Shown: in pieces, positions 1 to 64,000 of the stretch
How the letters are laid out: the number at the start of each line of letters is the position of its first letter
Numbering within the stretch: position 1 is the stretch's first letter
Assembly: GCA_963794945.1 (NCBI GenBank)
Contig: CAWCFT010000004.1
Location: 256,001 to 320,000, forward strand
DNA length: 64,000 nt
Direction: 5' to 3'
Source: Endomicrobiales bacterium
Lineage (GTDB): Bacteria > Elusimicrobiota > Endomicrobiia > Endomicrobiales > CAWCFT01
The notes under the pieces: generated by a model
Database searches by the model: none
Seen by the model: the letters and a program-made list of their open reading frames with translations, nothing else
What the model was told of the DNA's origin: nothing
Made by a program: the position numbers and the translations under genes

Positions 1-58
1 TATAAATTGATGCTAAATTAAAGACAGCCCAGTTAAGCGGGGCCTACCACAAATACCG

Positions 59-63
59 GGAGG
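59..63 (+). promoter_or_regulatory. Shine-Dalgarno site for motA
   Basis: GGAGG at 59-63, 9 nt before the ATG at 73. Confidence 0.7.
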
Positions 64-72
64 AAAAATCGG

Positions 73-864
73 ATGGATATTGCAACAATTTTGGGCATAC
101 TTGTCGGACTAGGACTAGTAATAATATCTATTCTCTTAGCCGAAGGTGTGAAAGGTTTCGTCCCTTTCCTGAACTATGAAGCGTTTTTTGTGGTTATGGG
201 AGGCACATTCAGCGCCCTGCTTGTGAACTATCCGATCGGAGAAATACTAAAACTCGCCAAAGTCACAAAAAAAGTCCTCACCTCAACTGAGCAGGAAGAC
301 ACCACTCAAATTGTAACTACTTTTGTTGAACTCGCCAAAAAAGCGAGGGCCGAAGGCTTCCTCGCGCTGGAAAACAATGTCAAAAGCATGAACAATGATT
401 TCCTCAAGCGCGGCGTCCAGATGGTTATCGACGGTCTGGACAAGGATTTCATCGCCAACATGATGGAAACCGAGCTGGGGCTTATCCGCGAAAGGCACAA
501 TGTGGGCCAGGAAATATTCACAGCTCTCGGAACTTATTCCCCTGCCTTTGGTATCATTGGCACGGTGCTGGGAATGATACTCATGCTCAACTCGATCAGC
601 GACGTAGAACAGGTGCCGCGCCGCATGGCGCTCGCCCTGGCGGCTGCATTCTTCGGCCTTGGCGCAGGCTACCTGCTGTTCCTCCCGATGTCCGGGAAGC
701 TGCACCGCAAATCGGAAGAAGAACTTCTTGTCAAAGAAATAATAATCCGCGGCGTACTGCTTCTTCAGTCCGGAGCCGTGCCTTCAAGAATGGAAGATAA
801 CCTAAAAGCGTACCTTGAGCCTTCCCAGAGAGCGCTGGTCAAGTCTGCGTCAAAAGGTGCTTAA
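73..864 (+). CDS. motA: MotA/PomA-family stator protein, 263 aa
   Basis: MDIATILG N-terminal TM, F..V.GGT motif, cytoplasmic KKARAEGFLALE, FLKRGVQMVIDG, PAFGIIGTVLG (TM3), TM4 ending in PMSGKL, C-terminal EIIIRGVLLLQSG. Lies directly before a motB homologue. Confidence 0.93.
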   Translation: MDIATILGILVGLGLVIISILLAEGVKGFVPFLNYEAFFVVMGGTFSALLVNYPIGEILKLAKVTKKVLTSTEQEDTTQIVTTFVELAKKARAEGFLALENNVKSMNNDFLKRGVQMVIDGLDKDFIANMMETELGLIRERHNVGQEIFTALGTYSPAFGIIGTVLGMILMLNSISDVEQVPRRMALALAAAFFGLGAGYLLFLPMSGKLHRKSEEELLVKEIIIRGVLLLQSGAVPSRMEDNLKAYLEPSQRALVKSASKGA

Positions 865-910
865 CATAACGTCATTGCCGTGATTTGTGATATGTAATTC
901 TTATCTAAAT

Positions 911-1568
911 ATGCCTTTAAAACAAAGAAACATGATTCCCTATAGCGACCCGAGAGTCTCCAAGATCGGGCATCCTGCGCCTCCCTGGCTGATCAACTAC
1001 GCAGATCTGATGACTGAGCTGGTCTGTTTTTTCATTATTCTATACGCCCTTAGCGCCGCTCTCAACAAGAACATGGTCAACGCCAAGGAAGAACTTGAAA
1101 AAATGATGAAGGACCAAAAAATGCAGGGTGAGGTCAAGATGACCAAGGAAGGCCTATACCTGACCCTCGAAGAGCAGAACGGGCACGGCCTATTTTGAAA
1201 GCGGAAAGGCTGACATAACCGAACAGGGCAAAAGTGTCCTTGCCAAGATCGCGCCTATACTTGAGAAAGTGCCCAATGACGTGGTAATAGAGGGTCACAC
1301 AAACAATATACCCATACACAATTCGCAGTTCGACACTAACTGGGAGCTTTCAACCGCTAGAGCAACGAACGTGGTGAAATATTTCGTCAACGTGGAGAAG
1401 CTCCCCCCATCAAGGCTCGCCGCTATAGGCTATGGCGAGTTCAAATCCATCGCCCCTAACGATTCCGTCGCAAACAGGAACAAGAACCGCCGAGTCGTTT
1501 TTTTCATCAAGAACGACAAACCTAAACCTGGCGGGACAACACCCTCTGAAACCGAAGCCGCCCCCTGA
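911..1568 (+). CDS. motB: MotB/PomB-family stator protein with OmpA-like peptidoglycan-binding domain; split by an apparent +1 frameshift near 1181-1183 (about 218 aa when corrected)
   Basis: 5' part has WLINYADLMT..CFFIILYA (conserved Asp TM). Removing one G from AACGGGCACG gives ...EEQNGTAYFESGKADIT...VVIEGHTNN...NWELSTARA.NVV...RLAAIGYGE..PN...NRNKNRRV. Start at ATG 911 is inferred. Confidence 0.88.
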
Positions 1569-1698
1569 TCTGGAACCACTATACAACACTTCAAAAATCT
1601 CGATTATAACATCTAATTGTTTTTGAGAGATATTTCATAGGCGTACCGAATCATAATTTAAACTCCTCTCTTATATTTTCTTGCCGTCCATGGCAACA

Positions 1699-1740
1699 AA
1701 TAAAATAAACTCCCCAATATTTTAGGGAGTTTATTTTATT
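1699..1740. terminator. Probable bidirectional intrinsic terminator between motB and the giant gene
   Basis: Perfect 16-bp inverted repeat AATAAAATAAACTCCC (1699-1714) / GGGAGTTTATTTTATT (1725-1740), 10-nt loop, T-rich tail on both strands, between convergent genes. Confidence 0.85.
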
Positions 1741-1777
1741 GCTCACTTTCATTGGCACTTAGCCGCAGCTTAATTTT

Positions 1778-2100
1778 CTAGTGTATTATACCTATCTTCC
1801 TTATAGCGGTCACAACACCCTGGTCGGATTTAACTTTTATCTGCGCTATGTATCCGCCTTTCGCGACCTTCATGCCGGACCCGTTAGAACCGTCCCACTG
1901 AACACGGTTCGCTCCCTTGCTTCCGCCTTGAGAGCCCGCGGCAAAAGTCCACGAATTGACCAGATAACCGAGCAGGTCGTAGAGCGTGATAGTCACTTCC
2001 GCGTCCTGGTTAAGAATATATACGATATTTGTCTTTGCCAGTTCTCCGCCTTTTCTTGTGTCAACAGGGTTCGGGAAGTTAGACACCGACGAAATAACCG
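1778..2100 (-). other. C-terminal FlgD-Ig-like / T9SS CTD-like sorting domain of the giant protein
   Basis: SNFPNP...TNIVYIL...EVTITLYDLLGYLV...GANRVQWDGSNGSGMKVAKGGYIAQIKV...KIGIIH-stop fits the PNP / IYD..G..V / WDG....G..V..G.Y / K-hydrophobic end pattern. Confidence 0.8.
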
Positions 2101-4762
2101 ATGTCGGCAGGCCGGTAGTCGCGGGCGCTGACTCTGCGGACCAGGGGCCCCATGTGCCCGCGTTGTTCTGTGCCCTTATACGGTAATAGTAGAAGTGCCC
2201 TTGCGGCCTTGGGTTATCCGCGACAGAATTCCCGTTCACATCATGAGCAACACCATCGCCAACGTTAATGCTGAAGTATGAACCGCCTACAAAGTCAACA
2301 TCTTTCCAAACGGGGTTGGTATCGCAGCGCTCCTGGATCTCGTACAGCGACACGCCTGACTTCCAGTTTGGCGTTGGGGTCCAAACTACCTGATATATTC
2401 CTTTTGTCGCAGGCTGGGCCCCAAGTTGAGCTGTAGCGGGTATAACGCTTGTCGGCGCAGCGGGAGCGGAAAGGTCAAGCCTTAAAACACCCCAGGTTAC
2501 GGGCGTTTCACCCGCAAGGTCAGTTTCTGCTTTCACCTGGAAGAAATATGCGCCGTTCGTTACCTGTACCCCCTTGTAGTGGTTCTGTATTGGAGTGCCG
2601 AAACAACCGCGGGTTATATTATTTAATACGTTCGTCGCTTTGCCTGTAAAAGAGATTATCTCCTTGTCTATATAGATATACCCAACGCCTCCGCTTATAT
2701 TGAACCCGGCTGTGGCATCCTGTCCATAATTTGGATGGCCCGTAGGATACTCGACAGATACGCTTCCTGCCGTCTGGGTTGCAAGGAAGTCATCTGCGAG
2801 AAATACCACAACGGGTTCTGTAAGCGCGAGCCCATTTACCTGAATGGCCGGGCTGGCCGTTGAAGCCCATCCTCCAGAACCAAGTCCGCTTGACGCGTCT
2901 TGTGTTGTAGGACGCGTGCCAATTGCGGCCTTATAAGCGGATACATTTGCGTTTTGAACTTTTAACACGTTCCAATTCGCGTTAACTGTTGTATTAGAGT
3001 TCCACCACACCGCATCATTTATGCCCGGCAGATCGGTGCGCAGATTAACAGCAAGAATGTTGAGGTCAGAAATGCTCGTGTTAACTGAATTGTACGGGAA
3101 CGCGTTAGTCCCGGCTGACACCGCGGTGATAGGTGTAATGTTCATAGCCGGGTATGATACCAGCTGCAAGCCGGCCGTATGGCCAAAAGTAGGTTTTCCG
3201 CCGAGATCGCTCGTGCCTATGTCAACGCTCACGTAGAATATCTGACCGCTTGTGCCCACCTGCGCGCCGCACTGGAGCGTGACAATGCCTCCCGCAAAAT
3301 AACTTGTAGTGTTCGGATCAAGAAGCGGGGTGTTTATCTGCAGCCATCTCTTGTTGGGAATACTGCACAGGCATACATCCGCAGTTGAGCTGAATACTCC
3401 GGAGCCATTGTCTTGCCAAAGCTTAATGCGCTCGAAATCTCCATCACCCAAACCGAGATAATATCCCACCGTGCTGGGGTTAGAAGCTATCGAGCCCGTC
3501 TGCTGAATAGTAATTGAAGATATTGTCACGCTGTGCGCGCTGGGCACAAAACGCAGCTGAAGCACGCCTACATCTTTTGTGCCCGGCAGGTTCACAAGAG
3601 GGGCGATGCTTGTGCCCTGCACAGTAACGTTTATGGGGAGTATCTGCGCCAGAGAACTGACAAAATTACCTTGCGAATTGAATGGCGCAGTTGTAGGGAA
3701 AGGCGCAACGTTATTAGGCGCCGCAACGGTAAACCATGAGGGGGCGGCTATCTCAACGCCTAAGCTGTCGCCCGCGTACGCCGTGGGTGAAATATCATAG
3801 ACAACAAAATAGGTTTGCCATGACGGTTTCAGGCTTTGAGGCACAGTAAGATTGATGTCCAATGTCGGGCCCGCGCTATCCGCAGGGAAGTAGTCCGTAC
3901 CTGAAGAAATAAGCGTGTCTCCTGCAGATAAAGTGCCGCTGTTGTCTGTATCAGCATAGATTTTCACGTCCTGAACATCGGAATTAGTTCCTCCTGCAGG
4001 CTGGTTTGACGCTCCGGAACCTATCCTTTGTATCCTTAGTTTTGACCATACTGCCTGAGAAACATTACTCTGCATACGGAATTTCAGCACGACAACGTTG
4101 GTATCTCCCTGTGTAACGTTAACACCGGAAAGGACATCCTGGCTGGTCGATATATTCTGCCATGGCCATGGCTGAAATGTGACATTATTTGCATATTGGA
4201 CTATAGGAATATTAGGCGTTTGGTACGGAGATGCCTTTTGGAACGACACGAGGCCAGGAGTGTCAACCGTGATGTAGCCAGTGTTCGCTATCTGCAACCC
4301 TACTGTATCTCCTACAGTTGCCAGTGAGTTCAATGTGTAGGTAACGAAATAATTCACTGTACCCGTAGAAGGTATTATCTGCGGGTTTTTAAGCGTTATG
4401 TAGCAGGTCTTATTGGAGAAGTTCTCTGTGCCGTTAGATATAAGGCCGGGATAATTGCCGCTGGCATCCTGCGTTGAATCCACAGAAGTGAAATTACCGT
4501 CTCCATCCAGGTCTTTCCATATCTTCACCAGAGAAATATCGTTATCGACACAGTTACCCGTAAGGTTAAGCTTAATACCCTGCCAGATATTTGTATTCTG
4601 GTTCGCGGTCATTGTCAGCTCCATTATCGCGGTATCCTGGGCATTCTGGATTATGCTGGCAGGTTCAACAATGTTATAACTGACGCTCATTGTATTAACA
4701 GTCAAGCTTAAGTATGAATATCCGGACTGGAACGGGAACGGAGCGGGAAGAACTGTATGCAC
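1778..4762 (-). CDS. Giant-gene fragment: last class C repeats, FN3-like domain and C-terminal sorting domain
   Basis: 994-aa ORF ending at the gene's TAG; joined to the upstream piece by a 1-bp indel near 4775. Confidence 0.75.
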   Translation of the reverse strand: MHTVLPAPFPFQSGYSYLSLTVNTMSVSYNIVEPASIIQNAQDTAIMELTMTANQNTNIWQGIKLNLTGNCVDNDISLVKIWKDLDGDGNFTSVDSTQDASGNYPGLISNGTENFSNKTCYITLKNPQIIPSTGTVNYFVTYTLNSLATVGDTVGLQIANTGYITVDTPGLVSFQKASPYQTPNIPIVQYANNVTFQPWPWQNISTSQDVLSGVNVTQGDTNVVVLKFRMQSNVSQAVWSKLRIQRIGSGASNQPAGGTNSDVQDVKIYADTDNSGTLSAGDTLISSGTDYFPADSAGPTLDINLTVPQSLKPSWQTYFVVYDISPTAYAGDSLGVEIAAPSWFTVAAPNNVAPFPTTAPFNSQGNFVSSLAQILPINVTVQGTSIAPLVNLPGTKDVGVLQLRFVPSAHSVTISSITIQQTGSIASNPSTVGYYLGLGDGDFERIKLWQDNGSGVFSSTADVCLCSIPNKRWLQINTPLLDPNTTSYFAGGIVTLQCGAQVGTSGQIFYVSVDIGTSDLGGKPTFGHTAGLQLVSYPAMNITPITAVSAGTNAFPYNSVNTSISDLNILAVNLRTDLPGINDAVWWNSNTTVNANWNVLKVQNANVSAYKAAIGTRPTTQDASSGLGSGGWASTASPAIQVNGLALTEPVVVFLADDFLATQTAGSVSVEYPTGHPNYGQDATAGFNISGGVGYIYIDKEIISFTGKATNVLNNITRGCFGTPIQNHYKGVQVTNGAYFFQVKAETDLAGETPVTWGVLRLDLSAPAAPTSVIPATAQLGAQPATKGIYQVVWTPTPNWKSGVSLYEIQERCDTNPVWKDVDFVGGSYFSINVGDGVAHDVNGNSVADNPRPQGHFYYYRIRAQNNAGTWGPWSAESAPATTGLPTSVISSVSNFPNPVDTRKGGELAKTNIVYILNQDAEVTITLYDLLGYLVNSWTFAAGSQGGSKGANRVQWDGSNGSGMKVAKGGYIAQIKVKSDQGVVTAIRKIGIIH

Positions 4763-7700
4763 TACGTTTCCTCCGGCGGATTAACTTCAACATTATCGCT
4801 CGTATTGCACCCTATGCTTATTACCGAGCCTTTGCTTGAAGTTTGGTTGACATCCATAGTAACCCAGTAAACAGTCGGCGTGGCCGATATCAGCACATAC
4901 GTGTTACCTGAACCGTCAACTCCATCACCGGCAAGGCGTACGCGAGATTGGCCTGCATACGTGTTGCCGAATACGCAGGAACCGGTTGAAATTAGTGTCT
5001 CAGCCCCAATAAGCCCGGTTATGGGGTCGCGGTTGAGCACACCGCTGCCGTTATCCCTCCAGACCTTTATTGCCGTAATATCAGTGTCTTTCCCTGAAAG
5101 GCCTGCCGGCACCAAACGGCTGAAATCTACGGCATACCATGGCACCTGATACCCGTTACACGACAAAGTAAGTTTGAGCATAGGAGCATTCAGTGTACCC
5201 TGTTGGTAGGAGGGCGCAACCTGAGTCCCTGCGCTGTGCGGTACAACCAAAGTGTTCCATGCTCCGCGCGTAAGGCCGGTAAATGAATTATTCCCTGTAT
5301 TGACTGAAGTATAGAGTATTATTTCTGAGTCAATAACCAGCCCGCCGCTGGTAGGGAAATTAGCTACCGGTGAACTAATAAATATGCTGGTGTCCGCCGT
5401 GCCGAGGCTCTGAGCAAGAGGCGCGACGTTCAAGGCTTGAGGCACGACAGTTACCTGCCTAGGCGAAGCGGTGATAGTGCGCAAGGTTGAAACCGTAGGG
5501 TTGTTAACCGTTCCCAGGGTATTTGGAGTTGCGACCGTCATGCAATTTGATGCAAGGCTTGCGCCCAGAGTATTTTGTGGCAGCGCCGTGCTGTTTATAT
5601 CATAAGTAATAAAGAAACGCATTGTCCCTCTTGCCGCAGTTATGAGGTCGCTGAACACGTTCGGCGTCACGGTGCTCACAGCAGCTGTGTATGGCGACGT
5701 TGAAAGCACTATGGCATTCGTAGAGACAGTGATAAGCGCCTGGCCGGCGTTGCCCACGTTGCCGAAATAGCCCTGGCCAATTACATAATCGTTTGTAGTG
5801 CCGAGATCGAGTATAGAATTATTATTGCCGTCAAACCATAGCTTGACCGCCGTCACGTCGGAATCCTGCGCCGTGCCCGTGCGGTTGACCGTCAGCGTTT
5901 GGAAATACGCGTCGGACTTAGCCGTCTGGGCTGTAAACGTGAACACGCACTGATTGGTCGCACCCTGCATCAAGCCGGGGCCAAGCGTTGACTGTTGCGG
6001 ATTAACCGTCACGGTATCCGGATATTTCGTAACGCGGTCTATCGTAGAATAGAACGACACTGTCTGCACCTGTTTCGGCGCGTTCACCTGGAAATAAGAC
6101 GTATTGTTAATGTTGAGGCCTATCTGGGTTTCACCGAGGTTCGCTAAATAATCTATGTCGTATGTTATGAAATACGTTTTATCTTCGGCCATATCGCCCA
6201 TCGGCGATGTCATTATCTCCTGGCCGTTCTGGGTGCCTATGATCGGGATAACAACAGTTGAAGAAACAAACACCCATGTTCTGCAACGGCGACGATACAA
6301 GCTTATCCACTCCCGGTTCCATAAGGCCGTCACCGGTCGCCGTAACTGCGTCTCCCACAGAGTGGATTATCGGCGCCGTGTTTATGTATCCTCTTGAGAA
6401 AACATCCACTGATGTCGAAGAAAGTATCGTGTCATAACGCATGATCTCGTTGCCTATATAAAGAACACCGTGTGGCCCGAAGAAATTCGTCGTAGTCAGA
6501 TAAACAGTTCCGGTAGTTGCCGTCGTCATAGATTGGGCTAGTTGAGCCACACCGCAGTCCTGATAAACCTTTACAGCGTCCACATCGCTGTCGGAGTTCA
6601 GGCCGACGGTATTCCTGCGGTCAACCCTCAAACCGGACCATATAACGCTCTTAGCGCTGGTCTTTAGTTTCATGCGTATAAGCGGCACATTCGCCTGGCC
6701 CTGGGTAACCGCTCCGATACCAAGTGTAGCGGCATTGTCAACATTGTCAATAATAAGGCTGTCCGCGGTAGCAACCAGCTGGCATATGCTGGATGTCGCC
6801 GGGAAAAGGGCATATTGCGAGGGCACGGTGTTAGCCGCCATTACGCCTTCGTTGAAATGGAAGTTTTCCTTAGCTTCTATTTCCACCCCCAGTGTTTTGG
6901 TAATATCCGCCCCGTCAGCCGTTCTGGTAAACAATATAGAAATACTGTGTGGCCTGTGCTATCAAAGCAGGAGTATTAAGCGTTATATGCGCGATTCCCG
7001 TGTTGAATACCGACGGAGGGCTTATCGGCAAACTGCCGCCGCCGAACTTAAAGATACCCGTGCCGTCATCACTGTACAACATACATGAAACAACGTCATT
7101 ATCACCGGCAGTGCCTGTCATGATTACATCGACTCCGGTCCATATAGCGTTGTACTCGGGTGTCCAGAGGCCGATCTTCATCATTCCGGTCGCCGGATTA
7201 CCCTGTTGTATCGTCGGATACTGTGCAAGAGGTAGAGGACCGGAAACACCGTCGGGGTCATACCATGACGCGATATCTTTGACAGCAAGATAAACCGACG
7301 GCGGCTCTGTTTGGACCGTTGACGAAAAACTTGAGAACGGGAAATTGTTCACGGCAAGCTTCGCCACGCCCACGGGCGTTACAGCTCCTATCGGAAGGGT
7401 CAACTGCAAGGTCGCATTCTTTGTTGCAGTTGACGTCAGGCGCACGCAAATGAAATATGTTTGCAGGCTCTGTGTTATCTGCTGTATGTGCGCCGCATCC
7501 AACGGGATTATAAGAGTACAAGTATTCTGTGTATTGTCAACGAAAGTTCCACTCGACAAGAACTCATCTGTGGCGCTGCCATAATTACCCAGAACTGTAT
7601 CTCCTTCGAACATCCCGTCACCATTGGCATCCCTGTACAGGTCAACTTCCGCTATGCTGTCGTACCCTAATGAAGTGCCTGCGATATAAGTTTTATTCAC

Positions 7701-10700
7701 TGTCAGCGCTATCCATGTTGCGGAAGACAACACAAGCGCATTGACCGGGTTGATCTGCAGCTGCATCCTTATCATAGGCACGGGCCCGGGCCTGCTCGGC
7801 GTGGTACCATCCCCCTGATAGAGGCTTGTCGCGATACCTATATTCTGCTTTGCGGGGTTATTCGATTCAGGCGCGAAATCTTGAGGGGTCATAACGATAC
7901 CTACCGTTACCACGTCGCCGCTGTTTGATAGATCACGCTGGTCGCTGGTGTACCCGTATATATTTGAGTTCACGTAATCTGTCGCTCCAAGCCTGATCGT
8001 TTCCTGTTTCGTGTCCATTACCTGCAACGTTATCAGTTCCCCGGGCACCGGCTGGTTAGTATTAGGGGTTTGAGAGAACGTGAATGTGTTTGTACTGACT
8101 CCGGCTATCAACATATTTGCGGTTGTTGTTGACCCGCTGTTCCAGAACAATACTTTCCCGTTATAATAATTACCGTTTATGGGGTCACCGCACGCCGCGT
8201 TGCCGTACAGATCGCGGGCCTGCACTGTAACCGGGCCGTACGACAAAACAGGCAGCGGACTTGAAATAGAATACGGATGTTCAAAAGAGAAACGCTGGGC
8301 TGTATTTGGCGTGATAGTAGTTATCTGCACGCCTGTTTGGAGCCCGTTTATCCAGGCAGTGACAGGCACCGTACCGACAATATTCGACTTAAAGTAGAAT
8401 GATGCTTCAGCCTGGCCCGGAGTAAGCGTTGCGATATTGAGCGGTGTTTGGTTAGGGTCAACCGGATAATAAGTATTATTATCGGACGACGCCTGGGCGC
8501 CTGATTGTAAAGGCGGCGAAGCCGCAAGCACGTTAATATTCAGCGCACCGGCAGTCACCGTTGAGCGGTTGCTCCAGAAATCCTGCAGCTGAACAGTGAA
8601 CCGCGTGTCAGTGGAAACCCCGGAAGTGTAATCAGGGTAATACTCTATCGTGGTCCCGGCGATAAGCCTGCGGCCCGGGTTAATGAACGCGAGTTTATAA
8701 GGAACGTTCGCCTGCACATTGTAGCCCAGCTGGGCCATTTGCCAGTTACGAGATGAGAACACATGCACGTCCGCGGACAGCACATAACCGCCGGTTATTG
8801 TGTCTACGAAACTGAACGCACTTGAGGTAGTGCCTGTCGTTATCAATATGGTGCCGGTCGTGTTCTGCCAGCCATAGGCATCGGTGTAATATTGTCTTGC
8901 TCCCTGTGAATTTGATGATAGGCCTAAACGCACGCCGCTATAACCTGTATCTGGGGTGACTATAGGGGACGGGTTTGAATACGCATCCTGTGTTTGGAGC
9001 GTAAACGGCACTTCACCCGTGGTTGTGCCAGCCGTAAGGGTTTGAACAAACGTAGGTGTCGAGAACGCGATCTTGTATATAGGAGCCGCTATGATATCTT
9101 CCACCTGAGACCCACTGTAATGGTTCATATCGGTCGTTACAGCTGACAAGGTTGGGCCGGAGCCTGGCGGCACATAAGTGTTGCTAGCGCGTGTATCCTT
9201 GTAATAGAAGTTAACAAAATATGTATTAGTGGCAATCTCCACCTGCGTGACTTCACTCCAGGACGTGCCTCCAGCCGTTCCGCTTGAAAGAGAGAATCCC
9301 CAATAATCCGTAGTTGGCGACTGCAGGCGGACAGTTGAAAGGCTGGCGAACAGCGACGTAGTTGTGGAAATCGTTGGGTTTCCAAACTGGTCCTGAGGCT
9401 GCAGCTCCAGGGCCCTTGTCACCCCAAAGTTGTCGTAAACAGTATTCGCCACCTGTGTGCTCTGCGTGTTGCTGAAATCAAGATGAGTGGTTACGTTCGG
9501 GTCGACTATAAGCGAACCCAAGGCTTCAATGAGGTCACCCTGGGCATGAAGTATCCACGCGCCCGGCCTGTCATTTTCGCCTATAGGGTACGAAGACATA
9601 TCATCATAATAATAGAAACTTTCAAATGCATCCCCGGGCTGAATAACGAGCTGGTTACCCGAAAGAGGATTATCGTATGAGTTATAGAACGCCTTGTTGG
9701 GGCTGAGAGATTCCGAGAACAAAGTTACCTGGTCCTGGCCCTGTTCCGTGGGGTTGCCAAACCCGTCATATCGGTAAACCTGTATGGACGGGGTTTGTTT
9801 GCCGGCCGTAAGGTTAGTTGGCATATTTTGGAAACCGAAACAGTAGGGGTCTCCGCCGGTAGTGATAAAGCGGCCCGAAATATTTATGTAATTTGGCTCT
9901 ATATAGGAAGACACATTGCCGGGCGCGGTGAACGTTCCGATCCATATTCTTGAATAATCCCCGGCATGCGTGGAAACGTAAACGTAGAAACTGGGATACA
10001 CACCGACCGACCCGTTCGCGTCAGTTGTAGTAGAGACCCAGATTTTCCCTGAGGTGTCCTGTACAGAAGCCAGGTTTCCGGATGAATCCGCTACGTTGAA
10101 GTACACCGTCACGCCGCTTGACAGAATACCGTTATTGAAGGGGTCGACCATCTGCCCGGCCAGGCTGACATTTCCCGGGTTTGAAGGCGAACCAGCCGGC
10201 ACCAGCATTCCGCCAGTAGGCGTTGACGGGTTCGCCGGGTCAGTTGAAACGGATATTTTATAGAAGCTCCCGGGGTTAATTGTTATGAACGACAGGCTTG
10301 CATATCCGGCGCGGTCGGAAGCAATACTGGTATATAATCCGCCGTAAGATGCATCAAAGCACTTGAACCATTGCATCGGGTAAGTAACGTCATCCGCTTT
10401 CCTCATAACTATGCCTTTTACGAAATTGTGTTGTCCAAAATCGTTCTCGACAAAATAATAGTTGAGCGGCACGGTAGGCGTTCGGGGTGCAGGGAAATTA
10501 TTTGCCAAAAATTGGATATAGTGGCTGCCGGCAACATAGCTGTCCCAGCTGGGCCCTGTGGAAACAAAGTTGCGGTACTGGTCGTACGCTTTCACCAGCA
10601 CGTCAAAACCAGTTCCTGCCACAACTGGATTCGTAGCGTAATTCAGTGTGAAATAATAAACGGCTGCGGGCCAGATGCGGACGTTAGAGGACGTATTGGA

Positions 10701-13700
10701 CGAATACACAAGAGCTGTGTCAAACGCTGTCACAGTCCATGTTGATGACGCAACCTGCGGATTAACTATCTGTATGGCGGTTCCCTGGTTGTTAAGTGTC
10801 TTCGCCAAAATACCGTTGGTAGCAGCGCTGTCCCATGAATTAACGCCAAAGGACGGCATGTCTATGTTCGTTATCCTGTTATAATAAATATCGGTAAGGT
10901 TGACCGTTATCTGCATCCCGCTGGGGTCGCCCGCCACTTTCACCAGGGGCGTACCGCTCTTTCCTCCGGTGCCATTGTAAGGAGGCAGGCCCGGCACCGC
11001 CGTTTCACCCGGCACAAGCACCTGTAACTGCGAGGGCGTAGAAGGAGCTAGCGTGAACTGGGCGGATGTATCCCCTAAATAAGTGTGTCCCGGGTTTGTT
11101 GCAGTGACTATATGTGAGGTTGCCGCCGTTATCAGCGTGAGAGTGAAGGTATTTCTGCCGCTAACCAGGCTTGACATTGCAGGCATAGTGCCGTACTGGT
11201 CATCTGAAGTAATGTTAACGTTGGGCTGGACCGCCACTGAATTTACGTTATAGAACTGGTCAACAAGGTTCACTGTGGCGATGAACTTCGTGCCGGCAAT
11301 CTCTTGCGATATAGCGCCTGTCTTACCAGTAGGCGACCCGGCTACGGCTGTAGTGCCCGGAAGCAGCAGCTGCAGCCTTACCGCGAAGCCGCGTTAACCG
11401 TGAATGTCGAAGAATTATTAGCCCAGTAGAGAGGTGCGATATTATCAACATCTTGTATCTTTATATATTGTGTAGTGGCAAGCATCAACGAGTTAGCCCC
11501 AAAAGTGAATATCCTTGTTCCCGAACCTGTATCAACAGGCGCTGACGCGGGAGCTACACCGTAAGTGTCAAGCGGGGCATTGACTTGCATGACTACCGAC
11601 GTGTTCGGCGCCCTGTTCCAGTACGCGTCGCAGATAGCGCCTGTCACGCTAAAAGCAGTGCCCGCGGTCTGGGCGACAGGTGTTCCCGTTTTGCCGCTAG
11701 CTGTACCTCCACGGAAATCTTCACCCTGAAGAATAACGAGCAGTTTTTGCGCTGTTCCTGGCAGAACCGTCACGCCTCCTGAAACACCGGATAGAAGCAG
11801 ATTGCTAGTATCAGCGGCGTTTACCGTGTAGGTAACTGTACCTGTAGAAGCAGTTACCATTGTTACCGGCACAGTAGTAGACGTCACCATGAGCCCGGTC
11901 CATTCGGGGTTCGGTATAGCGTTAGGGTTTGTTGTCCAGAACGTTGATTATTGGTGATGTAGATGTAAGATTCCAATAGTCGTCGCAAACGTTGATAGTT
12001 GAAGTAAAGGATGTACCGGCGTAAACGCTACCGGGGCTGCCGGTCTTCCCAAAACCAGGGAGCGCGGTTTCGCCCGGCACAAGCACTTGCAGTTTTTTCG
12101 CAACGCCGGGGATCACGTTTATTACTGATGAGTTATAAGGCCCGCCTAAATTCTCCGGAAGGTTCAGCCCCGCATCAGCCCCGGAAACCGTCGTGGGCTG
12201 CGCTGTATGGAGCTGACATGTTGCGGTGGCAACACCGCCTGTCATAAGTATATTCCCGGGGTCCAAATCGTAAGGGTCGGAGGTGACAAAGCTTATTGTG
12301 TCGTTGACGCTCGGTGTCAGGTTGAAAACCCTGTCAACCGCGTACGCGGTAACAACAAAACTCTGGCCAACCTGCTGCGTAACCGGCGTGCCGCCCCTGC
12401 CGACAGGAACGATATTTCTGCCGTTGACCTGTGTTTCACCCGGGACAATAACTATCAACTGAGTCGGAGCGTTCGGGTTGACGCACACAGGCGATGAAAC
12501 ACCGGTTACATAACCGCCGCCGGATGCGGTTATGGTTTGTGTTGCGGCAGTAACGAGGTCAGCCGCGTATGCGCCCGAGAAAACTACTGTTCCGCTGACG
12601 AGCGTCCTTGCGGTAGGCGTTGACCAGTAAAGGTCTGTCGAACCAAGTGTCACCGACGGCATTGCTGTGGTGACAATTACCCTGTTCCAGTAATTATCAG
12701 TGAGGTTCACAGTGACATTGAACGCATCGTCTGCTATCTGCTGGAGCACTGACCCTGTCTTCCCGTTGGCATAACCCGGCACGGCTGTTTCACCCGGAAG
12801 AATTACCTGAAGTTTCGTAGGAATATTGTAGTTTACATAAACCGGAGATGACACGCATGTAGTAAGAATGCCGGCCGTGTCAACCGCGGAAATGGTCCAA
12901 GTTGAATTTGTGATCATGTCAACTACAAATGCACACACACCTCCAACGAGAGGTGCTGTCGCGGGCTCAACGTCATATGGGTCCTGGGTATAGATATGCA
13001 CCTGCGATACGTTAGCAGATACGGTGTTCCAATAAGGGTCTACGGCCCGGGCTGTCACGTTGAACGGAACTCCGGCGGTTTGCACTGACGCTGTGGAATT
13101 CTTTCCTCCTCCGCCGCTGGAAGTATAAGGCGGCCTGCCGGGGTCATAATTCTCTCCTGGCAGCAGCACCTGCAATTTTACCGCGTCAGAAGAAACTACC
13201 GTGAACTGCGTGCTTGTGTACTGTGTCATCGGGTGGCCCAGGTACGGGTTAGTGACCGGGTTTTGCAGCCCTGTCGCCGTTATTGTTTGCGTAGTCGCGG
13301 TAAATAGTGTGTTCGTGAAAATACTAGTACCAGTGGCATCCAGGGTTGCGGTCTGGCTTCCGCCCGTGGCGACATCATCGTAATTATCTGAAGTGACCAG
13401 CTGTACGAGTGAAGTTTCTCCGGGCACCCTGTTCCATAACGCGTCACAGCCATAAACCGTTGTCTGGAATGGTAATCCCGCGATACGGTTCGTTGGAGAA
13501 CCACTCTTGCCCGTGGCGCTTCCGGGGTTATATGTTTCACCCGGGACAAGCGTGATGAGTTTGATAGCGCTCCCGGCATTCACCCAAACGTAAGAAGAAT
13601 AGGCGATCGGCAAACCGGTAGACTGGCCGGTCAATTGCCTGTAGCCGTTAGCCGTGTTGAAATACCACGGTATGGTGATCGATGTTCCGGAAACACCATA

Positions 13701-16700
13701 GGATGTGTTGTTATTAACATCATTCGGATCGGATATATCCGTCATCGTGACTATCAGCGTTGAACTTGTAAGGTTCCACCAGCTGTCCACGAGGTTTACA
13801 GTGACATTAAAGCTCACGCCCGCGGTTTGCGCCGTGACGGTGCCGGTCTTGCCGAACGGCTGGACGTTGAATTTACCGGGAACACCTGTCTCACCGGGCA
13901 GCAGTATCTGCATGCGCGCGAGGTTGCCGGACTTGACGTTTATATTGCCCGTGTAATCATAGTTGTAGCTGGTTGCCGTAGCGGATGCCGAGCACACTCC
14001 CAAAGTCACAAGGTCCAGGGCAAAAGTTGTCGTGCCGTTAATGAGAGACGCCGGCGCCGGCTGCGATGCATATGGGTCAATGGTAGTGACAGTAACGTTC
14101 GGCGTAGCAGTCGTAGGGTTATAATAGAAATCGCACGCGTCAACAGTCACATTGAACGGCACGCCTGCTGTTTGGCCGGAAGGTGTTGCCACGGTCCTTC
14201 CGCGGCTCGTATGGTTGCCGGGCTGTGCAACCTCTCCAGGGGCAAGTATCAGGAGCTGATTGGGCGCACCAGGCTGAACATAAACTATAGATGACGTGCT
14301 TGGCGCGACCCCTGAATACGAGGCTATTATTGTCTGTGAAGAATATGTCACGAGCTGCATATAGAATGTTGTCTCGCCGCCGGCAAGAGGCTTGTTAGTG
14401 ACTGCCGGGCCGTAGAGATCGGTATCTGATATGCTCACAAGGCCCGACATATCGTTCCTGAGGTTGTAATACTGGTCAGTGCCCATAACCGTGATATAGA
14501 ACGGTGTGCCGGCAACCTGGTTTTGAGGAGTACCTGATTTGCCTCCGGTCCCGTCATAGGGAGGTTTACCTGGGACAAAACTCTGTCCGGGCACTATCAA
14601 GTGCACCTGGTAAGGCGCCGCGGCCGTGACTGTGAACGTTGAAGAAACGTTCGACGCGTACAAAGGCGACGCATCAGCGTCAATCGCGGTGAGCAGGTGG
14701 CTGGTGTTGGCTGTAAACTGGGTCATCTGGAAAACACCGGTACCTGCCGTGAGAGACGCAGTTGCCGGTTCTATATCGTAGGTATCGTTCGAGCGCAAGC
14801 TGACCAGCGGGTTCGCGTTCGGGTTAACGTTCCAGAACGGGTCTGTGCAGTTGACCGTCACGGGGAACTGCACGCCGGCTGTCTGCGTATTAGGAATTCC
14901 AGTCCTTCCGTAGATAGTGTTAGATACGGGTGTTTGGTTCGGAAGCAGCACCAGAGCCGCGTGGCGTTCGCGGGGTTAACGTGAATATTGTCGGAATTCG
15001 TTTGCCCGTAATACGGCAGAGTCGCGTCGTCGTGTTTCGCGGTAAGCGTTATGTTGCTGTTGCCTGTCATAAGCGTTATGTTATAAACGGTTGAACCGTT
15101 TATAAGCGTCTGATTGAGCGGATCCCAGCCGATCCCCGTTTGTGAGCCTGATTTATCGTTTGGATCGGTCGATGTCAGTTTGACCAGCACGCTGACAGCT
15201 GGCATGATATTGTTAAAACTATCGACACAGTCAACTGTTACGTTGAAAGGAACGCCGGCAGTCTGTGTAGATGTAACAAGAGTATTTTTACCGCTCGGCG
15301 AGCCGGGAACGTGCAATTCTCCGGGCACGATCACAAGCAGACCTGATCCAGTAATCTGCGGCCTTACAGTGGCGGTGTCAGAACAGGCAATAAATGTAGG
15401 CGACACGTTATCCTGAGCAGCTGTGATAGTATTGAAATTTGCACCTGTATCCTGATAAAGCGTGGCGCTGTGAGGAGTAATAATGAATGTCGTTGAACCG
15501 CTTATGAGGTTTGCGGACACAGGAACAGGCTCATAAATGTCCGTAGAAGTGACCTTTGTCAGGAGGTGTTTTTGTTGGGCTTATATTCCAGTATTTGTCG
15601 CAGGCATTAACAGTCACAACAGAACCCGCTCCGGCAACCATGGTTGATGGGCGAACCTGTCCTGCCGCCAACACCGGGGGTCGCGTAAGGAGGCCTGCCG
15701 GGCTGTGCTGTTTCACCTGGCATAAGAAGTTGCAGGTAGAAAGCATTAGCGTTGTCCGGGCCCACGCTTACGTTTTCAGTGCCGGCAGCAAGATAGTTGT
15801 TGCCGGGAGTAGTGTCCGTTGCAGTTATAGTGGTAGTCCTGCTTGAAGAGTTAAGCGGGCCCGCGTTGCCTGTTATAAGGGTTGAAATGAATACAGCGTA
15901 TCCGCCAACAAGCGCCTGCGGCGCGGCTCGTTATCGTAAGGATCATTAGAAGTAATGGTTACTGGTTTGCGTTGAGTTTGCCTGGTTCCATTTAGAGTCT
16001 GTCGCGTAGACCGAACACATTGAATCCTGTTCCCGCGATCTGCGCGTTAGGCGTGCCTGTTTTCCCCGTGGGCGAGCCCGGCACAAGGCTTTCGCCCGGC
16101 AGGAGAACCAGCAGGTTGCTGGCCGCGGCTGGAACAACTTTGACGTAAGTTGACACATATCGCGGCGAAGTTATCTCCGGTCGCGGTTGAAGCGGTGATC
16201 TGCCAACCCGTAGTAGTTGCGGTGTAAAGGCTTGTGAATATTTGCGCCACTCCTCCGCTTGTTGCTGCATTTGCGGGCGGGGCGTAGAACGGATCTGTGG
16301 CAGAAAGTTTAACTGTGGTGTTTACTGCATTTGTGCAGTTGAAATACTGGTCGACTACCCTTACCGTTACCTGATTAAGGGTGTTAGCGGTCCACGTGCC
16401 GGGCGTACCGGACTTGCCTGTCGAAGAGCCGTCAACAGCGGTCTCTCCCGGAACAAGGAGTTGAAGTTTTGTCGCCGCCCCGTAATTCGATGTAATTGGA
16501 AGGCTCGTATAAGATGAAAGTGTTCTCACCGCTCAGCGGTTGATGCAGTAACCTTATACGACTCGCCAACTCCGCGATGGAATGTCACATTGAAGGTCTG
16601 CACGCCGTTAGTTGTAGACGCGTTCGGAGGATTCGGTGCGTATGGGTCTTGAGTTGTGATGGATATAAGAGCTGTGGAAGAAGCGACCACGTTCCACTTG

Positions 16701-19700
16701 TTATCCGTTATCATGACCGTAACCGTAAAAGGCGTGCCCGCGGTCTGGTTTATCACCGAACCTGTTTTTCCTGAAGCTGAACCCGGCAGGTATGTTTCAT
16801 TCGGAACAAGGCACAGCAGTTGTGAAGCTGGCGAAGAATTGATCTTTATCTGGCGGAGTTGTATAGCTTACATATGAGCCGCCCGCAGCTTTAAGCGTCC
16901 AGCCCGTTGGTTAGAGGTCACAAGCGTTACGCTATCGTCTTTTTGCCGTTAATAAGCGGCTGGTTTGGTATGGGCGGTGTGGCGTTCGGGTCGTTAGTCG
17001 TAAGGTAACCGGCGTGTTATCGTTCACAACGTTCCACCAGTTGTCTACGCCGCGCACTTCAGCGTTAAAGTTTATGCCGGCGGTCTCAACTGTAGGCGTG
17101 GACACATCCAGTTTACCTGCAAGCCCAAAAGTCTTTCCCGGAGCCGCAGTTTCGCCCGGCACAATCACCTCAAGCCTTACTGGGCTGTTGGGAGCAACTG
17201 TTATGTTAGGGCTGGTGTTATATTGCGTATTGTTGCTGACGTTTGTGGCGGTTATCGTCCAGGAAGACGGGTTGAGCGAATCGCTGCCGCTTGTCACAAG
17301 AGCCAGCCTGAAAGTAGTGGTGCCCAATGTAAGGGCAGCAGAAGACGGCAGTACGAAATACGGGTCCGTTCCTGTAATTGCCGCCGAAGTACCGTTTTGA
17401 GGCACTACGTTCCAGTAATTATCTACAAGGTTGACTGTCACGGTAAACGGCACGCCGGCGATGCATTGTGAAGGCGTATTAAGCTTTCCATATGGCATCG
17501 GGTTCTGCCCATTATTCCATTTGCCCGGAGCGGGAGTTTCACCCGGCACTATTATCTGCATGTTGGCCGCGCTGTTTGGAATTACTGTAAGGCCCGGGCT
17601 TGAGACATTGGCAGTAAGGTAAGGGGCCTGAGTGACCACGGCCGTGAGCGTCTCGCCCGAACCGGCAGTGACAAGCATGACCGTAAACGTAGTTGTGCCA
17701 GACTGAAGAGCGGTCGTTGAAGGTTGTATGGCCCAGTTATCCGAAGCGCCTACCGCTACAAGCGAACTGTTGCTTGCAACCGGGTTCCAGTTGGAGTCCA
17801 CGGAATTAACTGTTACAGTAAACGGAACACCTGCTGTCTGGGTCTACAGCGTGCCCGTCTTTCCTGAAGGCGAACCCGGCAACGCCGTCTGGTTCGGAAG
17901 AAGGATCTGCAGTTTCACAGCGTTGTTCGACACGACACTGAATGGATCTGAAATGTTAGGGGACATTATGGGCGGAGTCTGATCCGTGGCGGTTACAGTG
18001 TTTCCGCTGACCAGCCGTGACAAAAGTAACCATGAAATTCGTAACACCGGACACCAGCGCCCTCGATGACACTTGCACGCGCGCATATATATCTGAAGTC
18101 GTAACGCTAACGTTGAAACATTCGCGGGCTGGAAATTGAAATAATTGTCGCAGGATTGCACAGTAACCTGGAAAGCGGTGCCTGCGGTCTGGTAGAAGGA
18201 GTTCCCGACCTTCCTGTCGATGTTCCCCAGTTATCGTCTGGTTGGGAAGCAGCACCAAAAGCTTGGCCGCTGTGTTCGGGCTTACAATAATGTTTGGTGT
18301 AGTGTAGTCCTGATAACCGAGCCATGACGGCGCTGAAGCGCTAATAGTCCATCCGGTATCGTTCCTTGTGATGAAGGTGTGCTGGAACGACGTTGTTCCG
18401 CCTGTAAGCATCTTAAGCGATGACGGCGCCGCGTCGTTCGGATCGTTCGTTGTAACATCCGCGGTGCAGCCCTCGGCTAGCACCCTGTTCCAATAATAGT
18501 CGCAGCCGTTCACCGTAACATTGAAAGCCAGTGCCCGCGGTTTGTGAAACAGGCGAGTTATCCATTCCCCCCAAATTGTTTATATAAGGGGGCTTGCCGG
18601 GCCTTGCTATTTCGGATGAAACAAGCACCTGCATGCGGCTTGTCGCTGCAGGCATTACGCTTATGTTCGCGGAAGTATATGCCGACATAGCCGTAGAGGC
18701 GGTAGCGGTAATTGTCCAATAAGTGTTCCAGTTCGCGGAATCGTTTGCCGAAACAAAAGTTATATAGAAAACAGTCGTTCCGTTAACAAGCGGCTGCTGC
18801 CCGAGCGCAGTCGCGTAAGGGTCTGTAGTTGTGCAGCCAATGGTGGGAACATACGTTGAAGTCATGTTCCAGTAATTATCTACTCCTATAACCGAAACTC
18901 CGAAAGCTGTTCCCGCGGTCTCGCTCAATGCTGAACCGGTTTTCCCAAAAGGAGCGGCATTCTTTCCGTTAACCTGGGTTTCCCCAGGCACCACCACTAG
19001 AAGCTTTGTAGCGGAATTTGCCGTTACGGTAACTCCAACAGATACGATGAAAGGTGCGAACCGCCGTTATCGGTCGCGGTTATAGTCTGTGTTGAAGCCG
19101 TCACAAGAGTCATGGCGATAGAGCATAAACCGCTGGTAAGAGTTTTCGCGGTCGGTGTCGAGTAATAAAGATCGGTCGAAGTCAACTGCACAAGGGCGGC
19201 AGGCGTTTATATCCGTGTTCCAGTCAACGTCGCAGCCTCTTACCGTAACATTGAACGGCACGCCGGCAGTGACGGTGTTAGGTGTTCCTGTCTTGCCTGT
19301 TGCAGAACCCTGTGAATAATTTTCGCCCGGTAGTATGGCCAGCAGCCTGGTCGCGGGCGCGGCATTGACAGTCGAGAGTACTTCGCTGTAGCCGGTGTAA
19401 GTAGGCCCTGAAATGGCGTTAACAGTTATAGTCTGCGAGCCGGCTGTCACTATAGTCCAGCTGTAAACACCTATTCCGTTTGCTAGCGCTGCCAGGCTGG
19501 GTGAAGGATTATACGGATCCGTGTCCGTTATCTGCACACCGGGATTGCCTTCCAAAGGCGATATACCGTACAGGGTATCGTTTATAACGTTCCAGTACTG
19601 GTCGCAGCCGAGGACCGTTATGTTGAAAGGCGTGCCCGCGGTCTGCGCGATCTGTGAACCGCTCTTACCGGTGGCGGTACCGGGTGCGCTGGTTTCGTTA

Positions 19701-22700
19701 GGCAGGAGCATAATCAGCTTCTGGTTGCCCGAAGGGCTGACTGGTACGTTTGCGCTCGTTGTATCAGGATATACATGTCCCAGATCATCAGCGGTCAGGG
19801 CCCAACCGATCGTCGTTGCTGTTATGAGCTTCCAGTTCAGTGTGGTCTGGCCCGTGCTGCCGATCGAGAATACGTTATTATGTCCCGGGCTGTCGTAGCC
19901 CTGAGGCCAGGTATCGTTAGCGTCGGTCGCGGTGATCTTTAGGCCGGGTACCGAGCCTCCCGATATCTGGTTAAAGTAGTTATCTACAAGGTTCACAGTA
20001 ACTATAAAATCATTGCCCGCGGTCTCGAAAACAGGGAAGCGCCGCTCTTTCCGGTGGACGAGCCGGGCACCGCGGTTTCATTAGGAACAAGCACCTGGAA
20101 TTTTGAAGCCGTGCCAGTCTGTACGGTTATGGGAGCATTCGAGTTCGTATTGAATATATAGTCGGCAAGCGACGAGTCGGTATTGTGATTGGTCATAATA
20201 AATGTGCCCTGGGCGCGCATAAGCGTCACGGTGAACGTGGAGACATTCACAAGCGTAGCGGTTGACGGGCTGAACGTGGCATAGGGATCGTTGCTGTCCT
20301 GCGTCCCAAGCCAGCAGTAAACATTTGTTGAAGAAATGTTCCAATAAGCGTCGCATGAGTAGACAGTCACAACGAACGGAACACCCGCGGTCTGGTTTGT
20401 TACCGTGCCTGATTTTCCATAGGGCGCTACATTGTATTTAGCGGGAACGTAAGTTTCACCCGGGTTCAATACCAGCAGCTTGCTCGGGTTCCTCGGGCTG
20501 ACAGGGAAGGTTACGGTTTGAGTAGACGTGTAGTTGGACCCGTCAACATCATTGACGGTTATATACTGGGTAGTCGCGTTATAAAGAGTTACGTTAAGCG
20601 TGTTCTGCCCCGCGATCAATTGCTCCTGAACAGGTGTTGATACTTGCTGGTTATTGACTCTGCCGTACTGGTCCGTAAGAGTGAGCTGTACTGTTGGCGC
20701 TGACAACAGTACTTTGTTCCAATATGCATCGGTAAGGCACACTGTGACAGTGAACGGCGAACCGGCCTGCTGCGGCGACGGTGTAACGAGTTTGCCGTTT
20801 ACCGAGCCTCCCTCGATAGTTTCGCCCGGCAGCACCAACTGAAGCTGTGTGGGTGTATTCTGCACTACGTTGATCCCCGCAACGGTTTGGCTTGACCATA
20901 CAACCGGCCCTTCGTTATCTATGGCTGTCAAATTCCAAGAACCAAGCGTTGTAAGCTTTACCGTATTGGCAAAGTTCTTGGTACCGTTGATAAGGCCTAC
21001 AGGGCCAGGTATAAAGCCCCAGCTGGCCGCGTAGGGATCAGTTGTCAGCAATGCAATTTGGCGCGAGCCGATAGTGTTTGTATTCCAGTAATTGTCGCAG
21101 GCATCGATCTCCACACTGGCAAACGCCACGCCGGCTGTCTGCTGGTTGGGCGTGCCAGAGTCTTTACCGGTAAATGTTCCAGGCGCGGCATGTTCGCCGT
21201 CAACAAGAAGGCGCAGTTGGGTGATAGTCGATGGATTTAATGTTATCCCTGGGGACGTGTCTCCCAGGTAGCCCGTGCCGCCGTCATCAATGACATTGAC
21301 CGTTCTGTTCCCGGCGGTTACCATGGTAACTGGGAAAGTCTTTGTTCCGCCTACAAGCTGCGCCTCCGGCGGCAAATAACTGAAATAGTTATTACCGGAT
21401 GTTTCATTCGGGTCCGAAGTCGTTATCTTAGCGACCGGCATAGTAACCGTCGATACTACGTTATAGAACCTGTCTACAAGGTTAACGGTCACATAATACG
21501 ATGTGCCGACCGTCATCTGGCTGGGCGTATTCAGCTTGCCCCAGGTTTGTGATGTGCCGAATAGATTTGTCTCGGGCTGGTTCGCTTTTCCGGGGCATGC
21601 AGTTTCTCCGGGAACAAGGAGCTGAAGTTTTGCCGCAGTCGTGGGCCCAACATAAATACCATCCGAGGTCGCACTCGACAGCGCTGTCCCCTGATAAACT
21701 GACGCAGACACATAAGAAGTCGCTGAAGTCACAAGAGTTATATTGAAAGTAGTTGTACCGTTTGTAAGCACCTGGGTCGACGGCACAATACTAAAATTAT
21801 CGCTTGTCACAGCCGCGATATTCCCCGCATATGTATCCACTTTATTCCAATAATAGTCGCAAGCGCTGACTGTCACGGTGAAAGGCACGCCCGCAACCTG
21901 CTGTGCAGTTACTGTAGTGTTCTTCCCGCCAACCTGGCTTGTGTAAGGCGGCTTGCCGTAAACTCCGGCCTCACCCGGCACAAGCATCAACAGGCGGTTT
22001 GCCGCAGCGCTCTGAACTGGAACATTTGCCAGTGTTGACTGGGTCAACGGACCGGCCATGTCCTGAGCCGTTAATGACCAATTCCCTCTTGTCACGAGCG
22101 TTACGGCGTATACTGTTGTACCCTGCGGAAGGCCGGACGAGTCAGTAAGGTTCTTGCTTATCTGCGCGGGTGTGGCGTATTGGTCAGTTGTAGTAAGTTT
22201 AACCGTAGTTGAGGTGGAAGGCACAACGTTCCAGTAATTATCGCAAGCGTCTACGGTAGCGTTGAACGATATTCCAGCCGTTCGAGTTTGCGGGCCGCCT
22301 GTTATGCCGCCAACCACGCCCGGCGCCCTCGAAACCCCGGGTGAGAGAACCCTTAATTCTGTGGGCGCGGTGGTATTGACGCTTACGACCTTCTGTCCGC
22401 TTACGCTGTTGTTATTTATATCGGTGACAAAGATCGTCCTTGACCCGTCCTTGACAAGTTTCAAGGTTCGAGAAGAATAATTAATATTAAATATCTTGAC
22501 TCCCTGGTCAAGGGTCGTGAACTGGTAATCATTAGGCAACCAGCCCTGTGTATCGCCGGCCGTGTACACATACTCAGGCCCGCCGGGCGATGTTATAGGC
22601 CCGTCAACACTGAACCTTATGTCTCCCTGGTAATTACGCGCCGGATCTCCGTTCTGGTCAACAGCCTCAACCTGTACGCTTACCGGATCGCCGGCATTAG

Positions 22701-25700
22701 GGTTCTGCGTATTTACAAGTGACACGAGGAAGCTCTGTGCCGGTAAGCTCACTGAAAAACTTGTCCATGGCTCAAGGGTGTCATCCTGAACGTTGCCGGC
22801 TTTATCGGTCGCACGCGCTTTAACGATATACCATCTTCCCGAATACCACTTATTTGTCATGTCCTGCGAGTCCCAGTTGGTGCCTCCTGTTGCGGTCAGC
22901 CAGTACGGAGATATGTCAGCGCTGGGCAGGACCGTCCATGTTGAACCGTTCCAGACGTAATCGTACAGCGGGACAGGTGAACCGGTCTCATATGATGTGG
23001 ATTCCAGTATTATTACGTACTGGACACCGCTAGCCTGTAAACCGGAATTGTTTACCGCGCAACCATTGTCAGCTGCCGTTCCGCCTATATACTGAATATT
23101 CTGAATATACTGGTTTGCCATCGGCGTGACAACCTGGCCGCTCACAGGCATTATCGCTTCAGTAACGCAAGCCGTAGGCTTTGTGATATCGTAAATGAAT
23201 GTTGAAGAAGATATTATCGCTTGCGGGTTATTAATGTTATCAAAACCCTGGGCCATGACTTGGTAATAATGTCCGTCGTTCAGGTTTGAATTTAGCAGGG
23301 GCTGGAAATACTGCCAGTTGACAGTTACTCCACCCGGCGCCACGGAGCTTATGGTTATCCAATATTGATTAATATTTGTTTGCCAACCAACTGACCCCAG
23401 GCCGTTATCTGTCCAGTACTTGCTGGTCCCGCCGCTCAAGTCCTGTAGCGATATATTCACGCTATTGACGCCAGAGGTTGCATCCCACGATGTTCCTGAG
23501 ATCGTTGAAAGGCTAGTGTAAGCGCCGTTGTTTTGCGGGTTCAGTATCTGAGAGACAGGACCGATATTATCAAAAGTGAAGGTCGCCCCTCTCACTGAAT
23601 ACCAGTTTTCTATATTTCCCGCTGCATCCCAGGCCCTTGAAGTGATGAAATATGATGTGCCGCTCTGAAGTGAATTACTTCCGAGCCCGTTGTAAGTCCA
23701 GTTTGAAAGCCCCGTCGGGGTAAGCGGCGATATGGTGCCCTGGTCGAAAGCTGTCGAACTCCACCATTTGCCTGTTTGGAGGTTCATTATCGCTATCTGC
23801 ATAATAGTCAAACCGCTTGGCCCGGACTGGCCAACAGTTATCGGCAGGTCTAACGACGTACCGGATATGTTCGTCAGTGAAGAGATATACTGGCCGTTTT
23901 GCGGCAGGAAAACATAGCTTTGCGGCGGCGTTGTATCGTAACGGAAAATGGACGTTGAATTTACCGTTGAATAATTGCCCGCGGCATCCTGAACGCGGGA
24001 ATCGACTTCGTATTTATAGCCTGAAGTCCAAACAGTGAACGTCGCCTGCCAGACTGACCAAGTAGAAGATGCGTTCATGGCAGGATAACTGAACCATGCC
24101 GTATTCGCGGTTAATGGGCTGGGGCTGAAATCATCCCAGTTATTTATGCTGCTCTTCCAGTACCGTGAAGCTACGCCGTCCCATACCCTTATTTGAACTT
24201 GTGATAGCGGGTAAGATTCGTTCGCCGTGCCCGAAATAATAGGAAGGCTTACGGCATTGTAGAATTGATTCGGCGGATCTATCAATGATGGAGCCGGCAG
24301 CACGTTGGCTATCGTAGGAACTATCTGGTCGCAGCGCCATATTGACCCGGCGGCGAAGTTCTGTATAAAGCGGCTCTTCAGGGTTGCCGGCCGCATCATA
24401 TGACTTGCACTGTATCTGATACTGCTCGGTGCTGTACCAGGCAGGCAGGCCGGTCGTTTTGGTCCAGAGCTTTAACCCACCGCCCAGGTCTGAAATATTG
24501 TCCACGGGGAGTTCGCTTTGCACTGAAGGGATGCTATCCCACCCGGTCGTGACCCCGTTGTAATACTTGCCTGCCCTTCCGGTACTTCCGTTATCTTGCA
24601 CGCACTTTATGAGCACCTTGACATTTGCTATACCGCTCCTGTTGGCTCCGCCGGTCGGCATATCGTTGGCCGTACCTGAGATAATAGTTATATTCTGATA
24701 GAAACCGCTGTTTACAGGGTACTCAACATAGGACACAGGAGGCGTTATATCGTACAGGAAACTCGCGTTCTGTGTTCTGAGGAGGCCCAGACATCTCAAC
24801 GTTGCCGGCAGTATCTTTGGCCTGCGACCAGAGATAGTATTGATGGGCATCTGCCCAGTTGGGTGTTGAAACGAATGTCCAGTACGCGGTTGCCGAGCGT
24901 GCTCTTGGGCCATGAGACAGGCACAGTATTCTGCCATGAGGTACCGTTCCAGTAAGTGGTACCCTGGGTCACATCCTGTATCAGCACGCCTACGTTCGAT
25001 ATTCCAAAATTATCTACAGCAGTACCCGAAATTGTGGAAAGAGCATTCATTGCCGCGGATATGCCTACTATATTCGATGTCGGGTTTGTGATAGTGTAAA
25101 CAAAGCTTGTTGAGCTGTAGTTTGTTTGATAGTTGCCGATCAATGACGCGTTGTTATAAGCGTTATCATACGCGCACGAGAATATCGTATATGTAGTCTG
25201 GGTCGCAAGCGCGTTCACAAGGCCCGCGTTAGTATAATTCCAGTATGTATTCGCCGGTGTAAGCTGGTAGCTTACAGTTATAAAATTAGGGGTTGATTGG
25301 CTCTGTGTAAATCCGGCGCCGTTCCACCATAGACCTGAAGTGTTGTTCTGTATCGCTATTTGGGTCATTTGTATGCCGGAAGCATTGCCGGAAACCAGAG
25401 GGTCAACTGATGTTCCGGAAATGACGGGGACGGTATTGGTTATCAATCCGTTAGGCGGATAAGCCACCGTGCTTGTCGGGCTAGATTTATCGCAAACAAA
25501 AGTTACCGAGTTCACGCCTACCGTGTACGTATTTTCAACCATGGCCGGATATGATTTATCAGTGGCCTGAGAAAGCATCAGGTATCTATGGCCGTCTGTA
25601 AAGTTAGTGTTGACAAAAGAATACGCCCACGAGGTTGAACCCGTCGCGACCTGCCACATCGACGCTGGAGGAGCGGTGAACGCGCCGGCGCCGTTCCACC

Positions 25701-28700
25701 AGTTATTCGGCCCCGCAACTGAAAGGTCTTCTATGGCCAGCGCTTCCTGAGCGACTCCTGCTCCGGAAGGTTCCGGCGGATTGTCTTCGGCTGTGCCAGT
25801 GATATTGGTAAGGTTGGAATAATACAGGGAGTTAGACGGAACACTTACACGAGAATCCGGGTTTGTGTTGTCATAAATGAACCACGTGTCAAACGCCGGG
25901 ACATCGCTCGCGGCCTCTGAGGAACCCGCAACGTTCCACGCAAGAGATGTAGCGTCGTACCTGTTGCCAGATGTGAACGTCAGCGATGCGACAGCGGTTG
26001 TGTAGGACCATGTTGACTGGTAGAGCGCATCCACCACTACCCATGACGACACATTTGTGTTCTGCCACCCTTGTGAGCCATACCAGCTGCGCAATACTGT
26101 ACCCGAGCCGACATTCTTTTCCTGCAAACGCAAATTAACGTTCTGTACCCCTGAATACGTATCGTATTGGTTGCCTGAAATTCTGGCTATGCTTGAAAGG
26201 TAACTGCCTTGAGCTGGATATGTCACGGTCGAAGTTGGTGTTATATTATCGTAGCTGAACGTTGCTTCGGTATAGGCGGAAGAAGTGAGCGCCACGTTAT
26301 AAGCGAACGCGCGCACGAGATACTGGGTATTGTTTACCCACGTAGGCGAATTCGGGCTGTTGGACTGGCTGTGTGTCCAGAGCGTTGTTCCCTGAGCCGT
26401 GAAGAACTGCGGCGAATTCGAAGTGAACCCTGAATTGCCATCCCACCACAAACCGCCGGGCGGGTTTTGCTCGTATGCGACCTTGACAGAAGCTATACCA
26501 TAAGGATCCGACGCCGTTCCAGATATCGTGGGCAGAGAATTTTCCCAGGCTCTATTCGGAAGCGTAATACCGGCCATAGGAGCGGTATTTTCATAAGTGA
26601 AATACAGCCTGTTGGCGGGTATTATGGTAGCCGGATTCTCCTGGTTGCCCGCACGGTCTGTGGCTATGGCCTGAACCATATACTGATAACCGTTCTGAAG
26701 CGGCGGGCACTGCCACGACCACGTGTATGTCGGCCCTGAGCCACTCACTGTCGCAGTGGAATAGACTGGGCTCGCCCCCTTGTAGTTGAATGTCGAAGAT
26801 GCCGGGTTCCACCAGCACTCTCCATGGTTGGTTTCCAAAATAGCGACAAAAACATTCTGATTGGCCACACCCGCCGGCCAGTCATATGCGGTGCCCGTTA
26901 TAACAGGGATAAAGTTTATAAGGTTCGATCCGCCGTAGTTAGGGTACGTAACCGCGACCGTAGGCGCTTCAACATCAAACATTACGGACGTTGAAGACAA
27001 TATAACCTGAACGTTAGGATTGTTTGCAATTGTAGCGTCAACAGCATTATCTTTTGCGCGGGCGTAAATTGTATACTGCTTTGGCTCGGCCCACGGAACC
27101 GAAGTAGCGTCATAACTCCATGTGGGAGGATTTCCGGCAGCCGTTGTTGCCTGTATCCAATATTGTGTACCCTGGCTCACCCATCCGCCTGCTCCGTTAT
27201 ACCATGTAGTACCCTGGCCTATATCTTGTATCGCTATCTGAACAGACCCTATCCCTGAAAGAGTGTCATTAGCCGTGCCTGATATTAGAGGGACAATGCT
27301 TGCAAATTGAACATTAGGGAGTGTCACTGTTGCAGTCGGGAAATCTATATCGTAAACAAAAGTAACAGTGTTCTTGCCTACACTGTACACCGTCTCAACA
27401 TTCTGCGGAAATGCATTGTCCGTAGACTTGCTCACTATCGTGTATGAATGGCCGTCCTGCATCTTCGATGCATAACCTGAATACTGCCAGTTTGTCGGCG
27501 TTCCCTGCGTAACCAGCCATTTGTTGTTTTCTCCTATCGACGCGCTAAAATCCCACGCCGAACCGGTCCACCCGTAATACTCCCCAAGGGTGTTGTCATA
27601 TATGTAAATACCGGTAATGTTCACTCCTGACGTATCGTCAAAAGCTGTTCCTGAAATATTGGGAAGGTTCCTGTAGTAAACCGAATTAAGCGGCAAAGTT
27701 ATAGTGCTTGTGGGAGCAACGTTATCATATACAAACGTTGTAATAGTGCCTGTTGACGCGTTGCCGGCGCCATCTATTTCCCACGGGGCTATCTGATAAG
27801 TTGCTCCGTTTATAAACGCGTTTGTGATGGTATCAGGGCCTTTTGGATATGTCCAAGTTGTTGTGCCGTTAACAGGCCTGAAATACACTTGGCCGGGCGA
27901 GCCCCATGCAGAACCGGTCCAATAGGAGTTCTGTGACAAAACCCAAATAAGCGATACCATTGTTTGCGTAATACCGCTGGTACCGTCAAATGCCGTACCT
28001 GAAATTGTTCTGCAGCGACGAGTAGTAAGTTATACCAGGCGCCGGAAGAGTCACGACACCTGTGGGATTGCTGATATCGTATGTGAAAGCAGAGCTGGAA
28101 ACCGGCGTTTGGAAGTTAAGTGCGTTGTCCTCGGCCATCGCGCACACCTTGAAAGTTTGGCCGTCAAAATTGTTCCACGGAGGCAGGTTCCAGGTTTGCT
28201 GCCAATTAGCCAGTGTACCCGCGTTAGTCAGCGTGTAAGACGCGGCTGAAAGCGAGAATGACTGAGCGCCCCAGCTCCACCAATTCCCTCCGCCCGCCGG
28301 GTTTTGCTGTATGGCTACTCCGACATTAAGCAAACCGCTCCTGTTGACATTTGCCCCGTCGCTCGCAGTTCCTGAAAGCACGCTTAAGCTGCCTGATTTA
28401 TAGTATGTTCGGCTGGGAAGCTGTATCAATGATGTTGGAGCCGTTCGGTCCCACGTAAACGTTGATATTACCAGCATACTGAAATTGCCGGCGTTATCCA
28501 ATGCAGCCGCTGTAACGGTATACTGTGTGTTGTCTGCCCAAGTCGGCGTATTGTCACCGGTGTTACCGGGGTACAACCATGTGTAGGGATCAGCTGAACC
28601 CTGTAACTGCGTAGCTCTCCAAGTAGTGGTTGACACTCCAAACGATGTGCCGTTCCACCAATTACCGCCAACCTGCTGTATATTTACTACAACATTCTTG

Positions 28701-31700
28701 ACACCGGATTTTGCCCAGGGTAATGACGGGTAATCCTGCACCTGGCCGGATAGCGTAGGCAGAGTATTGTTCGGGCCGTAGTAACCCTGGTTCTGCGGCT
28801 GGACTACAGACACCGTAGGCGGTATAGTATCGAAGAGGATCGTATAGCCGCCCTGCGGGTAAGAATTGTACTGATCGTTCGGCGTTGGATACGCGTTATC
28901 GTACGCCCGCGAACGTATCTTATACCTTCTGCCTGTTTGCCAGGCCGGTACGCTGCTGTATGTCCACGAGCTCTGGTAAACATTGGTCGGATTGAAATAC
29001 TCAGCGGAATTCTGCCATGATGAGCCGTTCCAGTAGGTCGTAGGATATGTCAGGTCCTGGATAGAAACCATCACCTGTCCTACTCCGCTGGCAAGCCTTC
29101 CGGCCGCGGGCGCAATGTCCATCTGTGTGCCGGATATCGTTGCCAGTGAAATGTCATTGGACCCATCGAGCGGGCAAGTCACTACGCTCGTGGGGTTAGA
29201 CACGTCATATATGAACAAGTTCTGGTTCTGGCCTGCGGTATAAATCGATTCCACGTTAGCAGGCTGCGCATTATCCGTAGCTTGCGACTGCACCGTGTAT
29301 GATGTACCATCTACCAAGTAACTAGACCCAATTGAATACTGCCAGTTTGTTGCCGTTCCAAAAGTTGGCAGGGGAGTTTGGGACGCATTCCCAAAACTGC
29401 CTAAACCGTCCCAGTATGCGTTTTTACTCCAGCTGTAAATACTAACCTGAGTTTTGTTAACGCCGCTCGCTGATCCGCCGGTACCAAGGGGATCTATGGA
29501 AGTTCCTGATATGGTCGGAAGCGAACTATAATATCTCCCATTTACTGGCAGCGGAGATATGTAAGATGCCGGAGCTGTGTTATCAAATACAAACCCCATT
29601 ACGTTCCCGGTGGAATCGTTGCCGGCAAAATCCAGCGTCCATGGGGTTATATAATATGTAGTACCACTAACCCAGCTGGGAACATTCGTATAATTCCAGT
29701 TAGCTGTACCGGAAACAACCAGCCAATCAATAGCGCCTGTAATATCCCAACCTGACGAGCCGTTCCAGTAGCTAGTTCCCGACTTGATATTTATGCGCGC
29801 GGTTTGTACACCGGACGTCGCATCGAAAGTTGTTCCGGCAATTGCCGCCATCGTTGAATAATATCCGAATGAAGCAGGCGTGGTAACGGTAGCAGTTGGT
29901 TTCGTGATATCGTAAGAGAACACGAAAGATGAAACAACTACCTGCTGGTTGCCGGCACGGTCCGTGGCTGACGAGTAAATGACGTAGGTATTATCGGTCT
30001 GCCAAGAAGGCAGGTTCCAAGATTGTGTCCAGCCGCTCTGCGAAGAATTTCCGCCATTTACTACGGTCCACGAAGCGTTTGATAGCGAGAATGACTGCGC
30101 GCCCCAGCTCCACCAACTCCCGCCCTGAAGCTGTAAGGACAAGAATGTTTGATTGGGCTTTGAATTTATTGGGTTAGGGTCAGTTGTCGTTCCTGAAATG
30201 GTCGCAATGTTAACGTTGGTGTATCTGGTTGAAGGATATGAAATAACAGATACTGGTGGCGTTGAGTCATACGTAATAGTATATGCCAGAGGAGATGAAT
30301 TGTTACCGGCGTTATCCATAGCCTGGGCCGTAATGGAGTACTGCGTTTGGTCCTGCCACACAGGAATAGCTTGTCCGCCAAGCGAGCCCGGGTATTGCCA
30401 GAAGCCGGCTGAATACTGGGTTGGCACCCATGTAGACTGTACCACCCAACTTGAACCGCTCCAATACTTCGACCCGTTGTATATCTGCAACTGTATGTTA
30501 TTAATGTCGGCACATATAAGCGGCAAAGCCGGCAGGTCTACCGCCGTGCCTGTGATCGCGACCAGCGCTGAAGAGGCAGGGCCGTAGAAACCGTTGTTTT
30601 GCGGCGCGCCTATCTGTACCAGCGGCGGATTTGTGTCATACGTTATTACGTAACCGCCCTGCGGGTACTGCGTGTCCTGGTCATTGCCGCCAGGGACAGC
30701 CTGGTCAATAGCTTTTGAACGGATCAGGTATTGTTTGCCTGTTTGCCACGGGAGCAGGGATGGGTTAGAGAACGTGAAGGTCCACGTGCTTGAGTTGTAC
30801 ACCGTGCTGTTCCAGAATGTCGAGTTGGTCCAAGATCTTGATGTATCGTTCCAGTAGGTCGTGCCGCTCGCTATATCGTTTATCGATATTTTCACTGACC
30901 CTACGCCCGACATAACCGCGTTCGCGAACGGAGCGACATCGTTGGCCGTGCCGGAGATAGTCAGAAGCGCGCTGTAATTTCCGGCATTGACCGGATAGTT
31001 TACCGTTGATGTGGGTGCAGTTACGTCATAAGCGAACGCAATAGAGGTTACACCGACACTGAATGTTTGCCCTGTATTAATGGCATTATCTATACCGCGG
31101 CTTAAGACCATGAAATTGTATCCGCTCTCGGTTTGAGTAAATAGAGTTGGTGGATTGCCATAGGTCCAAGTTGAAATAATCGCACCAGCGTAAGTTACAG
31201 GATTCCCGCCCGTGTAATCAAACCAGTCCGTTCCGGTGCCTGACGCCCAGGAACCGCCTTTCCAGTAATTGCCGGTATTTAGGTTCTGTATCTGCACCTG
31301 AACGTCCTTTACACCCGTGAAATCATCGGTTGCAGTACCTGTTATCTGCGGTAAAGACCTATAAATCACACCTCCTTGCGGAACGTTAAGCCTTGTTGCG
31401 GAGGCTGCGTATCGATCTGGAAAGTTGTTGTTGAAAAATTGGTTTCGACGTTCTGGGCTGTGCTTACCGCTGAAGAGTTCATGGAGTAGGTTTGCCCTGA
31501 AACCCAGTTGGACGCACTGCCGAAATTGTAATACCACCACGTGCCGCCAGCTGTCAGGTTCTGCGTGGTTATCCAGGTAGAAACGTTCAGTTGCCAGCCG
31601 GTTCCGTTCCAATAGAAAGTTGAGCCTGCGTTTTGGTAAGCGATGCGTATGTTGGTATATTGAACGCTGTTAGCAATATCATCGTTTGCCGTTCCGGAGA

Positions 31701-34700
31701 TCGCAATAAGGGCGTTGGTTGAACCGTTATACTGCCCGTTAGCAGCCGGCATAACAACCCCTGACCACGGAGGTATAATGTCGACCGTGCAGCTTCTTGT
31801 TGAATACGGTGTCTCGTAGTTTGGCGTAGGTATTACGTTGTCGTTTGCCACTACCCTAATGCGGTATGTTTGCCCCGACACCCAGCTCGGCGCCTGAATA
31901 TACCAGCTGACAACCGGGCTTGCGGGATAATCTGCTCCATAAACAACCGCGGTACCCATAGTAGCAGATTCGGTTTGTGTAGGCGTGCCGTATGCGTTGT
32001 ATGCTACCCATGTGCTGGTGTTAAAATTCCACCACTGGTCGGAACTCGAAACGGAACTAAGGTCAGACGTCGCGTCAAGAGGAGGTTCATCAAGCCTTAC
32101 CGATATCTTCACTCCGTTTGAAGGAACACCGGCAAAAGCATAGCTTCCACCCGTTGAATAGTCCATGGCTGTACCAGAAATAGTGTTTAGCGGGTTGACA
32201 AGTGAGTAACCTACGCCTTCAGCGGGCCTTGTCACAACGGCTACCGGCGCGATCGTATCTATGCTTATTGTATATGTTAACGAAGAACTGACCACATTTA
32301 TATTGTTGGTCGCGTTCAAATTGATATCATAAGTTTGACCACTTATCCATTGCGGCAGGTCTGTATAATTGAATGACACCACTCCGGTCTTGTTTCCAGT
32401 GGGTATTACTATCGGCCATGTGGAAGGCATGACTCCCCACGAACCGCCGCCAAGCCAGTAGGCGTTGTCCGAGTGTCTCATTATGAGAACTTGGATCTGT
32501 TTTACACCGGCGCACGATAAAGGAGAGAGAGGATAGTCTTGCGCTGTACCGGTAATTGAGGCGATATTTGCATAAAAAGCACCGCTTTGCAGCCCTATGG
32601 GACAAACGGCAGGGGCCGATGAATCAAATGTAAAGAAATTGCTCACAGGCGTTCGAATATTTCCCGGCGCCGGCAGAGCATTATCCGTCGCCCACGCGGT
32701 CACAACATAGCTGTGTCCCTGCATCCACTGGGCATTGGTGACATTTGTAGAATACCAGTCCGCGAAACTGTTCTGCTGTAAGGGCGGTCCATGTGGACGG
32801 GCTGCTTGTGCTCCAACCGCCGCCAGGGTTCTGCCAGTAAAGGTTTTGTTGAGGAACACCGGCGGTTACGTCTTGTACTGTGAACTGCACTGTTTTTACG
32901 CCGGACACCAGCGGCCTTGAAGGCGCTGGCACAACATCAGCAGCCGTGCCCGATATTGTTGCCAGCGAAGAATAGAAACCTCCCGACGAGTTAGGTATGG
33001 TTATCTGGGCGTTCGGCGGCGTGTTGTCGTACACAAATGTTGAACCGCCGACGTTATACCAGTTGTCGGTATTGCCGGCTATATCGCTTGCCTGGTTTGT
33101 AATATAATAAGAAGCGCCTGACTGCAGCAAACCTCCGAGTGTTGAGTTATAGTAGCCCCATGGACCGTCGCCAGAACCTACAGAGAAATTGGTCGGAGGC
33201 GTGCCGAGGTTAAAACCACCGCCGTCAAACCACAACCCTGTTGTATTTGACCGCACCGCTATCTTGATGAAACCCGTGCCTGAATAGTTCCCGGGGAACG
33301 GCATGTCCTGCGCGGTGCCTGATATCGTGCCAAGCGCGGACCAATATTGTCCCGCTGCCGGTTTTGTTACAACAACGGTCGGAGGCAGGGTGTCGCAAAG
33401 GAATGTTTTTGTTGAATACACCGCGCACCAGTTGCCGGCCTGGTCGAGCACCCTCGCGTCAATATCGTAATACCTTCCGGGCACCCACTGCGTGAAAGTT
33501 GAGTACCAGACGGTCCATGTGGAAGTGTTCGTGGCAAGATACCACGCGGTTTCAGGAGCGTTCGCAGCGATCTCGAACTTGTCATCAACCCTTGAATACC
33601 ATTCGGTCAATGATTCGTCATAAACGCGCATCTGAACGTAATTGATGCTTCCCGGGTTTGAGCCTACAACATCGCTTGCCGTACCGGAAATTATCGGCAG
33701 CGTGCTCTCGGCTGTTTGGTTTGGCATCGTAATGGCAATCGTAGGCAGTGTTTGGTCAAAAGTAAAGACCGTGCTGTTTATAACGGATTGGTTGTTAGAC
33801 ATATCCGTTGCCATAACAAGCATTGTATACGTCTTTCCATTTGCCCAGGTAGGCGTCGAACTGTTTGGCACGGTCCACGTCACTGTGGAATCTTCAGCTA
33901 CGTAGTTTGATGCTGTTATCCAGTAAGTAGTACCCTGATTGAACCCCTGGCCAGGCTCGAACCACTGCTGGCTGTCAAACTGTTGGAAAGCAACTGAGAC
34001 CTGCTGTAGGCCAGATTTATTCCCATATAGAGAAGGCGCATCGTAAGCCGTTCCGGATACATAGGGCAGGTTTGAGACCCAGTTACCTGCTGGCGAGACT
34101 ATACCCGTAAGCGGGCTGGTTGAATCCCACCTGAACGTTGAGGTTGTCCAGGCAGAGAGGTTCCCCGCAAAATCCACTGCACAGGAGTTCAGGTTGTAAA
34201 TCCTTCCATCATCCCAAGCAAGGCCGTTGTATGTCCAGGATGATGTACCTGAAACTACTGACCAGGTTGAACTGTTCGCGACCCATGCGTTGTTATTCCA
34301 ATAATAGTTGTCGCCGCTGCGTTGGATCCTTAAGAAAACCTGGCTCAGGCCTGAATTAAGGGACGGGCTTATAGGATAATCCGCGGCTGTGCCCGAGATA
34401 GTATTTAGGGCGCTTTGAGGACCGTAATATATCCCTGAAGGAACAGTTATGACTGTCACCGGTGCGGACTGATCATAGAGGAAAGTGATGGTGCTCAAAA
34501 CGACATCATAATTTAGGGCTCTGTCCAAAGCGCGCGATATAATTTGATACTTGTTTCCGTTAATGAGAAGGCCGGCCGGCACTGTGTAAGACCACGTTTG
34601 GGGCCCGGTTCCCTGGGGGACAATAGTCGGGCACCATGTTGATATGCTGACCCAGTTAGAGATCTCGTTGTTCCAGTAGTTCCCGTCGCTGTAGGTTCCG

Positions 34701-37700
34701 GCAATCCTCTGTATTGAAACCGAGACCGACTGGATGCCGGCGAGGTCTCCTATGGCCGTGCCGGTTATAGCCGAGAGCGCTGGGATCATTGAATTGTTCT
34801 GGGGCGCGCTTATATAAGAATTCGGCGGAGTTGTGTCTATGACAAAAGTAAATATATTTCCGCTATTGAAATCTCCGAGGTTTGCCACCGGCAGCGCGGC
34901 GTCATAACCACGGGCTTTTATCGTATACTGCTTGTCGCTGGCCCAGTTGTTGAACGGCTCGCTCCAAATACGGTTTAAACTACCGGTACCAAGTTCTTCG
35001 GCATTGAACGATGAAACATTTACTGACCAGGCGGCACCTGTCCAGTAATAAGTCACGCCGGTATCAAGTTTTGATAACTGCAGGTTTACGGTTGTACCGC
35101 CCGCAAGGTTGTCCGTTATGTTGCCCGTGAAATTGAACGATCCCGAAGGGCTGAAATTCAAATTATTGGTAGGGAATGTAACCGTAACTGCCGGCGGCTG
35201 CAGGTCAGTCCTGAAATAATAGGAAGATATTCCTACCGCAAAGCTTGTCTGCTGGTTGCCTGCCATGTCGAGCGCGCTGACAGTCACATAATAAGTGGCA
35301 TTATTTTCCAGTTGCAGCGTGCCTGGCGTTGTCCATGTCCATGAAGACGCTGTAAATGATGTGACATTGTTCCAGACCGGCGACAATTTCCAGCCCTGGT
35401 CAGAGACAAGGTCCTTCCAATAGCGCCAGTCGTTGCCGTCACACCGCTGGATCAGTATCTGCACGTTCTGGAGCTGGCCAGGCGGTGTATCACTGCATCC
35501 TCCGGATATGGAGCTCACGGAACTCATGATTGAGTTCTGCGCGGGGTAGGTCAATGTCGCCGTCGGGCACGAAATATCGTATATAAATCCCTGGCCCGGC
35601 AACAGCGTTGAGTTGGGCGTCGGTATCACGTTATCGTACGCGCGCACCTGTAAAGTGTAGCTTGTTCCGTCCCTCCACGGGTTAGTTGATATAGCTAACT
35701 GCCATATTCCTCCGGAGAAACTGGTGGTTGAGTTCCAAACCTGCGTAATGGTCCATGAAGAACCAGCAACACTCCAATAATAATTGTCGGCGCGTTGAAT
35801 ACTAACTGATATATTATTCGGCCCTGATGGAATATCCTGACATGTACCTGTTATTACAGGGAGGCTATTAGTATATACAGTTGCCGGCACGCCAACCCCG
35901 AGCACTGGGGGCTGGTTGTCTATCCAGAAAGTTACCAGCGAGTTCGGCGCCGACGGAGTAGTGTCCGTGCCCCACGGAGGAGGGTTCCACTCCAAAATGC
36001 TTTCATTGCTTTCCGCGCACACGCTTACCGTATAGCTTGAATCATGGACAAACTGCGTAGTGGTAAGGTCGTAAGTCCAGTCAGGAAGGGTTATCGAAGC
36101 AACCATCCAAGTTGATTGCGCCACCCAGTAGTTGGTAGTATTCGTGGAGAACTGTGTGTAATACAACCCGTTCGACTGCCTCTGTATCCTGACGTATTCG
36201 ATCATTGTTTGGGCTATACCTGAGCCCGCCTGTGAGGCTGTTCCACCTAAAGATGTTATCTGCTTGTAGAAGCTTCCGTTGGTAACGGTAGTGATCGCGG
36301 ACTGAGGCCGCGGAGGAACCAGCATGAAGCTCCCAACCGGCATAACAGCGCAAATGTTGCCCGCCATATCGATAGCACGGGCTTTTATTTCGTAAGAAGC
36401 ACTTAGATACGGTTTCCAGGTGACAGCAGGGCTGGTTGTAGAGAAAGTCCAAACACCCGTCGCCTGATTGAATGTTGTATTGATCCAAGTGGCGCCGCCC
36501 CAACTACCCGGGCTCCCGGGGTTCCAGAAATTGGAATCGTCAACATTCTTTATCTGTATCTGGACAGAACTTATCTGGCCAAGGCCGTAATCGGACGCTG
36601 TGCCTGAGATCATCGGCATCAGGTTCACCTGAGGATATGAAGGCAGTACACCGTTAGGCACTACTACACCGCAGACCGGCGGCGTAGTATCGAAAACGAA
36701 ATAGTTGGTGGTGCCCCATGCAACGTTACCGACATTGTCAGTTGCTTTTATCCCGACAGTGTAAGATGTATTGTTTATCCAGTAGTTATTGTTTATGTTA
36801 TTATAAGTCCAGCTGTAAGACGAAAAAGCAATGCTTGTAAGAGTGGCCGTACTCCAGATTATACCGGGCTGGTTAAAACCGGTTGAACCATCCCAATAAA
36901 GATTGTCGCTAAGCCTTTGTATGCTCAATTCAACTTTCTTGACATCAGAAGGCACGCCTCCGGCAACTGTGGTAGGATCATTGGCAGTTCCTGAAATAAA
37001 TGGAAGCGCGCCCTGCCATGAAATATTGCCGGGTATTATAGTTTGAGCAATGGGGGCAGTATAATCGAAAATATACGTATGCGTGGTAAAGCTTGCTTCG
37101 TAGTTCGGCCCCGGCACCTGCACAAGGTCCTGCGCTCTGGAATTTATGTAATAAGCGAACCCTTCCGTCCACGGCAAAGCAGAAACATTTTGTGTCCACT
37201 GTCCCGATCCATAAGTCGTCGGCTGCCATGAACCCGCGTTACCCGTCCATCCGCCGCCCCAGTCATACCAATTACCGTCAGAACGCTGTATGCGAAGTTC
37301 AACATATCCTACGCCAACGCCAGTGCCGTCAGTAGCGGTACCTGTAACAGTAGCAAGCGCCGTGCTCCTTGCGTCCTGGGCAACCGGCTGTATCATGACC
37401 GAATTCGGCGGCGTTCAGTCGATCCTGAACCATGACGTAGTGGGGCTAGAAATATTCCCAGCGTTGTCTTCACCTACCGCGTAAACGTCATAAGTCCCGC
37501 CGCTTATCCACTTATTATTGTCGCCTATTGCCGTATAAACCCACGGGCTTGTTCCTGAAACCGTGGTCCACACCTCAGTGAGGCTGTCGAAAGCCTTATC
37601 GCTCCCGCTCCAGTAGAAGCCTCCTACTTGCTGTACGGCTATCTGGACCTGCTGCACTCCCGCCAGCCCCTGGTCAACGCTTGTTCCGGAAATTGTCGGA

Positions 37701-40700
37701 AGCGCTTGATAATAAGTATTGTTCTGAGGCATCTGAATATTCACTATGGGAGGCTTATTATCAATCGCGATCGTTATGCCCGCGTTACCCTGGCCGTTGC
37801 CTTCGTACTGCTGGATATTTACCACATTGTCTAAAGCCCTTGATACGATCTTGAAAGACTGCCCGTCTATCCACGGTGAAGTAGAAATGTTTATTGTCCA
37901 GTTGCCGTTCGAGTATGTTGCGGGGTTCCATATCTGAGAACCCATCCATCCGTTCGTAGCTTGGTCCCAGTAGCCGTTGTTGACGTTGTAAATGGAGATA
38001 CCCACTCCCGCGACTCCTGACGGGTTCGCTCCGGGATCTACGGCAGTACCAGTAATAGTTGACATATTATTGATATTATAGAACATGCCGCCTACTGGAG
38101 CTATAAAGTTAGATTGCGGCTGCCAGACATCGTTCTTGAAAGTTACATTGAACGTGGCGGTTGAAAGGTTGTTGCCGGCATCCCACGCGCGGGCCTGCAG
38201 TATATATGCGTGGTTTGCCGTCCACACATTAGTAGGATAAGTGATATTGTAGGCCCAGTTTAGTCCCCGCCGAACCCGAATTAAACCACAGGGCGCCAGG
38301 GTTGTTTACCCAGCTGCTCCCGTTATAATATGTCGTGCCGCTAGTTACATCCTGGATAGTAAGTTCAACCTTTGTTACAGCGCAATATGCATCAGCTGCA
38401 GTACCCGCTATCTGCGCAAGATTATTATAAGCGCTCGTGGCGCCGGGGTTGGGCATAGTGATACCGATTGTGGGATCCACATTATCAAATTGGAAATTCC
38501 TTGTTATAGGCGGATTCTCTATGTTCCCCGCGTTGTCAACGCTCCATGCTTGAATTGTGTAGGTAATCCCGGTAGTCCACGCGCTCGAATTCGCGAATTG
38601 CGAATTTGTGTAGCTCCATCCTCCTGAAGTGGCCACTACCAGGCCGTTTGTAGGATAGCTCGAAGAGCTCCAATATTGTGAATAGGGATTCCCTCCTGTC
38701 CAGTAGTAGGTGGCACCCCCTGAAAGGTAAGAGATCAGTATATGCTCTTCCTTAACGCCTGATACAAAACCCGCGGGCTGGGCCGTAATATCGGTTGAAG
38801 TTCCCGAGATAGTGGTTATGGAGTTGTATGTCGGGTTGCCAGCGGCTGGCATAACAAGGTTTGTCTGTGCCGGTTCGCGGTCGTAAACGAAAGTGTTAGA
38901 GTTAACTCCCACTGTATATACACTTGTTATATTTCCCGCGTTATCCTGCCCTTTGGCATAAACAAGGTATTGCTTGCCGCTAGTATAAGGTATGGAATCC
39001 GTACATTCCCAAGTTGTTGTCCCTACCACGTCGTTTGTCCAGTTTATTCCTGATTGGAAAATAGGCTTGTTCCATGTTTGTCCCGTAAAGAGGTCTTCTA
39101 TCACAAGGCTTACGTTTTTCACACCTGATAAATCGCTCAAAGCCGTACCGGTTATGACCGGTAATGACATATAGGGCTGGTTATTCTGCGGTGTAATTAT
39201 CACGACGTTCGGCGGAGCAGTATCAATGCCAACCGTTACCCATGATTTTAACGCAGCGTTTTCCACGTTGTTTGCGCTATCTATAGAACGGCTGTTAAGC
39301 TCATACCATTGGCCACTTATCCACGTAGGCACTTGCGTGAACTGCCATGAGGTGTTTGCCTGCGCAAGGCTGGTCGTAATAATCCATGTAGACGGGCTTA
39401 CCTGCCAGTTAGAGCCGTTCCAGTAGCCATAGTTTGCAGAATAGATCTGAATATCAGTTTCTGTTACGCCTGAGGAAGTGGGCGAGGCGGCAACTGCCGT
39501 GCCGGAAATAGTGCCCAGAGAGGTATAATATTGCTCATTTACAGGATAGGTAATATTTGACGTTGGAGGAATGTTGTTTACAGTAAAGCTTCTTGTAGAT
39601 GCCGGGGTCTCATAGTTGGGCCCAGGGTATTGGACATAATCCTCTGCCTTTGTGTGTATCCTGTATATGTTGCCGGAAACATAGGAAGATGAAGATATTC
39701 CGCTGTAGTACCAGTATGCGGTCTCACCTACCCTATTGTATATAGTAACAGGGTATGTATAAGACGCTTCATTACCGTAAGCCCAGGACGAACCGGCAAC
39801 GCTCCACCATTGGTCTTCAACGCCCGCGTTGACGGAGTCGAGCGGCGGGTTATCAAGGCGTATGGAAATATTTACATTCTGAACGCCTGAAGCGGGGGCA
39901 TAAGCAGTACCAGAAATAGTATTTAGCGGGTTTTGCAAATTAAAACCCTCGTTTTCTGTAGGAAGAGTTACAAAAGAGTTCGGCGGCGCGTTATCAAACC
40001 AAAAACTGCTTGAAGTAACTGGGTTTTGCGCGTTGCCTATGTTGTCGGTCGCCATGGATTGAACAGTATACTCAAAGCCGCTTTGCCATTGAGGAACGCT
40101 TGTGTACTGCCAATTACCTGATATAAGAGACGCGGGATTCCACCAGTTCGCCCCCGGGCTTGTCCATGATGAACCCGTCCACTCATAGCTGTCCGAAACT
40201 CTCAATATCCTGACTGCCGCACTGTTAAGCCCGCTGTTGAAAGGCGCAGTAGGATAATCCTGGGCCGTCCCAGTGATCGCATTAAGCTGGCCGTAATAGC
40301 CGCCTGCAATAGGCGACACGATCGCAGTTCCTGGGGCTGATGAGTCAAATATAAAGTAGCGCATACTGCCGTTCGTCTCTACGTTCCCGGACGGCAGAGC
40401 GTTGTCTACCGATTGGCTGGTTATTCTGTATTTCTGACCGCTTGCCCACGGAGGCAATGTTGACAATGTCCAGTTATTGGTTCCGCTTGTGGGCATGTAA
40501 TAGGTTGTGCCTGACCATGTGTCGCCGGAACCCTGCCACTGCGCGCCGTCCGACATGCGGCAAATGGCAACGCTTACAGATTGTACTCCTGCCGCAAGAC
40601 CGTTAGCGTACCCTGGATAATCTTGCGCTGTACCGCTGATAGTATTTAGCACGCTATAATACGCGCTTGACGGCACGGTAATTGATGAAACCGCGGGCGT

Positions 40701-43700
40701 TGTATCGTAAACGAATGTCGAACCACGAATAAGGAACGATTCCTGGTTGGTCGCGTTATCAAGTGAGCAAGCCGTCGCGTAATAAGATGTGCCGCTTACC
40801 AGGTTCGCACCTGTAAGCCCTGTGTAAGTCCATGTTACCGGCTCAGGCGATTTTGCTCCCGTGTACAGGAACGGCTGCGGTGACGGCTGATTGAATGACG
40901 CTCCTCCCCACCATGGAGTACCGCTTTGGTTCGAATTGTCCCTTATGGCAACCTCTATCTGAGACAGCCCCGTGCCTCCATAGCCGGTTCCTGTGGCCGC
41001 AGGTGGGATGTCTCCGGCAGTTCCTGAGATTGTAGCGAGGCTTCTAATGAATGTTCCGTTCGCCGGCTGAGTTACAAAGGTATTCGGTGGCTGGTTATCG
41101 TAACGGAACACCACTGTTGAATATGTCACACTGAAATTTCCGGAATTATCTTGTGCAACTGCCTCTATCTGGTACTCGTTGCCTGATGACCAGGTGAAAG
41201 TCTCCACCCAGACGTTCCAGTTGCCGGAAGCGTTAGTAGGCGTGAACCAGGCATTGTTGGCATTAGACACGGTAAAGCTCTGATTAGAATTACTCCAGTA
41301 TTGTGTTACAGTAAAATTGTAAATCCTTATGAAAACAGAACTGACAGAATCAAGTGAATTCGAGTCTGATGCCGTACCAGAAATAGTAGGAAGACTGGGG
41401 TAGCTTGACAGTGACGGAACTGTTATCTGCACAGCCGAACCGCCAGTGTCGTAAACGAAGCTCTGTGAAGTAACAGTGCCGGTGGAAATGTTCTGCGATC
41501 GGTCGGTAGCGCGGGCTTTTACAAGGTACTTCGTGTTAGATACCCACGTTGGCGTAGACGCGCTGGGCACGCTCCACGTGACCGGGCCATTTACTCCGGC
41601 AAGGTTCCCCGTAACATTAAACCAGGCCGAATTGGCGTTACCAATATCAAAATTGTGTGTGCCCGGATTCCACCAGTTGCCGTTGCCATCAGGATTATAC
41701 TCTATAGCCACTTCTACTTTTGAAAGGCCCGAGCGGTTAGTGCTCACTGTGCCTGCCGGCTCAAAGGCTGTCCCGGAAATAACCGGCAGAGAGTTAAGAT
41801 AAGACGTCGTGGGCTGTTGCAAAACCACTTGTGGCAGGGTTGAATCGTATGTAAATGTCGTTGTTGTCCAGCCCGAGAGGTTACCGGCAAGATCCAGAGC
41901 TTTAGAATTTAGAGTGTATATATAACCATCCTGGAGGTTAAGATTTGAATAACTCCAGTTAATGCTGTATGTAGTAACGATCCATGATGAACCTGCGACC
42001 CATGATGTGTTGCCATCCCAGTACTTGTTGTCACCGCTTCTCTGGATCTGCAGATAGACCGTGCTGACCCCGAAAGGATCTGTTGCCGTTCCCGTGATAC
42101 TCGTAAGTGTATTTGCCGGCCCGTAAAAACCTCCGGATACTGGTACTCCGATCCCAGTTTGCGGAGCCTGTGTGGAATAAATGAAATCCACTGTTGAAAG
42201 AATTGTGTCATAGTTGCCCGCAAGGTCTAATGCCCTTGCCTGCACCTGGTAGGTTGTTCCGCTGTTGAGAGTTCCAAACCCGGAATATGTCCATGTCGAA
42301 CCCGTTATCGAGACGCTTGACGGAGACCAACTTGTAACTGTATACCACCCCGCGCCGGTCCACGAACTTATCTGCACATCAACTTCGGCGAGACCTGAAA
42401 GGAAGGCGTTAGCCGTTCCGGAAATTGTAGGCGCGTAATTAAATTTAGTGAGATTTGCCGGGTATATTATCCCGCTTGTCGGAGGCGTCGTGTCATAAAT
42501 AACGCTATAACTTGAAACGTTAGACGTATTGCCGAGATCGTCCTGAGCCCAATAACTTATACTATATTGCCTGTCTGAGATCCAGCCAACGCCGGTCCTG
42601 TACCACGAAACCGCCGGGCCGGCTATAGCATTTATTCCTGATGGATGGAATGTGCTTACTCCAACACCCCACGCCGCGCCTTGCCAGTATGTGTTGGGAT
42701 AGGTCAAGTCCTGCACCGTGATATTTATCCTGGCGGCAACTGCCGAGATACCGGCATAATTAGCCTGTGTCGCGTCGGATGAGGTGCCTGAAATATCGGC
42801 AAGGGTTTTTGTTATATTGCTGCTCGGCACAGTAAGGGCGCTTACAGGAGGCTGCGTGTCAAATACAAATGTATTGCTTGATGTGCCCGCTGCGAACTGG
42901 TTCTGTAAGTTGCCGGCAGCATCCCTTGATCTTGACACCACAAGATACTTGTTGCCGCTCTTCCAGCTGATCACGGGATTTGGAACATAATTCCAGTTCG
43001 TCGGGGTCATAGTAAAACCGCTGGCATTCTCTGTGCTTAGCCAGATAGCGGTGGACTGCCAGTCGCCTGCGCCGTTATAATAGCCCAAAGAGGCGCTCTG
43101 TCCGCCAAGGTCAAATATCTGGATCTCCGTTCTCAGCCCGGCGAGATCCTGAACCGTTCCCGTGATCGTATTCAAAGAATTATAAGCCGTGTTGTTAATA
43201 GGCGAAACTATGGAAGATGTAGGAGGCGTTATATCGTAAGTAACATTTACTCCTGCGTTGCCGGAACCAAGCCCTTCCATGTTACCGGAAGGAAGCGCGT
43301 TGTCCATAGCGCGAGACTGAATAAGGTAGCTCTGGTTGTTTGACCAGGCTACAGCGGCGCAGGTTGAAAGAAGCACTATTTGCCAATTGCCTCCAGAAAG
43401 CGCGGATGTGTTCCAAGTCTGCGAAGCGCTCCATGAGGAACTGGCCACGTTAAAATACAGCGCCCCGTTCTTTATAGAAACATCAACTTCCTTGACCCCG
43501 CTTAAAGGGGCGGGCTGTTCCGGTTATGGTAGTAAGAGAGTTAGAATATGAAGCGTTCTGCGGAGAAACAAAACTTGAATTAGGGGTGGCATTGTCGTAT
43601 GTGAAAGTTACCGCGTTGCTGGCCGGCGGAGTGATAAGCGAACTATTTTCCCATACGCCCCACGTGTTCTCGCCGCCTGCGCACCGTATAAGACGAACCA

Positions 43701-46700
43701 TAAACCCACAAAGAGCCCGGCACTGTAAAATTCCATGTAGGCGAAGAGGGTGTAATATTAAACCAGAATCCCGCGGGCGCAACTGTCCAGGAAGAAGCGG
43801 ACGCGTTATAAAACTGGCCGTCAGCGACTCTCTGAATGCTAACGTTTAAAACAGTGGTTTGTCCGTTGCTTGTACCGTTTATCAAGTTAAGGGTGTTGTA
43901 AAAATTCGAGTCCAGAGGAGAGCTTATCACAGTATTCGCCATGGGCGGCTGGAAAATGAAAGTCCGTGATGAATAAGCCATCTGGTAGTTATTTGCCATA
44001 TCCTCCGCGTTAATGTCTACTCGGTATCCGCCGTTATAAGTAAACCCTATACCCGCTGTAGGGAATTGCCATACTCCTGTCCCGCTGTTCCATGAAGCCG
44101 GCAGCCACCATGCATTATTGAATGAGCCGCTTTGCCATGCGCTTCCCGTCCACCAGTCACTGTCTCCGGCCACAGAGCCGCCAACCGTAACCCGCTGTAT
44201 CCTGACATTTACCTGCGAGACCTGCCCTATACCCCAATCCTGGGCAGTTCCGGAGATCGTTGAAAGCGATGTCATTGTAACGCCATCGTTGGCAGGAAGT
44301 GTGACAGTGGCTGAAGGCGCTGAAACATCATATATGAAATACGAACTTGCGCCGTATCCGGAATTTCCCGCGTTATCGAAAGCTTTCGAAGTTATCGTAT
44401 ACGATGTGTTGTTGGTCCAGTAAGAATTATTCGCAAAAGTATATGTAAATGATGATGTGCCCAGGTAACACTGCGGCAGGTTCGCCGGCTCGGCATTTTG
44501 CCATCCGCTTCCTGTGAAATAGTAGCCGTCAGACATGCGTTCAACCCTGACAGTGACTGTGCTTACCCCTGAAACCATTCCGCCCGCGGACGCTGTTGTG
44601 TCGGATGAAGCGCCCCAGAACATAAGTCATCGAATTATAATAGTTCGCGTTAACCGGCCCGTTTATCTGGGAAGACGGCGGTGTCGTGTCGTAAGTGAAG
44701 GTTATTGTTGTTACGGCAACTTCGACGTTCGTGGCGTTATCTATTGACTGGCTCATTATTGAATAATTGTACCCGTCTTGCCACGGCGAAGCAGTGAGTA
44801 TTTTATTGAAACTGCCCGGGTTACCGTCAATAGCTGTTGCGCTTCCCCACCCGGGGAAACCGGTGCTCCAGTTTCCAACACCGGCATACCATTTACCGTT
44901 TGAACGCTGTATGCCGAAATTGACTATGGATATGCCGGAACCGCCGGTGTTTGAGTCGTTGGCAGTACCGTATATGCCGGTAAACGGAGTGTTATAAAAA
45001 CCGCCATTAACCGGGCTTGTGGTTACTGAAACCGGAGGCTGATTATCATACCTGAATTGTGTGCCGAAACTGTTCCAGTTGGAAGGTTCAGCCGGGATAT
45101 CGTTCGCGTTATTAACCGCACGTGAGAAAGCCAGATAAACATGCCCTGATGTAAGCGTGAATGAACTATTTGTCACTGTCCAGGTGCTTGTCCCTGAAAC
45201 AACCCCCCACTGCCTGTTAGCCGTAGTCAGGTCAAACTGCCCGTTTGCCAGATCCCAGAAACCGTTCCCAGTGTACGCGCTCAAGTCACGGATTATCAGT
45301 TGCACATACTGTACACCGGATATCGCGTCAAAGGCCGTGCCGTTGATCGAGTTGAGGGATTTGTAAGATTGGCCGTTTGAAATATTGGTTATCGTTGAAG
45401 TCGCGTAAACCGAGTCATAAGTGAAATCGTATATTGATGTCGCGGACTGGTTGCCTGAATTGTCAACTGACCTTGCCCTTACTTCATAAAGATTACCGTC
45501 CACCCATGTTGGAACTGAAGTGAAATTCCATGGAGAACCGGTCACCGTGAACCAGTTCTGGCTAGCGTTAAAAGTATTCGGCGGGCTCGGCTGCAGGTAT
45601 TGGCCTCCGTGCAGTATGGCTATCTGAACCTGTTGTAGGCCTGAAGTAATACCTGTGCCGGGGTCAATGTCCGCGGCTGTGCCGCTAATAGCCGTAAGGC
45701 TCGCGTTCTCGTACTGCTGATTAGGAACTATAAGCCCCACAGCCGGTGCCGTTGAATCATAAACGAAAGATTGCGCGGAAGTTGTTGTCGGGTTGCCTGC
45801 GTTATTATAAGCTGTCGCCTGAACGCTGAAAAGGTGGTTCGCCCTGTCAGCCGCGCCCCAGTTAGGCGCTGCAACGCTCCAGTTGCCTGAAGAATAATTT
45901 GCCGCAACAGTTGTTGAAACGTTTATCCATGACGTACCGTTCCAGTATTTGTTAGGGCTCGCGGTTGTATTATCTGCGATAGAAACCAATACGCTGCTGA
46001 CACCGCTTAAACTATCGCTGGCAGTACCGGCTACACTAGACAACGGGTTATTCGGCCCGTAATCATTTCCCGGCGCGGAAGCGACCGGTGTTGAAATAAC
46101 AACGTTCGGCCCTGAGGTTTCACACGTGAAAGCTATTGTGTTTGGCGAGGACTCTGTGTTACCTGCTTCATCCGTAGCCTTGGACATAACCGAATAGACC
46201 ACTCCATTAACCAGGCCTGTTGTGATCAGAATGCTCCAAGGAGTTGTTCCGGTTCGGCCCGATTCATTAATTATCAGGTCATAGGCAGTAGCGGTCCATG
46301 ATGAGCCTGTCCAGTAATATTTGCCGGAATTATTGTATGTGAATTCAACAGCTACCTGTTTGAGGCCTGATGTCGCTTCGTAAGCTGTTCCGTTTATCTG
46401 AGAGATCGTAAGGACAAATGAGCCAGATGAAGGTGATGTAACAAAAGATGTAGGCGCCGTCCTGTCCCAGATAAAAGTCGTTGTATTAAAATTGGTCTCT
46501 ATAGTTCCCGGCGTTATCCAAAGAGCGGGGGATTATCTCATATGTTCCGTCCGGGGTGCCGCCCGGCCTGGAATATTCCAAGACCTACCGGGTCAAGCTG
46601 CCATATATATGTAATCGAAGAATATATCGTTGAATAGAATATGGGTGACGGCGCGTTCCAATTGCCCGCCCCGGCATAATAACTGCTGGTTGCCACGCTG

Positions 46701-49700
46701 TAAAGAGCCACGGTGACGCCATTCGTGGTAGAAACGCCGGTCGCCCAGTCATTAGCTGTATAATCCTGGGCGGTTCCTTGGATGATCGATACCGTGTTGG
46801 TTTTAGCTAGAGAGCTGGGAGACGTAACCATTGACACCGGCTTCTCGTTGTCATAAATGAAAGTTAGCCCCGCTCCGGGAGTTTCTACGTTGCCCGCTTT
46901 GTCCGTTGCCCTTGTTTGGATATTATACCTGTAACCTGAATAGCCGGCAAAATTAACGCCTGTGTAGGTCCAGGTGCCGGGGTTAACCGAGAACCAGGTA
47001 GAGAAGCTGGCATCGAAATCAGAACCGGTGGAACCCCTCCATAAATTTTGGACTATGGACCATGACCCGCCATCCCAGCATCTTGTCGTGTCTATATTCA
47101 GCACTTTGATCTCTATGCCCGCCTGCAGCCCGGGAGGGACAGCAGACGATGTTCCGCTTATCGCGTTTATTGAATTGTTTATCGCCGCGTTCGGGAACAC
47201 AAGGCTGCTTACGGAGGGGTGCGGTCAATTATAAATTGTGTATTCGCAGTGGTGTAGGTGTTACCTGCCCCATCAGTAACCTTTATTAAGGCAGAATAAG
47301 TACCTTGCGTGTTCCAGCATGCGGTCGTGAAAGCTATGGGATAATTCCACGGCACATTATTGCTGTTGAAAGACCCGCCATTGGCGGAAACCGGTATCCA
47401 TGTGTTGGGGTTGTTTAATTGCCATGCGTTTCCGTCAAAATAACTGTTGCCGGCAGGATTTACTATCTGAAGTTGGACACCGCTTATTATTCCCGGGGCG
47501 TTATCGTTCGCATTGCCCGAAAATGAAGCCAGATACTGGTATTGTCCGCTGTTAGGAGGCGTTGTTATGCTCCCGGTTGGAGGAGTCCTGTCTATGGTGA
47601 ACGCCACGGTTGGAATTGTAGTAACTTCATAACCTGCCGGGCCATCGCCTTTCGTATTTAACCTGTATTGTCCGCCGTCAACAAAAGCGCTTGAAGAGAT
47701 CGGCAATGACCAGCCGGAAGAAAATGTAGCGGGGTTCCAGTAAGCTCCCTGCACCCACTGTTGGGTAGACTGGTTCCATGAAGTGGAATACCCCGGCGCG
47801 GAACTTATCATTACCCCTACGCTTGTCGTATAACCGTTCGCTGTCCCGTACGCGGTAAGCTGTGAAGCCCATTGATAGAAAGTATTGTTTGTGGGATAAG
47901 TGACAAACGTTTGCGGAAGGGCGCGGCAAACCAGAAGGTGTCGGTTGACGGGCTCGTTTCATAATTGCCTGCTTTATCAATCGCCGTTGACCATATCTGA
48001 TACTCAAAACCGGGCGTGTTCGTTGCGTCAAAAGCCACACCGCTTGCGTCAAATGTCCAGCTGCCGTTCGAGTAAACCGCGTTAAGCGGCGTCGGCGTCG
48101 TTGACCAGTTAGCAGCGGTGCCGTGGACTCCTGAACCAAGAGTCCAATATTTGTTATTAGCATTAGTTGGCGGCGGGAATTGTGCGGGGCAGAATATCAT
48201 CAACTGCACACTGTTTACCTGCCCGGGAGAATAGTCAAAGGCTGTTCCTACAATATTAGTGATAGTGCTTATAGGAGATGAATGGCTTAGGTCGTAAACA
48301 GGATAGGTTGTGTTCGAGATAGGGGCCGACTTGTCACAAATGAACATTACGGTCGCCGGGTTCAGCTCGTAGTTCGTGGCCCTGTCAATGGCCCTTGAGA
48401 CTATCCAGTAACTGGTAGTATCGTTGGATATATCCGCGCCAAGAGTATAGGTCCAGGTTGAGCCGCAACGCCGCCCGTTATGGTGGCTGTTGACCATATA
48501 GGAGTAAGCTGAGTGACCCAGTTGCTTGACCCCCACCCGCTCCAATATTGCGTCGTGCCTCCTGTCAGCCTTCCTATGGCTACATCCACTTCGCCCACAA
48601 GGCTCGCCTCTACGTTAGTAGCCTGGCTGTCATCGCATGTTCCCGAAATAAGGCTTATGGAATTGGCATAGCCAGGTGGATAAGTGCCTGATAAAGGGTG
48701 CGACGTAACATGCGAGGTCGGGTTTGTTGTATCATAGGTCATGCTTGAGATAGTGAAAGTATTCGGATCGTTATTGCCCGCGTTATCTAAACCCCTGACA
48801 TATATTAGATGCAGCCAGTTATCGTTCCATCCCGGGGCATTCATTGTCCATGTATAGTTGTTCAGGCTGGGATCACCATAAATGGCAGGAGTAAGCGAGA
48901 GTTCTCCGGGGTCGCCAACTACCCACGCTGTTCCGCTCCACCACTGGACCGTTGCCCCCTGCACCCTGCTTATCTTTACTTTGACCCCGAGGCTCGGAAT
49001 ACCTGAGCCGCCATAGCCGTCGAGACGCTGTCCCTGTTACGCTTACGAGCGCCGTGTTCATAAATGTTCCCGGAGTAGGCAGCGTGACACTGGCAGTGGG
49101 CGTTGTATTATCAACAATGAAATTTACGGCAGTTGTTGTAGTGTAGTTGTTGTTGAAATCGTGAGCGGCCACCTGTAACGTATAAGTAACGTTAGAGGCA
49201 AACACTGGGGATGTCACGTACCAGCCCGTCGTTCCGCTTGCCAGCACCCAGTTAGGCGCTCCCCATCCCGGCGAGGCAGAGTTGCCGTTCCAGTAACCTG
49301 CCAGCGGTTTATAAAGGGATATCCAGACTGATTGTACACCGCTTGTCCTGTCCGCCGCGGTACCGCTAATCAAAGGCAGCTGCACAGAACGGTAATCCGA
49401 GGCAAGAGGTGTTTGAACGACAATTGTTGGTGAAGAAGCGTCTATACTTGAAAAAACCGTTGTTTGGATCCCTGCCGCGTTGGTCGCCTGAGCGAAGAAC
49501 GTGTAGCCGTTGTTCTGTTGAAGGTATGGCGCAAAACCGGTGTATGACCATAGGCCGCCGTTTACCGTGGCAGTGGAATAAAACGCGGAATTCCCGCTGA
49601 AATCTATTCCGGTAAACCATTTACCGTCCGAACGCTGGATGGCAACTGTTACGGTCGAGACATACGAAATACTGTCCGAGATAGTGCCCGAAGACACGGT

Positions 49701-52700
49701 GTAAGCTGCCCACGTCGCCGGGTCCGAAGAATAAATCGAGATCGAAGGCGCAGCCTCGTCAACCGTGAAAGTAACCGATGATATCACGGTTTGCGTGTCA
49801 CCAGCCAGATCATAAGACATTACCTGAACAGAATATTGACTGCCGCTTGACCACGGTATATCAGCCGTGCTGGTTGACCAAGTGATGTTACCGTTAACAC
49901 CGCTCTTGACCGAGCTCCCATAACTTCTTATTATGCCTGTGCCTGTCTTGCTTATTTGGGTTTGCACACTTGACAGGCCGGAGAGGTCACCGTTAGCCGT
50001 GCCCATTACGGATGTAAGGGACTCTATCTTGTAATACCCGCCGTTCTGGGGGTATGTTACATACGCCACGGGAGGCGTGGTATCTACTATGAAATTATAA
50101 CCCGCGCCGAAAGTACCGTTGTTTGGCGGCGTGGCGGCGTCTATACCGCGCACCTTAAGGTTGTACCACTCATCCGAAGGCATGTTTTGTATGCTGTACT
50201 GCCAGTACGGCGCTCCCGGGTTGGGGTAACTTGCGGTCAGGTCGGGAGGCATTGTCGTATTCCAATTGCCGCTTCCCGTATAATAATATGTAACGCCGCT
50301 CTGTATCCTTTGCAGCTGCAGCATGACCGTATTGACTCCGGCCGGCGTATCGGTTGCCGTGCCGCTCATGGTCATGATGCCCGAAATGTTCAACATCTGT
50401 CCGTTAAAAGGGTATATTATAGCCGCCACTGGCGGCTGTGCATCCCAAACAAAAGTAATGGAGGCAGTGTTTACGCCAAAGCTCTGCTGGAAGTTGCCCG
50501 CGGTATCCGATGAACGCACAAGCACTGTATAGCTGTAGCCCTGAGTGAGGTTAGAGCCGTTGAACGTATATGTCCACGAAGAAGCCGAAACGTTCGGGAC
50601 GCATACGGTAGCAGTGGACCACGCCGCCCCTGGCCCGAAAATACCGTTTTGCCAGTAGTGGCCGCTGTTGTTTTCCAATATTTCTATTGCCACGTTGCTG
50701 AGCGTGCCGGAGCTCGCGCCTACGGTGGCCGTATCCCATGCCGTACCGGTAATGGTTGCAAGTGATGAATAAGTAGTCCCTCCCGTAAGAGACGTTATCT
50801 GTGCAGTGGGCGAAGATAGGTCGAATAGGAAACTGCTCTGCGCCGAGCTTAAAGCGTAGTTGCCGGCTTGGTCCTGCGCTATTGCGTAAACCACGTAGTT
50901 GTTGTCGCTGGTCCACGGATTGGTACCCAGGCTTAACTGCCAGTTTCCCGCTCCGGAAGCGGTATTCCAGTTAACAGTGCCCGCGGCGCCTGGCAAAGCG
51001 GAACCTGAGTTCACCCACTGCGGGTTCGTCCCTATATTCCTCAGCCACACCGTGCCGCCAGAGCCGCCTTTCTGGATAGCAACACCGACACTTGCTATGT
51101 TGTCCAACGGGACAGCAGCCTGAGCTGCGCCGTTGATAACTGACATGGTATTATTATTGTACTGCCCGTTTTGCGCGGGGAACGTTATCGAAGTAGTAGG
51201 CGGGCCCGGGTCATAAAGGAAAGGGTTGGATTTGACCGAAGCGAGCGGTTCCGGGTTGAGGCCGTAACCTTGCGACCTCACAGTATATGTAGATGTTGTC
51301 ACCCAGTTAAAGCTTTGCTCGGCCCGTAAGACCATGTGCCGGGATTGCCCGGAGAAAAGTTATTCGCCAATATCCATTTCCAGTCATTGGGCCCAGTGGA
51401 CGCGCTCCATGAAGAACCGAACCAGTCATAGTTGTCTACATCACGCTTTATGGCAACAAGCACATAAGCCGTTGTGTAACTGTTGCATGTGCCCATTATC
51501 GTGTTGATATTAGTGTTGACATAAGCGTAAGGGAGGCCGGGCGTAGTGACAGGAGGCTGACTTATCCATGTCGCCGCCTGCTGGCACCTGATAATAGAAG
51601 TCAACCATGTCAGACGGCGGGCTGGCGTTATATTCCGAGTTGCCTGCCATGGAGACCGCGTACGCTCTCACGCCAAACCAGTTTTGTGCGCCTCTCATCT
51701 GGAATATGCTGTCGCACCCGGCCCCGCCATTGTTATAATACCAGGTTGCACCGCCTTGCACGGTCACTGAACTTATCGGCAGCCAGCATTGCGCGGCCTG
51801 CCACGATGTGCCGTTCCAATAACCTGTGGGGGTACCATCCAATACCGCCCCGGTGCAGCGTATCTCAACATTTACATAGTTTACCTGTCCGGGATACGTT
51901 GCAGCGCATGTTCCCGAGATAGTTGGCAGGCTCTGGATAGGAGTACTGGTATTATAATAATTATTCGGGCAAGTGATGCTCGATGAAGGGTTAGTAAAGT
52001 CGGCTCTAACATTTGTTGCTGTCGAGTACGCAACAAGCCAGTTCCCGGCGTTATCCTGCACATTGACATCAATTTCATATGTCTTACCGGTCTGCCACGG
52101 TGTGCTGTTAAGCATCCACCACGTGCCGTTAGAGCTTAAAGTGGAAGCGGCGTTCCAGGCGGCTGTGGGTGTTGTGTTAACCCAGCCTGACCCGACTACA
52201 TAATAAGTTGTAGCGGTCCCGAGATCTTTTATCCTGATCTGCACGCAAGACGTGCTCTATTATTCCCGGCAGGGTATCGGAAGCTGTCCCCCAGACCTGG
52301 CCGGTTTGAGACACGTAACCTCCGTTGCTGGGGTAGCCTATACCGGCTGTTGGAGCGATTGTGTTATACACGAATGTTTGTGTTTCGCGGGACATCTCGT
52401 AGTTGCCTGCATAGTCGCGGGCTTCGGAATATAGATAATAGGTTATATTCGCGGCCTCTGGAACCGCCGGCATGCTGGTATATGTCCATGACGAGTTGGA
52501 AGCGTTCAGGTTATCGCCCTGATCGGATTCCGGCCATGAATTCGCGTTTATTGGCATATCGCTCTGCACCCAGGTGACATTGTTCCAGTAGGAAGTTGTG
52601 CCGCTTATAACCGCCTTGAGGAGCACCCTCATCTCCCTTATTTTGCCGGGCGGGTTGTCATAAGCTGTGCCTGATACTGTCAACAAATTATTCCAGTTGT

Positions 52701-55700
52701 TAGTTTGATAACCGTTTGCAGGGAAAACAATAACACTCTGCGGCGACTGGCTCGGCGACGGCAGGTATGGCTGATAAATAAAAGTAACTGTATTTTGAAC
52801 AACTTCATAATTCCCCGCCTTATCCATGGCTCTTACAGCTACCTGGTAAGTATTTCCCTGCGACCATATCTGCTCCGCCCCAGGTCGCGTTAAAGGTCCA
52901 CGTGCCGCTGGAGTAACCGGAGAAACCTGTTACCGGCAGCCAGTGGGCATTGTCGGTCAACTGCCCGCTGTCCCAAAGGCCTCCTCCCTTGTACGTGTAC
53001 GGCGGTTGCGGGCTTATTTGAACGATATTAACAGTAACCGTGCTGATCACGGGGTTATAACCAAGAAGAGAATAATTTACCCCGCTCACAAGGTCGCTCA
53101 CAGTGCCCGATATGGTAGGCAGAGAGTTCGCCCATCCCGATTGCGAGCCGGCAGGAGGAATATTGGTTATTTGTGAAACCGGGTTATCAGGGTCGTACAC
53201 GATAATGGCGGAACTAAGGAGAATATAATTGGCACCTTGTTCGTAGTTGCCGGTATTAGGAGTATTGTTCCCGGGATAAGCGCTGTCCACGGCCATACTG
53301 CGGATCTCAAAAACTCCTCCGTGAGACCAATGCCCGCCGCCTCCGGCAAATGTTACCGAAGAAGCGTTCCACGTCCAGTTATCGTATGTCGGCGGGACTA
53401 AATTTGCCACTCCGCTGCCCGAATAGCTATTAGTCCAGCCGCCTGCGCCGCCGCCGGCGGTCTGGTCCCAGCAATAACCGCTGACCGGGTTCTTTACGTA
53501 CAGGTAGACCGCGTTCACGCCGCCGAAACTGGGTTCATACATATCATGAGCCGTTCCGTTGATGGCGCTGATATTATCAAAATACTGCTGTGAAACGTTT
53601 AGAGTCCCCGCGCTTTCCGTGATAGTGGTTATGGTTGACGAGGGAGCATCAACATCGTAAACAAAGTAGCTTTGATTTGCCAGAATTGTAGCAGCTGTCT
53701 CTTGATTTCCCACTGTGTCAACCGCTCTGGTTTTTAGGGTGTACTGAACATCCTGAAGCCAGTTTATGCTGCCGGGAACAGAATAGGCCCATACACAGTA
53801 GCTGCCCGATGGGACTGCTGTTGTGGAAAAATAGACGTTAAAAGTACCGGCGCCTCCAGAACTCGGTCACCCAGGCTGCTGCCGTTCCAGGCCTGGTTGC
53901 CGTTATAAGTCAATTCCATATCCACGTGGTCAACTTTGGTGGCGATAGGAGTAGCGGACGCCGTGCCTGCGATCATGGGTATCTGGCTGAAGAACTGTAA
54001 CAGGTTATTGGGCTGTGTTGCCTTAAATGACGTTGGCGGCTGAGTGGCGCAGGTAAATGTGTTCGATGTAACACCAACAGTCACAGTAGCCTGATAGTTT
54101 CCGGGGTATCCAAGGTGTCCCGGGTTTATAGCTGAGTCGCCGGCAATGGATGCGATAATATATTGATCGCCGCCGTTGAGCGGCGAGCAGGGAGGCACGC
54201 ATTGATATGTCCAGGAAGACGGCCAGATGGACGCGCTGTCCAAAGAATCAAAGCTTGCTGCCGGGCTCGTATTCCATTGGCCGCCGTAATAATACTTGCC
54301 CGAAGTAGTGTCCTGCAGGAAAATTTTCACGGCGCCGCTGGACTGCCATATTCCCGAGTTCGCGTCAAAATATTGACCGTAAAAAAGCGGCGCCTGGCCT
54401 GATATATCATTATTTTTGGGATAGGTTATGCTGGAAGTCGGCGGGACCACATCCCATATGAACGTTACAGTGCTGTAGATAACTTCCGAATTACTCGCGT
54501 TGTCCGTGGCCTGAGAATACACGGCGTACTGGCGGCCGGTAATAAACTGCGCTGAAGCATTGCTGACTGTTCCCACCCATGCCGCAGAATAGGTCTGCGG
54601 ATTGCTGAAACTTGATGTTGCGTTTGGAAATTCGCCGCTCTGGTCGAAAGAATTTGTGTTGCTCCACCACAGATTAGACGTCATGTCTTTCATGAACCAT
54701 TTTACGTGGTTTATTACGTCATTGGAATTGGACGTCGCGGTTCCTGTTATCTGCGTCAGGCTGCACATGTACGTGTTGTTTACGGGTGAAATAATTCCTG
54801 AATTGGGCCTCTGGGGGCTAACTTGAAAAGGTTCATAGACATAAGTTGCCGTAGAATATGCGCTTGAATAAACTCCGGTGCGGCCGCAGGCGCGCGCGAT
54901 TATCTGATAAACTTTATTAGCCGTCCATGTAGTAGTAGACAGGGGGAAAGACCAAGTATAAGTAACACCGGCATTTGTCGGCGTGCCGTTCCAGCCGATC
55001 AGCGTCCAGGCGTGAAGGCCGCTTGAGTCAGGCGTTCCGGTAGTTATGAAAACCGAGTCCGTAGTGTTCTGAATACTTATATATACGGCGGAAGACGCGC
55101 TGAGGCCGTAATTGTCGCTTGCAGTTCCCTGTATTGTTGGCGGAGTGGAAAGCCAGGTCTCGTTCGAAGTGACCGGCACGGTTATAGCTACCCGCCTGGC
55201 GTGCCGTCGCAGGTGAAAACGAAAGAACTTACGCCTACAACAACGTTCTCGTAGTTGCCGGGATACCCGATCCTCGCCTGATCAATTGCGGCGTCGCCGG
55301 CTATAGCTGCAAGCACATACTGGTCTCCGGGATTGAGCAAGCCCGTAAACTGGTAAGTCCATGACGATTGTGTCACTGGTATATAACCATTCTGCATTGT
55401 TACCGTTACCGGGCCTATTACCGCGCTGTCCAGGCCGTCATACGAATTGTTTGTAACAGAAGGAAGGTTATTGTGCCAAGCGCCTCCGTACCAGTATTGT
55501 CCCTGCTGCGCGCTGCCCTGCGTTATATCCTGCAGTAAAATCTTTACAGTACCGCTTGACGTGGGCCAGGTGCCCGGCCATATACCGGCTCCCACATCGC
55601 CGCAATTACCGTAGAATGTAGGCTGCCTGTCAGTATAGCTTGTGCCTACTCCTGCGTAAACAGGGAAGAAAATACTTGATGTGGGCTTTGCAACATCCCA

Positions 55701-58700
55701 TAAGAACGTTATGGTGTCATAATTTGTTTCAAAGTTGTTCCCGAAATCTTCGGCTTGTGTGTAAAGGGCATAGGTAGTGCCGGTAACCAGGCTGTTGTTT
55801 ATGGTAGAAACTATCACCGTCCACCCGGGTGCGTTATTGTTTAGAATACTTAGAGTACAGGTTGAGTTCAATACTTCCCCTGTGCCGCTGAACCCCCCCA
55901 AATGATTGCTGTATGTCCAATCCCACCACAGGTTCTGGTGAAGGTCTTTTATTGCGTACCTCACTTGCTGTATCTCGCAGTTGGTATCTTCAGCGGCCGT
56001 TCCTGTTATCGTATTTAAATTACAAACATAAACGCCCTTTGTGGGGCTGACAAAATTTGAATTCGGATACTGATACGTGCCTGTAACGTAGGGCTTGTCA
56101 TAAACGAACACTGCTGTCGAATACGTAGTTGAGAAAACCCCTGAGGCGTTGCAGGCCATCGCGACAGCCTGGAACTTGTGGTTCGCAGTCCAGGATGAGG
56201 CATTGATAGTGTAAGACCATGCAACACTTCCTGTTCCCGCGTTTGAAGGGGTCCCGCCCCATCCCATAAGTGTCCATGCGTGGTAGCCGCTTGCGTCTAT
56301 CGTACCGGTGGTGATAAACATGCCTGTGCCCAAATCCTGCACGCTTATATAAATGCCTGAAGATGAGCTCAATGCCCATGCATCGCTCGCTGTGCCCTGG
56401 ATGGTCATTGTTGCGTCATTGCGCCATGTAGTATTAGCGCCGGGAGTAGGCACTGTTATATTTATTGATGGAGTATTCCCGTCGCATATAAATGTAATGG
56501 AGCTGCCGTTTGCGCCAGTAGCCCATGAGTTCTGGTAATTTCCCGAAAGCTGATGCCCGTATGCGTCATTGCCGGACCTTGTTCGGTCAACGGCCGAGTC
56601 TCCGGCAATGGACATAAATATGTATGTGGCGCCCGGCGTTAGAGCGCCGGTATACTGGTATGTCCAAGATGAAACGGTTATATACATCCCGTTAGCGGCT
56701 GTTACGGATGTAGGTGGCCAGACAGTGGCGTTATCCAGCACATCGTAAGGATTATTTGTGGGCAGGCCGTTGTGCCAGGAACCGTTATACCAATACGTGT
56801 TGCCCTGGTTGAGGCTTTGGAGTAATATTTTGACAGTTCCGCTGGATTTCCATATACCCGCTCCGGTATCGTAGCAGTTTCCCGTAAACACTGGCCAACT
56901 GCTGGTATAAGTCGGGTTGCCGTTGTTGTAAACAGGGAAAGTTATAGTGGATGTTGGCGCGTTAACGACCCAAGTGAAAGTAAAAGTAGTGTAAGATTGC
57001 TGATAGTTGCCCGCGCTGTCGTTTGCCTGGGTATATATAGAGTAGCTGGTCCCGTTCGTAAGGTTGCTGTTTATGCTTGAAACCAGTATCTGCCAGCCTG
57101 GCTGGCTGCTCTGGCCGGATAGCGTGCAGGTATCATTCCACACCTCGCCGGTGTTGCCTATAAATGTGCCTACATGGCCGTTAGGGATCCAGTTCCACCA
57201 TAAACTGTCTTTGAGCCTTTTTAGAGCGTATTTTACGTCCGTGACGTATTCATTGCTGGGGCTATAAGACGTACCTGTTATTACAGCAAGGTTGCTTATG
57301 TAGGAGCTTGCTCCGGGGAACTGTGCCGCGATGACGGCTGATTGCGGAATATCACTGGGTTTTGAAGGAGAAATTTCGATTGTGCAGTAAGATGTTGTAT
57401 AAGCGCTTATATTACCGGCGGCGTCAACGGCCCGCGCTATCACGTTGTAGGCATGGTTGGTTGTAGAAAGCGTAACTGAATATGACCAGCTGACGCTTGT
57501 CCCGCCGTTAGTTGGAATGTTTGTCCAGGCGTGCAGCCCGCTTGTGTCCGGCGTTCCTGTAGTTACCCATACTCCTTGTGTGTTATCATACACGCTTACC
57601 TGTATTCCGGAAGAAGTGCTCAACCCGTAATTGTTCTGTGGCGCTGCCGGTTACGGTGAGAGTATAAGACGAGTATGCCACACCGGCCAACGGGGTAACA
57701 AGGTTTACAGTAGGCGCCGTTATATCTATTGTTATTGTTGAAGTTGAAAACAGCGAAACCAGCCCTGACTGGTCGACAGCCTCAGCTACAATAGTGAACG
57801 TTCCCTGCTCCCAGTTGATATTCTGTACTTGAGTGCTGTTGGAATTCCATCCAAACCAGTGGTTGTTGGTGTAAGTATTTGTGGGGTTCATCACCATCCA
57901 CGGGTTCGCGGGTACCGGGTACCATTTATTCTGGTTCTGGTCCCAGTAGCATGCCTGCCCATACCCGTTGAAGCTGTTGCCGGAGGTTTCAATAACCTTG
58001 ACCTGAACGCTGGCTATAGCCACCAGGTACGCGCCGCCCAACCCCTGTGCCGTTCCAGCCGTCATCGTTCGCGCTGCCTCCTACGGATATAGCAGTCGAT
58101 GTGCTCGCGAAAGTTGAGTTAGTCGCGGGTACGCTTATTGTAGCGGTCGGCGCGTAAACCATCCAGTAGAACGACGCCCCTGTCTGCAGAGTTTGCCAGT
58201 TTTGCGCCCTATCCTCCGCCTGTTCATCCATATAGTAGGTCTGCCGGTCAGTGAATGTTGACCCTCCAACTGTATAACTCCAACTTGAAGGGAACAAAGT
58301 ACTGTTAAACCACGCGTTAGAGGGGTTGACTGAATATGACCACTGCCAGTTGCCACTGTTGTTGTACCACCAGGAGGTATTCCCATTCAGGTCGGTTCTC
58401 TTTAATCTCACCTGCACCAGAGACACACCGCTGAAATCGGTCGAGTTTAACGTTGAGCTGTCAGAATAGGTTCCTGAAAAACTTGATATCGTGTTCGATT
58501 GGTTGTTATAAAATGAATTGGCCACCGGAAAGGTTATGGTGGATGTGGGGGCTACAACATCAAGGTCGAAACAAAAAGCGGAAGGCTCGTATTTTGTGGT
58601 GTTACCAAAACCGGTATAATTGGGGTTTACGTAGTCAGTTATAAGGCCGCCGCCCACATAATTTCCATATCCTCCGGTATTAACTATCTGCTGTGACCAG

Positions 58701-61700
58701 CTGTAGCCGGCGCCTCCCGCCCACTCAAAATCTTCAGTGTATCCCCTGTCGGTATTGGTCATAACTATTATCTTGTTAGAATACGGGTCGGGATAAGCCG
58801 CTACCCTGCTTGCCAGGCTGTTGCACCCCACGGAACTCGCGCTGGTACACTGGGTCCAACCCGCTCCTGGCGCGTAATACGCCCAGGCGAGGTTATAGGT
58901 ATTCGAAAACGCGGCGACCATGCTCGCGAACAAGCAAAGCCTTCCGCTCTGAGATTCCCATGCTATGTCCACGGGTGAACTCCACGGGGTATTGTAGTTC
59001 GTCTGGTTAACGTTGACCCCGCCAAACCAGTCAACTGTAAGGCCGCAGAACACCGTCATTCGCGGTAACGCCCCACGTGCCGGTGGCAAAGGTAACACCA
59101 GAAGAATAAGTAAAAGTGCTGAAAATATTCGTGTACATATGGCGCAGTGTCACGGTGTTCTGAGTGTTTATCGCCACCAGGCCTATCTGGCTTGTCATGG
59201 GATTTGCGGCAAGCCTTATTATGTCGAAATTGTCCGTTACGGTGCCTGACATTGTAGGCCCCGTATTGCCATATTGGCCCATGGTGCCGCCGTTCCCTAG
59301 GTTCCACACTGCGGCGGTACCGGTTGAAGACATCGTAGCGTATTGAAGTATGGATTGATAATTTGCCGTACCTCTTGTCCAGACCACAAGCGCGTTATAC
59401 GGCCATTGCTGCTGGAACTTAACGTCAAAGTTCTGGTAAGAAGTGAACTTATTCTGGCTTGAAGCAAGGTAATTGCCCGCTGAAATGCTTCCCTGAAGGG
59501 TCTGCAACGTATCAAAATCTTCATTTGACCCGTTCCATCTGGCCGCGTAAAGGTATGGCGGGTGGCTGGATGGGCCGTCAACAAATATAAAAACCGCATC
59601 GTTCGTGCCCGCGCGCGGGTCTCCGTCAGCCTTTATCCAGAGCGGAGCGCTATTGATCAGTGATATATTGGAGGGTGACGGGGTGGTTGTCCATGAACCG
59701 CCTGTGCCGTTAGGTGTCCATATAGCATAATAAGGAGTATTGGTGCTGTTGGAGAACACCACTATGGCCTTTCCCGTGGTTCTTTCAAAAGCAACATCCG
59801 CGCATTTAAAGTTGGCGTAGTCCGCGGTGTCGCTGAGGTAAAGGTTTCCAGCGAGAGTGATATAACTGCCGTTGATCCAGCCTGACCCGTTCCACACCTC
59901 GGCGCTTAGCACGCCTGTGCAGTCCATTGTAAGCATTACTTTTTGATTATAAACGGGGTTGGATTTAACTATAGTCCACCTGACGGCTTCGTTGTGCGGC
60001 TGAGACTGGCCGGATTGTATTTCATTGGTATTATTATTCGTGCCGTCATAAGTGCGTGTGTTTACCTGGTCGGTGAACTTGCCGTAACATAGAAGGTCAC
60101 CGCAAATACAGTACGGCTGGAACTCTGCCGAGGTAATGGAATAGGAAAGCGGGTAAGGTAGCCCCCATGGCGACCCGGCGCCTATGTTATAATTGATCCC
60201 GTACAACCTGTCTTCTCTGCGCGCGTTGCCTGAAGCATAACCGAAAAGGCTGCGTGTTACGCACGCAACCTCTACGTTCGAGTTCTGTGTATAGCAGATG
60301 CCTGGTATAGCGCTCGTTGATTGGACAACGACAGAATCGATATACTGCTGATTGCTGGGGTTGCCCTCCATGTTTTCATTTATCACGGTAGGGGTTGCCC
60401 ATGCGCTGCCGTTCCATATGGTAGAATAAAGCAGGCTCGCGTTATTCGCCGGCGCTCTGGTACAGTAAACCAATACGCAGGAACTGAAGCCAACTGTCCA
60501 CCCAATGTCGAAAGGCCTTCCGACAACGGCAAGATTGCTGACAGAATATAAGCTTACTGTCTGGGCGGCGCCAACGTAATCTATGCTATTATTAACAACG
60601 GTACCTCCTGCCGGGAAAGTCAGGTTGCCGGTACTTCCTCCGGAGGATATCCATACGCCCAAGTAATATCCACCGCTGTTAACTACCCCGATAGCTATCT
60701 GGTTGCCGTTCTCGTTATAGTTGGTGGTTGAAACAATAATACCAGTCCCCCATGAACAACTGTTCAGCGTCGCTGTGGCAGCTAAAGTTGAATACGAATT
60801 CAGGATCGCGCCGCTGCCGTCTATCATGTGCCAGCCGTACTTCAGGCCTGGGTCAGGGATTGTGCCGAATTTTCCGCTGCCGCTATTATATGCCGCAAGC
60901 AGCCCGGCGGTCGAAGGGAATGTGGATGAATAAACATGGAATTCCTCCATCATGCCTCCGAAGTAGCTTGGAGATGAGCCCGCTCTGTTGTTGGCGCCGA
61001 TATTTTTTATATCTCCCGCCCATGACGGCGCCAGGGCAAATTCGTTCGCCGCGGTAAGCGATACAGTATCAGGCGTGTAGTTATTAACGTAAAAATTGGC
61101 CGTTTGTGCCGCCGTGTCAACCATGACGGCTATAAAATACGTGGCATTTGCCGATAATGCGGGATTGTTAGTGCCCGGGTCGGTAAATGTATAGCTGAAT
61201 GTTGAAGAGATAGAGCCGTAGCTTGCCGTCAAATAGCCTGATGAGTTGATACCGAAGTATACTTTTGTGGTGTCAGGCGTGCCGCCACCTCCGCCTCCCA
61301 TAAAACCTGTAACCCAGCTGCAGTTATTCAAAGCCGCGGTGGAATAAGGCGTGGTATATGTTGCCGGGTTGCCTGTCCCGCCTGCCGCGACATCATTGAA
61401 GTGCCAGCCGTACTTCAGGCCCGGCTGGGTTGTGCCCCACCAGGCAGAACTGCTGTATTCCGCCATAATAGCCGCCACGGACGGGAACGTTGTGGAAAAC
61501 ACCTGGAACTCTTCTATGTTACCGGCAAAATAGTTTGGCGCTGCGACGGTATTCTGGGCTCCGATATTTTTCTGCATTGTCGCGGACGACGCGCCCATCG
61601 CGAACGAGTTAGCGGCTGTCATGGCTACCGCAGCGCTCGTATTATTGACATAAAACACTGCCTGCAGTGTTGACGTATCAACCATGACAGCGACAAAATA

Positions 61701-63227
61701 TGTGGTATTCGCTGATAACGCCACCTGGGTATCGCTTATGACATAGTAGGGGTAGCCTGTAGTGGAAGAACTGTAAAACATTTCCAGCTGGGAGCTCGGG
61801 TTTATATTGAACGACACCTTGGGGTTTCCGTATTTTTGGGAATCTTCATAGAAAATAGTGTTGGTCGCGCCGCCCACTGAAAAAGGGCAAACCCACGCGG
61901 ACATTCCCCAGCGGTACACTCCTGATGAAACAATGTTAGCGTAGGCGGACAGGTCGCCGTAAGAGCTGGACCCGTTGAAGTTTATGGCCGGCGGGGTTTT
62001 GTCTTCATAAAATATTGGCGCGTTGGAAACTGAAGTGGGGCATATCCACGCGGACATTCCCCAACGGTAGGAGTTGGACGAAACTATGTTCGCGTAAGAG
62101 GACAGGTCGGCGTAAGAACTAGAGCCGCTAAAATCAACGGCAGGGGTTTGCCAGAACCCAGCCCAGTTGGGCTGCGGGACGGCCTTCACATAAAGGCCAG
62201 ATCCTCCCGCGAAGCTGGTGGTCCCCATATTCTGCACAGCTGACCACGCCGATCCGGTCCATGTATAATACACCGGCAGCTTGCGCGCCGTTATTGCTTT
62301 GGAATAACCTTAGTACACCTGACTGCTGTTCATAAGCTATGTCAAAACAAATATATTGGCTGTTATTGGGGACAGTGCCGGGATAAAGGAAAGTGCTCCA
62401 AGTGTTGGCATTGGCGTTAAAAAAACTGGTGTAAATTCTTGGCTGAGTATCTACGACTGCCAGTACCATGTTAGTACAGCTTTGAAGAAGCGGGCTGCTC
62501 TCATCCTTAGATATCTGATAGTGTTGTTAGAGTTGTCTCCAAAGCTCTGCGGAGCGCCTGATGTGTCCACCCAACCCGGTGTATTGCCGTTGGTAGTGTT
62601 GCCGTTGTACCGCCAATACAGCAGGTTTGAGCTTCCTGTTGCCGGAGTGTTTGGGTTAAGGGCGACCACTACCGCCAGGTTTGACGAGTAAGCTATATCA
62701 AATGGCCGGTAGGTGCCTCTTACGTAGTCGCTGCCGGTGTTAAGGTCGCCGTCAGTCATTTGTGGGTTTGACTCTGACTGCCCGGTGCCGAGAAGCGTCT
62801 GTTCCGCTCCCCAGACGCCATTGGAATAGACCTGCGCGACAAGCCTGCCCTGGGTATCCAGGCAAACCATCACCTTTTCGCCGGCTCTTGAAGGGTCAAT
62901 GCTCGTTATCCATGAAGGGGCGACTTTCACAACCACCCACAAGAATGGGCCCTTCTGGTTTATTGTATCCTTGGCGGTGCCTTGCGCCGATTGTTCACCA
63001 CCCCAAGTCGTGCCGTTGGTGTTTATTTGCCTGAACGCCGGGGTATCTTCGCTGCCGGAGTAAACAAAAACACCCTGGGTAGTTCCGGCGTTCGCGTCTT
63101 TTAATTGAACATTAAACGAGATAGCAATAAGCAAAACCGCGCCAAGCAGGGAAATGGTTTTCAGCCATCCCTTTAAGAACGGTTTAAATGGTTTATTAAG
63201 ATGATAGGACCAGCGAGACGGTTCCAT
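1778..63227 (-). CDS. Giant multi-domain secreted surface protein (adhesin-like), about 20,400-20,500 aa; broken into >40 ORF pieces in this sequence
   Basis: One signal peptide at the 5' end and one sorting-type domain at the 3' end; no intergenic spacers seen in between. Consensus repeats continue across 1-bp indels: near 4775 (VNP/GGNVVHTVLP), 6925 (YIVY/RTADGA), 11385 (NAAS/AVRLQLLLPG), 11935 (NVL/TTNPN), 38260 (SAGT/NWAYNITYP). Confidence 0.82.
2110..2485 (-). other. Fibronectin type III-like domain
   Basis: APAAPTSV...YQVVWTP...SGVSLYEIQE...YYYRIRAQNNAGTWGPWS. Confidence 0.7.
3070..7890 (-). repeat. Class C protein repeats, 8 units of about 170-240 aa, with DxDxDG-like loops
   Basis: Recurring QG..N..M..L...W....V...G...D.D...VK(I/L)(W/Y).D..G....D..IS.G...YF..YDI...A..G..LG; loops DANGDGMFEGD, DLDGDGNF, DTDNSGTLSAGD, DGNNNSILD. 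Confidence 0.7.
4762..6934 (-). CDS. Giant-gene fragments (ORFs 4762-6333 and 6179-6934): class C repeats with inserted phage-tail-like modules
   Basis: Overlapping ORFs in different frames with a continuous repeat consensus. Confidence 0.65.
6915..11273 (-). CDS. Giant-gene fragment: last class B repeats, invasin-like Ig domains, first class C repeats
   Basis: 1452-aa ORF with YDGFGNP, QDQFGNP, QDAYSNP, QDFWSN and RDLYGN motifs (DxxGN/SN, invasin-type Ig pattern). Confidence 0.7.
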   Translation of the reverse strand: MNLVDQFYNVNSVAVQPNVNITSDDQYGTMPAMSSLVSGRNTFTLTLITAATSHIVTATNPGHTYLGDTSAQFTLAPSTPSQLQVLVPGETAVPGLPPYNGTGGKSGTPLVKVAGDPSGMQITVNLTDIYYNRITNIDMPSFGVNSWDSAATNGILAKTLNNQGTAIQIVNPQVASSTWTVTAFDTALVYSSNTSSNVRIWPAAVYYFTLNYATNPVVAGTGFDVLVKAYDQYRNFVSTGPSWDSYVAGSHYIQFLANNFPAPRTPTVPLNYYFVENDFGQHNFVKGIVMRKADDVTYPMQWFKCFDASYGGLYTSIASDRAGYASLSFITINPGSFYKISVSTDPANPSTPTGGMLVPAGSPSNPGNVSLAGQMVDPFNNGILSSGVTVYFNVADSSGNLASVQDTSGKIWVSTTTDANGSVGVYPSFYVYVSTHAGDYSRIWIGTFTAPGNVSSYIEPNYINISGRFITTGGDPYCFGFQNMPTNLTAGKQTPSIQVYRYDGFGNPTEQGQDQVTLFSESLSPNKAFYNSYDNPLSGNQLVIQPGDAFESFYYYDDMSSYPIGENDRPGAWILHAQGDLIEALGSLIVDPNVTTHLDFSNTQSTQVANTVYDNFGVTRALELQPQDQFGNPTISTTTSLFASLSTVRLQSPTTDYWGFSLSSGTAGGTSWSEVTQVEIATNTYFVNFYYKDTRASNTYVPPGSGPTLSAVTTDMNHYSGSQVEDIIAAPIYKIAFSTPTFVQTLTAGTTTGEVPFTLQTQDAYSNPSPIVTPDTGYSGVRLGLSSNSQGARQYYTDAYGWQNTTGTILITTGTTSSAFSFVDTITGGYVLSADVHVFSSRNWQMAQLGYNVQANVPYKLAFINPGRRLIAGTTIEYYPDYTSGVSTDTRFTVQLQDFWSNRSTVTAGALNINVLAASPPLQSGAQASSDNNTYYPVDPNQTPLNIATLTPGQAEASFYFKSNIVGTVPVTAWINGLQTGVQITTITPNTAQRFSFEHPYSISSPLPVLSYGPVTVQARDLYGNAACGDPINGNYYNGKVLFWNSGSTTTANMLIAGVSTNTFTFSQTPNTNQPVPGELITLQVMDTKQETIRLGATDYVNSNIYGYTSDQRDLSNSGDVVTVGIVMTPQDFAPESNNPAKQNIGIATSLYQGDGTTPSRPGPVPMIRMQLQINPVNALVLSSATWIALTVNKTYIAGTSLGYDSIAEVDLYRDANGDGMFEGDTVLGNYGSATDEFLSSGTFVDNTQNTCTLIIPLDAAHIQQITQSLQTYFICVRLTSTATKNATLQLTLPIGAVTPVGVAKLAVNNFPFSSFSSTVQTEPPSVYLAVKDIASWYDPDGVSGPLPLAQYPTIQQGNPATGMMKIGLWTPEYNAIWTGVDVIMTGTAGDNDVVSCMLYSDDGTGIFKFGGGSLPISPPSVFNTGIAHITLNTPALIAQATQYFYIVYQNG
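10670..22370 (-). repeat. Class B protein repeats, about 33-35 units of about 110-120 aa (predicted beta-sandwich)
   Basis: Consensus A.KLQVLLPGET..PG...GK.GTP..QTAG.PF.VTV..(C/V)D.YWN.V.....V.LTTTDPY...P....L..GT..F...L.TA....ITA. Nine units counted in ORF 11922-14951; total extrapolated from length. Confidence 0.85.
11922..14951 (-). CDS. Giant-gene fragment, class B repeats
   Basis: 1009-aa ORF of tandem class B units, frameshifted at both ends. Confidence 0.7.
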   Translation of the reverse strand: MLLPNQTPVSNTIYGRTGIPNTQTAGVQFPVTVNCTDPFWNVNPNANPLVSLRSNDTYDIEPATASLTAGTGVFQMTQFTANTSHLLTAIDADASPLYASNVSSTFTVTAAAPYQVHLIVPGQSFVPGKPPYDGTGGKSGTPQNQVAGTPFYITVMGTDQYYNLRNDMSGLVSISDTDLYGPAVTNKPLAGGETTFYMQLVTYSSQTIIASYSGVAPSTSSIVYVQPGAPNQLLILAPGEVAQPGNHTSRGRTVATPSGQTAGVPFNVTVDACDFYYNPTTATPNVTVTTIDPYASQPAPASLINGTTTFALDLVTLGVCSASATATSYNYDYTGNINVKSGNLARMQILLPGETGVPGKFNVQPFGKTGTVTAQTAGVSFNVTVNLVDSWWNLTSSTLIVTMTDISDPNDVNNNTSYGVSGTSITIPWYFNTANGYRQLTGQSTGLPIAYSSYVWVNAGSAIKLITLVPGETYNPGSATGKSGSPTNRIAGLPFQTTVYGCDALWNRVPGETSLVQLVTSDNYDDVATGGSQTATLDATGTSIFTNTLFTATTQTITATGLQNPVTNPYLGHPMTQYTSTQFTVVSSDAVKLQVLLPGENYDPGRPPYTSSGGGGKNSTASVQTAGVPFNVTARAVDPYWNTVSANVSQVHIYTQDPYDVEPATAPLVGGVCAFVVDMITNSTWTISAVDTAGILTTCVSSPVYVNYNIPTKLQVILPGETAVPGYANGKTGSVLQQIADDAFNVTVNLTDNYWNRVIVTTAMPSVTLGSTDLYWSTPTARTLVSGTVVFSGAYAADLVTAATQTITASGGGYVTGVSSPVCVNPNAPTQLIVIVPGETQVNGRNIVPVGRGGTPVTQQVGQSFVVTAYAVDRVFNLTPSVNDTISFVTSDPYDLDPGNILMTGGVATATCQLHTAQPTTVSGADAGLNLPENLGGPYNSSVINVIPGVAKKLQVLVPGETALPGFGKTGSPGSVYAGTSFTSTINVCDDYWNLTSTSPIINVLDNKP
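20002..24399 (-). CDS. Giant-gene fragment spanning the class A to class B transition
   Basis: 1465-aa ORF holds both repeat types in one frame, so the two arrays belong to one polypeptide. Confidence 0.75.
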   Translation of the reverse strand: MMRPATLKSRFIQNFAAGSIWRCDQIVPTIANVLPAPSLIDPPNQFYNAVSLPIISGTANESYPLSQVQIRVWDGVASRYWKSSINNWDDFSPSPLTANTAWFSYPAMNASSTWSVWQATFTVWTSGYKYEVDSRVQDAAGNYSTVNSTSIFRYDTTPPQSYVFLPQNGQYISSLTNISGTSLDLPITVGQSGPSGLTIMQIAIMNLQTGKWWSSTAFDQGTISPLTPTGLSNWTYNGLGSNSLQSGTSYFITSRAWDAAGNIENWYSVRGATFTFDNIGPVSQILNPQNNGAYTSLSTISGTSWDATSGVNSVNISLQDLSGGTSKYWTDNGLGSVGWQTNINQYWITISSVAPGGVTVNWQYFQPLLNSNLNDGHYYQVMAQGFDNINNPQAIISSSTFIYDITKPTACVTEAIMPVSGQVVTPMANQYIQNIQYIGGTAADNGCAVNNSGLQASGVQYVIILESTSYETGSPVPLYDYVWNGSTWTVLPSADISPYWLTATGGTNWDSQDMTNKWYSGRWYIVKARATDKAGNVQDDTLEPWTSFSVSLPAQSFLVSLVNTQNPNAGDPVSVQVEAVDQNGDPARNYQGDIRFSVDGPITSPGGPEYVYTAGDTQGWLPNDYQFTTLDQGVKIFNINYSSRTLKLVKDGSRTIFVTDINNNSVSGQKVVSVNTTAPTELRVLSPGVSRAPGVVGGITGGPQTRTAGISFNATVDACDNYWNVVPSTSTTVKLTTTDQYATPAQISKNLTDSSGLPQGTTVYAVTLVTRGNWSLTAQDMAGPLTQSTLANVPVQSAAANRLLMLVPGEAGVYGKPPYTSQVGGKNTTVTAQQVAGVPFTVTVSACDYYWNKVDTYAGNIAAVTSDNFSIVPSTQVLTNGTTTFNITLVTSATSYVSASVYQGTALSSATSDGIYVGPTTAAKLQLLVPGETACPGKANQPETNLFGTSQTWGKLNTPSQMTVGTSYYVTVNLVDRFYNVVSTVTMPVAKITTSDPNETSGNNYFSYLPPEAQLVGGTKTFPVTMVTAGNRTVNVIDDGGTGYLGDTSPGITLNPSTITQLRLLVDGEHAAPGTFTGKDSGTPNQQTAGVAFASVEIDACDNYWNTNTIGSRQIALLTTDPYAASWGFIPGPVGLINGTKNFANTVKLTTLGSWNLTAIDNEGPVVWSSQTVAGINVVQNTPTQLQLVLPGETIEGGSVNGKLVTPSPQQAGSPFTVTVCLTDAYWNKVLLSAPTVQLTLTDQYGRVNNQQVSTPVQEQLIAGQNTLNVTLYNATTQYITVNDVDGSNYTSTQTVTFPVSPRNPSKLLVLNPGETYVPAKYNVAPYGKSGTVTNQTAGVPFVVTVYSCDAYWNISSTNVYCWLGTQDSNDPYATFSPSTATLVNVSTFTVTLMRAQGTFIMTNHNTDSSLADYIFNTNSNAPITVQTGTASKFQVLVPNETAVPGSSTGKSGASLFSRPRAMIL
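24796..27960 (-). CDS. Giant-gene fragment, class A Ig-like repeats
   Basis: 1054-aa ORF of class A units. Confidence 0.7.
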   Translation of the reverse strand: MVSLIWVLSQNSYWTGSAWGSPGQVYFRPVNGTTTWTYPKGPDTITNAFINGATYQIAPWEIDGAGNASTGTITTFVYDNVAPTSTITLPLNSVYYRNLPNISGTAFDDTSGVNITGIYIYDNTLGEYYGWTGSAWDFSASIGENNKWLVTQGTPTNWQYSGYASKMQDGHSYTIVSKSTDNAFPQNVETVYSVGKNTVTFVYDIDFPTATVTLPNVQFASIVPLISGTANDTLSGIGSVQIAIQDIGQGTTWYNGAGGWVSQGTQYWIQATTAAGNPPTWSYDATSVPWAEPKQYTIYARAKDNAVDATIANNPNVQVILSSTSVMFDVEAPTVAVTYPNYGGSNLINFIPVITGTAYDWPAGVANQNVFVAILETNHGECWWNPASSTFNYKGASPVYSTATVSGSGPTYTWSWQCPPLQNGYQYMVQAIATDRAGNQENPATIIPANRLYFTYENTAPMAGITLPNRAWENSLPTISGTASDPYGIASVKVAYEQNPPGGLWWDGNSGFTSNSPQFFTAQGTTLWTHSQSNSPNSPTWVNNTQYLVRAFAYNVALTSSAYTEATFSYDNITPTSTVTYPAQGSYLSSIARISGNQYDTYSGVQNVNLRLQEKNVGSGTVLRSWYGSQGWQNTNVSSWVVVDALYQSTWSYTTAVASLTFTSGNRYDATSLAWNVAGSSEAASDVPAFDTWFIYDNTNPDSRVSVPSNSLYYSNLTNITGTAEDNPPEPSGAGVAQEALAIEDLSVAGPNNWWNGAGAFTAPPASMWQVATGSTSWAYSFVNTNFTDGHRYLMLSQATDKSYPAMVENTYTVGVNSVTFVCDKSSPTSTVAYPPNGLITNTVPVISGTSVDPLVSGNASGIQMTQIAIQNNTSGLWWNGAGFTQSQSTPNFITVSYQLTPANTYWNYTNAGLVNALATQTTYTIFSCAYDNAYNNASLIGNYQTNYSSTSFVYTITNPTSNIVGISAAMNALSTISGTAVDNFGISNVGVLIQDVTQGTTYWNGTSWQNTVPVSWPKSTLGNRVLDIRFNTQLGRCPSILSLVAGQRYCRQR
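27986..31612 (-). CDS. Giant-gene fragment, class A Ig-like repeats
   Basis: 1208-aa ORF; the first ~75 aa are off-frame, then class A units follow. Confidence 0.7.
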   Translation of the reverse strand: MERNRLATERFYLDNHAEPDSWRHVVVLQFRQCVQLGFRANLLHELFSGKHSPERRNQFFNNNFPDRYAASATRLNVPQGGVIYRSLPQITGTATDDFTGVKDVQVQIQNLNTGNYWKGGSWASGTGTDWFDYTGGNPVTYAGAIISTWTYGNPPTLFTQTESGYNFMVLSRGIDNAINTGQTFSVGVTSIAFAYDVTAPTSTVNYPVNAGNYSALLTISGTANDVAPFANAVMSGVGSVKISINDIASGTTYWNDTSRSWTNSTFWNSTVYNSSTWTFTFSNPSLLPWQTGKQYLIRSKAIDQAVPGGNDQDTQYPQGGYVITYDTNPPLVQIGAPQNNGFYGPASSALVAITGTAVDLPALPLICADINNIQLQIYNGSKYWSGSSWVVQSTWVPTQYSAGFWQYPGSLGGQAIPVWQDQTQYSITAQAMDNAGNNSSPLAYTITYDSTPPVSVISYPSTRYTNVNIATISGTTTDPNPINSKPNQTFLSLQLQGGSWWSWGAQSFSLSNASWTVVNGGNSSQSGWTQSWNLPSWQTDNTYVIYSSATDRAGNQQVVVSSFVFSYDITKPTATVTTPASFGYYSTMAAIAGTTFDATSGVQTARINIKSGTSYWNGSSGWDITGAIDWLVVSGTANWNYTNVPSWVSGTTYYITPWTLDFAGNDSTGNVMGFVFDNTAPASYISPLPVNGRYYSSLPTISGTSIDPLGTGGSASGVNKTQVSIYSWSKNAYWDGLGSFGNASQTPLPTFGTATNWQYSIGSSYLVDGTSYTVQSQATDNAQPANVESIYTAGQNQNLFIYDVSNPTSVVTCPLDGSNDISLATISGTQMDIAPAAGRLASGVGQVMVSIQDLTYPTTYWNGSSWQNSAEYFNPTNVYQSSWTYSSVPAWQTGRRYKIRSRAYDNAYPTPNDQYNSYPQGGYTILFDTIPPTVSVVQPQNQGYYGPNNTLPTLSGQVQDYPSLPWAKSGVKNVVVNIQQVGGNWWNGTSFGVSTTTWRATQLQGSADPYTWLYPGNTGDNTPTWADNTQYTVTAAALDNAGNFSMLVISTFTWDRTAPTSLIQLPSRTYYKSGSLSVLSGTASDGANVNRSGLLNVGVAIQQNPAGGGNWWSWGAQSFSLSAASYTLTNAGTLANWQQTWNLPPWNNFDGQTFKVCAMAEDNALNFQTPVSSSAFTYDISNPTGVVTLPAPGITYYSSLQNNFRYGI
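32681..37396 (-). CDS. Giant-gene fragment, class A Ig-like repeats
   Basis: 1571-aa ORF, in the same frame as 37415-38227 across one TGA. Confidence 0.7.
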   Translation of the reverse strand: MIQPVAQDARSTALATVTGTATDGTGVGVGYVELRIQRSDGNWYDWGGGWTGNAGSWQPTTYGSGQWTQNVSALPWTEGFAYYINSRAQDLVQVPGPNYEASFTTHTYIFDYTAPIAQTIIPGNISWQGALPFISGTANDPTTVAGGVPSDVKKVELSIQRLSDNLYWDGSTGFNQPGIIWSTATLTSIAFSSYSWTYNNINNNYWINNTSYTVGIKATDNVGNVAWGTTNYFVFDTTPPVCGVVVPNGVLPSYPQVNLMPMISGTASDYGLGQISSVQIQIKNVDDSNFWNPGSPGSWGGATWINTTFNQATGVWTFSTTSPAVTWKPYLSASYEIKARAIDMAGNICAVMPVGSFMLVPPRPQSAITTVTNGSFYKQITSLGGTASQAGSGIAQTMIEYVRIQRQSNGLYYTQFSTNTTNYWVAQSTWMVASITLPDWTYDLTTTQFVHDSSYTVSVCAESNESILEWNPPPWGTDTTPSAPNSLVTFWIDNQPPVLGVGVPATVYTNSLPVITGTCQDIPSGPNNISVSIQRADNYYWSVAGSSWTITQVWNSTTSFSGGIWQLAISTNPWRDGTSYTLQVRAYDNVIPTPNSTLLPGQGFIYDISCPTATLTYPAQNSIMSSVSSISGGCSDTPPGQLQNVQILIQRCDGNDWRYWKDLVSDQGWKLSPVWNNVTSFTASSWTWTTPGTLQLENNATYYVTVSALDMAGNQQTSFAVGISSYYFRTDLQPPAVTVTFPTNNLNFSPSGSFNFTGNITDNLAGGTTVNLQLSKLDTGVTYYWTGAAWSVNVSSFNAEELGTGSLNRIWSEPFNNWASDKQYTIKARGYDAALPVANLGDFNSGNIFTFVIDTTPPNSYISAPQNNSMIPALSAITGTAIGDLAGIQSVSVSIQRIAGTYSDGNYWNNEISNWVSISTWCPTIVPQGTGPQTWSYTVPAGLLINGNKYQIISRALDRALNYDVVLSTITFLYDQSAPVTVITVPSGIYYGPQSALNTISGTAADYPISPSLNSGLSQVFLRIQRSGDNYYWNNNAWVANSSTWSVVSGTSSWTYNGLAWDDGRIYNLNSCAVDFAGNLSAWTTSTFRWDSTSPLTGIVSPAGNWVSNLPYVSGTAYDAPSLYGNKSGLQQVSVAFQQFDSQQWFEPGQGFNQGTTYWITASNYVAEDSTVTWTVPNSSTPTWANGKTYTMLVMATDMSNNQSVINSTVFTFDQTLPTIAITMPNQTAESTLPIISGTASDVVGSNPGSINYVQMRVYDESLTEWYSRVDDKFEIAANAPETAWYLATNTSTWTVWYSTFTQWVPGRYYDIDARVLDQAGNWCAVYSTKTFLCDTLPPTVVVTKPAAGQYWSALGTISGTAQDMPFPGNYSGTGFIKIAVRSNTTGLWFDGGGFNLGTPPTNFSVGSGDGPWGYYNSTLGGLLQSGASYYITNQASDIAGNTDNWYNVGGSTFVYDNTPPNAQITIPNSSGGFYSSLATISGTAADVVPAPSRPLVSGVKTVQFTVQDVTAGVPQQNLYWQNPGGGWSTSSPSTWTALTAEQFRGLVFYKCHQCPVDAGTQLCCDRVGDG
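38229..43448 (-). CDS. Giant-gene fragment, class A Ig-like repeats (longest intact piece)
   Basis: 1739-aa ORF of class A units. Confidence 0.72.
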   Translation of the reverse strand: MASSSWSASQTWNTSALSGGNWQIVLLSTCAAVAWSNNQSYLIQSRAMDNALPSGNMEGLGSGNAGVNVTYDITPPTSSIVSPINNTAYNSLNTITGTVQDLAGLRTEIQIFDLGGQSASLGYYNGAGDWQSTAIWLSTENASGFTMTPTNWNYVPNPVISWKSGNKYLVVSRSRDAAGNLQNQFAAGTSSNTFVFDTQPPVSALTVPSSNITKTLADISGTSSDATQANYAGISAVAARINITVQDLTYPNTYWQGAAWGVGVSTFHPSGINAIAGPAVSWYRTGVGWISDRQYSISYWAQDDLGNTSNVSSYSVIYDTTPPTSGIIYPANLTKFNYAPTISGTANAFLSGLAEVDVQISSWTGAGWYTVTSWSPSSVSITGSTWTYSGFGTLNSGTTYQVQARALDLAGNYDTILSTVDFIYSTQAPQTGIGVPVSGGFYGPANTLTSITGTATDPFGVSTVYLQIQRSGDNKYWDGNTSWVAGSSWIVTTYSINWSYSNLNLQDGYIYTLNSKALDLAGNLSGWTTTTFTYDSTLPQVVLQQPTTSYLNSLPVISGTAFEPAGTVSTNRSGLSKVEVAIEYNPDGNGNWWNPGTHNFDIGNANSAWFNVTGNLAGVNGPVTWSVPSASTPTWVSNTKYLVKARATDRSQNISTGTVTSQSFVYDTGGSAVQITVPSLSSYPSLPTISGTASDSNSLDSVSSVFIRIYNFTVTQYWSNSNQSFTVSNANNAWFTPTNASGNWNVWVETFTWSSGNEYQIEAVAQDNSGNFSVTYSTVVFRYDNQPPNTFVTQPANGTFIRSLATISGTAGDIPPAATGTGYGGTGLSQIEVAIRDNSNQSGTPWWGGASFNQPSPQPFLYTGAKSPEPVTWTYTGLTGANLVSGTSYYATACSLDNATNQESFLIRGSTFVYDTTPAVSSITVPSSAYYSVLNTISGTAQDYPGYANGLAAGVQSVSVAICRMSDGAQWQGSGDTWSGTTYYMPTSGTNNWTLSTLPPWASGQKYRITSQSVDNALPSGNVETNGSMRYFIFDSSAPGTAIVSPIAGGYYGQLNAITGTAQDYPTAPFNSGLNSAAVRILRVSDSYEWTGSSWTSPGANWWNPASLISGNWQYTSVPQWQSGFEYTVQSMATDNIGNAQNPVTSSSFWFDNAPPNSFVTLPTENEGFNLQNPLNTISGTAYAPASGVQNVNISIRLDNPPLDSVNAGVEDQWWSVAGSSWAYGNEASYTYPVTIYNRVGETAYWYYSGISSSSYVSGNIYRIHTKAEDYVQYPGPNYETPASTRSFTVNNIPPTSNITYPVNEQYYTSLGTISGTAVAASPTSSGVTETDIQIYSANYGYWNGSNWQVSPSTWIITTSLAQANTSWQFTQVPTWISGQWYELNSRSIDSANNVENAALKSWVTVGIDTAPPNVVIITPQNNQPYMSLPVITGTALSDLSGVKNVSLVIEDLFTGQTWNKPIFQSGINWTNDVVGTTTWECTDSIPYTSGKQYLVYAKGQDNAGNITSVYTVGVNSNTFVYDREPAQTNLVMPAAGNPTYNSITTISGTSTDITAQPAGFVSGVKEEHILISYLSGGATYYWTGGNPYSQYWSSSSYPTNGLVVATSGGWSYTNSQFANSSAWTTGITYTIQAWSVDNAGNIENPPITRNFQFDNVDPTIGITMPNPGATSAYNNLAQIAGTAADAYCAVTKVELTIQDVTSGTTYYNGSSWVNNPGALWFNSGSAGTKLGLQYHLSY
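43483..53713 (-). CDS. Heavily frameshifted giant-gene segment, class A Ig-like repeats
   Basis: About a dozen overlapping ORFs (e.g. 43643-44623, 44541-46202, 48873-51335, 51510-52244, 52820-53713), each carrying parts of the ISGTA / DxAGN consensus. Confidence 0.65.
53764..58065 (-). CDS. Giant-gene fragments containing a triplicated three-domain Ig unit
   Basis: ORFs 53764-55179, 55188-57623 and 57586-58065; TTGT(P/I)D.SG.HAWT occurs three times. Confidence 0.68.
58570..63085 (-). other. N-terminal head of the giant protein: beta-propeller-like repeats
   Basis: Recurring strand motifs RPFDIAYSS, CFDIAYEQQSG, RPFDIGW, CADVAFERTTG, NFDVKFQQQ, VDIAWESQSG, alternating with W..VK..P...K.M...D..G.L.A.VW.G..W. 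Confidence 0.55.
60736..62141 (-). other. Two LamG/concanavalin A-like lectin-fold domains, one nested in the other
   Basis: A(V/I)xFxGSSSY, W.MSAW.CP, YF(V/I)AVMVD, FYVNN, KNIGA, YF.G..EEF.V(F/Y)S and GLKYGWH..D each occur twice. Confidence 0.75.
63086..63227 (-). other. Putative Sec signal peptide of the giant protein
   Basis: Basic n-region KPFKPFLKGWLK, hydrophobic ISLLGAVLLIAISF, AxA-type site ANA before GTTQ. Exact start codon uncertain; no clear RBS. Confidence 0.65.
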
Positions 63228-63302
63228 TTTGGTTTTGTCTTACCCGAATGTTTTTATCGGGTATCCACTTCATTTAAAGACTTTTATGAATGAGTTTGTC
63301 TT

Positions 63303-63332
63303 GGATTCCCGCCAGTGACTTGCGGGAATGAC
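63303..63332. repeat. REP-like palindromic element (GGATTCCCGC...GCGGGAATGAC)
   Basis: 8-bp perfect stem ATTCCCGC (63305-63312) / GCGGGAAT (63322-63329) with a 9-nt loop; resembles the ATTCCC...GGGAAT palindrome type (cf. Neisseria dRS3). Confidence 0.55.
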
Positions 63333-63351
63333 ATGCTTTTTTAAATTGTCT

Positions 63352-64000
63352 CTATTTACCTTTTTTCTGCTTTGTCTGTGTCAAGTTCGTTTGTGTCACG
63401 GCCTGTCCCGAATTGGCTTCGTTCTTAACGGCAGGGTCAGTGTCGTTTTTATATTTTGCAAGCGCGCTGGTTGCGAAGGGAGTGTTTATCTTCCTTAGTG
63501 ACCGCGCGGCAATAATACGCAGCGACCTGTGCACGCTTTTGTTAGACAGCACGTTATCAGCCATTGCCACAGAAGCTGAACTGATGTGCAGGCCTAAAGA
63601 CTGCAGGGCGAATTTTTGGACGCGTATGTCTTTATCCTGCGACAAGGCAATGTTTAATGCGGGCAGTGATTCTGTATCCGTTCTGAAGCCGAGGCTCTTT
63701 ACGGCCGCCATACGCACGTAGGGGTTAGAGTCGCGCGCGGCTTCAACGAGCGCCGGAGCTGTTGACGTTGACGGGTTAACCGCGAGAATCTCTATGACCT
63801 GGATCCTCATGTAATCGTCTTTGGACGTTTTAACGAATCCGATGAGCGCTTGCGCTGCATCCTCAGTCTGCATCCTCGCGATATCTCGTACGGCGCCTGC
63901 GACGGCCGCACGCGAAGGGCTGTTCAAACGGGAAACAGCGTCGCTTAAAGTAATTACCGGAGCCGTAGTTCCGGCATTAGCAGATGTGGCTCCCGATACG
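63352..64000 (-). CDS. HEAT-repeat (HEAT_2/PBS-lyase-like) protein, 5' end beyond the window
   Basis: Helical repeats DDYMRIQVIEILA, DSNPYVRMAAVKSLG, DKDIRVQKFALQSLG, LRIIAARSL, DTDPAVKNEA. The frame stays open to base 64000 (VSGATSANAGTTAPVITLSDAVSRLNSP). Confidence 0.8.
   Translation of the reverse strand, partial: VSGATSANAGTTAPVITLSDAVSRLNSPSRAAVAGAVRDIARMQTEDAAQALIGFVKTSKDDYMRIQVIEILAVNPSTSTAPALVEAARDSNPYVRMAAVKSLGFRTDTESLPALNIALSQDKDIRVQKFALQSLGLHISSASVAMADNVLSNKSVHRSLRIIAARSLRKINTPFATSALAKYKNDTDPAVKNEANSGQAVTQTNLTQTKQKKGK

Follow-up and report, generated by a model that had tools for sequence, protein, structure and literature searches.

Does the DNA considered here carry one exceptionally large gene whose frame has been broken many times, or a cluster of smaller genes for related proteins? 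And if the gene is one, did the breaks arise in the assembly or in the organism? The stretch, called the window below, has 64,000 nucleotides (G000:C4:256001-320000) and is part of the genome G000 of an uncultivated member of the Endomicrobiales, which was assembled from a metagenome, amounts to 2.9 Mb in 19 contigs and is 85.9% complete. An earlier sequence-only reading had proposed a single gene of ~61.4 kb and ~20,500 codons hidden by frameshifts. With a probability of about 0.72, we hold that the locus is a single gene for a cell-surface fibre protein of ~20,480 residues, and that its ~45-50 breaks are mostly indels of the assembly and mostly not real mutations. The gene and its neighbours are given below, where G011 denotes a second genome, of the same order and another family.

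63352..63999, minus strand: upstream HEAT-repeat gene, its synteny with G011 conserved
1778..63227, minus strand: the whole giant gene, 61,450 bases and ~20,480 codons with at least 45 breaks, collinear with the G011 ortholog from the start to the C-terminal domain
887..1568, plus strand: motB-like gene in two frames, downstream of motA (73-864)

The first frame of the giant gene opens with an ATG at window position 63227 and the last closes with a stop at 1778-1780, exactly the ends that had been proposed. The window has 41 open reading frames of at least 150 aa, of which 37 are minus-strand frames within 1778-63227. Viewed from stop to stop, the locus is a chain of 43 pieces that overlap or abut while their frames change. 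The minimum number of breaks was taken from a shortest-path read-through, leading from the ATG at 63227 to the final stop at 1778-1780. This path requires at least 45 events, namely 21 one-base skips, 17 one-base additions and 7 read-throughs of stops. By the evidence of profiles and orthologs, several of the 7 "stops" consist of two frameshifts each, either opposite or successive, and therefore the true number of breaks is ~50. The longest open reading frame in the deposited sequence has 1,739 aa, and no frame of 10,000 aa or more is uninterrupted, since at least 45 breaks are needed to read the gene through.

It had also been claimed that every long frame of the locus carries the same repeat families. 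This stands for most of the chain: by BLASTP at E <= 1e-5, 37 of the 43 pieces match other pieces, and 3 more short pieces are caught by the repeat HMMs. It does not stand for the two ends, where the N-terminal three pieces (~first 4.6 kb) contain none of the repeats and the last three pieces (~5.2 kb) match one another only, with 1-2 matches each. The base composition of the giant gene differs from that of the whole genome, with a G+C content of 51% vs 46.5% and 4.5 vs 14.8 A/T runs of at least 4 per kb; a protein rich in Thr, Ser, Gly, Ala and Asn, or a foreign origin, may lie behind the difference. Rfam gave no match within the window.

Evidence that the pieces belong together is provided by the repeat units themselves. 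A match of a repeat HMM ends at a frame change, and the next frame takes it up from the neighbouring profile position. For instance, a match to profile positions 1-32 continues with 32-119 across a frame change, one to 1-74 with 81-120, and one to 1-47 with 52-100, after which a new unit begins. Since the profile register is kept across the frame changes, the breaks fall inside domains. The suggestion that the consensus continues after a one-base shift was found to be right at many junctions, by the profile register as well as by the orthologs.

The junctions are also read through in relatives. In G011 the same HEAT-repeat gene precedes a syntenic ortholog, which spans 53,743 bases and is collinear with the window's gene over its whole length, leader and C-terminal domain included, with 34-56% identity. 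The ortholog has ~10 breaks, mostly at positions other than those in the window. Single G011 frames bridge 17 of the window's junctions and leave gaps of no more than 27 bases in G011; conversely, 3 of the G011 breaks are bridged by window frames. In the Endomicrobiales MAG L043, an unbroken frame of 2,589 aa that runs to the contig end bridges the last 3 junctions of the window, and in the uncultured Elusimicrobia MAG L045 an unbroken frame of 4,275 aa, likewise running to the contig end, bridges the last 5. At the other terminus, an intact N-terminal homolog of 482 aa from an Endomicrobiales MAG (P0003) reads through the first two junctions. A few junctions, e.g. near window 59030-59150, are backed by collinearity with gaps only.

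Several assemblies of Endomicrobiales and Elusimicrobia contain relatives that share these C-terminal 1,000 residues; a search limited to proteins of at most 5,000 aa gave eight, with 2,025-4,388 aa. When a piece of the repeat array called family A below, lying between junctions, was used for a search of near homologs, the window's own gene call was the sole match. The last 190 residues of the family are also present, at 77% identity, on a contig of 3,343 bases binned as "Candidatus Omnitrophota" (L044, JBDRDG010000120.1). This identity exceeds that of the Endomicrobiales relatives, and the contig may reflect a binning error or a transfer.

Alternatively, the locus could be a cluster of many separately translated genes for related repeat proteins. 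Each piece indeed holds an ATG, GTG or TTG start, and the breaks are spaced about as closely as ordinary gene boundaries, which a crude count for this genome puts at ~65 per 100 kb. However, a cluster does not account for frame changes that lie inside domain units which then resume in register, for junctions that relatives read in one frame, or for break positions that are mostly not conserved between the window and G011. Separate secreted proteins would also be expected to show leaders of their own, and a hydrophobicity scan gave no credible internal leader in the giant gene. One hydrophobic segment is a credible leader; a second strong one falls where overlapping pieces are read out of frame, and a third, which is marginal, belongs to a repeat unit. 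The C-terminal sorting-type domain is present in one copy, so that the single signal peptide and single sorting-type domain of the sequence-only reading were both recovered. Judged from sequence, a multi-gene cluster is effectively excluded and keeps a barely perceptible share of the probability. The proposal of one gene at 63227-1778 is supported by the domain register, the collinearity with G011, the unbroken frames of L043 and L045 and the bridging by P0003.

What, then, are the breaks? As a control for assembly errors, nine long housekeeping families were searched and six genes were found, the sixth (probably leuS) as secondary matches. Of these, secA and valS are each split over two frames, uvrA has a middle part that is read in other frames, and leuS, if rightly identified, is split too, which leaves dnaE and ileS as the intact ones. 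The genes rpoB, rpoC and gyrA were not found in this 85.9% complete genome. A further split gene is located in the window itself, where the plus-strand motB-like gene has its N-terminal membrane segment at 887-1198 and its OmpA-like C-terminal domain, in another frame, at 1269-1568.

Independent sequences were compared as well. Among public runs there was one listed with the window's sequence, the soil metagenome X1, with 5% of the sampled words, 7 of 30 bins covered and contigs at a depth of ~2; no RNA run was listed. Seven of eight X1 pieces match the window at >=95%. The one break that is clearly covered by this independent run, at the same depth of ~2 and possibly in another strain, is the following.

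15564: an extra base, absent from the X1 contig; its removal joins two frames in the middle of a unit of repeat family B, in register

A contig of 6,086 bases in ENA is 100% identical to the head region of the gene over 683 aa, and it is broken where the window is open. The breaks also favour certain sequences. Among 17 finely located breaks, 7 occur at runs of at least four G or C, vs 1.42 expected, and 0 of 5,000 random placements reached 7. No excess at A/T runs was seen at the finely located breaks.

Other origins of the breaks were considered and rejected. Tandem Repeats Finder reported nothing at a score of 100 or more, and a blastn self-comparison gave 3 weak matches. The repeats are old and diverged, with 24-41% protein identity and hardly any self-similarity of the DNA, and therefore repeat collapse, or misassembly of that kind, is not involved. 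An altered genetic code was dismissed as well: the stops that end the frames are a mixture of TAA, TAG and TGA, and most breaks are frame changes. The genome-wide count of overlapping frames on the same strand was tried as a measure of error and proved uninformative, as ordinary gene boundaries are equally dense.

From these comparisons, the ~45-50 breaks appear to be mostly single-base indel errors of an error-prone, probably long-read, metagenome assembly. Such an effect has a precedent, and West-Roberts et al. 2023 (10.1101/2023.11.21.568195) describe single-base indels in long-read assemblies as throwing giant genes out of frame. The passage on nucleotide tandem repeats in an Omnitrophota preprint (10.64898/2026.06.07.730766), in its accessible text, adds nothing on frameshifts.

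Not everything is explained by error alone. The giant gene has one break per ~1.4 kb, vs ~5-8 breaks in ~17 kb for the six housekeeping genes, and an open reading frame of 20.2 kb on contig C1 has zero breaks. The density of G/C runs, 3.86 vs 2.97 runs per kb, is not supported as the cause of the difference from this unbroken 20-kb frame. In addition, the breaks are crowded in one segment.

14901..20101, minus strand: break-dense stretch of 5.2 kb at the start of the family B array, with 13 of the minimum 45 breaks (~17 by profile register)

The homologous stretch of G011 (G011:C4 ~148200-154950) contains 5 of the ~10 breaks of that ortholog. A search for the cause of the crowding found no DNA repeat, motif excess or composition feature in the stretch. 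Between X1 and the window there are 4 substitutions and 1 indel in 330 bases inside 14901-20101, vs none in 819 bases elsewhere. A break-dense stretch shared by the two assemblies is not what uniform random error would produce; poor local consensus, strain mixture or some real decay are possible explanations. Real frameshift mutations favour homopolymers too. On account of the excess in break density and the break-dense stretch, we give an inactivation that is real, in part or as a whole, roughly one chance in four.

The whole form of such an inactivation would be a recently inactivated pseudogene, in which the locus was once one giant gene and most of the breaks are true mutations in the population. 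A break density ~2-3 times that of the housekeeping genes tested, next to an unbroken 20-kb frame on C1, speaks for it, as does the position of the break-dense stretch, which the window and the G011 ortholog have in common. Two stops that resemble point substitutions point the same way.

37415-37417, minus strand: in-frame TGA between two family A units; Trp is aligned in G011
17844-17846, minus strand: in-frame TAG inside a family B unit; Ala/Thr is aligned in G011

Nevertheless, these two are the only clear in-frame stops among ~45-50 lesions, and nonsense changes are thus few in comparison with indels. Between the breaks lie open frames of up to 1,764 codons, whose domain similarity is preserved at the profile level. 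Essential genes are broken likewise in the same assembly, independent reads lack the one break that they clearly cover, and another assembly of the same sequence is broken at other positions. We consider a pseudogene unlikely. A mixture, in which most breaks are errors and a few are real lesions, is improbable to nearly the same degree, perhaps slightly less so. Candidates for the real lesions are the two in-frame stops or a variable or decaying segment at 14901-20101. The mixture draws on the crowding of breaks in one homologous segment, seen in two assemblies, and on the X1 contigs, which diverge from the window solely inside this segment; yet the X1 difference at the break restores the frame, a poor local consensus fits as well as a strain difference, and the segment bears no compositional or repeat mark. 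The reading that we prefer remains an essentially intact gene with breaks that are mostly errors of assembly.

Taken as one gene, the locus would encode a protein with the following parts, in order from the N-terminus.

63084..63227, minus strand: N-terminal leader with a basic stretch, a hydrophobic segment of ~15 residues and an Ala-x-Ala-type site, a pattern that recurs in P0003
58571..63083, minus strand: non-repeat head of ~1,500 residues with three breaks and no self-matches
59100..60482, minus strand: predicted beta-propeller within the head, residues ~610-1070 of a 1,092-aa piece, confident from ~730
22786..58570, minus strand: family A array, ~102 Ig-like units of ~117 residues
10662..22356, minus strand: family B array, ~33 units of ~116 residues
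2111..10661, minus strand: C-terminal region outside families A and B, ~2,850 residues of beta-rich modules with an internal repeat of ~300 residues
1781..2110, minus strand: C-terminal sorting-type beta-sandwich, the last ~110 residues

By its sequence pattern the leader may be either a signal peptide or a signal anchor. A conserved Tyr-x-Leu-Asn-Lys/Asn-x-Phe-Lys-Pro-Phe before the hydrophobic segment is common to the leader and P0003. Extended leaders are present in other very large secreted proteins, to which this long one may be comparable.

Searches of Pfam and NCBIfam gave no match to the head region at E <= 0.01. Its neighbours in a protein language model carry LamG-type and BNR/sialidase-type families, which serve as a lead only. 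An AlphaFold2 model of the 1,092-aa head piece, built on a 41-row alignment, has a pLDDT of 70-95 over residues ~730-1070 and below 50 for residues 1-608. With Foldseek the propeller matches sialidase and lectin propellers at E ~1e-7. In VIA-align the bacterial lectins BP39L, PLL and CV39L rank first with Z 19.8, 19.3 and 18.9, and generic propellers of the WD40 type reach Z 17-18.8. Since the generic propellers score almost as high as the lectins, only the fold is established. The head is confidently predicted to contain a seven-blade-type beta-propeller. That the protein might act as a tether with a binding head, as the sequence-only reading suggested, is plausible. Sequence searches of the PDB with the head, a family B-rich piece and a C-terminal piece returned 0, 1 and 2 rows at E 0.0059 or weaker, and nothing useful.

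The stalk is made of two families of diverged units. The HMM of family A has 120 positions and 108 domain matches; 73 whole units were aligned and are 24-40% identical to the first. Unit by unit, the resemblance to known families is weak: six Ig-like Pfam families match 11 (Big_13), 9 (Big_7), 4, 2, 1 and 1 of the 73 units at E 1e-5 to 0.1. At the level of whole open reading frames, Big_13 (41.1 bits) and Big_3_3 (35.9 bits) pass the gathering cut-off, 27 for both, once each. Units of family B begin with a conserved Pro-Gly-Glu and have the core Ala-Gly...Asp-x-Tyr-Trp-Asn. The HMM of this family has 116 positions and 44 matches, with 22 whole units aligned. The model of a family B unit, with a pLDDT of 92.8, is all-beta and shows a seven-strand beta-sandwich. 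Foldseek relates it weakly, with E 1.4e-3 at best, to Ig V domains and to an MG domain of macroglobulin. An earlier estimate of 140-150 tandem beta-sandwich units comes close to the ~102 family A and ~33 family B units counted here, to which the last ~2,960 residues add more beta-rich modules.

The C-terminal region outside families A and B is 42-56% identical to G011 and 44-57% to L043. Apart from the terminal domain, it matches no Pfam family at E <= 0.01, and a C-terminal piece has no usable neighbour in the Protein Atlas (score 0.80). The terminal domain itself scores 25.5 bits with FlgD_ig (cut-off 27), 17 bits with TIGR04183 (cut-off 23) and 27.6 bits with the C-terminal region of PorU. 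A relative from Elusimicrobia, 26% identical, bears the NCBI name "T9SS type A sorting domain-containing protein".

In G000, 30 open reading frames terminate in this sorting-type domain, 29 besides the giant gene, at most 12 residues from the stop. A match to a PorV-like barrel lies within 1.2 kb downstream of 11 of these 30 tagged frames. The genome thereby displays a cassette in which a tagged frame is followed, ~0.1-0.8 kb on, by a gene for a PorV-like outer-membrane barrel, and 13 of the 16 PorV-like matches are found at such sites (for example C3:91583-94182, C6:16586-19198, C15:173300-174576 and C1:40064-41046). The best PorV-like match in the genome has 65 bits vs a cut-off of 250. A weak SprA-like frame of 1,767 aa is located at C5:39154-44418, with 58.6 bits vs a cut-off of 200. 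In the 85.9% complete genome PorU has no full-length match, and only the C-terminal region of its model matches tagged frames. GldL and GldM were likewise not found there, and the control search for each of them matched no genome. No PorV-like gene was found behind the giant gene, which is followed by motA and motB on the other strand.

These parts suggest how the protein might work. In order, it would have a Sec-type leader, a head of ~1,500 residues with the beta-propeller, ~135 diverged Ig-like units of two families, ~2,850 residues of beta-rich modules and the C-terminal tag. Export would proceed by Sec, and the C-terminal beta-sandwich, apparently the genome's common tag of secreted proteins, would take the protein across or onto the outer membrane. 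The C-terminus would then be held at the cell and the propeller region near the N-terminus would stand at the far end of the stalk, where, as the architecture suggests, it could bind a glycan or another surface. At the textbook figure of ~4 nm per unit, the modelled stalk could extend several hundred nm, roughly half a micrometre.

A bolder proposal is that the Endomicrobiales possess a sorting pathway of their own, either a very divergent relative of the T9SS or an independent system, built on the C-terminal tag and dedicated PorV-like barrels, whose genes would often directly follow that of the cargo. It would export and anchor a 2.2-MDa fibre of half a micrometre whose lectin-like tip attaches to a partner or polysaccharide, and the break-dense segment shared with G011 would be a truly variable part of the stalk. 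We regard this full proposal as speculative and unlikely to hold in all its parts.

Annotation of the deposited sequence would list ~40 unrelated hypothetical proteins, where a single gene would encode one of the largest bacterial proteins, of ~2.2 MDa. A gene of ~54-61 kb is conserved in two families of the Endomicrobiales, which argues that it is used. The protein offers a concrete object for the study of surface fibres, by cryo-ET and proteomics, in an uncultivated lineage of soil and peat. The locus is also a warning that indels systematically hide giant genes in long-read MAGs. Other very long frames, of 6,744, 5,091, 4,387 and 4,083 aa, are present in G000, at C1:211479-231713 (minus strand) and on other contigs. 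Runs of adjacent long frames, e.g. C4:333225-363007 and C6:153200-175773, may be more broken giant genes.

The case does not open a new category, as both giant genes in Elusimicrobiota and their breakage by long-read indels are already published. In its available text, West-Roberts et al. 2023 (10.1101/2023.11.21.568195) state that proteins of at least 10,000 aa were frequently detected in Elusimicrobiota and that none above 30,000 aa occurred outside Omnitrophota, and a figure legend refers to length rings of up to 25-30,000 aa for phyla of the PVC group including Elusimicrobiota. The sequence-only reading had called bacterial proteins over 10,000 aa rare, and for this phylum that view has to be tempered. 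The giant genes of that work share with ours the setting at the level of the phylum and the class of size, and no description of this protein or family was seen in the accessible parts of the paper. The giant proteins of Omnitrophota, as far as the available accounts describe them, are built differently. Those of the "Archaeovorin" type have many transmembrane segments, whereas the giant gene here has one credible hydrophobic segment. Those of the "dockerin" type carry EF-hand/dockerin, thrombospondin type 3 and discoidin repeats, whereas a Pfam scan of 17 gene pieces at E <= 0.01 found none of these.

Three kinds of known surface protein can be set beside the predicted fibre. In fibrillar adhesins, tandem Ig-like domains form a stalk that is anchored to the cell and carries a binding domain at its tip. 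The giant protein resembles them in its long Ig-like array, its distinct non-repeat end and the envelope sorting element at the other end. It differs from most of them in its ~135 stalk units, several-fold more than usual, and in a head whose binding is putative. Cargo of the T9SS is exemplified by SprB of Flavobacterium johnsoniae, a large gliding adhesin with a C-terminal sorting domain and a neighbouring gene for a barrel of the PorP/SprF type. The likeness lies in a C-terminal beta-sandwich of ~100 residues, borne by 30 open reading frames, with a PorV-like barrel gene behind 11 of them. Unlike T9SS cargo, however, the domain stays below the cut-off of TIGR04183, PorU, GldL and GldM were not found in this genome, and the giant gene is without a barrel gene downstream.

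Giants of type I secretion, such as the ~1.5-MDa ice-binding adhesin of Marinomonas primoryensis and proteins of the SiiE/LapA type, have C-terminal RTX/T1SS signals and no N-terminal leader. The protein described here departs from them in having an N-terminal leader and a beta-sandwich as its C-terminal domain, and no RTX family was detected by Pfam at E <= 0.01. Its general plan is nevertheless like theirs: a single chain of megadalton size, made mostly of tandem Ig-like units and thought to act as a long surface tether.
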